Positions 1 to 64,000 of a DNA stretch of 64,000 nucleotides are shown here, piece by piece; positions within the stretch are counted from its first letter, which is position 1; every line of letters starts with the position of its first letter. Origin of the DNA: Mustelus asterias (lineage: Eukaryota). The notes under the pieces were generated by a model. That model saw nothing but the letters and a program-made list of their open reading frames with translations, was not told the origin of the DNA and made no database searches. The position numbers and the translations under genes were made by a program. Location of the stretch: positions 806,001 to 870,000 of the forward strand of contig NW_027590172.1 of the NCBI RefSeq assembly GCF_964213995.1, given 5' to 3'.

Positions 1-61
1 CACAACACCTCCAACCTTTGTGTCATCAGCAAACTTGCCAACCCATCCTTTCACTTCCTCA

Positions 62-937
62 TGGAATTGCGGATAGCGAAGAGCATTGTCGGGCAATACA
101 GCAGGATATAGATAGGCTGGAAAATTGGGCGGAGAGGTGGCAGATGGAATTTAATCCGGATAAATGCGAAGTGATGCATTTTGGAAGAAATAATGTAGGG
201 AGGAGTTATACAATAAATGGCAGAGTCATCAGGAGTATAGAAACACAGAGGGACCTAGGTGTGCAAGTCCACAAATCCTTGAAGGTGGCAACACAGGTGG
301 AGAAGGTGGTGAAGAAGGCATATGGTATGCTTGCCTTTATAGGACGGGGTATAGAGTATAAAAGCTGGAGTCTGATGATGCAGCTGTATAGAACGCTGGT
401 TAGGCCACATTTGGAGTACTGCGTCCAGTTCTGGACGCCGCACTACCAGAAGGACGTGGAGGCATTGGAGAGAGTGCAGAGAAGGTTTACCAGGATGTTG
501 CCTGGTATGGAGGGTCTTAGCTATGAGGAGAGATTGGGTAGACTGGGGTTGTTCTCCTTGGAAAGACAGAGAATGAGGGGAGATCTAATAGAGGTGTACA
601 AGATTATGAAGGGTATAGATAGGGTGAACAGTGGGAAGCTTTTTCCCAGGTCGGAGGTGACGATCACGAGGGGTCATGGGCTCAAGCTGAGAGGGGCGAA
701 GTATAACTCAGACATCAGAGGGACGTTTTTTACACAGAGGGTGGTGGGGGCCTGGAATGCGCTGCCAAGTAGGGTGGTGGAGGCAGGCACGCTGACATCG
801 TTTAAGACTTACCTGGATAGTCACATGAGCAGCCTGGGAATGGAGGGATACAAACGATTGGTCTAGTTGGACCAAGGAGCAGCACAGGCTTGGAGGGCCG
901 AAGGGCCTGTTTCCTGTGCTGTACTGTTCTTTGTTCA
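62..937 (+). mobile_element. CR1 LINE, 5'-truncated young copy (RT C-terminal region + 3' UTR)
   Basis: Open frame GIADSEEHC...QMEFNPDKCEVMHFG...RPHLEYCVQFW...GYKRLV; 3' hairpin ggccgaagggcc and ttctttgttc tail; near-identical to 32335-33542. Confidence 0.93.
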
Positions 938-1150
938 TCCAGGTCATTTATAAAAATCACAAAGAGTAAGGGTCCCAGAACAGATCCCTGGGGCACTCCA
1001 CTGGTGACCGACCTCCATGCAGAATATGACCCGTCTATAACCACTCTTTGCCTTCTGTGGGCAAGCCAGTTCTGGATCCACAAAGCAATGTCCCCTTGGA
1101 TCCCATGCCCCCTCACTTTCTCAATAAGCCTTGCATGGGGCACCTTATCA
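938..1150 (-). mobile_element. CR1 LINE RT fragment (inverted)
   Basis: [16 protein letters not shown]...[23 protein letters not shown] on minus strand. Confidence 0.88.
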
Positions 1151-3105
1151 AGTTTCCAGTTACTGAGAGAGACAAGAGATGAAATTGCTGGGCCTCTCAC
1201 AAAAATCTTTGTTTCTTCATTGGACACAGGTGAGGTCCCAGAGGATTGGAGGATAGCAAATGTGGTCCCGTTATTTAAGAAGGGTAGCAAGGATAACCCG
1301 GGTAATTATAGGCCAGTGAACTTGATGTCCGTGGTAGGGAAATTGTTGGAGAAGATTCTTAGAGATAGGATCTATACACATTTAGAACTGAATAATCTCA
1401 TTAGCGATAGACAACATGGTTTTGTACAAGGGAGGTCATGCCTCATAAATTTGGTTGAGTTTTTTGAGGAGGTGACAAAAATGACTGACGAGGGAAGGGC
1501 CGTGGATGTCGTCGACATGGATTTTAGTAAAGCGTTTGACAACGTCCCTCATGGAAGGCTGGTGCAAAAGGTTAAATCTCATGGGATCAAAGGTGAACCA
1601 GCTAGATGGGTACAGAACTGGCTTAGCCATAGAAGACAGAGGGTAGCAGTGGAGGGGTCTTTTTCTGATTGGAGGTCTGTGACTAGCGGTGTTCTACAGG
1701 GCTCTGTACTGGGACCTCTGCTGTTTGTGATATATATAAATGATTTGGAGGAAGATGTAGCTGGTGTGATCAGTAAGTTTGCGGACGACACAAAGATTGC
1801 TGGAGTTGTGGATTGTGATGAACATTGTCAGAGAATACAGCAGGATATAGATAGGCTGGAAAATTGGGTGGAGAAATGGCAGATGGAATTTAATCCAAAT
1901 AAATGTGAAGTGATGCATTTTGGTAGATCTAATGCAGGGGGGAGCTATACAATAAATGGCAGAACCATCAGGAGTATAGACACACAGAGGGATCTGGGTG
2001 TGCAAGTCCACGATCCTTAAAGGTGGCAGCACAGGTGGAAAAGGTGGTGAAGAAGGCATATGGCATGCTTGCCTTTATTGGGGCATAGAGTATAAAACGT
2101 CTGAGGATCGTGGGATTATATTCATTGGAGTTTAGGAGGTTGAGGGGAGATCTGATAGAAACTTACAAGATAATGAACGGCTTAGATAGGATGGACGTAG
2201 GGAAGTTGTTTCCATTAACAGGGGAGACTAGGACGCGGGGGCACAGCCTTAGAATAAAAGGGAGTCACTTTAGAACAGAGATGAGGAGAAATTTCTTCAG
2301 CCAGAGAGTGGTGGGTCTGTGGAATTCATTGCCACAGAGGGCTGTGGAGGCCGAGACGTTGAGCGTCTTCAAGACAGAAATTGATAAATTCTTGATTTCT
2401 CGAGGAATTAAGGGCTATGGGGAGAGAGCGGGTAAATGGAGTTGAAATCAACCATGATTGAATGGTGGAGTGGACTCGATGGGCCGAATGGCCTTACTTC
2501 CGCTCCTATGTCTTATGGTCTTATGGTCTAAAAGTTGGCACATGGTGTTGCAGTTATATGGAACGTTGGTTCGGCCGCATTTGGAATACTGTGTCCAGTT
2601 CTGGTCACCACACTACCAGAAGGACGCGGAGACTTTGGAGAGAGTACAGAAAAGGTTTACCAGGATGTTGCCTGGTATGGAGGGTATTAGCTATGAGGAG
2701 AGATTGAGTAAACTCGGGTTGTTCTCCCTGGAAAGACGGAGGTTGAGGGGCGACCTAATAGAAGTTTACAAAATTACGAAGGGCATAGATAGGGTGAACA
2801 GTTGGAAGCTTTTTTCCAGGTCAGCAATGACAAACACAAGGGGTCACAAGTTCAAGGTAAGGGGGGCAAGGTTCAATACAGATATGCGGGGGACGTATTT
2901 TACACAGAGGGTGGTGGGGGCCTGGAGTGCACTACCAAGCAAGGTGGTTGAGGCAGACACGCGAGAAACATTTAAGACTCATCTTGATAACCACATGAAC
3001 GACTAGGAATAGAGGGATACAAATGGATGGTCTAGTTGGGAACACATGATCAGCGCAGGCTTGGAGGGCCGAAGGGCCTGTTCCTGTGCTGTACTGTTCT
3101 TTGTG
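1151..3105 (+). mobile_element. CR1 LINE (RT domain), interrupted by a nested CR1 at 2098-2529
   Basis: PGNYRPVNL...DFSKAFD...QGSVLGP...KFADDTK; frame resumes at ~2530 (KSWHMVLQLY); 3' tail at ~3060-3105. Confidence 0.9.
2098..2529 (+). mobile_element. Nested 5'-truncated CR1 of another subfamily
   Basis: GLYSLEFRRLRGDLIETYK...GKWS*, tail (tcttatgg)n; inserted at tataaaa|gttggca of the host with short taaaa duplication. Confidence 0.85.
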
Positions 3106-3534
3106 CTTTAAAATAGACACATGAGTTTCCGGGCAGTCACAGGAATGTGGTCAAGATAGTCCAGTCCCACAATGCCTCACATTCAATCTGCAGTCCTTCA
3201 ATTATAACAGAATATGTGGCTGTATGGAGCTGCCTTGGCCGTGGTCAACCCCAACCCCAAGGGTGCCTTCCTGAACTGCTGCAATGCCTGAGGTGTACGT
3301 ACACCCACATTGCTGTTAGGAAGGGACTTCCAGCTACATATTCCAGACTTTCACTGGACTGTAGGTGAATATCAGATTGATATATTCCATTCAACCACAC
3401 CCAAGGTGTGTTATTCCAATTCCTTTATTGTCCAGGACAATACATTCACAATATCTTTCAAACAGAAATTAAACATTCCCATTTGATTTCAGACAGTAAC
3501 ATATTCTGTTAGTTTGTTCTTTATTGTCAATGTC

Positions 3535-3900
3535 AGGCTGGGGTTGTTTTCCTTGGAGCAAAGGAGGTTGAGGGGAGATTTGATAGATGGGGGACAAGAT
3601 TCTGACAGGTTTAGATAAGGTGGACAAAGAAAAGCTGTTCCCATTAGCTGATGGAACAAGGACGAGGGGGGACACAGATTTCTTGTTTTGGGTTAGAGAT
3701 GCAAGGGAGGGGGGAGTGGGGGGCTGGGGGGGGGGGGGGGGGGGCAGTGGGGTGGGGGGGGAATTGAGGGGGGAGATGTGAGGAAGAATATTCTGATGCA
3801 GTGAATGGTAATGACCTGAAACTCGCTGTCTATGAGGGTGGAGGAAGTGGAGACAATAAACAATTAAAAAGGAAATTGGATGGGCATTTGGGATGTTCCA
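3535..3900 (+). mobile_element. Old CR1 3' fragment with G-rich expansion (3706-3775)
   Basis: LGLFSLEQRRLRGDL...KEKLFPLADGTRTRG remnants. Confidence 0.65.
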
Positions 3901-3902
3901 AA

Positions 3903-4970
3903 CAGAACGAAGAACAAAGAAAATTACAGCACAGAAACAAGCCCTTTGGCCCTCCAAGCCTGCAGCAACCATGCTGCCCGTCTGAACTAAAACCCCCTAC
4001 CTTTCTGGGACCATATCCCTCTATTCCTATGCTATTCATATATTTGTCAAGACACATCTTAAAAGTCACTATCGTATCTGCTTCCACTACCTTCCCCGGC
4101 AACGAGTTCCAGGCACCCACCACCCTCTGTGTAAAAAACCTGCCTTGTACATCTCCTTTAAACCTTGCCCCTCGCACCTTAAACCTATGCCCCCCAGTAA
4201 CTGACTCTTCCACTCTGGGAAAAAGCTTCTGACTATCCACTCTGTCCATGCCCCTCATAATCTTGGAGACTTCTATCAGGTCTCCCCTCAACCTCCGTCA
4301 TTCCAGTGAGAACAGACCAGGTTTCTCCAAACTCTCCTCATAGCTAATGCCCTCCACACCAGGCAACATCCTGATAAATATTTTCCGTACCCTCTCCAAA
4401 GCCTCCACATTTTTCGGGTAGTGTGGTGACCAGAATTGAACACTAGATTCCAAGTGCGGTCAAACTAAGGTTCTATAAAGCTGCAACATGACTTGCCAAT
4501 TTTTAAACTCAATGCCCCGGCCGATGAAGGCAAGCATGCCATATGCTTTCTTGACTACCTTCTCCACCTGCATTACCACTTTCAATGACCTGTGTACCTG
4601 TACACCGAGATCCCTCTGCCTATGAATGCTCTTAAGGGTTCTGCCATTTACTGTATATTTCCATTCTGTATTAGACCTTCCAAAATGCATTACCTCACAT
4701 TTGTCCGGATGTAAACTTCATCTGCCATCTCTCCGCCCAATTCTCCAACTGCTCTATATCCTGCTGTATCCTTTGCCGTTCCCCATCGCTATCCGCAATT
4801 CCACCAACCTTTGTGTCGTCCACAAACTTACCAATCAAACCAGTTACATTTTCCTCCAAATCATTTATATATATTACAAACAGCAAAAGTCCCAGCACTG
4901 ATCCCTGCGGAATGTCACTTGTCACAGCCCTCCATTCAGAAAGGTACCTTTGCACTGCCAACCTCTGTTT
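3903..4970 (-). mobile_element. CR1 LINE, degraded
   Basis: PQGSVLG..., KFVDDTKVGG, RGDLIEV...; frameshifts; 3' tail at ~3905-3960. Confidence 0.88.
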
Positions 4971-5212
4971 TCTTCTGACTAAATATCTCTAAACTTCCTA
5001 ACACCCTGTCACTCTGTGATCCTTGTGACATTTGAAACCAGGTATTTGCAAAAAGACTCAAAGAGCATCAACCCACTGGAGGCTGAGACCAGCCAGTCCA
5101 GCACAAAGAAACCCTCTGACCCTTCCCATTGACCAACTGTGAGAATGAACAAAATGCAATCCTGGATGTAATTGAGAGCAGGAACAATAACAGCAGAATC
5201 CAACCTCTGGAA

Positions 5213-7318
5213 TCACTCGTGAACTTGCTGGTGCCTCAGCAGCCGGGATGAAACGCTGAAACCCTTCCCACACACAGAGCAGGTGAACGGCCTCTCCCCA
5301 GTGTGAACTCGCTCGTGCGTCTGCAGGTTGGATAACTGAGTGAATTCTTGCCCGCACTGAGAGCAGGTGAACGGCCTCTCCCCAGTGTGAACTCGCTGGT
5401 GTGTTTGCAGGTTGGAAAGCTGAGTGAATCCCTTCCCACACTGAGAGCAGGTGAACGGCCTCTCCCCTGTGTGAACTCGCTGGTGTGCCCGCAGGCTGGA
5501 TGACTGAGTGAATCCCTGCCCACACTGAGAGCAGGTGAATGGTTTCTCCCCTGTGTGAACCCGCTGGTGTGTCCGCAGGTCGGATGACCGAGTGAATCCC
5601 TTCCCACACTGAGAGCAGGTGAATGGTCTCTCCCCAGTGTGAACTCGCTGGTGTGTCTGCAGGCTGGATAACCGAGTGAATCCCTTCCCACACTGAGGGC
5701 AGGTGAACGGTCTCTCTCCAGTGTGAACCCGCTGGTGTGTCCGCAGATGGGTTGACCGAGTGAATCCCTTCCCACACTGAGAGCAGGTGAACGGCCTTTC
5801 CCCAGTGTGAACTCGCTGGTGTGTCTGCAGGCTGGATAACTGAGTGAATCCCTTCCCACACTGAGAGCAGGTGAACGGCCTCTCTCCAGTGTGAACTCGC
5901 TGGTGTCTCTGCAGGCTGGATAACTGAATGAATCCCTTCGCACACTGAGAGCAGGTGAATGGTCTCTCTCCGGTGTGAACTCGCTGATGTGTCTGCAAGT
6001 GGGATGACAGAGTGAATCCCTTCTCACATTGAGAGCAGGTGAACGGTCTCTCCCCAGTGTGAACTCGCTGATGTCTCTGCAGGTGGTATGACCGAGTGAA
6101 TCCCTTCGCACACTGAGAGCAGGTGAATGGGGGCTTCTCCCCAGTGTGAACTCGCTGGTGTGCCCGCAGGTCGGATGACCGAGTGAATCCCTTCCCACAC
6201 TGAGAGCAGGTGAACGGCCTCTCCCCAGTGTGAACTCGCTGGTGTGCCTGCAGGTTGGATAACTGATTGAATCCCTTCCCACACTGAGAGCAGGTGAACG
6301 GCCTCTCCCCAGTGTGAATTCGCTGGTGTGTCAGCAGGCTGGATGACCGAGTGAATCCCTCCCCACACTGAGAGCAAGTGAATGGCCTCTCCCCTGTATG
6401 AACTCGCTGGTGTGTCCGCAGCTCGGATAACTGAATGAATCCCTTCCCACACTGAGAGCAGGTGAATGGCCTCTCCCCAGTGTGAACTCGCTGGTGTCTC
6501 TGCAGGCTGGATAACTGAGTGAACCTCTTACCACACTGAGAGCAGGTAAATGGCCTCTCTCCAGTGTGAACTCGCTGGTGTCTCTGCAGGCGGGATGACT
6601 GAGTGAATCCATCCCCACACTGAGAGCAGGTGAACGGCCTCTCCCCAGTGTGAACTCGCTGGTGTATCTGCAGGCTGGATAAATGAGTGAATTCCTTCTC
6701 ACACTGAGAGCAAGTGAACGGCCTCTCTCCAGTGTGAACTCGCTGGTGTCTCTGCAGGTGGGATGACTGAGTGAATCCCTCCCCACATTGAGAACAGGTG
6801 AACGGCCTCTCTCCAGTGTGAACTCGCTGGTGTGACTGCAGGCGGGATGACCGAGTGAATCCCTCCCCACACTGAGAGCAGGTGAATGGCCTCTCCCCAG
6901 TGTGAACTCGCTGGTGTGTCTGCAGGCTGGATAAATAAGTGAATTCCTTCTCACACTGAGAGCAAGTGAACGGCCTCTCTCCAGTGTGAACTCGCTGGTG
7001 TCTCTGCAGGCTGGATATCCGAGTGAATCCCTTCCCACACTGAGAGCAGGTGAAGGGCCTCTCCCCAGTGTGAACTCGCTGGTGTCTCTGCAGGTGGGAT
7101 GACTGAGTGAATCCCTCCCCACATTGAGAGCAGGTGAACGGCCTCTCCCCAGTGTGAACTCGCTGGTGTCTCTGCAGGTTGGATAACTGACTGAATCCCT
7201 TCCCACATTGAGAGCAGATGAACGGCCTCTCCCCAGTGTGGCTGCGCCGATGAGCTTCCAGCTCTGATGGGGTTCCGTATCCCTTCCCACAGTCCGCACA
7301 TTTCCATGGTTTCGCCAT
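5213..7318 (-). CDS. C2H2 zinc-finger protein, 25 tandem fingers, no KRAB/SCAN/SET domain (ZNF-1)
   Basis: 701-aa ORF MAKPWKC...; 25 CxxC-x12-HxxxH units with TGERPF linkers; ATG in accATGg context; splice acceptor upstream at 7670/7671; conserved family 3' UTR follows. Confidence 0.93.
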
Positions 7319-7511
7319 GGTGCAGGTGTCCTTACCTCACTCTTGAGTGGACAATTAGTTGAAACTTCGTCCACACACAGAACAAGATTACAGTCTCCAC
7401 CTGCTGTGAATGGTGTGATATTTATTCAGACTGTGTAACTGGTGAAAGCTCTTTAGTCAGTGCATTGGAACACACTCACTCGAGTGTGGCAGTGTGTTGA
7501 CGCTTTTTCAC

Positions 7512-7559
7512 TCACACTGACATTTCAAATCTTTTCAAATCGACAGACTGGACAATCAT
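7512..7559 (-). promoter_or_regulatory. 15-codon uORF (MIVQSVDLKRFEMSV*) in ZNF-1 leader, derived from a decayed finger
   Basis: gaaATG...gtgTGA; same start, length and stop as uORFs at 30467-30514 and 39924-39971. Confidence 0.55.
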
Positions 7560-8104
7560 TTCTCCTTCTGGATTCAAAGTCCGATGATATTGAGGTCCCA
7601 AGGAATATGACTCTGTCAGATCTAGACGTGACGTTTGAGATTTCAGCCTGTGATTCCTCTTTCAATATCCTGGAAAATGAGTTTCCAAAAGTCATCAGTG
7701 TCAGTACAGGATAGAAATTCAGAACAGACAATTTCTATGGAACATTCTTTCCTCTCTCATTCAGAGGGTGGGTTCTCCCCCGCATATGCACAGCTTCCCC
7801 TCTCCCTCGCACATTTTGCAGTCCCGGGCGGGGGGAGGGGGAGATCACCGAGCGGCTTCTCGCTCTGGCCAGAGCCGTCAGCCGGTTGCCTGGAAACCTT
7901 GGCTCGATGTGGTGTAGGGGGAGGGGAACAATGGGTGGGGGCGGGGCTCCCGGGTCCGCACGCCCGGGCCTGCACCATGGAACCCGGAGACATCACCGCG
8001 GAGCGCAGTGATTTCTATTGGCTGATTCAGGCAGGGTTCTATCGTAGCGTCACAATGCGGAAGTTGTCCAATGAGCTTCAGAGTGAAATTTCGCTCTCCG
8101 ATCA

Positions 8105-8206
8105 CATTCCATTGTGACGTCACACACTCACCCATTCCATTGTGATGTCACACCCTCACCCATTCCATTGTGACCTCACACTCTCACCCATTCCATTGTG
8201 ACGTCA
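8105..8206. repeat. 28-bp tandem repeat x3.6 carrying CRE/ATF motifs
   Basis: Unit cattccattgtga(c/t)(g/c)tcacac(a/c/t)ctcacc; perfect TGACGTCA in units 1 and 4. Confidence 0.85.
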
Positions 8207-8494
8207 GGGCTTCACTCTCCGATCACAATCCCTGCCGGCCTCCCACATGCAGCCTCAATGGCGGCAGTCAGCCCGGGTCTAACACTACAAGCTGCCGCTC
8301 CATTTGGTACAAAGGGGGGGACCGGGAAGTTCATTTCCGGGGTCTGGGTTTGAACAACATGTTTACAAAGTCTCTCCACCCACTCGCCACATTTATCATT
8401 CCCCGCACGCCGCCCCCTACCTAGTATTGATCTCGCCTCCAAATTAAAACCGCCCGTCTACCCGTCGCCATTACCCGCACTGCGCATGCTTCAG

Positions 8495-8625
8495 GTCCCG
8501 CCCCTCATTCACTCTGATTGATTGGAGGACCAGCCGCTCCCGCTCGGTCCTCCAGTCCCGCCCCTCGTTCACTCCGATTGGTTGGAGGACCAGCCGCTCC
8601 CGCTCGGTCGGCCAGTCCCGCCCCC
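8495..8625. repeat. 60-bp tandem repeat x2.2 (GC box + CCAAT + inverted repeat)
   Basis: gtcccgcccctc.ttcactc.gattg.ttggaggaccagccgctcccgctcggtc..cca repeated at 60-nt spacing. Confidence 0.85.
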
Positions 8626-9112
8626 TCTTCCTATTGGTCCGGAGCTGCCGTCAATCAGTCCCCGGGCATTGTGATGTGGAGCATGCGCAGTGTCATTGCT
8701 GTCCTTGGCGCTTGTTTGTCCCGGAGAAGCGGAGTCAGCGTTAGGCGGTGGCTGGGAGGATTTGGAAACACTTTGTGGATCCGCAAACCCTTCAGAATCA
8801 TTGTCAGCTCCCTGGTTTGCAGCTGCGGGGCTTCTCCCTCCCTCCCTCCCGGGAACAGGCCCAGGTTAACGGCCCCATCCTGGCTCAGCCACTGGAGGAT
8901 GGTTCACATCAGAGGATGGGGGAGGGGGACAATAAATAAGAGGTTACACTTTGGCCTCAAATCAATGAGGACTCTGATCTCTGGGAAGGAAGGAAACCCT
9001 GGGAGGTGGGCGGGGAGGATTCACAAACACCCGCTGGAGGCCCCAACACCCCCAATAAGAGCCATTGGTTTTATTGTCAGTCTGCAGACAGGAGCTGAAG
9101 AACTGAACCCAG

Positions 9113-9396
9113 TAAGAAGTCTCACAACACCAGGTTAAAGTCCAACAGGTTTATTTGGTAGCAAAAGCCACTCGCTTTCGGATCACTGCTCCTTCATCAG
9201 GTGAGTCGGACTTGTGTTCATAAACGGGGCATATATATTGACACAAACTCAATTTACAAGATAATGGTTGGAATGTGAGTCTTTACAGGCAATCAAGTCT
9301 TAAAGGTACAGACAATGTGAGTGGAGAGAGGGTTAAGCACAGGTTAAAGAGATGTGTACTGTCTCCAGCCAGGACAGTTAGTGAGATTTCCACATC
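9113..9396 (-). mobile_element. Penelope-like element terminal (pLTR) fragment with 15-bp TSD
   Basis: Family sequence agtaagaagtctcacaacaccaggttaaagtcc...; TSD aagaactgaacccag at 9098-9112 and 9397-9411; empty site present in paralog at ~29945. Confidence 0.85.
9168..9206 (-). ncRNA. Minimal hammerhead ribozyme motif (degenerate copy)
   Basis: cac CTGATGA a ggagcagtgatcc GAAA gcg a gtg; stem II and U16.1 mutated. Confidence 0.5.
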
Positions 9397-10005
9397 AAGA
9401 ACTGAACCCAGACAGAGGAGAGGGAGGGGGAAAACTGGGAGTGGAGGGAAGAAATGGTGGAGATGTTGAGATGGGTTTGGATTTCAGTCCAGGGGAGGAG
9501 GTAGAGTGTGTGGGACGGGGATTTATAGATTTGGGGGAACAAGAGAGGAAAATATGTTCCAGAGAAACTATGAATTGTCTGTTCAGAATTTCTATCCTGC
9601 ACTGACAGTGATGGTATTTGTAAACTGTTTTTGCAGGGTATTATGAAGCAGGATTTACAGATGTGAAACTCAAACCAAACTTCACATCAAGATCTGTTTC
9701 AGTGATTTGATTCATCAGAAACTGAATATCATCAGCCTTTGTCTACAGAAGGAGAAATGTTCATTCTGTCTGCGGGCAAAGATTTCAAACATCAGTGTGA
9801 CTGAAAAAGCACCTAGACACACAAACACACCTGAGAGTTTCCAATGTGCTGAATGTGGAAAGTGGTTTAACAAGTCTGAAAAATAATCACATCATTCTAA
9901 CTGAGTAGTGACCCGACACACATTCTGTGTAAACGAGGCTTCAACTCATCATCCAACCTGGAGTCACATGAGGACACCCGCACCACAGAGAAACCACTGA
10001 AATGT

Positions 10006-11211
10006 GTGGACTGTGGGAGGGGATTCAATTACCCGTCCGAATTGGATATTCATCATCGCATTCACACTGGAGAGAGGCCGTTCACCTGCTCTGAGTGTGG
10101 GAAAGGATTTGCTTACTCATCCAGCCTCTATACACACCGGCGTGTTCACACTGGTGAGAGGCCATTCACCTGCCTCGAATGTGGGAGGAGATGTCATGCT
10201 TTATCAAGCCTCCTGATTCACCGGCAGGTTCACTCCGATCAGAGACTGTTTCAGTGTTCTGATTGTGAGAAAAGCTTTAAAAGCACAAAGGACCTCCTGA
10301 GACACCAGCGCACTCACATGGCGGTGAGACCGTTCACCTGCTCAGTGTGTGGGAAGGGATTCACTCAGTCATCCCACCTTCTGACACACCAACTTGTTCA
10401 CACTGATCAGAGACCATTTCAATGTTCTGACTGTGAGAAGAGATTTAAAAGTAAAAATGATTTACAAGTCCATCAGCGCACTCACACTGGGGAGAAGCCA
10501 TTCACCTGCTCCGTGTGTGAGAGGAGATTCGGACGTTTATCCCAGCTGCAAACACACCAGCAAGTTCACTCTGATAAGAGACCGTTTCAGTGTTCTGACT
10601 GTGAGAAGAGCTTTAAAAGTAAACAGGATTTGGTGACACACCAGCGAGTTCACACTGGGGAGAAACCGTTCACCTGCTCGGTGTGTGGGATGGGATTCAC
10701 CCATTCATCCCGCCGTCTGAGACACCAGCGAGTTCACACCGGGAAGAAGACATTTATTTGCTCTGTGTGTGGGAAGGGATTCACTGATTCGCCCCACCTT
10801 CTGATACACGAGCGAATTCACACTGGGGAGAAACCCTTCGCTTGCTCCACATGTGGGAAACGATTCACTCAGCCACCCCAGCTCATTGCACATCAACTGG
10901 TCCACACTGATCAGAGACCTTTTAAGTGTTCTGACTGTGAGAAAAGTTTTAAAAGCACGAAGGACCTGCTGAGACACCAGCAAATTCACACTGGGGAGAG
11001 ATCATTCACCTGCTCCATGTGTGGGAAAAGGTTCACTCAGTCATCCCACCTGCTGAGACACCAGCAGGTTCACACAGGAGAGAGATCGTTCACCTGCTCC
11101 GTATGTGGGAAGAGATTTGCTCGGTCAGCCAATCTGCTGAGACACCAGCAAGTTCACAAGTCACTGCAGGGATTGGATTCTGCTGTTGCTGCTAACCCCA
11201 TGCAGGACTGA
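10006..11211 (+). CDS. C2H2 zinc-finger protein, 14 fingers (ZNF-2); family ATG replaced by ACA, start uncertain
   Basis: Frame open from 9901 to 11211 without ATG until 10318; 14 fingers; family stop TGA changed to TCA (11161) extending C-terminus SLQGLDSAVAANPMQD. Confidence 0.78.
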   Translation: MDCGRGFNYPSELDIHHRIHTGERPFTCSECGKGFAYSSSLYTHRRVHTGERPFTCLECGRRCHALSSLLIHRQVHSDQRLFQCSDCEKSFKSTKDLLRHQRTHMAVRPFTCSVCGKGFTQSSHLLTHQLVHTDQRPFQCSDCEKRFKSKNDLQVHQRTHTGEKPFTCSVCERRFGRLSQLQTHQQVHSDKRPFQCSDCEKSFKSKQDLVTHQRVHTGEKPFTCSVCGMGFTHSSRRLRHQRVHTGKKTFICSVCGKGFTDSPHLLIHERIHTGEKPFACSTCGKRFTQPPQLIAHQLVHTDQRPFKCSDCEKSFKSTKDLLRHQQIHTGERSFTCSMCGKRFTQSSHLLRHQQVHTGERSFTCSVCGKRFARSANLLRHQQVHKSLQGLDSAVAANPMQD

Positions 11212-11239
11212 ATCATGTTCATTCTGTTATTAAGGAGGC

Positions 11240-12515
11240 TGGGAGGGTGGAACAAATAGATAATCTCTGTACAATCAGGCAGAGTCAACATGGTTTTGTG
11301 CAAGGGAAATCACCTTTAATTGATTTATTGGATTTCTTTGAGGAAGTTACAAGCAATGTGGATAAAGTGGAACCTGTGGATGTGGTGTATTTAGATTTCC
11401 AGCAGGCATTTGACACATCAAAGTTTACCACACAAAATAAGAATTCGTAGCATAAGGCATAACATATTAGCATCCCATCCACATCGGTTCTTTGTATTAG
11501 CATGGATAGAGGATTGATTAGCTAATGGGAAACAGAGAGGAGGGAGAAAGGAGTAATTTTTGGGATGGCAAGATGTAGCTTGTGGAGTGCCACAGGGATC
11601 AGTGCTGGGGCCTCAACTATTGACAAACTATTTTCATGACGTGGATGACAGGATCAAAATTTGCTGATAACACAAAGGGTAGGTCGGAAAGTGAGATGTG
11701 AATGACCATAACAAGCCTGCAAAGCGACATAGTGAGTGAGTGGGTAAAAAGTTGGTAGCTGGAACAAGATTTTTGGATAATGTGAACTTGTCCATTTGGA
11801 CAGGAAGGATGGAAAAGCAGTTGATTATTTAAAGAGAGCGATTGCAGGTACAGAGGGATCTGGGTGTCCTGGTACTGTAATCAGGAAACGTTAGTGTGTG
11901 GACACAGCAAATGATTAGAAAGGTAAATGAATTGTTGTTTATTGCAGGGATGTTTTGCTGCATTTGTTCAGGGTATTGGTGAGACCACATCAAGAGTACT
12001 GTGTACAGTTTTGGTCTCCTTACTTCAGAGAGGACTTGTGTGAGAAGTAGTTCGGAGAAGGTTTACTTGACTGATTCCTGGGATGAGGGAGTTATCATAC
12101 GAGGAAAAGTTGGACACGTTTGGCCTGTATCTATTGGGGTTTAGAGGAATGAGAGAGGATCTGATTGAAACATATAAAATTCAGAGGGGACTTGACAAAG
12201 TGGATGTTGATTGTAGAGAGAGGAGAACTAGAGGCAGTTTAAAAATAAGCGGTCTCCCATTTAAGACTGAAATGAGGAGAAACCTTTTCTCTCAGAGGGT
12301 TGTTACAGTGTGGAATTCTCTTCCACAGAGAGTGGTGGAGGCTGGCTCACTGAATATTCTGAAGTCTGAATTTAATAGATTCTTGATTAACAAGAGAGTC
12401 AAAGGGTGTGAGGGGTAAGAAGGAAACTGGAGTTGAAGCTATAATCACATCAGCCAGGATCCTATTGAATAGTGGAGCAGGCTCGAGGGGCCGAGTGGCC
12501 TTCTCCTGCTCCTAA
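11240..12515 (+). mobile_element. Old CR1 LINE inserted in ZNF-2 3' UTR
   Basis: QHGFVQGKS...DVVYLDFQQAFD; FSQRVVTVWNSLP; family 3' UTR resumes at ~12520 with AATAAA at ~12610. Confidence 0.82.
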
Positions 12516-13309
12516 TTCACATGTTCCCATTGTGATAGTTGGAGTTTGTTTCTGCTGATGTTAATTTCCCATAAAACTGAGCTGCAGCTTAATCTACAGA
12601 ATAGAATCAAATAAATCTTGATAATCTGATTGATCAGCCAGAGTCTAACTGAATGACAGAGCAGACTGGAAGGGCTGAACAACCTACTCCAGTTCCTGTG
12701 TAGTTTCTCCCCAGGATTCTCCCACTCTCTAACTCTGCTCCAGTGCTGGTTTCTGATGAAGTCTCTTCTCCCCAGGTCTCCCATCACTTTCCATTCATCA
12801 GCTGGTATCTGAGTCCAAGTGTACCAGGAACAGGAGGAGGTCATTTATCCCTCAAGCCTGTTCTCTCATTCACTGAGGTCATGGCTGATCTGTGACCTAA
12901 CTCCATTTACCCAGATATTGTTTTAATCCTGACTTCCTCAGTCTGTTACAATGAGATTTTTAAAATTACTTTTGTTTACATCAGACCTTCAATGTAGGAG
13001 AGTGTCCCAAGGTGAATCTCAGAAACATCAATTGATAAATCAGACAACTGGCACTGAGGGGATGTTAGGAGGCTGACTGAAGACTTGGTGCAGTGTCAAG
13101 GGTTAATGTTAAATTTGTAAATATTCTACCCAGTGATGTAAGATCAGGTGATAAGAGTTTGCTGAGAGATGGTTGTTTGCTGAGCCTTGTGCTGTACATA
13201 TTTAGAAGAAGGTGCAATAAAAAGTTATATTAACCAATAGCCTTGCCTCCAGCAGTCTCTGTCAATCCTGGCCAATTTCTGTATCCACTTGATCTAAACC
13301 TGTCATAAT

Positions 13310-13560
13310 AGTGTTTACCGCTATCAGATCTTCCCTTAGCCTCCTTCATTCCAGGGAGAACAACTCCAACTTCTCGAACCTGACCTTGGAGTTAAAATCC
13401 TTCATTGCTGGAACCATTCTGGTGAACCTCCGCACCTTCTCAAGGACCATCCCATCCTTCCTAAAGTGTGCTGTCTGGATATGAACACAATATTCCCATT
13501 GTGGTTTAAACAGTGCTTTATAAAGCTTCAGCATAACTTCATTGGCTTTTATTACAATGG
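13310..13560 (-). mobile_element. CR1 fragment
   Basis: MLKLYKALFKPQWEYCV...RRFTRMVP...KLELFSLE. Confidence 0.7.
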
Positions 13561-14136
13561 CTCTATTGGAAACCAATGTATTATGGACCTTTTTAATGTA
13601 CAGTCAGTTTGTAACTTTATTTATTTTGTATTAATCAGTGTTCACGGGTTGTGGGTAACGCTGTGTGTGGAGTCTCTCATGGTGGTAACATGGAATATCG
13701 AGGGTGATATGAAGAACCCAGACCGAGGATATCTGAAGAACTGCATTGTGGGTTCAATGTGCAAAGCATGCTGGTCAATGTAGTCAAGTCGCAGCCTTGC
13801 TGGAATTAGCAATGTCTGCAAAATGAATTAAATTGTGCAGGAAACTGGCCTCATACTGTGAGAAAGATGTGTTTGTTTGAGCTAATGAACTTGTCTGTAG
13901 CAGCTTGGGGATTGATAACGGTGTCAGAGGTAACACAGTGGAGTCAGGCTGGCTCTATTCCTTCAAGTATAACCGTGTAATAGGCCCAGGACATAAGAAC
14001 AAGGGAGAAGACAATGCTGTCATTGAAAACCAATTCAATCGGCTAAAAACAGGTATTACCTTATTTTTTATTCGTTTACAGAGGTCAAAGCCCACAGTCT
14101 GCCCTGAATAATAAAAGGTGGGCCTCACTGGCTAGG

Positions 14137-16450
14137 TCAGCATTTATTGCCCATTTCTAAATGGCCTTGAGAAGGTGGTGTTGAGCTACCTTCTAGAACC
14201 ACAGCATTCCCTGTGATGTACGTACACCCACACTTGTTTGGGAGGAAGCTCCAGGATTTTGACCCAGTGACAGCGAAGGAACAGCGATATATTTTGAAGT
14301 CAAGATGGTGAGTGTTACGATCCCAGTTGATGTTATAATTGGACAGGATGATTCCCGGATGGAACACTGGCTCAAAAGACCGCAACTTTTACTTTCTGTA
14401 GAAAACATAAAGGAACAGAATCACAGGACTGCCAATTGGCTTTTAATAATAAATATTTATTAAACACGAAGAGTTTGACAATAACAAAATACTCCTTGAC
14501 TCTCACTTTCCTTCACAAATGTATACAGATTTCAAGGATAACACAGATTTAAAATTCCTTATGCTATAATGTTCTCAGTAAACACATGGTTCCTTTAAAC
14601 CCACAGGTTAGCTGTGATCAGACAACCCCCACTCTGAAACCAAGTGGCAGATGCAACTCAATCGATCGTCTATGGATTTCTCCTCAAATTTCCCCCCAGA
14701 TGATTGTCACGAGTGTTTCCAAACTCCGCTCTCAAAAAGACACGTGTTAATATCTCCTTCCAAACTAATTTTCTCACTTCCAGGTCTTCCAATTATCCTT
14801 TCAAACAAAGCTTTCTCTCCACTCTTTTAGCAAGAAGCTGCCTCCAGGTTTTCAACTCTCAGAATTTCTTTGCCTTGAATTGCAACATGCTTCCAAAATT
14901 CTACATAAACTCAGATCACCAGTCCCTAACAGAATACAATTGCTTCAAAAACTGGATTTAAGGACATCAAACCTTCCCACTATTTCAGATATGTGGCTTC
15001 TCTGTCACCAACGTCATCAGTTCTTTTCTTCCCAGGTCTGAGTTTAACTTCCATGAATAGTATCCTGTTCCAAAGACTTTTTTACTTAAATATTCCTGAC
15101 ACTTCCCTTCCATTCCCGGGTTTCTCAAACGAACTGTCCTTTAGTTCCTCTGGAGCTTGCTTTCGGACACATTACTCCATTGTATGGCTTTCCTGCTTCT
15201 AGTAGAGCTGAGAGCTGCTCACCCTCTCGTTTCCTTACCCCAACTGCTATAAATTCAACTAAAACTACACTCAAAAAACCTTCTCACCCTAAAGGTGCTG
15301 CTGGTTGCTATACAACGATGCATTATTTCTCCAACTTCATGTTTATTTTTCACGCCATAAACTCTCTCAGCACAACAGGAATACAATTTCAATTGAAACC
15401 TATCCCCCACGCATGCAAATACCTTTGTTCAACATGAATCCAACCAAAGTTCTACTCTTCCTACACAGAAACACTAAATCAAACTTACTTAAATCTATAC
15501 TTTATTTCTAATATTTAACAATAGAAACATAATTCACTTAAAACTACCTCTGTTTTCCTGACATGAGTGACTTAGGAACTTCCAGGTGGTGACACTCTCA
15601 TGGATCTGCTGCTCTTGTCCTTCTAGATGGTAATGTTCCTGGGTCTGTAAGATGCTGCCTAAGGAGTCTTGGTGAGTTCCTGCAGTGCATTTTGTAGATG
15701 GTACACACTGTTGCTCCTGTCCGTCGGTGGTAGAGGGAGTGAATGTTTGTGGTTAGTGTGTTGATCAAGTGGGGCTGCTTTGTCCTGGATGTTTTTGAGC
15801 TTCTTGAGTGTTGTTGGGAGCTGCACTCATTCAGGCAAGTGGAGAGTATTCCATCACATTCCTGACTTGTGTCATGTAGATGGTGGACGGGCTTTGGCTG
15901 GGGGAGTCAGAAAGTGAGTTACTCTCCTCAGGGCTGCCAGTCTCTGACCTGCTCTGGTAGCCACAGTATCTATGAGTTTCTGGTCAATGTAACCCCCCAG
16001 GATGTTGATAATGGAAGGGGGATTCAGTGATGGTAATACCCTTGAATGTCAAGGGGTGATGGTTAAACTCTCTTCTATTGAAGGTGGTCATTGCCTCGGA
16101 CTTATGTGGCATGAATGTTACTTGCCACTTGTCAGCCCAAGCCTGGATATTGTTGTATTTGGACATGGACTGCTTCAGTATCTGAGGAGTCACAAGTGGT
16201 GCTGAACATTGTGTATTCATTGGCGGATATCCCCACTTCTGATATTATGATGGAGGGAAGGTCATTGATGAAGCAGCTGAAGATGGTTGGGCCTCGGACA
16301 CTACCGTGAGAGATCCCTGCATTGATGTCCTGGAGCTGAGATGACTGACCCTCCACAACCACAACCATCTTCCTAATTGCCAGTATAAGTCCAGCCAGCG
16401 GAGAGTTTGCCCCTTGATATCCATTGATTCCAGTTTTGCTAGGGGTCCAT
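14137..16450 (-). mobile_element. CR1-clade LINE (distinct family), split by a solo LTR
   Basis: GSVRGPTIFSCFINDLPSII; WADKWQVTF; same 3' end as copies at 40958-41810 and 53430-53620. Confidence 0.75.
14313..15563 (-). mobile_element. Solo LTR (Gypsy-like)
   Basis: Begins TGTTA, ends TGACA; 4-bp TSD TGAG (14309-14312, 15564-15567); removing it restores the LINE sequence; minus-strand AATAAA at ~14457. Confidence 0.72.
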
Positions 16451-16455
16451 GATCT

Positions 16456-16545
16456 GGGTGGCACAGTGGTTAGACCAGTTGGCTCACAGCCCCAGGGACC
16501 GGGTTCGATTCCGGCCTTGGGTGGCTGTGTCGAGTTGGCACATTC
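16456..16545 (+). mobile_element. tRNA-derived SINE 5' fragment (HE1/V-SINE-like)
   Basis: A box tggcacagtgg, B box ggttcgattcc. Confidence 0.7.
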
Positions 16546-16778
16546 ATCAGCTTTTTTGTTTGCGAATCATTTCAGTGGAAATGTGCTCTCCCAAACTCAA
16601 AGAGCATCAGCCCACTGAAAACAAAGTTGTGAGACCGGCCAGTCCAGCAGAAAGAAACCCTCCAACACTCCCACTTCACCAATTGTCAGAATGAACATAG
16701 TTCAGTCCTGGATGTGATTAACAGCAGCAATAACAGCAGAACCCAACCCCTGTCATCACTTGTGAACTTACTGGTCTC

Positions 16779-17993
16779 TCAGCAGGTGGGATGACTGAGT
16801 GAATCCCTTTGTGAATCCTTGTGAACTCGCTGGTGTGTCTGCAGGTGGGATGACTGAATGAATCCCTTTCCACACTCAGAGCAGATAAACGGCCTCTCTC
16901 CAGTGTGAACTTGCTGGTGACTCTGCAGATAAGACGAAAGAGCGAATCCTTTCCCACACTCAGAGCAGGTGAATGGTCTCTCCCTGGTGTGAACACGTCG
17001 GTGTGCCTGCAGGTGAGCTGAACGAGTGAATCCCTTCCCACACTCAGAGCAGGTGAACGGCCTCTCCCCGGTGTGAACTTGCTGGTGATTCTGCAGGTCG
17101 GATAACTGAATGAATCCCCTGCCACACTCGGAACAGGTGAATGGCCTCTCCCTGGTGTGAACCTCCTGATGTGACACTAGGTGGGATGATTGAATAAAAC
17201 GCCTCCCACACTCGGAGCAGACGAATGGCCTCTCCCTGCTGTGAACCCCCTGGTGTGACATTAGGTGTGACGATTGGATAAAACGTTTCCCACATTCGGG
17301 GCAGCTGAATGGCCTCTCCCTTGTGTGTGTTCCTTTGTGTGTCACTAGGTGTGATAACTGAATAAAATGCTTCCCACACTCGGAGCAGGGGAACGGCCTC
17401 TCCCTCCTGTGGACTCCCTGGTGAGTCACTAGGTGTGATAATTGAATAAAACACTTCCCACACTCAGAGCAGTTGAAAAGCCTCTCCTTAGTGTGGGCTC
17501 GCTGGTGTATCTGCAGGTGAGATGACTGAGTGAAACCCTTTCCACAGTCGGAGCAGGTGAATGGTCGCTCTCCGGTGTGGATTTGTTGGTGATTCAAAAG
17601 TTCAGATGAATGATTGAATTGCTTCCCACACTCAGAGCAGTTGAACGGTTTCTCCCCAGTGTGAATTTGCTGGTGTGTCAGCAGGTGGGATAACTGAGTG
17701 AATCCCTTCCCACACTCAGAGCAGGTGTATGGCCTCTCCCTACTGTGAACTGCTTGGTGATTCCACAGGTCGGCTGCCTGGAGAAAACCCTTCCCACACT
17801 CGGAGCAGATGAAGGGCCTCTCCCCAGTGTGGCTGCATTGATGAATCTTCAGGGCAGATGGGGAGCAGTCTCCTTCCCCACACTTGGAGCAGGGGAACAG
17901 TCTCTCCCCAGTGCGAATATGTTGATGAGTTTGCAGTGCAGACGGGATACGGAATTCCTTACCACAATCCTCATCTTTCCCCGGTTTCTCCAT
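16779..17993 (-). CDS. C2H2 zinc-finger protein, 13 intact fingers + 1 degenerate (ZNF-3); last finger frameshifted
   Basis: MEKPGK... ATG at 17993 in accATGg; junction near 16812 shifts frame; conserved 3' UTR at 16590-16760. Confidence 0.82.
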
Positions 17994-19439
17994 GGTGTGG
18001 ATGTCCTTGTGTCTTTCCAGGTTTAACAATCAGTTAAATCCTCATCCACACAGAGAGCATGTGTACTGTCTGTCCCCGCTGTAAATGATGTGATATTTTT
18101 GCAGTCTGTGTCACTGGTCTTTTGAGAGTCAGTGTACTGGACACTCTCACTCAGGTCTGTGTTCCTTGGTGCCTTTCCAGTCACACTGATGTGACAGAAA
18201 AAACAGATAAATATTTCTTCTTCTCGATTCAAAGTCTGACGATATTCAGGTTCTGATAATTTGAGTGACTCTATTAAGCCTTAACATGTTTTGAGATTGC
18301 TGGCAGCAAATCTTCCCCTTATAACTTCCTGTAAAATGAGTTTACAAAAGTCATCACTGTCAGTATCAAACAGAAATTCAGAATAGACAATTCTAGTTTC
18401 TGTGGAACATTTCTTCCTTTCTCGTTCCTCTGGATCTGTACATCTCCATCCCACACCCTATCCCTGTATCCTCACTCTGCTGTATGTATAATACACCCTT
18501 CCAATTCTCCTGAAGGTGTTGATTCATGCTGATCAACAAATCCATGCTCAGTCCTTCTTCTCCAGCACTGAGATATCTTCATGCAGGCTGCTAGTCTAAA
18601 TACCTAAATATACTTAGCGAAGTAAAATGTATGTAACATAGGGGACCAGTTTAATAATTAGAAGTACAGCAAGGCTATGAGATAGAACATTTCAACAGTG
18701 AACGTTCTTGAATATCAATTTTTTGGCTATGAGGGTGGTGCATTTTGATACATTCAATATTTCAAAATGAAATTAGATGGGCAGTCAAAATAGACTGGCA
18801 GGGGAACAGGGATACAGACGGGATGAGGAGCATATCAGCCATGATTGAATGGCGGAGTGGACTCGATGGGCCAAATAGCCTAATTATGCTCCTATATCTT
18901 ATGAACTTAAGGGGGAATGGGACTGACTGGATTGCTCTACAGAGAGTTAGCATGGACTTGAGTTGCTGAATCGACTCTTTGTGTGATACAATAACCCGAT
19001 TACTGAAAATAAACTACTTAGTTACAGTATTAACAAAACTAAAAATAATAAAAAATGAACTTTATTACTGGACCATGCATAATATATCTAATTTGTACCA
19101 TATTACAAGACTGCACACATCTCTGTCCTATATTAATTTACTGCCCCTTAAATTTCAGCTATTTCCTCGGGAAATCATCCCTTTAAATTGTGAACATTAG
19201 GAAAGAGACCATCCTCTTAACCAGACAAATAAATGTGACAAGTTGAGGAAGCAAAGGATGTCAATGTCTTTAAGAGGGAGAGAGATACCTGGGCCAACCT
19301 TTCCAGAGTCTGCAGCTCCCTGAATTCACTTCCTTTCCCTTCAGTTGCTGCAAGTCCCCAATTTAACCCCAGAATGAGAAAAAAAAGGAGAGAAGAAAAC
19401 AAAGTGTTTTACTGACAGATGTTGACGACAGGAGGAGGT

Positions 19440-19860
19440 TTCAGTCCGTCTCAAATGCAATCTGCATTGTCACAAAGCCCGCACTCTGATTGGCTGGAGG
19501 ACCAGTGTCCTTCCGGTCCTCCAATTCCTCCCATTGGTCAATACCCCTCATGAAGACAGTGGTGCAGCGGAAGTGAGTGGGAGACACTTTGACCCCGGGT
19601 CGCTCTCAGTTGTTGGCCAATGGGAAACGCACATGCGCAGCACTTCTCTGGGTTAATCATGCGCAGTCCCACCCGGCGAATAGAGCGATTTCTCCAGCGC
19701 GGGGGATTGTGGGAGCTGCGGCCGCCATTACTCAGCCGGAGCCCAGTCTCCAAACACCTGGGACTGCGATGGATGGGATGGGGAGGAAGCGAAGTGACCC
19801 CATCCGGATATAATGTACATCTGGGTAGTCACTGGAATTGATAGCGACGCCGCCTTAGCA
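19440..19860. promoter_or_regulatory. CpG-rich promoter between ZNF-3 (-) and a + strand ZNF relic
   Basis: ATTGG/CCAAT boxes, ggaggacc..ggtcctcc element, ETS cggaag, catgcgca x2, YY1-like gccgccatt. Confidence 0.72.
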
Positions 19861-20039
19861 AAATTCAGGTGTAAAAATTTAGACACCTGGGTGACATATT
19901 GGGGAGTGGAATCGCTCAATGTGAAACTGAACCCCAGAGTCAGCAGCGTCCTTGGGGGAGAACTGGGGAAAAATAAGGAGGATGGTCAAAAGAATTAGGC
20001 TTACAATTGATAGGGAGGAGGCAGGTGTTTAAAGTTTGA

Positions 20040-20490
20040 AATTTGATTTATTATTGTCACATGTATTAGTAGACAGTGAGAAGTATTGTTTCTTGTACGT
20101 TTTACTGACAAAGAGAAGGAAAGAGGAGAGTGCAGAATGTAGTATTACAGTCATAGCTAGGATATAGAGAAAAATCAAATTAATGTGAGGTAGTTCCACT
20201 CAAAAGTTTGGTGGCCGCAGTGAAGAAGCTGTTCTTGATTTGGTTGTACATGTCCTCAGATCTTTATATCACTTTCCCGATGGAAGAAGGTGGAAGAAAG
20301 AATGTCCAGGGTGCATGGGGTCCTTGATTATGCTGGCTGCTTTTCTAAGACAGTGGGAAATGTAGACAGAGATAGGAGACTGATTTGCATAATGGATTGG
20401 GTCATTCATGACCCTTTGTAGTTTCTTGTGGTCTTGGACAGAGCAGGAGCAATATCAGGTTGTGGTACAGCCAGAAAGAATGCTTTCCAG
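20040..20490 (-). mobile_element. Rex1/Babar-like LINE 3' fragment
   Basis: Homologous to 46700-47200 (SILSGC.., LLPSG.RY, NSFF); tail atttgatttattattgtc. Confidence 0.6.
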
Positions 20491-20529
20491 AAAGGTAGGA
20501 GAATGTTATGTGACAACCAGAATATCAGT

Positions 20530-20760
20530 TTCAAATTTCTATCCTGTGCTTGCATTCATTGCTTTGATAGATGTTTTTATTTACAAGGGATTAGAATGGA
20601 AGGATTTTCAGTCAGAAATATCTTGGTTCATTTGGACACAACTATCATCAGCGATCAAATGTCAGAGGAACACTGATGCCCTGTTCAAAAAGATTTCAAT
20701 CATCAGTGCGAATGGAAAAGTTGTGTAATGCACATTCCCAAGAGAGAGAGATTTCCAGGG
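20530..20760 (+). pseudogene. ZNF relic (acceptor module + decayed leader), truncated by CR1
   Basis: aatttctatcctgtg module, acceptor ~20588, aagatttcaatcatcagtgcgaatggaaaag leader homology. Confidence 0.5.
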
Positions 20761-20764
20761 AAAG

Positions 20765-21460
20765 AGACATAAGAACATATGAACAAATGAACTGGGAGTA
20801 GGCTACTCAGTCCCTCCAACCTGCTCCATAATTCAATGAGATCATGGCTGATCTGATTTTAGCCTCAACCCCACAGTCCTGGCTACTCCTAATAACTTTT
20901 CAGTCCCTCATTAATCAAGAATCTATTTGACTGTGCTTTTAACTTATTCAAAGACAATGCTTCCACTGTCTTTTGAGGAAGAGTTCCAGAGACTCACAGC
21001 CCTCTTTGAGAAAACATTAGTAATCTTGGTCATAGATGAGCAAACTCTTATTTGTAAACATATGCTCCACCCCTGCCAGTTCTAGATTCTCCATTAAAAG
21101 AAAACATTCCCTCCACATCCACCCTGTCAAGACCCTCAGGTTTTGATCTAATCACCTCTTACTCTTCTAAACTCTAGTGGATACAAGCTGACCCTGTCCA
21201 ACATTTCCTCATCAGACAACCTGTCTATTCCTGGTATTAGTCTAGAAAACCTTCTCAAAACTGCTTCCAATATATTTACATCTTTCCTTAAGTAGGGAGA
21301 CCAATACTGTGCACAACACTCCAGATGTGGTCTCACCAATTGTGTGTACAACTGGAGCATAACCTCCTTACTTTTGTAATCATTTCCCCTCACTATGAAC
21401 AATAACATTCTATTAGCTTTCCTAATTACTTGCTGTTCCTGTATATTGGCCTTTTGGGAT
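20765..21460 (-). mobile_element. CR1 LINE 3' part
   Basis: KSKEVMLQLYTQLVRPHLECCAQYWSPYLRKD. Confidence 0.8.
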
Positions 21461-22624
21461 CCGAGGTGATCAAAAAGTTGCTGACACCTTAATCTAGCCT
21501 GTGAAGCAAGTGTGTTCTGTTAGTGTGGTTGGGTACCTGAGAGATTGTTTGGAAGCTTGAATGCACATGGAGACCGAGGCCAGACGAATACAGAAAGAAG
21601 TTGAAATCCTGGCGGTGGATCCTTGGTGAAGGCATCCAACAGAAAGAATTGTATTGGAGAAGATTCCAAAGTGTGATCTTCGAGAGTGTGATATTGGAAA
21701 TGCTCATGTGGAAGACAGAATTTCAGTGAGATCAGTCGGCTCACAGTTTGACAACCATCTGGGGAAATGATGAGAAATCCGGAGAAGTTGTATTCGGTGA
21801 CATCTGTCACTTGGTTTCAGAGTGTGGGGTGTCTGGCCACATTTCACCTATTGGTTTGCATGGACTGTGAACTTACTGAGAATATTTGAGTGTAAGATAA
21901 AGTTTGTAACTTGTGTAATGGTAGAAATCTGTTTATATCTGTCAAGGTATTGCTGGGGTGAAGGAGAGTTAATTCTAGTTAATGTTTTCTTGTTTAATAA
22001 AAGTTTATCAAAAGTCTCTGACTGTTCATCCAGCTATCTAAACAAAATAATAGTGAGGATCTATCAAGCCATCTTCCATCCTGGAATCTGACATTTCCAG
22101 TAGTAACGTCAGCTGATACAATAAGGTACTTTCACCTCTATGACGCAGTTCAGCTCTTTTCTCCATGTTTGAACCAAGGCTGTAATGAGGTCAGGAACTC
22201 AGTGACCCTTGCAGAACCCAAACTGACCATCAGTGAGTAGTTTCTTCTGAAGCAAGTGCCACTTGACAGCAGATATCCCCTTTCATCACTTTACTGATGA
22301 TCAAGGGAGGTTGAATGCACCAATAATTGGCCGGGTAGCATTCGTCCTGCTTTTTGTATACAGGGTGTGCCTGAGCAATTTTCCTCACTGCTGGGTAATC
22401 AGTAATTTATAAAGATTCAGGATAACTCCCTGCTTTGCACTCCATATCTCCATTCATAAACTGAGGACCCCATTAGCTTTTTTAAAAAAACAGCTTTGTC
22501 AACTTGCCTTGTCACAATCAATGAATTTTGATAAAATGCTCTCTCAGAGTTGGTGCAGACTCGATGGGCCAAATGACCTCCTTCTGCACTGCAGGGACTC
22601 TATGATAGAACTGGGCATTGCCAG

Positions 22625-23170
22625 TGTTCATGTGAAAACAAACACGGTGCTTTTGAATGATGCCACATAGTGGCAGGATGTAGATGAGAGATAGGAGGGG
22701 CCTTGGATAGATCCTAGAGGGACTCTGAGTTCAGGGACTTTGGAGAGAAAAGTGATATGAGATGGAGCGGTTGTTGGCGAGAACGTGTGGTCACAGATTG
22801 ATTTTTTAGGATGGGTGATGGTGGTGAATTTGAAGGGAGGAGGGACAGAATTAAAAGAGATTAAAAGAGATTGAGAGCTGCAAACAGTATCAGCTAAAAC
22901 GGAAAGGTGGTTTAGTGGGAATAGGGTCAATACAACAGAAGACAGTATGTGCTCTGCGAGGGCATAAATGAGATATAGGATAGAAACTGGAGAAACATGG
23001 GGTTAGGACTTGGATGAGGAATTTTATAGACAGTCTGGCTCAGTGGGCTAGTGGAAGGAAGGAAAGCAGCAGAGGCAGTTGATCAAACTGTTTCAATCTT
23101 AGTGACAAAGAAGCTCCATGAGCTCCTCAAACTTGTTACTGGAGGTGAGGATGGAAGGAGACAGGGGAGA
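22625..23170 (-). mobile_element. L2-like LINE remnant
   Basis: Degenerate VPLGSIQGP (PQGSILGP) motif and FLSKV..RV motif. Confidence 0.45.
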
Positions 23171-23377
23171 GGGAGAGCCCTTCCAAAGAAATTAACATGA
23201 ATGAGAAATTTAAAAGATTTACCGCACTGTGTGCTTCAGACAAAACTGATTTATTTTCCTTTGATCAACAATATTAACAACTGTAACAGGCCTGGAGTTT
23301 ATTCACATGAACAGAAACAGACTCCACTGAAGATGGTTGTCGTGGATGAGATTAACAGGAAAATCCAATCAATGTAG

Positions 23378-24400
<1,023 letters not shown>

Positions 24401-25592
24401 TCAGTTCCAATAATTTGGGCAACTTTGTCAGATCCCGATATGATGTTTGGTTTCCGGTTTCCCTGTTGCAAAACCACCCCTTCTAAGACCCTGTCACTGT
24501 CAAGTGAATTTAAAACAGAAAAAAAAGTGAGAGAATCCACAAAACACAAAGGCAGGTTGTGAAATTGAGCTGAATAAATATGGCAATTTTTGGGGCTGGC
24601 ACGAGGAAAAAGTGAGCATGGAAACTGCTGGATTGTTAATAACCCAACTGGTTCATTAATAACCTTCAGGGAAGGGAAGCTGACCCCCATCTGAGCCGAG
24701 ACAAGATTATGACCTCTATGAGGGGAGAAGAGGGAGAGAGGATTGGAAGCAGAAGAAGAGAAAGAGAGTGATTTTCTATTTGTACAAATCAACCAGGATT
24801 TTAACAGAATCTCGCAAACCCTCAACCATCATGTCCGAGAAGGAGCAGTTACCAAGTGTATGTGAACACTATCACCTCCGGGTTCTCCTCCAAGGCGCAC
24901 ACAGTTCTGACAGTAAGTAATGGATGAGCAGAAATTTCCTCTACTTCAATATTGGGAAGACTGATGCTACTGTCTTCAGCCCCAGCTACAAACTCCACTC
25001 TTGAGCCACTGACTCCATCCCTCTCCCTGATAACTGTTTGAGTCTGAAGCAGATTGTTCAAACCATTGTGTGATATCTGACCCCAAGACAAGCTCCCAAA
25101 CACATTTTTGCATCATCTTCAAGACTGAATTCCACCTCAGTAACATTTCCTGACTCCACCCCAGACTCAGCTCATCTGCTGCTGAAACACTGACCCATTC
25201 CTTTGTTACCTCTGAGATATCTACACTCCTCTAATTCTGACTTCCTGAGTATTCCTGATTTTATTTACTCCATGTTGTGTGGCCTCGTCTGAAGCTGCCA
25301 AGACCACAAATTCTGGAATTTCCTCCCTAACCCTCACTCTCTTACATTCCTTCATTAAAACACTCCTTAAAACTGACCTCTGCTTCCGGTAGCCCGTGAG
25401 TTTACAAAAGCAATCACCATCAGTCCCAGATAAAAATTCAAACGAGACAATTCTTTTCTCTTGGTATGAGTTTTCTCTGTTAAATCTTCCTCATCTCGCC
25501 CCCTGTAAAAGGAATTTCCAAAATCCAACTCTGTCAGTCCAGGATAGAAATTCGCAACATTCTCTCCTCCTGCTGCCTGGTCCAGGATGTCC

Positions 25593-26123
25593 CCGCCTGG
25601 TGATTGTCGAGCGGTGTTCATTCATCCATTGTCGTAGCGTCTTCCTGGTCTCCCCAATGTATCATGCCTTGGGACATCCTTTCCTGCAGTGTATCAGGTA
25701 GACAGCAGGACGGCCTCAACCGGGATCTTGGGTTCATGGCACACTATCTGTAATCCCCACAACTTGACTGGGCTTGCAGCATCTCACTAACTGTCCTGGC
25801 TGGAGACAATACACATCTCTTGTCCTGGCTGGAGACAATACACATCTCTTTAACCTGTGCTTAACCCTCTCTCCACTCACATTATCTGTACCTTTAAGAC
25901 TTGATTACCTGTAAAGACTCGCATTTCAATCTTTATTTTGTAAATTGAGTTTGTGTCGTTTTATGTCCTGTTTGTGAACAGAACTCCCACTCACCTGATG
26001 AAGGGGCAGCGCTCCGAAAGTTTTAGTGGCTTGTGCTACCAAATAAACCTGTTGGACTTTAACCTGGTGTTGTGAGACCTCTTACTGTGTTTACCCCAGT
26101 CCAACGCCGGCATCTCCACATCT
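25593..26123 (+). mobile_element. Penelope-like element: inverted GIY-YIG fragment + pLTR
   Basis: Minus strand 25595-25703 reads VYLIHCRKGCPKA*YIGETRKTLRQWMNEH; plus strand DGLNRDLGF then pLTR with hammerhead at 25992-26028. Confidence 0.85.
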
Positions 26124-26124
26124 T

Positions 26125-27320
26125 GATGACAGAAGCCAGAGGGTAGTTGTAGAAAGTTGTTGTTCAAACTGGAGAACTGTGACCAGCGATGTGCCTTAGG
26201 GATTGGTGCTGGGTCCACTGTTACTTGTCATTTACATTAATGATTTGGATTAGAAATAAGGAGGCTTGGTTAGTAAGTTTGCGGATGACACCAAGATTGG
26301 TGGCATAGTGGACAGTGAAGAAGGTTATCTCCGATTGCAACAGGATCTTATCAATTGGGCCAGTGGGCTGACGAATGGCAGATGCAGTTTAATTTAGACA
26401 AATGCGAGGTGATGCATTTTGGTAGATTGAACCAGGGCAGGATTTACTGAGTTAATGGTAGGGCATTGGGGAGAGTTATGGAACATAGAGATCTCGGGGT
26501 ACATGTTCATAGCTCCTTGAAAGTGGAGTCACAGGTGGACAGAGTGGTGAAAAAGGCATTCAACATGCCTGGTTTCATTGGTCAGAACATTGAATGCAGG
26601 AGTTGGGACGTCTGTTGAAGTTGTACAAGACATTGGTAAGGCCACACTTGGAATGCTGTGTACAGTTCTGGTCACTCTATTATAGAAAGGATATTATTAA
26701 ACTAGAAAGACTGCAGAAGAGATTTACTAGGATGCTACCGGGACTTGATGGGTTGAGTTCTAATGAGAGGCTTGATGGACTGGGACTTTTTTCTCTGGAG
26801 CGTAGAAGGCTGAGGGGTGATCTTATAGAGGTCTATAAAATAATGAGGGGCACAGATCAGGCAGAAAGTCAATATCTTTTCCCAAAGACAGGGGAGTCTA
26901 AAAGTAGAGCACACAGGTTTAAGATGAGAGTGGAGGGATACAAAAGGGTACAGAGGGGCAGTTTCTTTCACACAGAGGGCGGTGAGTGTCTGGAACAAGC
27001 TGCCAGAGGTATTAGTAGAGGCGGGTACAATTTTGTCTTTTAAAAAGCGATTAGACAGTTACATGGGTAAAATGGGTACAGAGGGATCTGGGCCAAATGC
27101 GGGCAATTGGGACTAGCTTCGGGGTTTAAAAAAAGGGCAGCATGGACAAGTTGGGCCGAATGGCCTGTTTCCATGCTGTCAACCTCTATGATTCTGTGGA
27201 CACAGAGGGATTTGGGCCAAACATGGGCAATAGGGACTAGCTTAGTGGTTTCAAAAAAAGGGGGCAGCATGGACAAGTTGGGCTGAAGGGCTATGCTGTA
27301 AACCTCTGTGACTCTGTGAC
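26125..27320 (+). mobile_element. CR1 LINE, degraded, with duplicated 3' tail
   Basis: SKFADDTKIGG, RPHLECCVQFW; two copies of 3' UTR (27080-27195, 27200-27320). Confidence 0.82.
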
Positions 27321-27419
27321 CTCAATGACTGAACTGTGTTCATTGGGGTGAGTTTCTGTTGATAAACTTCAGAGGCTAATGTTTTTGATAATCAAATTAG
27401 TCATCTTGATGTTAATGAA

Positions 27420-28080
27420 GTTTGTAATATATATAAATGACTTGGAAGAAAATGCTCTGATTAGCAAGTTTGCAGCAGATGATACTAAGCTTGGTGGAGT
27501 TGCGGATAGTGATGAAGATTGTCAGAAAATACAGCAGGATATAGATAAGCTGGAAAAATTTGGAATACTGTGTCCAATTCTGGTCACCACACTACCAGAA
27601 GGACGTGAAGGCTTTGGAGAGAGTACAGAAAAAGTTTGCCAGGATGTTATCTGGTATGGAGGGTATTAGCTATAAGGAAAGATTGAATAAACTGGGATTG
27701 TTCTACTTGGAAAGACAGAGGGCGACTTGATAGAAGTTTATAAAATTATGAGTGGTATAGATAGAGTGAATAGTTGGAAGCTTTTTCCCAGGGCAGAAAT
27801 GACAATTACAAGGGGGCACAAGTTCAAGATAAGGGGGGAAAAGATTCAGTGGAGATGTGCGGAGGAACTCTTTTACACAGAGGTTGGGGGCCTGGAATGC
27901 ATTGCCAAGTGAGGTGGTTGAGGCAGTTATGTTAGTCACACTTAAGAACTTATCTTGATAGGCATATGAACAAATGAGGAATAGAGAGATATAAGCAGTT
28001 GGTCTCGATAGGACAATGTGATTGGCGCAGGCTTGGAGGGCCGAAGGGTCTGTTCCTGTGCAGTACTATTCTTTGTTCTT
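27420..28080 (+). mobile_element. CR1 LINE, internally deleted
   Basis: FVIYINDLEE..DDTKLGG; IEVYKIM; tail ttctttgttc. Confidence 0.8.
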
Positions 28081-28129
28081 TAAACATGCTGCATTGAGTC
28101 TTTTTAATATCTTATTATGGACTGGCTTC

Positions 28130-28300
28130 AGATATCAGACGAACCAACTGTGCACCAGCACTCACACACTAAGGAGAGATCATTCACCTGTACCATGTAT
28201 GGGAATGGATTCACTCTGTCATCCACTCAGCTGAGACACCAGCGAGTTCACAAGAAACTACAATGATTGAATTCTGCTGTTAATCACATCCAGGAGCGCA
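28130..28300 (+). pseudogene. Isolated ZNF 3' end relic
   Basis: ERSFTCTMYGNGFTLSSTQLRHQRVHK followed by family 3' UTR ttctgctgttaatcacatccagg. Confidence 0.65.
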
Positions 28301-28319
28301 CAATGCTTATTGGGATTGT

Positions 28320-28530
28320 AAAATAAAAGCAGAAATACTACAGTTGTTGGAAAGCTGAAATAAAACCAGAAAATGCTAAAATAAAATCAACAGGTCTGGC
28401 AGCATCCATGGAGCGAGAAACAGAGTTAACGTGAACTCTGGGTGAACTCTGAAGAGCCAAATGGACTTGAAATATTAACAGATAATGTCAGACCGCTGTT
28501 TTTTTTCCAGCACTTTTCTGGTTTTATTAT
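28320..28530. mobile_element. Second small repeat family (probably PLE-related), inverted configuration
   Basis: ataaaaccagaaaatgct...aggtctggcagcatc and inverted gtcagacc...agcacttttctggttttat; same family at 37060-37108 + 37898-37995. Confidence 0.5.
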
Positions 28531-28894
28531 TGCTTATCATGGTCTGTTTCTGCTGAAGTTAATAAACTCCAGACCACTTATGAATGCTAATATTCTGGGT
28601 AAAAGTCAAGTAAATAAGCTTTGTATTTAAACACATTGTAAGGTGAGTTTTTACTATCCCAAACACGGGTTAGTTCATCTTGAAGCAATCTCCTTCCTCA
28701 CTGTCTCCTCAACTCCAACAAACAGTGCAAGGAGGTTATGAACTTTTTTTTCTTTTTTTGTGTGTGAACTACCACAAAATTTGGAATCAAATATCGAATA
28801 TTTGGGCACATCACAGGCATCAGCACACCCAGAGTGCAATGGGATAGCCTCGTCCTGGACAAACCACCTGCTTGATCATGGTTTCACCCCTGCC

Positions 28895-29135
28895 AGGTCC
28901 CTGGAGAGGGAGCATGCAGTGTCCACAGGCGCGGTTGACGCCTCCCGTGCCCGTTGGCACCGCAGGGGTTGGGGTGTGTTATTGACCCTGATAATCACAT
29001 TTTAATTTGATGCCTTTAAGTTTCATTTGTACTTTGATTTTTGTTCGGGCTGTTTCCCCCTCCTTTTGGGGAGCTGTCCCTTTTACTTTGTCCTCACTTA
29101 ATTTGAGTTTGTTCATTTGGTTTGATCTAAAAAGA
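28895..29135 (+). mobile_element. Tx1-like LINE 3' end
   Basis: SLEREHAVSTGAVDASRARW resembles Tx1 ORF2 C-terminus; T-rich 3' UTR ending taaaaaga. Confidence 0.5.
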
Positions 29136-29249
29136 GGTCACCCCTGCCAGGTTGTGGATTTAGTTGTGGACTCCAAAGAAAATATGGCGCGGGTGAGGGT
29201 GAATTGTGCCCATCAGGGAAGTTGGTTCAGGTTTAGGGGTTTCCATATG

Positions 29250-29620
29250 ATATAAATACTGATTTTGTAATGCGCTTCTCCATTGGGAATTCGAACCGAA
29301 TACGAATGTTTAAACTGTCCATCATCAACCTGAGTCATCAATGCCGGCGGGTTTACCCAGCGTCCCCCGCGCTGTAGAATGTCCTCTATCAGTGAGTGCA
29401 GGTGCGCAGGCGCAGTGTGCACTCTGACCATGCTCAGTGTCAGTCATGGTACCAGGGAAGGTTCGGGAGGAGACAGCGAGCACAGGGTCGGAATGGAAAC
29501 CGCGGCACCAACTTCTGGCCCAGGCCGCAGGCCCCGGCTTTACTGCGGGGACAGGCCCAGGGGGGGGGGGGAGCGCTGGAGCCGGCGGCTGGACACTGGG
29601 GAGGATTTGGAAACACTTTG
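29250..29620. promoter_or_regulatory. CpG-rich promoter of ZNF-5
   Basis: NRF1-like tgcgcaggcgca (29403), GC-rich, followed by exon/intron cassette nearly identical to 8752-9110. Confidence 0.7.
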
Positions 29621-30127
29621 TGGATCCGCAAACCCTTCAGAATCATTGTCAGCTCCCTGGTTTGCAGCTGCGGGGTTTCTCCCTCCCTCCCTCCCGGGAA
29701 CAGGCCCAGGTTAACGGCCCCATCCTGGCTCAGCCACTGGAGGATGGTTCACATCAGAGGATGGGGGAGGGGGACAATAAATAAGAGGTTACACTTTGGC
29801 CTCAAATCAATGAGGACTCGGATCTCTGGGAAGGAAGGAAACCCTGGGAGGTGGGCGGGGAGGATTCACAAACACCCGCTGGAGGCCCCAACACCTCCAA
29901 TAAGACCCATTGGTTTTACTGTCAGTCAGCAGACAGGAGCTGGAGAACTGAACCCAGACAGAGGAGAGGGAGGGAGAAAACTGGGAGTGGAGGAAAGAAA
30001 TGGTGAGATGGGTTTGGATTTCAGCCCAGGGAGGAGGGAGAATGTGTGGGACGGGGATTTACAGATTTGGGGGAATGAGAGAGGAAAAAAAGTTCCAGAG
30101 AAACTAGAATTGTCTGTTCAGAATTTC

Positions 30128-30327
30128 ATAGAAATCATAGAAACCCTACAGTACAGAAAGAGGCCATTCGGCCCATTGAGTCTGCACCGACCACAATCCC
30201 ACCCAGGCCCTACCCCCAAATCCCTACATATTTACCCACTAATCCCTCTAAACTACACATCTCAGGACACGAAGGGCAATTTTTTTTTTTGCATGGCCAA
30301 TCAACCTAACCCGCACATCTTTGGACT
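30128..30327 (-). mobile_element. 5'-truncated SINE (HE1-like) in ZNF-5 intron
   Basis: CR1-type tail (atttctatg)n; gaatttc duplicated on both sides. Confidence 0.75.
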
Positions 30328-30711
30328 GAATTTCTATCTCGATTGACTGTGACGATTTTTGTTAACTCCTTTTACAGGTGAGGTGAGGAAACATCACATA
30401 AAAATCAGACTGAGTATCGATTTATTAGGACCTGAATATCCTGAGACTTTGAATGTGGAAGGAGAAATGTTTGTCTGTTCTGCCTGGAGGAGAAGATTTC
30501 AAACATCAGTGTGACTGGAAAAGCACTGAGACACACACACACCCGAGTGAGAGTGTTCCAGTGAACTGACTGTGGAAAAAGCTTAAACCAGTTACACAGC
30601 CTGAAAAAACATCACACCATTCACAGCTGGGAGAAACTGTACATATGTTCTGTGTGTGGACAAGACTTCAACTGATCATCCAACCTGGAGAGACACAAGG
30701 ACACTGGCACT

Positions 30712-31236
30712 ATGGAGAAACCTTGGAAATGTGGGAAGGGATTCAATTATCCTTCCCATCTCGAAACTCATCGTCGCAGTCACACAGGAGAGAGACCGTT
30801 CATCTGCTGTGTGTGTGGAAAAGGTTTTGTTCAGTCACAACACCTGCAGTCACACCAACGCTCTCATTCCAATAAGAGACATTTAAAATGTTCCAACTGT
30901 GAGAAGAGCTTTAAGAGCAAAAAGCACTTGAAACAACACCAACACACACACACTGGAGAGAGGCCATTCATCTGCTCTGTGTGTGGGAAGGGATTCACTC
31001 AGTCAGCCACCCTGATGAGACACCAGCAGACTCACACAGGAAAAAGGCCGTTCACCTGCTCAGTGTGTGGGAAAGGATTCATTCAGTCATCCACTCTGCT
31101 GAGGCATCAGCGAGTTCACACTGGGGAGAGGCCGTTCCCTTGCTCCAAGTGTGGGAAGGAATTCACTCGGTTAGACACTCTCAGTTTGCATCAACATGTT
31201 CACACTGAAAAATTACTTTTTAAACATTACGAATGA
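30712..31236 (+). CDS. C2H2 zinc-finger protein, 5 intact fingers, first finger deleted (ZNF-5; possibly decaying)
   Basis: [11 protein letters not shown]...; premature TGA with further decayed fingers to ~31350. Confidence 0.65.
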   Translation: MEKPWKCGKGFNYPSHLETHRRSHTGERPFICCVCGKGFVQSQHLQSHQRSHSNKRHLKCSNCEKSFKSKKHLKQHQHTHTGERPFICSVCGKGFTQSATLMRHQQTHTGKRPFTCSVCGKGFIQSSTLLRHQRVHTGERPFPCSKCGKEFTRLDTLSLHQHVHTEKLLFKHYE

Positions 31237-31815
31237 GAGAAAAGTGAGTTGCAGACACACCAATGCATTCGTGTTGAAGAGTGGATGCTCACCTGCTCTG
31301 TCTGTGGGAAGGGACTTATTCAGTCACCACACCTATTGAGACATCAGTAAGTTTCTGTGCAAGGGTGGGATTCTGTCAATCACTTCCATTGTGTGTTTCT
31401 GCTCATGTTAAACTCCAACCCTGTTCTAGGAGTTATTGATATTCTAGATAAATGTCACTAAGTCAGTTTTTATGGAAATGCGCAGTGCTGTGTTAATATT
31501 TCTCCAATGGAAGAGGAGACTTGATGTCCTGCTACCAGCTTCATTTTGGGGCCTTTTCTCATTTCGAACTCTAGATTATTTCAGTTCTCACGCCTTTGGT
31601 TATTCTCATGGACAATTCTAAGCTCCCATATTTTCCAGAGTGTCTTTCCTGGCGCTGGGATCCAGGGAAGTTATCGGTCACAGTCCTGTGATCAAAAAAG
31701 CCAAAAACAAGTCTGCTTGGACTTCACCCCTGTCCCAAAACATCTCTCTCTTCTTTGATGTGTGAATGGAACATGATGCCTGCAAACCTGGTTTAAATTG
31801 AAATCGTCTCAGCAA

Positions 31816-33762
31816 ATTTAACAGGAGCCTGCAGGCTGATGAGTCAGTGTCACACGGTCAGTGTGTTCCTGTGCCGCTCTGTATTTAACAGGAGCCTGCA
31901 GGCTGATGAGACTGTGTTACACTGTCAGTGTGTTCCTGTGCCGCTCTGTATTTAACAGGAGCCTGCAGGCTGATGAGACTGTGTTACACTGTCAGTGTGT
32001 TCCTGTGCCGCTCTGTATTTAACAGGAGCCTGCAGGCTGATGAGTCAGTGTCACACGGTCAGTGTGTTCCTGTGCCGCTCTGTATTTAACAGGAGCCTGC
32101 AGGCTGATGAGACTGTGTTACATTGTCAGTGTGTTCCTGTGCAGCTCTATTTAACAGGAGCCTGCAGGCTGATGAGACTGTGTTACACTGTCAGTGTGTT
32201 CCTGCACTTCTCTGTTTTTAACAAGAGCCTGCAGGCCTCTGAAACAGTGTTAACTGTCAGTGTGCTGATGTACTGCTCTGTACTTAACAGTAGCCTGCAG
32301 ACTAATGAGACTCTTACACTGTCAGTGTGCTGCTAGAACAACAAAGAACAGTTCAGCACAGGAAACAGGCCCTTCGGCCCTCCAAGCCTGTGCCGCTCCT
32401 TGGTCCAACTAGACCAATCGTTTGTATCCCTCCATTCCCAGGCTGCTCATGTGACTATCCAGGTAAGTCTTAAACGATGTCAGCGTGCCTGCCTCCACCA
32501 CCCTACTTGGCAGCGCATTCCAGGCCCCCACCACCCTCTGTGTAAAAAATGTCCCTCTGATGTCTGAGTGATACCTCGCCCCTCTCACCTTGAGCCCATG
32601 ACCCCTCGTGATCGTCACCTCCGACCTGGGAAAAAGCTTCCCACTGTTCACCCTATCTATACCCTTCATAATCTTGTATACCTCTATTAGATCTCCCCTC
32701 ATTCTCCGTCTTTCCAAGGAGAACAACCCCAGTCTACCCAATCTCTCCTCATAGCTTAGACCCTCCATACCAGGCAACATCCTGGTAAACTTTCTCTGCA
32801 CTCTCTCCAATGCCTCCACGTCCTTCTGGTAGTGCGGCGACCAGAACTGGACGCAGTACTCCAAATGTGGCCTAACCAGCGTTCTATACAGCTGCATCAT
32901 CAGACTCCAGCTTTTATACTCTATACCCCGTCCTATAAAGGCAAGCATACCATATGCCTTCTTCACCACCTTCTCCACCTGTGTTGCCACCTTCAAGGAT
33001 TTGTGGACTTGCACACCTAGGTCCCTCTGTGTTTCTATACTCCTGATGACTCTGCCATTTATTGTATAACTCCTCCCTACATTATTTCTTCCAAAATGCA
33101 TCACTTCGCATTTATCCGGATTAAACTCCATCTGCCACCTCTCCGCCCAATTTTCCAGCCTATCTATATCCTGCTGTATTGCCCGACAATGCTCTTCGCT
33201 ATCCGCAATTCCAGTCATCTTTATGTCATCCGCAAACTTGCTGATTACACCAGTTACACCTTCTTCCAAATCATTTATATATATCACAAATAGCAGAGGT
33301 CCCAGTACAGAGCCCTGCGGAACACCACTGGTCACAGACCTCCAGCCGGAAAAAGACCCTTCGACCACTACCCTCTGTCTCCTATGGCCAAGCCAGTTCT
33401 CCACCCATCTTGCCACTTCTCCTTGTATCCCATGAGCCTTAACCTTCTTAACCAACCTGCCATGTGGGACTTTGTCAAATGCCTTACTGAAATCCATATA
33501 GACGACATCCACGGCCCTTCCTTCATCAACCGTTTTTGTCACTGATGTACTGCTGTACTGCTCTGTATTTAACAGGAGCCTGTAGGCTTATGAGGCTGTG
33601 TTACACTGTCAGTGTGTTCCTGTACTGCTCTGTATTTAACAGGAGCCTGCAGGCTTATGAGGCTGTGTTACACTGTCAGTGTGTTCCTGTACTGCTCTGT
33701 ATTTAACAGGAGCCTGCAGGCTGATGAGGCTCTTATACGGTCAGTGTGCTCCTGTACTGTGG
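31816..33762. repeat. 67-bp minisatellite (~8 units, then CR1, then ~3 units)
   Basis: gtattt recurs at 31881, 31948, 32015, 32082; unit contains palindrome AGCCTGCAGGCT. Confidence 0.92.
32335..33542 (-). mobile_element. Young CR1 LINE (open 377-aa RT frame) inserted in the minisatellite
   Basis: DFSKAFDKVPH...PQGSVLGP...KFADD...GYKRLV uninterrupted; 3' tail at 32335-32400. Confidence 0.93.
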
Positions 33763-34388
33763 AGCCTTTGCTGTTATGAAATGTGGATGAATAGTAATGA
33801 GCCTCACATCCTTGCTCATGTTGCTGTGGTTGTGTAGAAAAGGAGTGTGTAAAGGGCTGGTATTTGTGTGGAGGTGTGAACAAAGGAAATGGTATCTGTT
33901 TGTGACAGTGACACGTTCTTGTGCTCACACTCAGAACAATGCACAGATATCATTCTGGTTACAGTTTGAACAGGGTCAGATCACAACTGTAGTGAACAAT
34001 TTAAACATAAATATCTCCAGTGTAACTGCAGCTTGTTCGATCAGAGCTGGGGAGGAGAGAGTTCTGAATCCACTGTATTATCTCTGTTCTCCAGACTGGG
34101 TAAATTTTAAGTCGAATGATATTTCATTCAAGGAACAGGCTCACAGCCAATAGGCTGAATTGCTGTGTAACTTGCATTAAAAAATCATAAAATTCAGGTA
34201 CAGACTAACTAATCATGTTAAACACATGGAAACTGTGACAATCCAGTGATAATAACAATTAACAAATTCATCAGGTAACAGGAAAGTGGTAGACAGGATA
34301 TTACAGAAGGAATATTGAATTAGATTGTTAAAATTACAGACCAATACACCATTACAGGCTCGGAGATGCATATAAATTTCATATAAAA

Positions 34389-34775
34389 GGCAGGCAGTGG
34401 CGTAGTGATATTGTCGCTGGACTAGTAATCAAGAGTCCCAGGTAATACTTTGGGGACCAGGGTTCGAATCCCACCACGGCAGGTGGTGAAATCTGAATTC
34501 AATAAAAATCTGGAGTTAAAAGTCTCATGACCAGGAAACTGTTGTCGATTGTTGTAAAAAAACCCCATCTGGTTCACTAATGTGTTTAGGGAAGGAAATC
34601 TGCCGTCCTTACCTGGTCTGGCACATCTTTGACTCCAGATCCACAGCAATGTGGTTGACTCTTAAATGCCCTCTGCAATGGCCCAGCAAACTACTCAGTT
34701 CAAGGGTAATTAGGGTGGGTAATAAATGCTGGCCAAGTCAGTGACATCCACATCCCATGAATGAATTTAAAAAAA
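34389..34775 (+). mobile_element. tRNA-derived SINE (DeuSINE/SacSINE-like)
   Basis: A box tggcgtagtga, B box ggttcgaatcc, core tggttcactaatg..agggaaggaaatctgccgtccttacctggtctgg; other copies at 48290-48660, 50748-50835, 62075-62390. Confidence 0.7.
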
Positions 34776-35140
34776 GTACTTCACTGAGTACTGGAACCAT
34801 GTGAGGAATTACTCTGTCTGTATTATTGCAGTGCTGTTAATAAAGTCAATAAAAGACAATCTGTTGTTGGGAATTTGATTACCTGGTGTCTGAAACCACA
34901 AGGCTCAATATTTAGAGTCAATAAGATGAACAAAGAAACACATCAGGGCCAAATACTCCAGCTGGATATTCAAGGAGAAAGTCTGTTATCTAATACCCTG
35001 AGTGGACAGAACAGAGAAAGATCCCAACTGTAAAGAACCCTCAAATTATTTATAAATAGTTTTCTAATGTTGACAGATTTCAACAGTCAGTTTCTATCAC
35101 TATTTTCAGACTGTAAAGTTAAACCTGCCGTTTTACTTTT

Positions 35141-35256
35141 GATGTGGAGATGCCGGCGTTGGACTGGGGTGAACATGGTAAGAAGTCTCACAACACCAGG
35201 TTAAAGTCCAACAGGTTTATTTGGTCTTTAACCTGGTGTTGTGAGACTTCTTACCA
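35141..35256. mobile_element. Penelope-like terminal fragment with perfect 32-bp inverted repeat, 9-bp TSD
   Basis: Arms 35175-35206 / 35226-35257; ttttacttt on both flanks. Confidence 0.82.
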
Positions 35257-35476
35257 TTTTACTTTCAGTCAGGAACAGATCCCAGTTTTACACCAATCTC
35301 TGATTTGACATCATGTTTCCAGCATTCTTCCTGACTCTAAACATAGTTGTAAAGGAGCTTCTGTTCCATATCTAGGAGCTCTAAACCATGGAAGAGAGTG
35401 GCTTTCTTACACACATCAAGATTAACCCACACATTTAGTCTTCAATATGATTAAAAGCAGAATCTAATTCTTGCAG

Positions 35477-36464
35477 TCATTTGTGAACTTGCTGGTGTGT
35501 CACAGGGTGTGATGACTGATTGAATCCCTTCCCACACATTGAGCAGGTGAACGGCCTCTCCCCAGTGTGAACTCACTGGTGCCTCAGCAGATGGGATGAC
35601 TGAGTGAATCCCTTCCCACATACGGAGCAGGTGAATGGCCTCCCCTTAGTATGAACTTGTTGGTGCACCAGACTGTCTGATGACTGAATGAATTCATTAG
35701 CACACACTGAGCAGGTGAATGGCCTCTCTCCAATGTGAACTCGCTGGTGCAACAGAAGCTGGTATGACTGAGTGAATCCCTTCCCACACTCAGAGCAGAT
35801 GAATGGTCTGTTCCCAGTGTGAACTCGCTGGTGTGTCACAAGGTGGGATGTCTGAGTGAATCCCTTCCCACACACACAGCAAATAAATGGCCTCTCCTCA
35901 GTGTGAACTCGCTGGTGGGGTTGAGTGAATCCCTTTTCACACACACAGCAAGTGAATGGCCTCACCCCAGTGTGACGTCACTGGTGCATTAGCAAGTCAA
36001 ATGACTGAACAAATCTCTTCCCACACTCAGAGCAGATGAACAGTCTCTTTCCCAGTGTGAAGTCGCTGGTGTATTTGCAGATACTTCTTGCTTTTCAAGC
36101 TCTTCTCGCAGTCAGAACATTTAAAAAGTCTCTGATCACTGTGTACATGTTGATGTTCAGTGAGCTGGCATGACTGAGTGAATCCGTTGCCACACACAGG
36201 CCTGGTGAATGCGCTCTCCTCAGTGTGAACTTGCTCATGAGCCAGGAGGTCATATGAGTCCTTCCCACATGTGGAACATCTGAACGGCCTCTCCTGGGTA
36301 TGAACTGGCTGGCGTGTCAACAGACTGGATAACTGAGTAAATCCATCTCCACACATGGAGAAGGTGAAAGGTCCCTCCCCAGTGTGACTGCATTGATCAT
36401 GTCCCAGTTTAAAAGGGAAAATTAATCCCATCCCACAATCACCATATGTCCACGCTTTCTCCGT
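35477..36464 (-). pseudogene. C2H2 ZNF pseudogene (ZNF-6)
   Basis: Family ATG changed to ACG (36464), internal stops and frameshifts, about 11 finger remnants; leader to 36720, acceptor ~36818. Confidence 0.85.
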
Positions 36465-37109
36465 GATTCAATTATTAATTTGTCTCTCCAGGTTGGATGA
36501 TCAGTTGGAGCCTCACACAGAACACATGTACATTTCTCCGCACTGTGAATGGTATGATGTTTTTTCAGGCTGTGTAACTGGTTAAAGCTCTTTCCACAGT
36601 CAGTTCACTGGAACACTCTCACTCAGGTGAGTGTGTGTCTCAGTGCTTTTTCAGTCACACTGACGTTTAAAATCTTTCCCCACAGATAGAACAAACATTT
36701 CTCCTTCCACATTCAGAAGTCGATGATATTCAGGTCCTGATGAATCAAGTGACTGTCAGATTTTGACATGATGTTTGTTCTGACTTTCCCATCTGGAACT
36801 TCTCTCCCTCGAACTCCCTGCAAAAGGAGTTTACAGAAGTTATCAGTGTAAGTACAGGACAGAAATTCAGAGCTAACAATTCTGTGCCCCACACACGCTT
36901 TTCGCTCTCTGCTCATTGCTCCAGATTGAGTTTCTAGTCTTCTCCTGATTCTTTTCTTCTCTCCAGATTCTCTCCCCTCCTGTCCTCAAACTGGTGACAC
37001 TGGCTGTGGATCAATCCCACTCCGTCACTCTCATTCTAACAAATAATGCAGCTCACAACAATTTAACGAAGGGTCATCTGGACTCAAAACGTTGGCTCTT
37101 TTCTCTCTG

Positions 37110-37897
37110 GTGTGGAGATGCTGGCGTTGGACTGGGGTAAACACAGTAAAAAGGGGTAGGGCCTGGGTGGGATTGTGGTCGGTGCAGACTCGATGGGCCG
37201 AATGGCCTCCTTCTGCACTGTAGGGTTTCTATGATTCTATGAAGTCTCACAACACCAGGTTAAAGTCCAACAGGTTTATTTGGTAGCAAAATCCACTGGC
37301 TTTCGGAGCGCTGCTCCTTCGTCAGGTAAGTGGAAGTTCTGTTCACAAACAGGGCATATAAAGACACAAACTCAATTTACAAAATAATGGTTGGAATGCG
37401 AATCTTTATAGTTAATCAAGTCTTAAAGGTACAGACAATGAGAGTGGAGAGAGCGTTAAGCACAGGTTAAAGAGATGTGTATTATCTCCAGACAGGACAG
37501 TTAGTGAGATTTTGCAAGCCCAGGTAAGTCGTGGGGGTTAGAGATAATGTGACATGAACCCAAGATCCCGATTGAGGCCGTCCTCATGTGTGCGGAACTT
37601 GGCTATCAGTGCTGAACAGAGACTGATATCCAAGTTCCGCACACATGAGGACGGCCTCAATCGGGATCTTGTCACATTATCTGTAACCCCCACGACTTGC
37701 CTGGGCCTTGAAGACTTGATTACCTATAAAGATTCGCATTCCAACCATTATTTTGTAAATTGAGTTTGTGTCTTTATATGCCCTGTTTGTGAACAGAACT
37801 CCCACTTACCTGACGAAGGAGCAGCGCTCTGAAAGCTAGTGGATTTTGCTGCCAAATAAACCTGTTGGACTTTAACCTGGTGTGAGACTTCTTACTG
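37110..37897. mobile_element. Penelope-like element, two inverted pLTR halves around GIY-YIG C-terminus; SINE tail nested at ~37152-37240
   Basis: AEQRLISKFRTHEDGLNRDL (37610-37670) facing its reverse complement (37562-37608); hammerheads at 37293-37330 (-) and 37807-37841 (+). Confidence 0.85.
37807..37841 (+). ncRNA. Minimal type I hammerhead ribozyme motif
   Basis: tac CTGACGA a ggagc agc gctct GAAA gct A gtg. Confidence 0.65.
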
Positions 37898-38049
37898 TCT
37901 TTCCACTCTACACAGATACTGTCAGACCTGCTGAGATTTTCAGCATTTTGTGTTTTTGTTTCAGATTCCAGCATCCGCAGTATTTTGCTTTTATCAATTT
38001 CTATTTAATGACTTCATTACTGATTTTAAACATGCGGAAATATTCACCT

Positions 38050-38490
38050 TTTCCCAGTTGGGTCTTTGGTTGAAGTTGCTGCTGGGCTGAAGCCGGAAGC
38101 GGCAGAGTGAGATTCCAGAACAATGAGAGTGGGCGGGGCTGGATGACCGAGCGGGAGCGGCTGGTCCTCCAACCAATCGGAGTGAAGGAGGGGCGGGGTC
38201 GTAGTCTGACTGATGGTGCCCGCTGCGCAGGCGTGGAGTGGACGCTGTGTAGGCGAATGGAGGCGGTGTCGTGGTGTTTGTGAGGAGACATGAGCTCCGG
38301 ACAGGAGAGGAACAGAGCCGGTGAGTGGACTGGGAAGTTTCATAAACACCTTCTGGAGGATTCACAATCCAAATAAGAAGCTATCAGTTCTACGTTGTCA
38401 GTAAGAGACGCTACGACTTTTTTTAATGACAGACCCGGGACACGGCCGCCATCTTGGTGGCAGCAATGCGCATGCGCAGTGACCCTGTCT
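38050..38490. promoter_or_regulatory. Bidirectional CpG promoter between ZNF-6 (-) and ZNF-7 (+)
   Basis: Perfect NRF1 palindrome TGCGCATGCGCA (38467), YY1 GCCGCCATCTTG (38445), ETS ccggaag, GC boxes, CCAAT. Confidence 0.8.
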
Positions 38491-40149
38491 GTAGAAGGTG
38501 AGAATCATGAGTGGATTTTAGGACTGAAGAGAGGTAGAAATGTCACGGCTGTTATATTGTTGGAGAGGGTGGAGCAAAATAGAAGGTCAGTGAAAGTAGA
38601 TCAGGAGAGATTTAACAAATATGTCATGGACACAAGACAACGGAAGTGCTAATGGTAGTGTTAAAGACTAAGGCAGTCTTAATAGTGGCGTAAAGGTCAG
38701 TTTGCAGACTGTGTTCATCAACGAATAAAGGTTAATGTTCTCTCAAAGCAAAACATGCGAAGACGTTAGAGACTGGTGCTTGGGCGGGGAGGTAGTGGAG
38801 GGAAGGAGGAGCTTGAAAAAGTATATATCAAAATGGATTTCCGCTAGGACAAGAGGTATGGCCTTCCTTGGGTAAGGAGACCAAAATTGCACACACTACT
38901 CTAGGTGAGGATTTACCATTGCACTGTAAAATTGTAGTAAGACTTTTTTACTTAATTCCGTATGCACTTAGGAAATATGAGTATGATCAAACAAGTAGCA
39001 TGGTATTACAAAAGAAAAATTGTGCTTGATAAGGTTCTTTGGGTTTTTTGAGGCTGTGACTCATCGGGTAGATGAAGGGCGACCAGTGGGTGTTGTGTAC
39101 TTGGATTTCAAAAAGACATGAGACAAAAGGCATGCTGAAGGTCCACCGTCAATAACTCCAGGAGCCTAGTGCACCAAACTGGGATGGCACTGTGCTCTGA
39201 GCACGCTCAGTGAGGTTGGTGGAGGTGGACTGAGGAGGAACAGGTGGCTCAGATAGTAGGAGGAGATTTTGGTGCAGGGGAGGAATTGGAGCTGTGGGTC
39301 GGCTGGGAAGCTTCAGAAACAGGTGATGTATGGAACTTGCAATAAGAATATCAAATTCCTGAGTTTACAGCGCTGGGGCTTTATGGGGACAGGCCCAGGT
39401 TAACAGTTACCATCCTAGTTTGATGACTGGCAGAGCGCATGCACAACTTTCTTGGTGTGGGAGTAGAGAGTGGGTGGGACTTCATGGTCCCAGTGATCGG
39501 AGAGATAATTATTCACTCATTGATTTTATTCTCATTCTTCACTCAGCAGCTGGAGAATTGAACCCAGGCAGAATAAAGGAAAGGAGAAAACTGGGAGGAG
39601 AAAGGAAATGATGGAGATTGCACTGAAATCCAGTGAATCACATTGGGAGGAGGGACAGTTTGTGGAATGTGATTTACTTTGTGAGTTGTGTCAGCAACTT
39701 GGAGAACAAGAGAGGAAAAAATATTCCAAAGAAACTAGAGTTGTCAGTTTTGGATTTATGCCTGTACTTACAGTGAATCATTTGTGTAATGTCCTTTTAC
39801 AGGGCATTCACACTGGAGAATTTTCAGACAGGAAATCCAAACCAAACATCACATTGAGATCTGACAGAGTCACTCGATTCATCAGGACCTGAATATCTTC
39901 GGCCTTTGAATATGGATGGAGAAATGTTTTTCTGTTCTATCTGTGGGAAAAGATTTCAAACATCAGTGTGACTGGAAAAGCACCGACACAGACACACCCG
40001 AGTGAGAGTGTTCCAGTGAACTGACTGTGGAAAGAGTTTAACCAGTTACACAGCCTGAAAAAAAATCACACCATTCACAGCGAGGAGAAACGATACATGT
40101 GTTCTGTGTGTGGATGAGGCCTCAGCTGATCATCCAACCCCAGGGCACC

Positions 40150-40908
40150 ATGGAGAAACCGTGGAAATGTGGGGACTGTGGGAAGGGGTTTAGTTGTCCA
40201 TCCCACCTAGAAACTCATCGACGCAGTCACACTGGGGAGAGGCCGTTCATCTGCTCCAACTGTGGGAAGGGATTCACTCAGCCATCCAGCCTTGTGTCAC
40301 ACCAACGAATTCACACTGAGGAGAAACCTTTCAAATGCTTTGACTGTGGGAAAAGCTTTAGGAGCTCTGGGTGTTTAATTCAACATCAGGGACTTCACAC
40401 AGGAGAGAGACCGTTCATCTGCTCCATGTGTGGGAAGAGATTTGCGTCTTCATCGCAACATTCAAAACACCTCCGAGTGCACACGGGGGAAAGACCGTTC
40501 ACCTGTTCTGAATGTGGGAAGAGATTCAGGTGTTCATCCAACTTCACTGAACATCTCCGTGTGCACCCAGGAGAGAGACCATTCACATGCTCTGAGTGTG
40601 GGAAGGGATTCACTTGTTCATCCCACCTTGCTGAACACAATCGTGTTCACAGTGGAGAGAAACCATTTGTCTGTTCCACGTGTGGGAAAGGATTCACTAC
40701 GTCATCCCAGCATCTGACACACCAGCAGGTTCACACTGGGGAGAGACCGTTCAGCTGCTCCACGTGTGGGAAGAAATTTAGTCGTTCATCCACCCTGCAG
40801 AGACACCAGCGGGTTCACACTGGGGAGAGACCGTTCTCCTGCTCCGAGTGTGGGAAGGGACTCACTCAGTCATCCCACCTGCTGAGACATCAGCAAATTC
40901 ACAAGTGA
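40150..40908 (+). CDS. C2H2 zinc-finger protein, 9 fingers (ZNF-7)
   Basis: [10 protein letters not shown]... ATG in accATGg; intact to TGA followed by family 3' UTR; uORF 39912/39924-39971 upstream. Confidence 0.88.
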
Positions 40909-40957
40909 CTACAGGGGTTGGATTCTGCTGTTAGTCACCAATAAGAGACACTCTAAC

Positions 40958-41810
40958 TACCGGCCCTTGACATTCAATGGTGTTACCATCACTGATTTCC
41001 TCACTGTCAACATCCTTGGGGTTACCATTGACCAGAAACTCGCCACATAAACACAATGACTACAAGAGCAGGTCAGAAGCGAGTAACTCACCTCCTGACT
41101 CCCCAAAGTCTGTCCACCATCTACAAGGCACAAGTCAGGAGCGCGATGGAATACTCCCCACTTGCCTGGATGGGTGCAGCTCCAACAACACTCAAGAAGC
41201 TCAACACCATCCAGGACAAAGCAGCCCGCTTGATTGGCACCACATCTACCAACATCCACTCTCTCCACCACTGATGCTCAGTAGCAGCAGTGTTTACTAT
41301 CTACAAGATGCACTGCAGCAATTCACCAAAGATCCTTCGACAGCACCTTCAAAACCCACGACTACTTCCATCTAGAAGGACAAGGGCAGCAGATACATGG
41401 GAACACCACCACCTGCAAGTTCCCCTCCCAGTCACTCACCATTCTGACTTGGAAATATAATCGCCATTCCTTCGCAGTCACTGGGTCAAAACCCTGGAAT
41501 TCCCTCCCGAACGGCATTGTGGGTCAACCCACAATAGGTGGATTGGCTATGCTAAATTACCCCTTAGTGTCAAGGGGATTAGCAGGGTTATGGGAATAGG
41601 GCCTGGGTGGGATTGCTGTCGGAACAGACACGATGGGCCGAATGGCCGCCTTCTGTATTGTAGGAATTCTATGATTCTATGAATCCATAGCATGTGGACT
41701 GCAGTGATTCAAGAAGGCAGCGCAGCTCCACCTTCTCAAGGCAAATAGGAATTGGGCAATAAATGCTGCCCAGCCAGCGACGTCCATGTGCCACGAATGA
41801 ATTTTAAAAA
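40958..41810 (+). mobile_element. CR1-clade LINE 3' part with nested SINE tail (41535-41680) in ZNF-7 3' UTR
   Basis: LSTIYKAQVRSAMEYSPLAW; family 3' UTR resumes at ~41815 (ccaggactgaactatgttc). Confidence 0.75.
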
Positions 41811-42029
41811 TCAGACCCAGGACTGAACTATGTTCAATCTGACTGAATTCTGAGTTTCTGAACATTGGGTTTGGTGTCCAATGAATCACTTTTGTTTCCA
41901 TCATTTTATCCCAACTCCTTGATTTCTCCAAGATGAGAGGAGACTAATTCATCTCCTGTTACTGGGATAGAAAGCTGACAAATCCCCTGGATCATACGGT
42001 CTGCATTCCAGGATCTGGGAAGAGGTGAC

Positions 42030-42610
42030 TGCACTGATACTCGAAGCACTGCCAGTGATTTTCCAAAATTCTCTAGATTCTGCAGTGGTACCAATGGATT
42101 GGAAAGTGGAAAATGTAATCCCAATAATAAGAAAAGCCGGAGAAAGGAAACAGGGAATGACAGGCTATTTAGCCTGACATCAGTCATCAGGAAAATATTG
42201 GCATCTATCATGAAGGAAGTGGTAAAAATGCAATTAGAAAAGTAGAACATGATTGGACAAAGTCAACATTGGTTTATGAAAGAACTTGACAAATCTAGTA
42301 GAATTTGTTGAGGATGTAACTAAAAGGTTAGATAAAGGGGAACCAGGGAATGTTGTATGATTGAATTTCTAAAAGCCATTTCATAAGATGCCATACACAA
42401 GATTGTTGCACAGGATAAGGGCTCATGTCATTGGGGGTGAAATATTAGCATTGGTAAAGGAGTTGTTAAAGGACAAAGAGAAGGGATTGATGTGTCATTT
42501 TCAGGTCGGCAGGCTCTTATTATGGGGACAGCACAAGAAGCAGGATAGGAGTTTATTAACAATCCATATTCATGACTTATTTCAAGAGACCAAGTCCAAT
42601 GTATTCAAGT
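42030..42610 (+). mobile_element. Old CR1 RT fragment
   Basis: DWKVENVIP, QSQH.F, RLLHRIRAH remnants. Confidence 0.6.
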
Positions 42611-43895
42611 TTCCCGATGGGGGACTGTCTCAGGGCAAACAACATCAAAGTGGTCAGTACAAATGACACACAAAATATATCCTTACAAACTTCTGCACTG
42701 CGGACCACCTCTCTGGAGAAAACACTGTGGCGACCGGCACAGGTGGAGGCAGCACTGAAATTTGGTTCAGTTTTAAGGACCATCATCACCAAACTCTGAA
42801 CATCTGAGGTGTCCAGAGGAGGATCAGAAGTGGAGTGTGGCAGAGCAAGACCAGAGGTGGAACAGCAGCAGAGGAAGACCAAAGGTAGTTTGGCTGCAGA
42901 GTTCACCCCCCGCCCGCGCCCCGAGCACTATAAAACAACATCATAAACTGCCAGTTCTACGGATATCCATGTTGATCCCACATCTGACTCCCCGTCAGTA
43001 GAGGATCCACAGAAAACAATAAAATCATTGACAGTTTCGACACACTCGAACCAGGAGGAGTCTACCCCAACATTCTCCCTGTTCTCTGAATGGGGTAACT
43101 ATACACTGTAGTTAATACAGTCAGTAAAAGACAATCTATTGTTGGGAGCTTGATTATCTGGTGTCTGAAACCACAAGATTCAATATTTAGAGTCAACAAG
43201 ATGAACAAGGAAACAGATCAGGGCCCAATACTCCAGCTGGATATTCACAAGAGAAAGTCTGTTATCTAACACCTCGAGTGGACAGAACAGAGAAAGATCC
43301 CAACTGTAAGAAATCCTCCAACTATTTGTGAATATCTTTCAAATGCTGACAGGTTTCAATTCCCAGCTTCCATTATGCTGAATCAATGGGAGGTGAGAGA
43401 GCGGTTATCCTGGAACTATTAAAAAAACTAACTAGATCACAGCTAGAGTACTCAGCATCTCAAAGGGACTGCAGAGTATTTCAAACTGTGTAATCATGCT
43501 GTAGTTCACGACCTTGATTTGCGGAGATAGAATTCGGACTGGATATTTTGGAATGTTGTAGAGACATTGATCTAACAATCGTGAAATAACAGCTCATGAG
43601 GAGACACATCATGTCAATGCCAGCTTATTTTCAAAGAATTATGCAATTAGTCCCAATATTGTTCCCCTTCATAAAAACACGCATATTTCTCCTTTCAATT
43701 CTCTTTTTGAAAAATCTGAGTTAACAAAAAACAATATCGGAAGAGTTGCAGAAGCCTCTGCAGTATTCATGGACATTTTTAAAATTAACAAGTTTCTTGA
43801 CCCAATAACATGAACAGTCAGGTGGGAATTTTCTCCCAAAAATTTTGGAAGAAAAACTATTCAATTATGCAGTTGATTTCATAGCATTTCAAGGA

Positions 43896-44184
43896 TCATA
43901 GAACCCTACAGAGCAGAAGAAGCCCATTCAGCCCATCGAGTCTGCACTGACCACAATCCCACCCAGACCCTATCCCCGTAACCCCATGCATTTACCCTAG
44001 CTAGTTCCCCTGGCAATTTTTAGCATAGCCAATCCACCTAACCCGCACATCTTTGGATTGTGGGAGGAAACCCATGCAGATACGGGGAGAATGTACAGAC
44101 TCCACACAGATCGTGACCCAAGCTGGGAATCGAACCCGGGTCCCTGGCGCTGTGAGACAGCAGTGCTAGCCACCCTGCCGCCCC
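43896..44184 (-). mobile_element. HE1/V-SINE-like tRNA-derived SINE
   Basis: B box ggttcgattcc on minus, V-like core gtctgcatgggtttcctcc, CR1-like tail. Confidence 0.78.
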
Positions 44185-44408
44185 TCAATGTTGGTCTTGG
44201 AAACAGGGCAGTGCTGACCCAGCAGAATGTCAGTTCTGGAATGTAAGTGGTCAGTTACCCTATTGACAGCAGCACAGTCACACCAGAAAGAGACCATTCA
44301 GGTACATTATGTGTGCAAATGGATTTATTCAGTTTCCCCTCCTATTAACATACAAGCTTTAAAAGTTCAAAGGAATTGATCAACCATGAGTTCATTCTTC
44401 TTGTCAAG

Positions 44409-44443
<35 letters not shown>

Positions 44444-44659
44444 AGAGGGGGTGGATGGTAAATCAATCAGTTCGTTACACCAGCTGACATTCCAAGGAGT
44501 TCATCTTCAGGTGTGGACGTTTGTTCCGCTATTAATTAAACTCAGGACAGAACTGTGGTGCCTGTTGACATTAGCTGCTGTATTAGTTATTTTCATTTTA
44601 TACCTTGGTGCTTTGGCTTCAGTTGTAATTGAATCACAAAACATAATTTTTTTAATGCA

Positions 44660-45060
44660 ATAACATACTTCAATGGTGGCTATCTTACCCAGCATTCACA
44701 GTGAATCAGAATATGATCTATCCTTACAACAGACTTTGCGCATGCGTACTGTAGATCCAAAGTGCATGCGCAATGTATGTTGCTCCCGCAGTAGCAGGAG
44801 GGCGGTTATATCGGCTCCGGGTTACCAGGGAAACGGCTTATTCTGGAGGGTAATGCAGGCGGCGGGGTGGATGGAGAGGCTTCATAAGCACCCAGTGGAG
44901 ACAGGAGAACCCGAATAATAACTGCTCAGTGCCGCGTTCCTACCATTCGGGGCCGCGACCACAGATGCCGAGTTGGAGGCCCCGAGTTGACGGAGCCCAT
45001 CTTTCCCGGGGCGATGGGCAATAGTGCGCATGCGCGCTGCTCCCTGCCAGCAGGAGGAGA
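44660..45060 (+). promoter_or_regulatory. CpG promoter of ZNF-8
   Basis: ZNF143/Staf-like ttacccagcattc, three NRF1-like sites (44737, 44763, 45025); paralogous to 53850-54130. Confidence 0.72.
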
Positions 45061-45454
45061 GAATGTTGTGAATTTCTCTCCTGGACTGACAGGGATGGAC
45101 TTTGGAAACTCCTTTTACAGGGAGTTAGAAGGGGAGGATTTACACACAGAAAACTCAACCCAAGAGAAATGTTTCTCGCTTAATTTCTATTCTTGACTGA
45201 CAGTGATGATCTATTTTTTACAGGAAATTTGATGACAAAATTTGAAGGGAAACTCAAACCAGACATCAGACCAAAACCTGCCAGAGTCACTCCATTCATC
45301 AGAACCTGATTGTAAGTGTGTCTGTAGAAAAAGATTCAAACATCTGTGTGGCTGGAAATACGGAACAATAATGTCATGGAAGGATTTGCAAACAAAGATG
45401 CAATGTTTTAAATTGAGTTGTTTAACCGGGAGCCTGTGTGGGTCAGTGTTTTAA

Positions 45455-45705
45455 AGTTTATTTATTACTGTCACAAGTAGGCTTAGCCTACATTAACACT
45501 GCAAGTTGCTGTAAAATTCCCCTAGTTGTCACACTCCGGAACTTGTTCGGGTCAATGCACCTAACCAGCAAGCCTTTCTGACTGTGGGAGGAAACCCATG
45601 CAGACATGGGGAGAATGTGCAGACTCCACACACACAGTCACCCAAGCCATGAATTGAACCCAGGTCCCTGGCACTGTGAGGCAGCAGTGCTAACCACTGC
45701 AGCCC
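45455..45705 (-). mobile_element. tRNA-derived SINE
   Basis: gtggttagcactgctgcctcacag..ggttcaattc; tail aataaac. Confidence 0.7.
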
Positions 45706-46409
45706 CATGGTGAGGACATGGTGATGGGTGTGTGGGACTTGATGCAGAGGACAGGGGTTTATATACACCAAAGTTTTTCATGGGTTAAATGAGGGACGCT
45801 GACAGTCAAGTCTAAAGAAAATAAAGGAATGAATGAAAGTTCTCGAAACATCAGCTGAGACAGGGATTTAGCGAAACTCATGTTGGTAATGAATAGATGA
45901 GGCTGTCCGGTCAAGTCAGGAGGGAATGCATGAAATTTTCAGAAACAATACTAAGACAGGGCCAGGGTGAGCCATGTTAGTGGGATATGTTATATACAGG
46001 AGGGGTGGAAGGTAACTTATTCCACATTGATTTCTCATCTCACATCTGTCTGTGACCAGAAAGATGTTTTTGATTTGATTCCTCCTTTATAAGCAGTGGC
46101 ATACTACCCAATACTTCAAGGCTTACTCCTGCTCGTAATTCATACATCCGTATGTATGTTCACTAATGTCCTTTAGGGAAGGAAATGGGTAAGATGGCTA
46201 TAGAGGGATATGGGCCAAATGCGGGCAATTGGGACTAGCTTAGGGGTTTTAAAAAAGGGGTGGCATGGACAAGTTGGGCCGAAGGGCCTGTTTCCATGCT
46301 GTTAACCTCTATGACTCTAAGTGAGAATTAACTTTAGTTTACTCACAGACACTCCAAATGTGGTAACTCAATGTTGCACCATTTGATTTGATTTATTATT
46401 GTCTCACAA

Positions 46410-46695
46410 AGTTTATTTATTAGTCACAAGTAGACTTACATTCATACTGCGATGAAGGTGCTGTGAAAATCCCCTCGTCGCCAAGCTCTGGCACCTGTTC
46501 AGAGGGAGAATTTTAGCATGGCCAATTAACCTCACCTGCACATCTTTGGAGTGTGGGAGGAAACCAGAGCATCCGGAAGAAACCCACGCAGACACAGGGA
46601 GAACATGCAAACTCCACACAGACAGTGAGCCAAGCCGGGAATCGAATCTGGGTCCCCAGTGCTGTGAGGCAGCAGTGCTAACCACTGTGTCACCA
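46410..46695 (-). mobile_element. tRNA-derived SINE
   Basis: ggtgacacagtggttagcactgctgcctcacag...gattcgattcc; V-like core. Confidence 0.75.
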
Positions 46696-46699
46696 TGTA

Positions 46700-47940
46700 A
46701 TAGTATGAAGTGAAAAGTATTGTTTCTTGCATACCATAGATAGAGGAAGAAAGGAGAGAGTGCAGAATGTTGTGTTACAGTCAGAGCTAGGGTGTAGAGA
46801 AAGATAAACTTAATGAAAGTAGGCCCATTCAAAAGTTTGATGGCAGCAGGGAAGAAGCTGTTCTTGAATCGATTGGTACGGGACCTCAGACTTTTGTATC
46901 TTTTTCCCGACGGAAGAAGTTGGAAGAGAGAATGTCTGGGATGTGTGGGGTCATTGATTATACTGGCTGCTTTTCCGAGGTCGCGGTAAGTGTAGACAGA
47001 GTCAATGGTTGGGAGGCTGGTTTGCGTGATGGACGAGGCTTCGGTTATGACCCATTGTAGTTTCTTGCGTTCTTGGATAGAGCAGGAGCCTCGCCAAGCT
47101 GTGATACAACCAGAAAGAATGCTTTCTGTGGTGTATCTATAAAAGTTGGTGAAAATCATAACGGACATGCCAAATTTCCTTAGCTTCCTGAGAAAGCAGA
47201 GACATCGGTGGGCTTTCTTAGTTGTAGCATTGGCATGGAGGGACCAGGACAGGTTGTTGGTATCTGGTCGCCGAGAAACTCGAAGCTCTCGACCATTTCT
47301 ACCTCATCCCTGTTGATGTAGACAGGGGCATGTTCCCCACTACGCTTCCTGAAGTCGATGACAATCTCCTTCATTTTGTTGACATTGAGGGAGAGATTAT
47401 TGTTGCTGCACCAGTTCACCAGATTCTCTATCTCATTCCTGTTCTCTGTCTCATCACTGTTTGAGAAATGACCCACTGCGGTGGTGTCATCAGCAATCAT
47501 GAAAATCAAGTTGGGGGGGGAATTTGGCCACACAGTCATAGGTGTATAAGGAGTATAGTAGGGGGTTGAGGACACAGCCTTGTGGGGTACCGGTTTTGAG
47601 GATGATCGTGGAGGAGGTGTTGTTGCCTATTCTTACTGATCTGAGTGTTAGGAAGTCTTGGACCCAGTCGTAGAGAGAGGAGCTAAGGCCAGGCCACGGA
47701 ATTTGGGGATGTGTTTCGTAGGAATAATGGTGTTGAAGGCTGAGCTGTAGTCAATAAATAGGAGTCTGAAATAGGTGCTTTGTTATTCAGGCGGTTCCCG
47801 GGTTGAGTGCAGGGCCAGGGAGATGGTGTCTGCTGTGGACCTGTTGCGGCGGTTGTGAACTGTAGTGGATCCAGGCAGTCTGGGAGGCCGGACTGATTTG
47901 TGCCATGACTAACCTTTCGAAGCACTTCATAATGATGGAT
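46700..47940 (-). mobile_element. Rex1/Babar-like LINE, degraded
   Basis: ADDTT, LSLNVNKMKEIVIDFRK, SILSGCITAW, RTNRFKNSFFPAAI. Confidence 0.72.
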
Positions 47941-49338
47941 GCATTCATATATAGAAGATGGACAGAGAAAGGAAAGATTTACAGTGCAGAGATCACAGAG
48001 AACAATTGTGTTTCACATGATCCAGAATCAAAATGTCGCTCTGGGAGAATGAGGTGTGAGTTTCTTTGTGTCTCCCAGATTGCTCCATTTGTTCAGGGGT
48101 CAGAAACACACACAGATTCAGCTATTTCTCCCATTTTAATAATTTTAGAAATAGCTATGAGGATATCAATACATGTTTTCAAAGAAGTATGCAGTGTGAG
48201 GTCCCAGCCCCCTCACCGATGGAAACCCATTCTTGGAGATGGAACAGGTGTGTGGTTGGAAGGGCATCGGGGGTGGGGGGTGAGACACCGAGTAATGTTC
48301 TGGGAACCGAGGTTCAAATCCTGCCATGGCAGGTGGTGGAATTTACATTCAATACAAGTTTGAATTTGAAAGGCTAATGATGAGCAAAAAAACCATTATT
48401 GATTATCATAAAAGCCCATTGGGTTCACTAGTGCTGTTTAGGGAAAAACAAATCTGCCATCTTCACCTGGTCCGGCCTACATGTATCTCCAGATCTGCAA
48501 TGTGGTTGAATCTTAATTCCCTCTGATATGGCACAGCAAGCCTCTCAGTTATACCCAACTAGTACAAAGTTACTAAAAAGGTATGGAAATGGGCAGACCA
48601 GGCATAGGCCTTGGCACGGGAAACGGCCTTGTCGACCCTGCAAAGTCAGATTTAGAAAATAAATATTTGAACCTGGTTGTAAACAGCCTGCTTCAGCACC
48701 AGAGTGGGATGGTGTCAGTGTCCACGGGGTGGAGTTTGTAGCACGGACTGAAGACAATTGTTTCATGTTTCTCACTCTGTAAATGGAGGAAACTTCTCCT
48801 AATCCAGGACAGGATCTCAGTCCAGTCGCGATGCTGTGTGACTTTGAGGTGATGATGTTCACATTCACCTGTGAACCTGGTCTTTCTAAATGGTGGAGGT
48901 TGAAGGTTTGGGAGTTTCTATCTGGCTGTAGATGTATCCTTTCCTTCACCTCTTTTCCTCCCACATCTCTTAATCCTGCCCATCCGCTGCCTCTTCACAT
49001 TGAAGCTCTGGTCTTGTATCGGTTCAGACTGGCTCAAAGGTTCCCTTCCCTGAAGGACATTAGTGAACCAGTTGGGTTTTTATGACAATCCATCAGTTTT
49101 CTTGGTCTCTTTTTCCCAGTGCCGGCCCCACAAATTACCAGATTCATTCAGCTCAATTTCACAACCTGCCTTTGTGTTTTTGTGGGTTCTCTCTCACTCT
49201 CTTTTTTCTTTTTTAAATCAATTTCACAGCATATTCAAAGGTGAGGATTTGCAGTCAGAAAACTGAAACCAAACATCACATCAGGATCAGACAGAGTCGC
49301 CCAATTTATCGTAATATGCGTATCATTGGATTTTGAAC

Positions 49339-50184
49339 ATGGAAGGAAAAAGCACCGCTCACAGTGGGGAGAAACTGTACACGTGTTCCGTGTGTGGACG
49401 AGGATTCAGCCGTTTATCTGGCCTGTCAAAACATAAATGCAGTCACGGTGGGGAGAAATTGTGGAAATGTGAGTATTGTGGCAAGGGATTCAGTTCCCCA
49501 TCAGAGCTGGAAATTCATCGACGGAGTCACACTGGGGAGAGACCGTTCACCTGCTCCGAGTGTGGGAAAGGATTCACTCAGTTGTCCCACCTGGTGAGAC
49601 ACCAGCGAGTTCACACTGGGGAGAGACCATTCACCTGCTCCGAGTGCAAGGTGGGATTCACTCAGTCAGCCCACCTGGTGTCACACCAGCGAGTTCATAC
49701 GGGAGAGAGACCATTCACCTGCTCCGAGTGCAAAATGGGATTCACTCAGTCAACCCACCTGGTGACACACCAGCGAGTTCACACTGGGGAGAGACCATTC
49801 ACCTGCTCCGAGTGTGGGAAGAAATTCAGCCGGTCGTTTCACCTTCTGATTCACCAGCGAATTCACTCTGGAGAGAGACCATTCACCTGCTCTGAGTGTG
49901 AGAAGGCATTCATTACATCAACCGAACTGTTGACACACCAGCGGATTCACACTGAGGATAACCCGTTCACCTGCTCCAAATGTGGGAAGGAATTCGCTAA
50001 CTCTTCTAACCTGATCTGCCATCAACGAATTCACACTGACGAGAGACCTTTTAAATGCCCAGACTGTGGAAAGTGCTTTAAAAGTTTTGGGAACTTGATG
50101 ACCCATCAACGGGTTCACACTCGAGTCCGTTCAGATGCTTTCACTGTGGGACTGAGTTCAGACAATCATCTCCTCTCACTGTAA
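49339..50184 (+). CDS. C2H2 zinc-finger protein, 9 fingers (ZNF-8); frameshift near 50121 drops last two fingers
   Basis: [16 protein letters not shown]...; acceptor tttcacag ~49229; AATAAA at ~50381. Confidence 0.8.
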
Positions 50185-51934
50185 ACCAGCGAGTTCACAC
50201 TGGGGAGAAACCATTCATCTGCTTCAAGTGTGGGAAAGGATTCAATCAGTCATCCAACGTGCTGACACACCAGCCAGATTGGAGTTTGCTGTTAATCACA
50301 TCCAGAACTGAACTATATTTATTGGGGTCTGATGTTAACAATATCCAGTGCAGATTTAGATATTGGTATTCTGGGTTAAAAATAAAATAAAAAATCAACT
50401 TTGTTTTAATTTTTGAATGACTGCATCTTCATTTGGGAGGCTGGGATTATCCCCGTTTCGAGGGAACTAAGGAATAGACCATAAGCCGTAGGAGCAGCAT
50501 TCGGCCATTCAGCCTTCATTATAACAATGATCCCATTGTGATTCCTGCTGGTTGGGAAATGTGCGATATTGATGCCAGTCTGTCTTTCTTTAATTATCTT
50601 CAATCCCAGTCCTCTGGTTACTGACCCGCATCAGTGGAACAGTTTCTCCCGATCTGCTCTATCAAACCACCCGTCCCCACCCCGATCATCTTGAACAGAT
50701 CCATGAAATCTCCATTTCAGCTTCTTTGTTCTAAAGGGAACACATTTGGGGGAGGCGATGCCTAATGGTATTATCGATAGACTATTAATCCAGAAACCCA
50801 GCTAATGTTCTGGGGACCCGGATTCGAATCCACATTTTGAAAAAGATGAACAGTGTCTGTGGTTTACAGTGAGAGGAGATGATTGTCTGAACTCAGTCCC
50901 ACAGCGAAAGCATCTGAACAGGTGGTGCAGCACATTTCCCAGGACATTGGAGCAGTAATGAATGAGGCCAGGATGACAGAGTCGAAACAACATTATATTC
51001 TTTATGCTTGAAACCTGTCTTAGAATTCTCTTCATTAACTGGACCATCAATGTGAGGGGAATTAGCATCTTCTGTAATTCCAGAACCAAGAGACACTGAT
51101 TCCCCAGGGATGTTGTTCTGTAATTTACACTATCCCCCAGCAGGGCTCTTCACCCAGGCTGACAACAGGCAGCTCAGTGTTCGTGATTTGTCATTGCTGC
51201 TGTTCCAGATGTTGTTCAATATAGACTCAAGTTTAGAGAAAGGAGTGGAAATGGGTCATCAGAACTCTCACTGTCCCTGACGGGTAATGGTTACTTGAAT
51301 TTCTCAAACATTGTGGTTTGTAAAGACACTGTTATTTCATCTCCAGTATTAGTCAGAATGGGCTGTATTCTCCACGTGATAGGGCTGGAATTATCTGTGT
51401 GGGTGTGTGTCTATGAATGAAGATGTCTGTCTGGGTGTGGGTGTGTGTCTATGTTTGCCCATATCTGTGTAAGAGACAGGGAGAGAGAGTGTGTTTGGAT
51501 CTCTGTGTTTGGATATCTTTATGTGCTGCTCCTTCTTAGGTGGTTTGTCTCAAAGGTTCCTCTCCGGGTGATTTGAGTAGAATCATTCAGAGATTCTTCA
51601 TCCTGGGTGAATCCACAGGCTGACCATGTGCTGTGTAAAACCTGACATCCACACCACCAGACTCCACTTTTCCTGGAACAACATCAAGTGTTTGCTGCTT
51701 TCCTGATCCTTCCTTTTCCCTCCCTTTTCAATTCTATCACTTCTCATGATTCTGAATTTCAGAGAGGACAGACTCATCCCACTGAATGTCCTCCAAGGAC
51801 AACCGCCTCATCTCAGGAATCAGTCCAGTGAAATTTAGTTGCACAAAGACAGTGAGCAAATAGAACAAAGACCAAAAGAGGGAAATAGATAGAGACACAG
51901 ACAGAGGCTGTTCGAGTGAAAGAGACTGAGCGAG

Positions 51935-53430
51935 AGTTACAGTCATAGTCATACAGTGCAGAAAACACCCTTCGACCCATGGAGTCTGCACCAACAATAG
52001 CTACCACTAAGCCCCATGCTAATCCCATTTTCCAGCACTTGTCCCATATCCTTATCTGAATGCTATAATATTTCAAGTGCTCATCCAAATACTTTTTAAA
52101 GGTTGTTAAGTTTCCAGCCTCCACTACCTTCCCAGGCAGTTTATTACAGATTCCCACCACCCTCTGATTTTTCTCAACTCTCCTCTGAATCTCTTGCCTG
52201 GCCCCCTAAAACTACATCCCCTCATGATTGACCCCTCAACCAAGGGTTCTACTCACCCGGTCCATATCCTTCATAATCTTATTCACCACAGTCATGTCCC
52301 CCTCAGCCTTCTCTGCTCTAAACACTCCAAACCAATCCAGTCTCCTTATAGCTCAAATGTTCCATCCCAGGCAACATCCTGGTGAATCTCCTCTGTACCC
52401 CCTCCAGTGCAATCACATCCTGTGGGGGGGAGGTTTAACACAGATATCAGAAGGACATATTTCACACAGAGGATCGTGGGGGCCTGGAATGTGTTGCCGG
52501 GCAAGGTGGTGGAGGCGGACACACTGGGAACGTTTAAGACTTATCTAGGCAGCTATATGAACGGAGTGGGAATGGAGAGATACAAAAGAGTGGTCTAGTT
52601 TGGACCCGGGAGCGGCGCGGGCTAATTGTTCCTTGTTTCTCGTTTCAAGGCTTCATTCTATGATCATCTTGCTGGTGCCAGTACAGAGCGAGACTGCGGA
52701 TAGTTGGGAACCTGTCTCGGGGGCAGGGAATTCATATGGTGTTCGTGGAAGTGGAAATGACTATGGTTGGGAAGCATTTTCCGATCGGGGCCATTGTGAT
52801 CTCCTGGACTCGTTTCGATCGCCTCAGGGGGTCGGAGAGGAATTTCCCAGATTTTTTTTTCCCCATATTGGCCCTGGGGTTTTTCACTCTGGGTTTTCGC
52901 CTCTCCCTGGAGATCACATGGTCTGGAATGGGGGGGTGGGGGTGAGTTAATAGGTTGTAATGAACAAAGCATCGTATCTGTGAGGGACAGCTCGGTGGAT
53001 AGGATATTGGTATGTAGATAGGCTGGAAAATTGGGCGGGGATCCTGGATTCAGGATTCAATCCTGGACCGGGGAGCGGCGCGGGCTTGGAGGGCCGAAGG
53101 GCCTGTTCCTGTGCTGTATTGTTCTTTGTTCTTTGTTCCTATAGTGAGGTGACCAGAACTGCGCACAGTACTCCAGCTGTGGCCTAACCAACATTCTGTA
53201 CAGCTCCAACATTATCTCTTTGTTCTTATACTGTATGCCACGACTGATAAAAGCAAGTGTCTCATATGCCTTCTTATTCTATTCATCTGCTCTGCTACCT
53301 TAAGTGAATAAATACCCCAAGATCCATCTGCTCCTCTGATTTTACCTCGTGTCCTTCCATTCATTAATTATTTCTTTGTCTTGTTACTTCTTCCAAAGTG
53401 CATCACTTCACACTTATCAAGGTTAAATAG
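51935..53430 (-). mobile_element. Old CR1 with younger + strand CR1 nested at ~52420-53138
   Basis: KLPGKVVEAG remnants on minus; insert reads RFNTDIRRTYFTQRIVGAWN..YKRVV* with (ttctttg)n tail. Confidence 0.75.
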
Positions 53431-53849
53431 CATATTTTTTTATTAATTTGTGGGACATGGGTGTTGCTCGCTGGCCATCCCTCATTGCCCTTGAGAAGGT
53501 GGTGGTGAGCTACCTTCTTGAATTGCTGCAGTATATGTGCTGTGGGTTTACCTACAATGCGGTTAGGGAGGGAATTCCAGGATTTTGACCCAGTGACTGT
53601 GAAGGAACGGTGAAATATTTCGAAATCTACCAGTGTTCTGCCCATGTGACCAACCCAACTATATCTTGTTGCAACCTACGACAGAGTGGGGTAGACTCTA
53701 AAAGGGCCCTGGGTCTCTGGAATACTCGTCCAGTAACAATCCCACCATGCACATTGGGAGATGTATCAATTGGTTTAATAATTTTATATATTAACCCTCT
53801 AGTTCTGACCGTAATTGGATGACAAAATACAATTTTGTGTTGAAATTAT

Positions 53850-54130
53850 TTCCTTCCTATGGCGGTGCTCTTACCCAGCATTCGCAGCGAGAGAGAATGT
53901 GCCGTATTGTCACAACAGCAGCCGCTTGCGCAGGCGCAGTACCTGATTCCGTGTGGAGCATGCGCTCTGCGGATTTGGACTGGCCCATGCGCAATGTGGA
54001 TGCTGGAGCTGCAGGGAGGCGGGGAAGTGGGTGCAGAGGCTTCAGAAACAGACCGGAAGGACACTTATACTCCAGCCAATCAGTGGGTGGGCTTTGTGAC
54101 ATTGGAGGTTGAGCTTCACACCGACTGAAC
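53850..54130 (+). promoter_or_regulatory. Orphan ZNF-family-type CpG promoter
   Basis: atggcgg (YY1-like), ttacccagcattcgcagcg (ZNF143-like), NRF1-like x3, ccggaag, ccaat; possible donor gtgagt at 54153. Confidence 0.65.
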
Positions 54131-54191
54131 CTTCTTCCTGTGTCCCACATCTGTGAGTAAAACAGTTTGTTTGTGTTGCAGATAAAGTCAT

Positions 54192-54511
54192 GATGTGGAG
54201 ATGCCGGCGTTGGACTGGGGTGAACACAGTAAGAAGTCTCACAACACCAGGTTAAAGTCCAACAGGTTTGTTTGGTAGCAAATACCATAAGCTTTCGGAG
54301 CGCTGCTCCTTCGTCAGATGGAGTGGAAATGTGCTCTCAAACAGTGCAAAGAGACACAAAATCAAGTTGCAGAATACTGATTAGAATGCGAATCCCTACA
54401 GCCAGCCAGGTCTTAAAGGTACAGACAATGTGGATGGAGGGAGCATTAAACACAGGTTAAAGAGATGTGTATTGTCTCCAGACAGAGGTTGTTCTGTCTG
54501 GAGACAATACA
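54192..54511 (-). mobile_element. Penelope-like pLTR fragment
   Basis: gatgtggagatgccggcgttggactggggt... family terminus; short inverted end at 54490-54511. Confidence 0.82.
54285..54321 (-). ncRNA. Minimal type I hammerhead ribozyme motif
   Basis: ccat CTGACGA a ggagc agc gctcc GAAA gct T atgg; stem I covaries (cat/atg vs cac/gtg in other copies). Confidence 0.72.
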
Positions 54512-55050
54512 AAATATTGGTAAGGCCACAGTTGGAATACTTTGTGCAGTTCTGGTCACCCTATTATAGGAAGGGTATTATTAATCTTGAAAGAGTGCAG
54601 AAAAGATTTACTCGGATGCTACCAGGACTTGATGGTTTAAATTATAATGAGTGGTTGGATAGATTGGGGCTTTTTATTTCTGGAGCGTAGGAGGCTGAGT
54701 GGTGATCTTACAGAGGTCTATAAAATAATGAGGGGCACAGATCAGCTAGATAGTAAATATATTTTCCCAAAGGTAGGGGAGTCTGAAACTAGAGGGCATA
54801 AGATTAAGGTGAGAGGGGAGAGATATAAAGGGGTCCAGAGGGGTAATTCTTTCACACAGAGGGTGGTGAGTGTCTGGAACAAGCTGCCAGACAGTCTTTT
54901 CAAAAGTGCATAGAGAGTTAAATGGCTATCGAGGGTAATGGGCCAAACACGGGCAATTAGGACGAGCTTTGTCGTTAAAAAGGGCGGCATTGACATGTTG
55001 GGCCGAAGGGCCTGTTTGCATGCTTATACCTCTGTGACTCTATGACTCTA
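54512..55050 (+). mobile_element. CR1 3' part
   Basis: LVRPQLEYFVQFWSPYY; (actctatg)n tail. Confidence 0.8.
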
Positions 55051-55888
55051 TCTCACCTTCCTGATTCTCCCAGATACTGATTCCAGATGAGTCAGCCTCC
55101 GATTTAAATGGATGAAGGAGATATCATTATGCTATGTTGTCAAATGCGATTGGCTGAGCAACTTGTCAGGAATTATTATTGATGTATGTTTACTGAACGT
55201 AATTGATTCTGAAACTAATATGAGGTCGGAACGATCGGTACGAAAATCTATAATTGATCTGTTATTGATGGTACACGTTAGATGCATCGGAAAGATCCTG
55301 CCGCTCGGTTCCAGAGCGACTTAACCCTTTTGGTCATCTCCAAGCAGCTGATAGTTCTGTTTTTGTTTTAAATAAATGTTCCGTCCTTACACAGAGATAT
55401 CTGCCACGTGAGTTTTATATTGTCTGTAGTTAAATACAGTATTGGTCATCTCAAATTATCCCATAGCACTCGCCTTAATTTGGAAATTTGTAATCTATTA
55501 TGTGCTTATGTGAAATGCACCTCAGTCTCTTGGTTTCACCTCATGGTTTGCACCTCTGCTCTGTATGTGTTCTCTATCTAGCTTGTGGCATGTCTGCCTT
55601 GTAAGTATTCCATCGGACGAAATATAGAGAGATTCACACTGTTGACCCACGCTGCAGCGACACTGATAGTTTTTTTAAGGGGCAGTGTAAAGGAAACTAT
55701 CTTCTGCCACACACTGTCCTGCATCGGCCTCTGATGAAACAGAGCCTTTGCTTTTTAGAATTACCTGAAACTCGGTCAGTGACAGACCAGTTTATGAGTG
55801 AAATCACCGAGGTTCTTCTCATTCTTCACTCGCTCTGTCTCTGGATTTTATCATAAAAAGGCAGAGATGAAGGTGTCTTTATACGGAT

Positions 55889-55907
55889 TGGCCACTGGGT
55901 GGCGCAG
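55889..55907 (+). promoter_or_regulatory. Putative CTCF site just 3' of the IgM gene
   Basis: TGGCCACTGGGTGGCGCAG vs consensus TGGCCACCAGGGGGCGCTA. Confidence 0.45.
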
Positions 55908-56069
55908 TGACTCTTTCACTGAACGGCCTTGAGTTCAAACAGAGGACTGGGGGAACAGACATGTCTGGGAAAGAGGGGAAACCGTATAATATGGAATATG
56001 GGGCGGAGTTGATGGGCTTTGGAAAACGGAATTAAGCCAAGCCAGAGATGGTTAAATTTTCATTCAATA

Positions 56070-56075
56070 TTTATT
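56070..56075 (-). terminator. Candidate poly(A) signal of membrane IgM mRNA
   Basis: AATAAA on minus strand ~450 nt after TM2 stop. Confidence 0.5.
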
Positions 56076-56527
56076 TTAAAAATTCAGAGAATATTTTACA
56101 GCGACATTATTTTTTAAAGTTAGAAAAGTGAATTTAACGATCGAGCTTCACATTGAGAACACAACACATGCACAGGGAATCCGTCAATATTTGTACATCT
56201 GTTACATACACCAGAAAGAGAAAACAGGACCTTAATAGAAAGAGGAATTAACAAATATGGATAAGGAATGAGAAAAGTTTCTTATTTATACATGATATTT
56301 AAACTATGGGGAAACTGTTAACCACAATTACATTATAACAAAAAATGCCTCGTGCTTTTCACTCTGAAAACTGAAATACCGTCTATGATTGTCTCAGTTA
56401 CAGATTCAAAATGATAAACTGAGAGAATTTTACTGATAGAGTCACCAAGAGTAGATATTGTATTTCTGTCATACGGAGATCATAATAATCAGCTGAGGGA
56501 AATCTGCAGCTTCCAAAATTCAACCCA

Positions 56528-56536
56528 TCACTTGAT
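56528..56536 (-). CDS. IGHM: IgM heavy chain TM2 exon (IK*)
   Basis: tctttcttttacAG|atc aag tga. Confidence 0.82.
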   Translation of the reverse strand: MK

Positions 56537-56672
56537 CTGTAAAAGAAAGATACAATAATGAAGCAGTTGTTTATGATGCGGGATATTAAAGTTAGAGTTT
56601 TTAATGGAACATTGAGAGATTTTTCAAATCCATTCTGTCAGTTTGATATGTGAGTGCATTCAATCATCTCAC

Positions 56673-56800
56673 CTTCACCAGAGTGACCGCAGTGCTGTAG
56701 AAAATGCTCAGGAAGAACAGGACAATGAATGTGGAAGCCGTTGTCCAGATGTTACTGTTATCATCCTCATTGTCTTCAATCCAGATGCGGTCGGTGGAGT
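56673..56800 (-). CDS. IGHM: IgM heavy chain TM1 exon
   Basis: ccctAG|(D)STDRIWIEDNEDDNSNIWTTASTFIVLFFLSIFYSTAVTLVK|GTgag; CART motif. Confidence 0.93.
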
Positions 56801-57675
56801 CTAGGGGACGGAGACCAGGATATGAAATTAGATTACTTTGTTTATCCAGGTAATCTTATTGTTATTTTTCTTTTCCCCGTTCTCCTTTTTAAACTGTTCA
56901 TTTATTCTTGAACCTAATTTTCAATGTATACCTACTCTTAAGCTCAGGGCACTCAGTAACCGATCTCCGTAACTATTTTCACACCTGATCTTTATTGACA
57001 TTCCTTGGACAGTCCATGTCAGAAAGCACTGAAGATGTTTTCTTGAAAATCAGTTGATTTTTTGACAATTCGGAACTATCACCTATTGAAGAGTATTATC
57101 ACTGATATCGAGGAACGTTCACTGATCAATGATTGTTTTCACAGATGGTTACTGATCTGTAAACTGTGAATGTTGTTGTTTAAGAGTTGGGATGTAATTT
57201 CCGATCTGTGCTTCTTTATGGTGGAAATATTTAGTAGATCGTGAGCTTAATTCAGTTTCTCAGCGTGTTTATATGTTCATTGTACATTGGGATAATAAAT
57301 CTGTGGATATCTCCATTAAAAAGTCACGTTTAAATTGTACTTTCATCATTTGCCTACCGTTTGTATTGAAGATTTTGCATTTGTGTGCGTGTGCATGAGC
57401 ATCTCGTGCTCTGCATTAATCTTTGGCTCTGAGTTAATATGTGATTATGAGTGTTAATGTGCGCGTTCATTTGCCTGTGATTGTTGATTTGTGTAGTTGT
57501 GTGTCTGCATCTGTGCGCATATTTTATTCTTTTGTCATTGTGTATATATGACTCTATTATTATGTGAAGTCGATGAATATATATTAATGCCATTCTTAAT
57601 GCGTGCACATGTGTTTATGCCTATTGCTCTGTGTTAATTTCTGTCACTCTAGTAATGTTTGTTTCCCTTTCTGTG

Positions 57676-57800
57676 GAGTTGCCGGCGTTGGACTGGGGTC
57701 GGCACAGTAAGTAGTCTCACAACACCAGGTTAAAGTCCAACAGGTTTATTTGGTTGCACGAGCTTTCGGAGCGTTGCCCCATCATCAGGTGACTACTTAC
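57676..57800 (-). mobile_element. Penelope-like pLTR fragment with 16-bp TSD
   Basis: tgtttccctttctgtg at 57660-57675 and 57801-57816. Confidence 0.82.
57757..57791 (-). ncRNA. Minimal type I hammerhead ribozyme motif, sense to IgM pre-mRNA
   Basis: cac CTGATGA t ggggc aac gctcc GAAA gct C gtg. Confidence 0.68.
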
Positions 57801-58382
57801 TGTTTCCCTTTCTGTGTGCGTCTGTTTCTCCATGTGTCTGTGTGCACGCCTGTTAACATGTCAGTGTATGTATACACGTGTTGACATTCTTTATAACGGT
57901 GCGTTGATGTTTATTTGTGTATCGATGTGTAGTAATGTGTGCTATGGTGTTCTGTTCTATGAACATGTTAATGTTTGCGTCTACATGTTTGTGTGTAAAT
58001 GTTTTGCTGTCTGTTCTTCTGTATGCAGTCTGGTGATTTGTTTATATGTATTTCCATATATGTGTGTGAATGTGTATAACATTGTGTGTCTTTATATCTA
58101 TATTCCTATCAGCGTGAACGTGTGCTAATATATGTATTTATTTGAGTCTAAGTATGTGCTTGTGTATTTATGTGGGTCTGCATGCGTGTGTATCTGTCTG
58201 TATTGTGTCTATGCATGTATGTGTTTGTGTTTGGGTCTGTACCTACTCACGTATGTGTATGTGTATGTACTTGTGTGTTTCATGTGTACATGTGTGCGTT
58301 TGTACATATTTGATTATGTATGTGTATGTTGTTGTTTTAGTGTCTGTTTGTACAAGAGCGCGTGTCTATGTGTTCGTATGTG

Positions 58383-58800
58383 AGTTTAGAAGGATGAGGG
58401 GTGATCTTATAGAGACATATAAGATAATGAAGGGGCTGGATAGGGTAGAGGTGGCGAGATTCTTTCCACTTAGAAGGGAAACCAGAACTAGAGGGCACAG
58501 CCTCAAAATAAGGGGGGGCCGGTTCAGAACAGAGTTGAGGGGGAACTTCTTCTCTCAGAGGGTAGTGAATCTCTGGAATTCTCTGCCCATTGAAGTGGTG
58601 GAGGCTTCCTCGTTGAATATGCTTAAATCACGGGTAGATAGTTTTCTGATCGATAAGGGAATTAGGGGATATGCGGAGCAGGCGGGTAAGTGGAACTGAT
58701 TCGCGTCAGATCAGCCATGATCTTGTTGAATGGCGGGGCAGGCTCGAAGGGCCAGATGGCCTACTCCTGCTCCTATTTCTTATGTTCTTATGTTCTTATG
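58383..58800 (+). mobile_element. 5'-truncated CR1
   Basis: EFRRMRGDLIETYK...GKWN*; (ttcttatg)n tail. Confidence 0.88.
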
Positions 58801-58823
58801 TGTGTGTGTGTGTGCGTGTGTGC

Positions 58824-58855
<32 letters not shown>

Positions 58856-60386
58856 AAGAGAGAGAGAGAATGGGTGTGTCCCTATGTATATTTGTGTACG
58901 GATGTGTTTGTGTCTGGGTGTATTTTTGTGTGGGTGTATTTGTGTAAGTGTGTATTTTTGTTTGTGCATGTTTTGCCCATGAGTGCATTTGTGTGTGCAT
59001 TCTTGTTTCTCTGCATGTGTGTTCGTCTGTGCAAGTATTGAGTGTACCTATGGTGTGTGAAAGTGTATCTGTTGTGTACTTGTGTGTTTCTGTGTCTGTA
59101 TTTGAATGTGCCTGTCCCTATTTCTGTATATGTATGTGTGTGGGGGTATATGCATGCGTTGTGTGTGTATATTTACATGTGTCTTTCTGTATTTGTGTGC
59201 ATATGTGTGAGTATGTGTATTTGTGTGTGTAGTTGTGCATTTGTGTCGATGTGTGTGTGTGTATGTGTGTGAGTGTGTGTATTTATAATTGTGACAGTTT
59301 TGTGGAGTATTGTCAGTGTGTGTATTTTTTAGCTGTTGCTCCAAGTTTCACCGCAATCATTAACTGAAAATGATCCAAACAATACGAATAATGGAGCATA
59401 TTTTCAATGTTTTGCTGTATGAATGTAGTTTATGTGAGTGGCACGGAGATATCAGGAGAACGAATGAAATCATTCATTGATGCATCTCAGAAACATCAGG
59501 GACAGAACAGTAAAAACCGGGGAGGATTCAACCATTTGTTTCAATTTGCATTATGGGAAATCAATGCCAGGACATGATTAACAGGAACAAGAGTGCAGAA
59601 ACATTTTAAAATTATGTTGCATAAGTATATATGCATCACATTGATTAGGATAATGATACTTCAAACTCTGCAGCAAATAAGCCAGAAGCTAATTTGTACT
59701 GTTGGCAACTGGGTTCTTCTCGTAGAGAGCTGGTCCCTTCCAAACACGTTACTTGCGAAGAGGGAGGAGAGTGAGCTCATAATTTCCCTCTCTCTACCCG
59801 GTGAAGCAATGTGCCTGATGGTTCTAACCACTGACGAGGTGGAGGTGAGTGGATTAAATAATGACATTCCTCCTCTTTTCATTGAGGAAGTGGTGGTACA
59901 TGGGTTAGCTGCTGCTCCTCCCCTCTCTTTGTTGGGTGAGTAGGAATCCGGTATGTTCACAATTTCACTCTCCCCTCTCTCTGATGGGGGGGATTGTTGC
60001 TCCATGTTTGTGTGTGACCCTCACTTCAGTTCTCAGTGGGTGTGGTGCAGCAGCTTAAAGCTGACATCAATGGTAAAGGCATGGACAATGAGAGAAGCAG
60101 GAACACCGAGATCTAAATTGTGTTTGTTTGTCAGAAATGTTGAAATTGTCAGATTTCTCCTCAGTGGGAGGAAAGTCGGTGAAGATATTTTGCAGAATCC
60201 TGTAATGAATGTGCTCTACTCTGTCTCTAACCCAGGGTGTATCTGAGCTGGGTGCACTGGTTCAACAAGGCTTGGGCCCGAGACGTGAAAATACCTGACT
60301 CAAACCAAAGATACATAGTGGAAGTAAAATTGAAAACCAATCAATTAAGCAATTGGGTATTTCATTTATCGTTGGAGGAAAAAGAT

Positions 60387-60401
60387 TTTATTCTTTTTAT
60401 T
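60387..60401 (-). terminator. Poly(A) signals of secreted IgM mRNA
   Basis: Two AATAAA hexamers on minus strand 28-42 nt after the secretory stop. Confidence 0.75.
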
Positions 60402-60428
60402 GAAGTTTTTAATGTAACCGAGTGATTC

Positions 60429-60820
60429 TCATTGACATGAATTAACGGTGTCCATCAGTGCAAGGGAAATGTTCACAAAACTGGGTTTACCGCTGGATTT
60501 GTCAACTGTTCTGTTGATGATCTTCAAGGGGATGGCTTCATGTCCCACCACACAGGAGTAAGAAGCGCCGCTGGACCATTCCTCTGCTGCAATGGATAAC
60601 AGACTGTACATGAAGAAGGAGCTATTCCCGCTCTCCGCGACCACCTCGGTGTTCTTATAGTTCCCAGGATTCACCGGCTTGTCGTTGACGGTCCACTTGA
60701 CGAAGATCTCTCGAGGGGAGAAACGTCTCACTAAGCAGCTGAGGGAGACGAATCTCTGAGCGGAGACTTCTTCTGCCGAGGGCAAGAGGACAGAGACGAA
60801 CGGTTCCCGCGGATTTGGAT
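60429..60820 (-). CDS. IGHM: IgM heavy chain CH4 + secretory tailpiece
   Basis: ctgcAG|(D)[14 protein letters not shown]...SCLV...W...[11 protein letters not shown]...[24 protein letters not shown]; internal donor G|GTAAA at 60491/60490; NIS sequon and penultimate Cys. Confidence 0.96.
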
Positions 60821-61321
60821 CTGCAGAAAATGTACAATAAATGTCAATAAACTGGAGAATTCTGGAGACAATGAAACTGCTGGCTAGATATAAGAAAAAT
60901 GTGCTTCATTTCGATTTTAAATGTTTCCATTTTTGACTTCCAGTTTGGAGCAGAGGTGAACACAATTATTTTCTCAAATAACTCAGGGGGCTGGACTGGG
61001 AAGTTTCAGAAATTTTACAGCACAGAATCAGGCTATTCGGCCCAACTGATCGGCTTTATTTTTGGTTTTCTGGTTTTTATGCTCCACATCAGGCTCCTCC
61101 CTCGTTATTCGATCTCAACCCAATAACATCGCCTTCAGTTCACTTTTCATTCATCAACACATCAAATTTCCCCGTAAAAATATCTACAACCCCCAGTTTT
61201 TAGTTAGTGGAGTTTCCACTCAGGGGACACCATTAATGCACTGAATACTGAATATTGACCAGTACACTGACACTGGAAATAGACACAGTGACGCATTTAT
61301 TGCTTCAATTTCTCAGCTCAC

Positions 61322-61630
61322 CTGTTTCCTTGTGGATGGATTTTCTTAAAGGAGTCGGCAGATCCTGATGGCTCACCACGCAGTCAAACACAGCCGCACT
61401 CAGCCAGGCTTGTGTCGAGATGTTTAAGTTGCTGACCACGCTGTCAGGATTCGCTCCTGGCTTTTCGGCAATCTCTGATTTCAAATACTTCCTGTCTCGG
61501 ATCCAGGACACATTGACTCCATAAGGAGCATGAGAAATGATGCAGGTTAAGGTCACGGTCGCCTCCAGTAAGACCTGTTCTATTGGTGGTGGCTGTATCG
61601 TCACTGTGGTATCAGGGCACTGGGGAGGAT
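61322..61630 (-). CDS. IGHM: IgM heavy chain CH3 exon
   Basis: tcacAG|(D)[29 protein letters not shown]...W...[22 protein letters not shown]|GTgag. Confidence 0.95.
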
Positions 61631-62074
61631 CTGTGAATGAAAAATGAAAATCAACCCTAGTTCCCTCTTCAGAAGCAGGACAGCAGTCTTCAGCCTGAAG
61701 GAGACGAAGTTGCCTTCGATATATCAACCTCTAACTATCACCTTTCAACCTCTATGGAGGATGGAAAACCAGCCTGCTCTGTGAAATTATTCTCTTTTTG
61801 TTCAAGTATTTTAGCAGCGGTTTCATTCTCATGAATCAACATTGCAGTATTCCCCAACAAATATACCATTCCTGAACTCAGGATCCAAGTACTGGCAGTT
61901 AGTTTATAAGTAGGGTGGATACACTTCCCAATATTTTACCCCTATGCTGTGACCTGTGAAACAGTCCGACACCGACTCTCTCTCCAAATCTTACCAGCTG
62001 TCTCAGGAAAAAGCTGACATCAAGACCACCTCGCTTACTGTGTTACTTCAAAATTGAAGGGAACACTATTTCAA

Positions 62075-62390
62075 GGGGAGACAGTGGCATGGTGGTGTTG
62101 CCAATTGTCTTGTAACCCAGGGCACGACTCTGGGGACACAGATTCGGATCTCACCACTGCAGGTGGTGAAATTTGAATTTAGTAAAAATCTATAATTAAA
62201 AGTCAAATGATCATCATGAAGCCATTGTTGTAAAAACCCACCTGGTTCACGAATGCCCTTTAGAAAAGTAAATCTGCTGTCTTTATCTGGCCTGGCATGC
62301 ATGTGACTCCAGATCCACAGCAATGTGGTTGACACTTAAGTGCCCTCAGGGATGGGAAATAAATGCACATCTCATGAAGGAATAACAAAA
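62075..62390 (+). mobile_element. DeuSINE-like SINE in CH2-CH3 intron
   Basis: Homologous to 34389-34775. Confidence 0.68.
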
Positions 62391-62550
62391 ATTGCTGTTG
62401 TGATGAAATTCTGAATGGGGCACTGTCCTAATGCAGCAAACCACATGACAGCAAATTAGAAGTTGTTCTATCTTTGTACTAACTTTAATAGATCCCTAAT
62501 TTCGATTAACATCGGAATGGTATATTTTATCCTCGGTTTGAGTCTCTTAC

Positions 62551-62862
62551 CCAGAGATCCGCTGATGTTCTGACTCTGGGTGAATCCTTGATGAGTGACC
62601 TGGCAGGTATAGACTACTTTGCTGAACCATTCCTGAGCGGAGACTGTCAGCCGACTGCTGGCCGAGAAGTTCCCGTTCACTTCACAGGCGGGAGAGGTGA
62701 CAATTCCTGAATCCATGGGTTGTCCATTCTTCAGCCACTTCACCGTCATTAACTTTGGCTGGAAATCGATGATTGAACAGACGATGGTTGCAAATTTTCT
62801 GCTGGTGATTTCTTCACTGGAACTCACGGTGAGGATAACGGTTGGGGGGAGAATGCGTGGGC
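62551..62862 (-). CDS. IGHM: IgM heavy chain CH2 exon
   Basis: ttgaAG|(C)[14 protein letters not shown]...[10 protein letters not shown]...WLKNG...YTCQVTH...ISGSL|GTaag. Confidence 0.95.
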
Positions 62863-62949
62863 CTTCAACAAACAAATGTTCAGACGTTACTTGAAGATTC
62901 AATTGACATCAATTAAAATTAGTTCTTTTATTTGAGCACCATAGCTGCC

Positions 62950-63680
62950 GATTTGAGAATCATATCCATGGTTTGGTTGAATTGGCAGGGAAATGGCGAA
63001 TGGAATTCAACCGTCAAAAGCGCCACACAATGCATTTGGGGAGGGAAAACAAAGCAAGGCAATAAACTGGAATGTTAAGAGGGATTGAGGAAATGCAAGA
63101 CCTTAGAGAGCACGTCCACAGGTCCTTGTAGATGGTAGGGCAGCTGGAAAAGTTGATCAAGAAAGCATATCGGATTAGTTCCTCTATTATGTGAGATATT
63201 GAATGCAAAAACAGTGATACAATGATGGAGCTGCATAAAACGCTAGTTAGGCCACGTGTACAGTTCTGGTCACCACGTTGCAGGAATAACGTAATGACTC
63301 TGGAGAGAGATGAGGTTTACAAGAATGTTGCCAGGGACTGAAAATTCCCGCCATGAGGCGAGATTGGATAGGGAGGGTTTGTTCTCTTTAGGAAAAGAGG
63401 AGGCTGAGGCGTGACATAATTGTGGTTCACAACAAAAATAAGGGACGTAGGCAAAAATAATTCATTCCCCAAGTGGAGGGCTCAATTACCAGGGAGCAAG
63501 GTCATTTAAAAGGCATCTGGGTCTGCATCTCAAGTGCTTTAAGCTGCAATGCTACGGAGCAAGGGCTGGAAAATAGGCTTACTTTGTCAGGCTCGTTTAT
63601 TTGTTCTCCCTTTTGGCCAGCACAGACATGATGGGCTAAATGGCCTCATGCTGCACAGTAACATTTCTGTTGTTCTTTGG
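62950..63680 (+). mobile_element. Old CR1 in CH1-CH2 intron
   Basis: WQGNGEWN.., MELHKTLVRP, VQFWSP remnants; CR1-type tail. Confidence 0.65.
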
Positions 63681-63823
63681 TTCTGAGCAACTTTTCAGTC
63701 AGGAGGCACTTACCTGGATTTTGCATAATTCAATTTTTCAGAGTGCTACAGATCAGTTATAACTAAAGCCTTATACAGTTCAATCAGAGCGTTCCTGTCT
63801 TGCCCAAGTTCCACAACACTTAC

Positions 63824-64000
63824 ATTGCATTCCAATGCTCTTGACCGAGCTGCTGTGTCGAACCTCACACTTGATTTTGCTGCACTCTCCCTCTGACTCG
63901 GTGATGGTTAACTGGCTGCTCAGGGTATAGGTTCCCTTCGCGTTTCTCACTGATGGATAAGTCTTAAATCCAGTGGCGATCAGCTGCCCATTTTTCTTCC
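63824..64000 (-). CDS. IGHM: IgM heavy chain CH1 exon (3' part; truncated by window edge)
   Basis: (W)[58 protein letters not shown]|GTaagt; phase 1 compatible with CH2. Confidence 0.92.

What the first reader, a model, noticed from the sequence alone, without database searches (positions are those of the whole stretch)
5213..7318. 25-finger array with a PRDM9-like pattern: frozen scaffold, variable DNA-contact residues
Seen: fingers 2-24 almost all share [21 protein letters not shown] even at synonymous sites (an 84-bp minisatellite), while helix positions -1/+3/+6 vary ([42 protein letters not shown]). Neighbouring paralogs are far less homogeneous. Established: this pattern characterises PRDM9 and fast-evolving TE-binding ZNFs. 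No KRAB, SSXRD or SET exon is visible. Inference: a concertedly evolving, specificity-shuffling DNA binder with no effector domain.
Basis: partly seen in the sequence, partly recalled or inferred. Interest (0 to 1): 0.7.

Follow-up and report, generated by a model that had tools for sequence, protein, structure and literature searches.

The report
Finger-shuffling shark zinc-finger gene family
This is not PRDM9 but one of dozens of recently copied shark-type genes made only of DNA-reading zinc fingers, whose near-identical finger units are gained, lost and likely swapped much faster than in the neighbouring gene, probably yielding a changing set of DNA binders whose targets (likely mobile DNA) are untested.

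Summary
In detail: an intact 701-aa gene of 25 C2H2 fingers, 88% alike at the DNA level, with 40% of amino-acid diversity at -1/+3/+6. None of 66 unrelated arrays sampled from the genome scores as high. It is not PRDM9: the real PRDM9-like genes (KRAB, SET, a different finger scaffold) sit in a tandem cluster on another contig. The gene is multi-copy (36 copies read, 5-28 fingers), and its scaffold is shared by a young subfamily rather than private to this array. Best control: in 40 co-amplified head-to-head units the partner gene keeps 12-15 fingers in order, while this slot holds 11 array types with 4-27 fingers. Between copies, most changes reuse letters already present in other fingers, as gene conversion would. 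Contact residues change at the synonymous rate (ratio 1.07), so recent positive selection is not shown; older diversification is suggested (pN/pS 1.8, interval includes 1). The pattern is about half as strong as in this genome's PRDM9. Targets and expression are untested. The scan noted the same pattern before on other DNA of this genome (e1-9197277). Verdict: a new variant of the known fast-evolving zinc-finger families.

The parts
5213..7318 (-). CDS of the finger-only ZNF: MAKP + 25 C2H2 fingers + stop (701 aa)
5288..7222 (-). Fingers 2-24: 84-bp coding minisatellite on the subfamily scaffold; one 87-bp unit (finger 14, extra Pro)
7223..7306 (-). Finger 1 (WKCADC..TPSELEA), divergent cap finger typical of the subfamily
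5213..5287 (-). Finger 25 (VSSRLLR) ending HE-stop; terminal cap finger shared by most subfamily genes
7319..7669 (-). Inferred 5' untranslated part of the finger exon: decayed finger remnants with stops in all frames, three upstream ATGs (7559, 7523, 7465); inferred splice acceptor AG at 7671-7670
   Evidence: intact versions of these N-terminal fingers in L155, L156, L160, L188; splicing is inferred
7980..8700 (.). GC-rich inferred bidirectional promoter shared with the partner gene: CCAAT boxes, 28-bp tandem with TGACGTCA (8105-8206, copy number varies among paralogs), 60-bp tandem (8495-8624)
   Evidence: promoter function is inferred and motif names are recalled
9901..11211 (+). Head-to-head partner ZNF (14 heterogeneous fingers), co-amplified with the focal gene; the internal control

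Best explanation
This is one copy of a young, multi-copy subfamily of finger-only C2H2 genes whose near-identical 84-bp finger units are gained, lost and likely exchanged by unequal crossover and gene conversion, producing a turning-over set of proteins predicted to read different DNA sequences, likely repeats or mobile elements. Shown: the intact finger-only ORF, the many copies, finger-number variation, a scaffold shared across genes, purifying selection on zinc ligands and scaffold, and arrays that no longer line up finger for finger between genes whose flanks differ by only 3-6%. Inferred: recombination between look-alike fingers is the engine; helix variants were favoured over the longer term and are now reshuffled at about the neutral rate; the protein binds DNA and acts without its own effector domain, by occupying sites or recruiting partners through its fingers. 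That its targets are transposons is an analogy with KRAB-ZNFs and FiNZ-ZNFs only.
For: Copies: 24 places at 97% identity or more over 421 bp; 36 copies read carry 5-28 fingers. 31 of 36 pass the frame test; L011 also has a 1-bp deletion in finger 1, so 30 of 36 are intact. Slot control: in all 40 top hits of the partner gene, the partner has 12-15 fingers (14 in 27 of 40). 34 of 40 have a slot gene, in 11 array types of 4-27 fingers. Among 10 slot types (45 pairs): 6.4 finger indels and 90% of aligned fingers changed at contact residues, against 0.2 and 14% for the partner. Conversion signal in 34 copies: synonymous variants are 1.81 times the flank expectation; the excess is in letters already present in other fingers (2.49 times) and not in private ones (1.15 times). 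90 of 210 site pairs in the focal array show all four gametes. Constraint: non-synonymous/synonymous ratio 0.06 for core residues, 0.31 for the scaffold. Older diversification: contact pN/pS 1.8 within the array and 1.65-4.8 in 9 subfamily arrays; contact variants reach 10% frequency in 7 of 27 cases against 3 of 58 synonymous, p=0.01; 128 fingers from 12 lineages give 63 contact combinations.
Against: No excess of contact changes among paralogs: 1.07 (0.77-1.46) for all variants, 0.94 (0.49-1.73) for private ones. The codon bootstrap for within-array pN/pS spans 1 (0.94-3.24). In one search only one of four frequency thresholds is significant for contacts (p=0.53, 1, 0.08, 0.01). Fingers are not independent. 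The slot control is imperfect: slot-gene flanks are about 6% apart and partner arrays about 2% apart, and units have recombined, so the two genes do not share one clock. 9 of the 15 closest copies have the same 25-finger layout, including a possible second haplotype (L002/L211). +2 is Ser in 119 of 128 fingers and the helix alphabet is small. No target, binding or gene-level expression evidence was obtained. Three upstream ATGs may limit translation.
Confidence: 0.55

Rival explanations
1. Neutral churn: the genes are redundant passengers of a segmental amplification that also carries Ig heavy-chain clusters. A homogeneous minisatellite is unstable by itself; contact residues are merely relaxed while zinc ligands and linkers stay constrained, so there is no selected repertoire.
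For: Contact non-synonymous rate equals the synonymous rate among 34 copies. The partner gene and IgH constant exons are amplified too (40 hits each, the scoring limit). 6 of 36 copies are broken. Several common helix variants are CpG-type transitions.
Against: Contact codon positions 1-2 are more heterozygous than four-fold sites (0.34 vs 0.15, p=0.02 focal; 0.37 vs 0.13, p=0.005 in 12 subfamily arrays). The frequency excess survives mutation-type weighting (6-fold). Core residues are under strong constraint (0.06).
Confidence: 0.3
2. The proteins regulate their own amplified region (ZNF promoters, IgH clusters or local satellites) rather than transposons.
For: Copies lie on the same contigs as IgH constant exons. 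KRAB-ZNFs often target satellites, promoters and other ZNFs (PMC10547256 Discussion).
Against: Proximity is explained by co-amplification. Zebrafish chr4 ZNFs are likewise interspersed with NLR genes, which the authors put down to local duplication (10.1101/027151 passages). No binding data.
Confidence: 0.1
3. A PRDM9 paralog or detached PRDM9 finger exon that directs or competes for recombination hotspots.
For: Minisatellite-like array with diversity concentrated in the helix.
Against: PRDM9-like genes are on C20: 8 strong SET-exon hits whose best PDB match is PRDM9 (5e-22), and all 6 KRAB hits in the genome. Their scaffold is only 68% identical to this one. There is no room or hit for KRAB/SET upstream.
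Confidence: 0.03
4. Assembly artefact (collapsed or expanded repeat).
For: The array is repetitive, and some small contigs may be haplotigs, so copy number is uncertain.
Against: The same 25-finger order recurs on many contigs with distinct flanks and private variants; no two fingers in the array are identical; the frame is intact.
Confidence: 0.02

Closest known systems
FiNZ-ZNF family of cyprinids and KRAB-ZNF clusters of tetrapods (PMC10547256; abstract, Results part 1 of 3, sections 7 and 10 read; supplements not seen)
   Same: Lineage-specific, clustered, recently duplicated tandem C2H2 genes with variable base-contacting residues.
   Different: No FiNZ-, KRAB- or other coding exon found upstream. 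The fingers share one DNA-level scaffold across genes, and arrays lose finger-for-finger correspondence within 3-6% flank divergence. Positive selection is not shown here among recent paralogs. Repression and TE targets are untested.
PRDM9 (PMC5519329; passages, section 10 part 1 of 2 and section 25 read; supplements not seen)
   Same: Coding minisatellite with finger gain, loss and conversion-like change; helix-concentrated diversity (0.39-0.43, inside the 0.33-1.0 range that Table 1 lists for complete orthologs).
   Different: No KRAB, SSXRD or SET; separate locus and scaffold. Homogeneity is family-wide rather than array-specific. No identical fingers. The statistic is about half that of this genome's PRDM9 arrays. 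Diversity is spread over many loci instead of alleles of one locus.
Zebrafish chromosome 4 multi-Zn-finger genes interspersed with NLR-B30.2 genes (10.1101/027151; 12 of 21 passages seen)
   Same: Finger-only C2H2 genes co-duplicated among a large immune gene family in a conversion-prone region.
   Different: Here the immune neighbours are IgH clusters. In the passages seen, conversion was analysed for the NLRs, not the ZNFs.
Annotated elasmobranch 'zinc finger protein 271/721-like' genes (P0013, P0015, P0017, P0040, P0050)
   Same: Finger-only architecture starting at M(E/A)KPWKC-like sequences. The C-terminal array of Mustelus asterias P0015 has the same scaffold and helices such as QLSNLRT and RLSSLQT.
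   Different: The Heterodontus proteins are less homogeneous. No ortholog with this finger order was among the 120 hits listed (of 1762).

Membership tests
PRDM9 | PR/SET domain upstream of the array | tested here: not met
   None of 43 PF21549 hits lies on C140; no hit in 11 upstream ORFs
PRDM9 | KRAB domain | tested here: not met
   All 6 PF01352 hits in the genome are in the C20 PRDM9 cluster
PRDM9 | SSXRD motif | tested here: inconclusive
   PF09514 gave 0 hits genome-wide, also at the C20 cluster, so the search lacks power
PRDM9 | Top-ranked share of diversity at DNA-contact residues | tested here: inconclusive
   8th of 123 distinct sampled arrays and above all 66 background arrays, but below 4 of 5 PRDM9 arrays; the sample is not random or genome-wide
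PRDM9 | Array-specific homogenisation of fingers | tested here: not met
   Within 0.915 vs 0.90-0.94 between subfamily genes; PRDM9 0.979 within vs 0.68 to this family
PRDM9 | Allelic hypervariability, meiotic expression, hotspot binding | not testable with these tools
   No individual-level reads obtained; RNA contigs uninformative
KRAB-/FiNZ-type TE-repressing ZNF | N-terminal effector exon (KRAB or FiNZ) | tested here: not met
   No KRAB; no Pfam hit over cut-off upstream; the region upstream of the ATG has stops in all frames. No FiNZ profile was searched
KRAB-/FiNZ-type TE-repressing ZNF | Clustered, lineage-specific tandem C2H2 expansion | tested here: met
KRAB-/FiNZ-type TE-repressing ZNF | Positive selection at base-contacting residues | tested here: inconclusive
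   1.07 among paralogs; 1.8 within the array, codon interval 0.94-3.24; frequency excess p=0.01 at one of four thresholds
KRAB-/FiNZ-type TE-repressing ZNF | Binds and represses transposable elements | not testable with these tools
   No recognition-code predictor, TE annotation or binding data
Finger-only tandem C2H2 cluster genes of elasmobranchs | Single finger exon, TGE[RK]P linkers, intact Cys/His, no effector | tested here: met

The most novel reading that the evidence does not exclude
A germline combinatorial library of DNA readers: a large set of effector-less genes keeps one interchangeable finger scaffold so that fingers and half-fingers recombine within and between genes. This gives PRDM9-like turnover at the scale of a gene family, selected to track new mobile elements and co-amplified with the IgH clusters.
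Probability: 0.17. Interest if true: 0.75.

Novelty: new variant of a known kind. Interest (0 to 1): 0.42.

Why it matters
In this genome the only KRAB hits are in PRDM9-like genes, so how its very many finger-only genes evolve and act is open. This locus gives a natural experiment: a stable and an unstable array on one promoter, copied at least 40 times. That makes the rate of finger shuffling and its effect on specificity directly measurable. It also shows that a PRDM9-like diversity score can arise in non-PRDM9 genes and need not mean ongoing positive selection.

Tried and rejected
RNA evidence: no RNA holder on record was listed. Four guessed-RNA contig runs laid at 85% likeness only showed generic finger matches from other organisms and cannot show expression of this gene. 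Array variation between individuals was not obtained. The SSXRD search was blank genome-wide. The protein homolog search returned mostly long generic ZNFs and no finger-order ortholog among 120 listed. Motif prediction and CR1/PLE enrichment were not run: no recognition-code tool or TE annotation was on hand, and recalled rules are too crude for a 25-finger array. Structure prediction was not run, as the fold is not in doubt. Finger similarity does not decay with distance along the array (rho 0.01, p=0.82), so simple neighbour duplication does not describe this copy. Rows dropped: L081 and L100 from the paralog variant counts (uncertain alignment; 34 of 36 used); first and last fingers from 'internal' statistics; 17 duplicate arrays (140 to 123); 6 of 40 units without a scorable slot gene. 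One search used unmatched flank sets for its O/E table and is superseded there. Literature searches listed no paper on shark ZNF array turnover; only open-licence PMC and bioRxiv are covered, and most hits were seen as listings only.

Full report
Observation. Window 5213-7318 (-) is a stop-free ORF of 701 aa: four residues, 25 C2H2 fingers and a stop. Fingers 2-24 form an 84-bp repeat (23.6 copies, 88% matches). With the statistic of Baker et al. (PMC5519329, section 25), the share of amino-acid heterozygosity is 0.40 at -1/3/6 and 0.43 at -1/2/3/6 for fingers 2-24, and 0.36/0.39 with finger 1. The sections I read do not list which positions that paper counts, so the comparison with its table is approximate. 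Six neighbouring arrays score 0.21-0.25. Of 123 distinct arrays sampled from the genome, the focal one ranks 8th. Above it are four PRDM9 arrays, two of its own copies and one subfamily gene. None of 66 background arrays reaches 0.39. The sample is not random: 50 loci were picked for likeness to this gene, others from a family search and from tiles of C140 and C71. The scaffold is not literally frozen: synonymous diversity among fingers is 0.18 (0.48-0.54 in four C8 arrays), and +1, +5 and the hairpin loop vary too.

Setting. The window is G000:C140 of a 3.68-Gb genome. Retroelement ORF fragments (named CR1 from recall), Ig C1-set exons at 60.4-62.9 kb and elasmobranch best-identity protein hits point to a shark. 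The finger exon has an inferred acceptor at 7669. Its 5' part holds decayed fingers with stops in all frames and three upstream ATGs. About 350 bp further lies a GC-rich, CCAAT-containing region shared head-to-head with a 14-finger gene on the other strand. Eleven upstream ORFs gave no Pfam hit over cut-off. The gene is therefore read as finger-only; no transcript confirms this.

Not PRDM9. A PR-domain search found a tandem cluster at C20:1.36-1.72 Mb with 8 strong copies of one SET exon, whose best PDB matches are the three PRDM9 entries (5e-22). All 6 KRAB hits in the genome are in that cluster. Its arrays use a YKCTDCGRSFT scaffold, 0.979 identical within an array and 0.68 to the focal one, with an internal contact share of 0.56-0.85 (4 arrays). 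The focal pattern is about half as strong.

A multi-copy gene in a young subfamily. A 421-bp piece of the array matches 24 places at 97% or more (only 40 candidates scored, and some small contigs may be haplotigs). 36 copies carry 5-28 fingers; 30 are intact. Six of the 15 closest copies (under 0.5% apart) have whole-finger gains or losses; nine keep the 25-finger layout. The quoted helix RSYHLQR is a private change of this copy and L002. Genes whose 5' and 3' flanks are only 3-6% from the focal gene (L082, L086, L088, L095, L096, L097, L185) have arrays of different length and order. Scaffold identity within the focal array (0.915) is no higher than to these and related genes (0.90-0.94), so the homogeneity belongs to the subfamily. 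It makes up 3 of 18 arrays in evenly spaced tiles of C140 and 2 of 14 in C71 tiles, the latter partly placed on ZNF hits. Mustelus protein P0015 has the same scaffold.

Internal control. The partner gene has 40 top hits at 98-100%, and I read all 40 units. The partner keeps 12-15 fingers in the same order (14 in 27 of 40). In 34 of 40 units the opposite slot holds a subfamily gene, in 11 array types of 4-27 fingers. Across 45 pairs of 10 types, the slot genes differ by 6.4 finger indels and in 90% of aligned fingers at contact residues; the partners differ by 0.2 and 14%. Caveat: slot flanks are about 6% apart and partner arrays about 2%, and units have recombined, so part of the contrast is time. 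At about 2% flank divergence, contact changes (2 of 12, 6 of 25) are close to the partner's level; finger gain and loss is the clear difference.

Mechanism of change. In 34 copies, variants at matched fingers were compared with the rate and spectrum of 580 bp of flank. Synonymous variants are 1.81 times the expectation. The excess lies in letters already present in other fingers (94 observed, 37.8 expected), not in private letters (44, 38.3). 119 of 139 multiply changed fingers have two or more differences matching one donor finger (no null was computed for this count), and 90 of 210 site pairs in the focal array show four gametes. This fits conversion and unequal crossover. Variants are unpolarised, chimeric fingers count as shared, and recurrent mutation can contribute. 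Exchange between genes, as opposed to within a gene, is not demonstrated.

Selection. Relative to synonymous change: core Cys/His/Phe/Leu 0.06, scaffold 0.31, hairpin loop 0.60, +1/+5 0.86, contacts 1.07 (0.77-1.46), private contact changes 0.94. The protein is constrained, but recent positive selection is not shown. Older diversification is suggested: contact pN/pS among fingers is 1.8 (finger bootstrap 1.4-2.5; codon bootstrap 0.94-3.24); contact positions are more heterozygous than four-fold sites (p=0.02 focal, p=0.005 subfamily); and 7 of 27 contact variants against 3 of 58 synonymous ones reach 10% frequency (p=0.01, one of four thresholds). Baker et al. warn that dN/dS among converted fingers violates tree assumptions.

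How it likely works. Shown: anatomy, copy number, array turnover, constraint. Inferred: a shared DNA scaffold lets fingers misalign and exchange, reshuffling a small alphabet of helix residues (63 contact combinations in 128 fingers) into new arrays across many loci. Predicted from established C2H2 knowledge: sequence-specific DNA binding. By analogy with KRAB- and FiNZ-ZNFs (PMC10547256) the targets are likely repeats or transposons, with action by occupancy or finger-mediated partner binding. The main rival is neutral churn of redundant copies (0.3).

Known and new. Fast-evolving clustered ZNF families, PRDM9-type minisatellite turnover and finger-only genes interspersed with immune genes (10.1101/027151) are all described. 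Table 1 of PMC5519329 shows non-PRDM9 genes can outrank PRDM9 (salmon ranks 9 and 11 of 510). Nine literature searches listed nothing on family-wide finger shuffling in sharks; coverage is limited and supplements were not seen. The scan's note e1-9197277 reported the same pattern, weaker than PRDM9, on other DNA of this genome; it is not independent support. My data differ from its summary in finding no excess of contact change between recent copies. Verdict: real, not PRDM9, a new variant of a known kind; interest 0.42.

Noticed in passing
G000:C20:1.36-1.73 Mb (L034-L041, L061-L079, L231-L236): Tandem cluster of PRDM9-like genes: 8 strong SET-exon copies, 6 KRAB exons and several homogenised finger arrays that differ between copies. 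No SSXRD hit. A multi-copy PRDM9 cluster in a shark may deserve its own look.
   Followed up: partly
window 60429-62908 (-): Three Ig heavy-chain constant (C1-set) exons; one has at least 40 copies at 98-100% on the same set of contigs as the ZNF copies.
   Followed up: partly
window 8105-8206 and 8495-8624: 28-bp tandem carrying TGACGTCA (CRE-like, recalled) with variable copy number among paralog promoters, and a 60-bp tandem with CCAAT/GC-box-like motifs.
   Followed up: partly
L211-L230 vs window 8500-11200: Units whose slot gene is about 0.1% from the window have partner arrays about 2% apart, implying recombination between amplified units near the shared promoter.
   Followed up: partly
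window 5150-5212 (-); L016-L185 tails: The sequence after the stop still reads like a C-terminal tail (xQGLDSAVI...) that is translated in the partner gene (SLQGLDSAVAANPMQD) but cut off by HE-stop in this subfamily.
   Followed up: no
window 1-4800, 26594-27043, 32409-33587, 46413-47626: Fragments of reverse-transcriptase-type retroelement ORFs, mostly broken (family names recalled, not tested).
   Followed up: no
window 16779-18029, 23401-24828, 30676-31236, 35573-36467, 40042-40908, 49315-50184: Further ZNF genes and pseudogenes of the cluster with heterogeneous arrays; 29334-30346 repeats the promoter/exon-1 type sequence of 8518-9138.
   Followed up: partly
window 31816-32329 and 33553-33759: 67-bp tandem repeat on both sides of a retroelement fragment.
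   Followed up: no
G000:C8:33-41 Mb: A second large ZNF cluster with a different scaffold (FxCEVCxKxF) and older, more diverged arrays.
   Followed up: partly

Follow-up and report, generated by a model that had tools for sequence, protein, structure and literature searches.

A shark family of finger-only C2H2 genes whose untranslated leader appears to be the decayed front of an ancestral zinc-finger gene

Tetrapod KRAB-ZNF clusters are characterized by clustered arrays, birth-death turnover and head-to-head CpG promoters, and their proteins, with an N-terminal KRAB domain in frame, recruit TRIM28 and repress transposons. Positive selection at KRAB-ZNF contact residues is cited in the portion of PMC10547256 drawn on here, which reports the same selection, together with repression of transposable elements (TEs), for the cyprinid FiNZ-ZNFs, a lineage-specific group of hundreds of genes that is packed among immunity genes (zebrafish 4q) and has a 28-aa acidic domain encoded by a separate upstream exon. 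Retrotransposon binding without an effector has a precedent in ZNF146 (OZF), a single, highly conserved finger-only gene without KRAB whose product binds LINE-1; as LINE-1 was not de-repressed in HEK293 cells that had lost it, effector-less binding need not silence, on the results excerpted from PMC8896011. KRAB families are absent from cartilaginous fishes according to the relevant part of PMC8455134, and tandem-ZNF open reading frames number 3,586 in Scyliorhinus canicula and 1,851 in Carcharodon, among the highest counts on record (PMC10547256, in excerpt).

The window analyzed here, a stretch of 64,000 nucleotides on Mustelus asterias contig NW_027590172.1, resembles tetrapod KRAB-ZNF clusters in its clustered one-exon tandem C2H2 arrays, birth-death turnover, fast change at contact residues and head-to-head CpG promoters; unlike them, it has no KRAB exon, and its genes carry a dead coding-exon front, a start codon derived from a finger link and a family-specific, atypical first finger (the cap finger). 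The family shares lineage specificity, a size of hundreds of genes, contact-residue selection and a position among immunity genes with the FiNZ-ZNFs, from which it differs in that no upstream exon can be in frame through the normal acceptor, and TE repression, demonstrated for that group, would be a prediction for the shark family. Unlike the single-gene ZNF146, it has variable contacts and 2,082 exact genomic matches to its 25-nt start motif (control 0), a genome-wide count proposed earlier that uncollapsed haplotypes may inflate. Cephalopod C2H2 expansions are likewise big, lineage-specific, non-tetrapod and of open transposon link, and the portion of PMC12513265 consulted makes no mention of a fossil leader, link-derived start or cap finger. 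An N-terminal finger for protein contacts is also described for the Drosophila single C2H2 dimerization domains, which are, in the excerpted account, isolated, Diptera-specific fingers with an extra strand (PMC12774644); the shark cap finger lies in register with the array and is predicted to adopt an ordinary finger fold. We regard the family as a variation on the tandem-ZNF arms-race theme.

Between positions 5219 and 50118 of the window, 85 canonical C2H2 fingers fall into 8 arrays (25, 14, 13, 5, 5, 5, 9 and 9), with relics at 20.5, 28.2, 45.2 and 54.0 kb, which bears out an earlier note on this DNA that had listed at least eight genes or pseudogenes and three to four relics. Five of the genes (G1 to G8) are open, one lacks a start codon and two are broken. 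As that note had also stated, an acceptor module lies 5' of the array in all eight, although it proved to be more than a splice element, consisting of about 350 nt of dead coding sequence that once encoded a linker and three fingers (the fossil leader). The cassette is not uniform as had been described, because G4 and G8 form a second subfamily (type B) with a shorter leader and the start MEGKST, and at least three types of first exon occur in the cluster. The proposed CpG promoters were recovered at five intervals (7.7-8.9, 19.4-19.95, 29.25-29.6, 38.0-38.5 and 44.7-45.2 kb), but the commonest promoter/exon-1 module of the family is complete only at G3 and one orphan site, and no canonical donor was found upstream of G1. 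The shared 3' module follows seven of the eight genes at E<=1e-3, G5 being the exception. Scans for tRNA and Rfam families gave no matches. The features are as follows, with first exons placed from donor sequences.

5213..7318, reverse strand: G1 coding exon part, type A; 701 aa, 25 fingers, intact cap finger
7319..7669, reverse strand: G1 fossil leader; 351 nt, dead linker and three fingers, stop at ancestral codon 56
7701..8900, no strand: CpG island in the G1/G2 head-to-head interval; donor end of G2 exon 1 at 8864
9637..9984, forward strand: G2 fossil leader; 348 nt
9985..11211, forward strand: G2 open frame; 14 fingers, ACA at the start codon position
16779..17993, reverse strand: G3 coding part; 404 aa, 13 fingers, degenerate cap finger
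17994..18328, reverse strand: G3 fossil leader; 335 nt
19318..19950, reverse strand: G3 promoter/exon-1 module, commonest family type; donor after 19417
20501..20800, forward strand: decayed leader relic
23381..24500, reverse strand: G4, type B pseudogene; frameshifts, stops and a repeat insertion, 5 canonical fingers remaining
28153..28310, forward strand: relic of a last finger and 3' module
29251..29957, forward strand: CpG island and G5 exon 1, head-to-head with G4; donor after 29709
30378..31236, forward strand: G5; leader 30378-30711, coding 30712-31236, 174 aa, 5 fingers, 3 residues deleted from the cap finger
35480..36817, reverse strand: G6 pseudogene; leader 36465-36817 and a broken array
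38001..38500, no strand: CpG island in the G6/G7 head-to-head interval; candidate donors, from sequence, after 38048 (reverse) and 38320 (forward)
39803..40908, forward strand: G7; leader 39803-40149, coding 40150-40908, 252 aa, 9 fingers, intact cap finger
44701..45450, forward strand: CpG island followed by leader relics; possibly the G8 promoter and 5' exons
49230..50184, forward strand: G8, type B; 109-nt dead linker, coding 49339-50184, 281 aa, 9 fingers, cap finger in second place
53801..54170, forward strand: orphan promoter/exon-1 module; donor after 54152, neither leader nor array found 3' of it within the window
60432..64000, reverse strand: constant-region exons of the immunoglobulin heavy chain (C1-set), duplicated together with the ZNF block

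The origin of the leader is indicated by one intact gene on another contig (C1), with which the family consensus of the leader is colinear codon by codon and whose 384-aa open frame contains the entire leader in frame. Among the 150 best genomic matches to the first 67 aa of this gene, 148 contain stops, and the second of the two that lack them is truncated to a fragment. In the family the leader is open in 0 of 85 copies, whereas 63 of 85 keep the first 121 coding codons open, and the leader shows no codon-position pattern of change. Its net frames are split 24/31/31, and 354 of 455 indels are not multiples of three. Stops are found at codon 56 in 77 of 86 copies and at codon 109 in 66 of 79, and in 416 of 424 by exact pattern matching. 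The type A start is an ATG in strong context within a former TGEKP link, and type B has lost two fingers by deletion and starts at a different ATG. Read from its open frame, with a family tree that carries no outgroup, the C1 gene would represent the ancestral state, and the bare finger arrays would then exist because the front of that ancestral gene decayed into an untranslated leader. Loss of the N-terminus, with its fossil leader, had not been noticed in the earlier note.

What remains of these proteins appears to be fingers only, as 4-6 residues precede the first finger in type A from the predicted start, and 59 of 90 open frames end one residue past the last finger, as G1 does. The arrays are single-exon tandems of Kruppel-type fingers joined by TGE(K/R)P links, and the 90 open frames have a median of 9 fingers. 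In the inner fingers, positions -1, 3 and 6 give pN/pS of 1.29-1.98, the lower bound exceeding 1 in all 16 settings, and F and L4 give 0.09 and 0.23, these values being pairwise counts on single fingers without a codon model. Base-contact residues thus change faster than silent sites, which is diversifying selection of the kind known from KRAB- and FiNZ-ZNFs; the earlier note's cartilaginous-fish family in birth-death evolution is borne out.

That note had also put forward the first finger as a possible effector. The cap finger is intact in G1, in G7 and, as the second finger, in G8; G2 has an altered version, and in G3, G4, G5 and G6 the finger is broken or degenerate. Its W, or P+1 together with E+5, occurs in 0 of 849 inner fingers. 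The Cys/His residues, plus the cap W and K, were fixed by the finger search pattern, and almost no replacements were seen at P+1, E+5 and R+9. Non-contact positions of the cap finger have a pN/pS of 0.36 as opposed to 0.85 in inner fingers, a strong constraint that is consistent with a docking surface. However, its positions -1, 3 and 6 vary as in DNA-reading fingers, so it is not a pure effector; its pN/pS interval spans 1 in four of eight settings. AlphaFold models the cap finger and finger 2 as an ordinary two-finger fold (pLDDT 85).

We favor, at a probability of roughly 0.55, the reading that this is a shark family of finger-only C2H2 genes in which an untranslated leader has replaced the lost front, and that the predicted proteins likely recognize DNA that changes fast, probably that of transposons, and would act through the cap finger or by occupancy and not through a KRAB-type domain. 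The front of an ancestral zinc-finger gene would have decayed into a dead linker and three dead fingers, translation would begin at new ATGs, derived from the link in type A and placed elsewhere in type B, and the cap finger may dock a cofactor unless the proteins act by occupancy. A bolder version, offered tentatively, would add to KRAB and FiNZ a third system of transposon surveillance in vertebrates, in which sharks and rays field thousands of domain-less arrays, all from one gene decapitated before the living shark lineages split, with a cap finger that reads DNA and recruits a silencing cofactor on its opposite face. The family offers a concrete architecture, an intact relative showing its origin and one short conserved finger, which makes the need for an effector domain in ZNF-TE arms races directly testable.

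An effector might nevertheless be hidden in a minor leader-skipping isoform with a short N-terminal peptide, in a C-terminal exon or in an effector-bearing partner. This we consider quite improbable, although 31 of 85 leaders have, 3' of their last stop, an AG with a pyrimidine-rich stretch, a possible internal acceptor, and a candidate coding exon of 13 codons in the C1 gene is phase-compatible with its leader. In the common exon 1, an ATG lies 17 codons 5' of the donor; among the 11 copies that carry it, its frame is open in 5, stopped in 4 and shifted in 2. A search of 282 sense-strand flanking ORFs of at least 40 aa, up- and downstream, against all of Pfam, returned RVT_1 twice and one sub-threshold Swm2 and no effector family, SCAN, BTB and zf-AD included, in keeping with the earlier note, which had found no effector exon. 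KRAB had no match in 175 upstream ORFs of at least 40 aa, nor in 76 genome-wide candidates, a search whose control was also negative; SCAN gave 146 genomic matches with 150 of 604 candidates scored, none on contigs C140 or C71. As the leader is closed in 85 of 85 copies, an exon joined at the normal acceptor cannot bring an in-frame effector, and a FiNZ-type upstream exon was judged indirectly from this block and from the unconserved exon-1 frames. The best-supported exon-1 junction also leads to the normal acceptor: in one contig of run X1, from another species and presumed to be RNA without a DNA control, the end of exon 1 is spliced straight onto the leader start (the G2/G5-type junction; the G5 CpG/exon-1 region is 98% identical to that of G2). 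This is the sole RNA support. The four presumed-RNA runs were compared as contigs, whose depth cannot rank gene parts and was left aside, and a possible second junction, 8865 to 9784, appeared in this comparison. Far less probable is that the leader is itself the selected unit, through read-through, a uORF or an RNA stem, with longer proteins carrying three front fingers still being made. Leader codons 56-92 do evolve slowly (0.64-0.76 of the mean rate, intron 1.15), and the rate falls to 0.56, against 0.76 around it (permutation p 0.0007), in a predicted 15-bp stem containing the first stop (mean folding z -1.07), but covariation is absent from this stem (30 transitions keep a pair and 27 break one, with 1 double change), its 5' arm lies within the motif used for picking copies, and the intact C1 gene has the same stem; RNAalifold on 79 leader rows gave no structure, and the stem was not accepted as a proven one. 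Additional stops and random frames in the leader led us to reject selenocysteine insertion or read-through at the conserved TGA, and the missing codon-position pattern to reject protein-level selection on the leader. A uORF of 11-15 codons is common, yet its ATG is kept in 61 of 81 copies, no better than its neighbours, and neither exon 1 nor the uORF gives support for a conserved micro-peptide.

The cluster could also have spread as a passenger, with ZNF and IgM blocks multiplied by segmental duplication, few copies that matter and no role in TE control that the genes share. Whole blocks are duplicated over many contigs together with their IgM exons, a co-duplication that had been overlooked: contig C158 repeats 47.5 kb of the window region, with the IgM exons, at 98.8% identity, 40 of 40 scored copies of the G1 leader match at 97-100%, and ZNF matches also occur on 18 of the 26 contigs that give top matches to IgM exons. 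Decay is also common, as three of the eight window genes are broken or startless, and among type B copies, whose motif has 262 exact genomic matches, only 15 of 29 have at least 5 fingers in frame. We still regard this account as unlikely, given the open finger frames beside closed leaders, the contact residues that outpace silent sites, the constrained cap finger, and ZNF clusters on the long contigs C12 and C23, which are absent from the 40 scored IgM matches. Targets other than transposons, such as satellites, selfish meiotic elements, the surrounding immune-gene clusters or RNA, are a somewhat fainter prospect. Selection on contact residues does not reveal what is bound, the genes alternate with IgM clusters, and zinc-finger genes are reported to surround shark MHC-Ia-like genes (PMC10751288, in excerpt); against this, ZNF number follows retroelement number across metazoans in the cited part of PMC10547256, and cartilaginous fishes, KRAB-less according to the excerpt of PMC8455134, have a vacant TE-control role.

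Finally, homologues were sought beyond Mustelus asterias. With the C1 N-terminus as query, no clear full-length orthologue was found among proteins of the length range covered: one search gave 34 matches, mostly generic ZNFs with one Scyliorhinus leader model, another gave none, and a third gave 12, of which 8 were leader-like and 4 were unrelated repeats. An atlas search returned generic ZNF clusters only, and the open-access literature, excluding three supplementary files of PMC10547256, held no description of the gene structure. Predicted proteins from other shark orders, in Pristiophorus and Carcharodon, terminate at the leader's two stops, and proteins with the cap finger were found in Mustelus, Scyliorhinus, Heterodontus, Chiloscyllium, Cetorhinus and Pristis.

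A six-frame scan of the window found eight arrays (G1 to G8) with 85 canonical C2H2 fingers, in agreement with the earlier note's claim of at least eight genes or pseudogenes. Five arrays (G1, G3, G5, G7 and G8) have a frame open from an ATG. The frame of G2 is open with ACA where the start codon would be, and the remaining two, G4 and G6, are broken. Head-to-head pairs (G1/G2, G4/G5 and G6/G7) flank CpG islands, and the intergenic DNA is chiefly decayed LINE and SINE sequence. The stereotyped cassette that had been proposed held for the splice acceptor and the leader between it and the start codon (8/8 genes) and for the 3′ module (7/8), but not for exon 1, which is of several types among family genes. 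Of the 55 family copies examined, 42 have the commonest promoter/exon-1 module upstream in the sense orientation; in the window it is complete at only two sites, G3 and an orphan site.

In G1 (window 7670-7900, minus strand), the promoter module adjoins the 3′ end of the intron and the usual exon-1 donor is absent, a subtype nevertheless present in many near-identical copies. The exon-1 donor is the endpoint of repeat insertions in several family copies (upstream regions of genomic pieces L015, L062, L074 and L089). At the end of G8, a 60-bp inverted duplication (window 50129-50188 and 50860-50919) adjoins a deletion that puts the last fingers out of frame. A tandem repeat of about 67 bp (window 31816-32334 and 33536-33759) flanks on both sides a young LINE fragment with 98.6% identity to a fragment at window 62-935.

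The leader, about 350 nt after the acceptor, translates as a dead linker followed by three dead fingers. One leader motif carries a TGA at the same codon in 416 of 424 exact-flank copies, a pattern biased toward conserved copies. One exception is a relative on the 202-Mb contig C1, with a 384-aa frame open across the whole leader, a CpG promoter, and 13 in-phase codons that may form its first exon:

L021 550-1704 (minus strand) plus L092 about 1700-1900, C1 near 169.14 Mb: intact, apparently single gene

Some 40 kb upstream of it are exons resembling those of ATP synthase. The 86 non-redundant leader copies, drawn from 112 passing a motif filter, are colinear with the C1 gene codon by codon, and in its numbering stops fall at codon 56 (77/86), codon 109 (66/79) and codon 52 (33/84). 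None of the 86 leaders is open; 354 of 455 indels break the frame, and the net frames divide 24/31/31. Alignment to the C1 gene places the family ATG at the Gly position of the TGEKP link preceding finger 4. In the 85 copies whose sequence extends far enough downstream, no leader is open and the first 121 coding codons are open in 63, with the acceptor AG kept in 75/85 and the ATG in 72/85. Judged by its open frame, the C1 gene probably represents the ancestral state; the tree of leaders has no outgroup. Type B genes (G4 and G8 in the window) have no fossil fingers 1 and 2, retain finger 3 and start earlier, so types A (the other six) and B are likely products of two separate truncations. Of 29 type B copies, 4 have an open linker. 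A leader fragment without an array (L026, contig C21 near 54.47 Mb) adjoins a CpG island whose neighborhood carries, on the opposite strand, the first exon of an apparently unrelated gene.

Leader and intron have diverged similarly among copies (pairwise identity 0.72), which argues that the leader survives mostly through slow decay. Codons 56-92 evolve slower than the intron and contain a predicted 15-bp stem (alignment positions 163-178 and 233-249; window ~39966-40055 in G7) that includes the first stop and evolves slower than flanking sequence, its 5′ arm overlapping the motif used to filter copies. We found no covariation in this stem among leader copies. The new start codon lies inside a predicted 6-bp hairpin (window 40148-40164 and equivalent sites) with a mean pair probability of about 0.8 across copies. 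One contig of run X1, a run from another organism and tentatively taken to be RNA, joins a G2/G5-type exon-1 end to the leader start. Possible internal acceptors occur in 31 of 85 leaders and may be used for splicing.

No effector domain was detected in 282 sense-strand ORFs around the arrays (175 upstream of at least 40 aa; 107 downstream of at least 45 aa) or in six read-through frames of window 50.3-60.4 kb, in line with the earlier note, in which no KRAB, SCAN, BTB, ZAD or FiNZ-like exon was found. RVT_1 matches in the ORF scan show that it works. At least 146 dispersed SCAN-like matches (L190-L199), many interrupted by stops, are presumably retrotransposon capsid remnants.

The 90 open frames have a median of 9 fingers; in 59 of them the stop comes one residue past the last finger. 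At contact positions -1, 3 and 6 of inner fingers, pN/pS, a pairwise count rather than a codon model, was 1.29-1.98 in close pairs. The lower bootstrap bound exceeded 1 in all 16 settings, among them those restricted to inter-gene pairs or stripped of CpG sites; the ratio was 0.09 at F and 0.23 at L4. Contact positions of the cap finger, the family's KPWKC-type first finger, gave 1.29-1.60, with an interval containing 1 in 4 of 8 settings, and its non-contact positions gave 0.36 compared with 0.85 in inner fingers. Three cap-finger residues (P+1, E+5 and R+9) are nearly invariant. Since none of the 849 inner fingers carries W or the pair P+1 and E+5, and these residues are absent from the C1 gene, the cap finger is a hallmark of the expanded family. 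Its predicted structure is that of an ordinary finger.

In Pristiophorus japonicus and Carcharodon carcharias, predicted proteins terminate precisely at the stops of codons 56 and 109. Leader-like or cap-finger proteins were found in Scyliorhinus, Mustelus, Heterodontus, Chiloscyllium, Cetorhinus and Pristis. Together with the two species above, these genera span both shark superorders and one ray. The species of the protein relatives and the immunoglobulin C1-set exons in the window indicate that the DNA is from a shark. The linker is in frame in two Heterodontus models (P0039 and P0042), so it was not lost in every lineage.

High shark ZNF counts are already known from the supplement of PMC10547256, whose main text lacks the strings "shark", "cartilaginous" and "chondrichthy"; in our literature search, the gene structure of this shark finger-only family was not described. 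PMC10751288 mentions ZNF genes around shark MHC-like genes. The finger-only cluster is a real feature of the sequence, with a putative function. It has a dead leader, a start codon derived from a finger link, open and diversifying arrays and a constrained cap finger, and the proteins would presumably be made and bind DNA. Transposons may drive array diversification, a proposal based on likeness to FiNZ-ZNFs (PMC10547256) and on the absence of KRAB families from cartilaginous fishes (PMC8455134 and PMC11603059). The cap finger might dock a cofactor, or the array might block by occupancy. According to PMC8896011, the finger-only protein ZNF146 binds LINE-1 yet is dispensable for its silencing in HEK293 cells.

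The genome-wide count of start-motif genes proposed earlier gave, across 3.68 Gb, 2,082 exact occurrences of a 25-nt motif (reversed control, 0), with 262 of the type B motif and 11,664 first-look candidates from a protein query, counts that uncollapsed haplotypes may inflate. The motif counts are nonetheless of the same order as the 3,586 tandem-ZNF ORFs that the PMC10547256 supplement gives for Scyliorhinus canicula. Window leaders are only 67-87% similar to one another, and five of the six that are type A have their nearest sampled relative in the tree, whose sample was partly seeded with window sequences, on another contig. A 47.5-kb segment including IgM exons is repeated on contig C158 at 98.8% identity, and six G1 copies differ from G1 mainly by gain or loss of whole fingers (23-26 fingers). 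The block therefore combines old subfamilies in a mosaic that segmental duplication has multiplied in the regions of the IgM clusters; ZNF matches also occur on 18 of the 26 contigs bearing the best IgM exon matches. The IgM-type cluster (window 60432-64000, minus strand) has constant exons (C1-set, 60.4-64 kb), and a V exon with recombination signals lies about 12 kb past the window end (C140, about 881700-882500, the window being C140 806001-870000). One IgM constant exon used as query returned 110 first-look candidates genome-wide.
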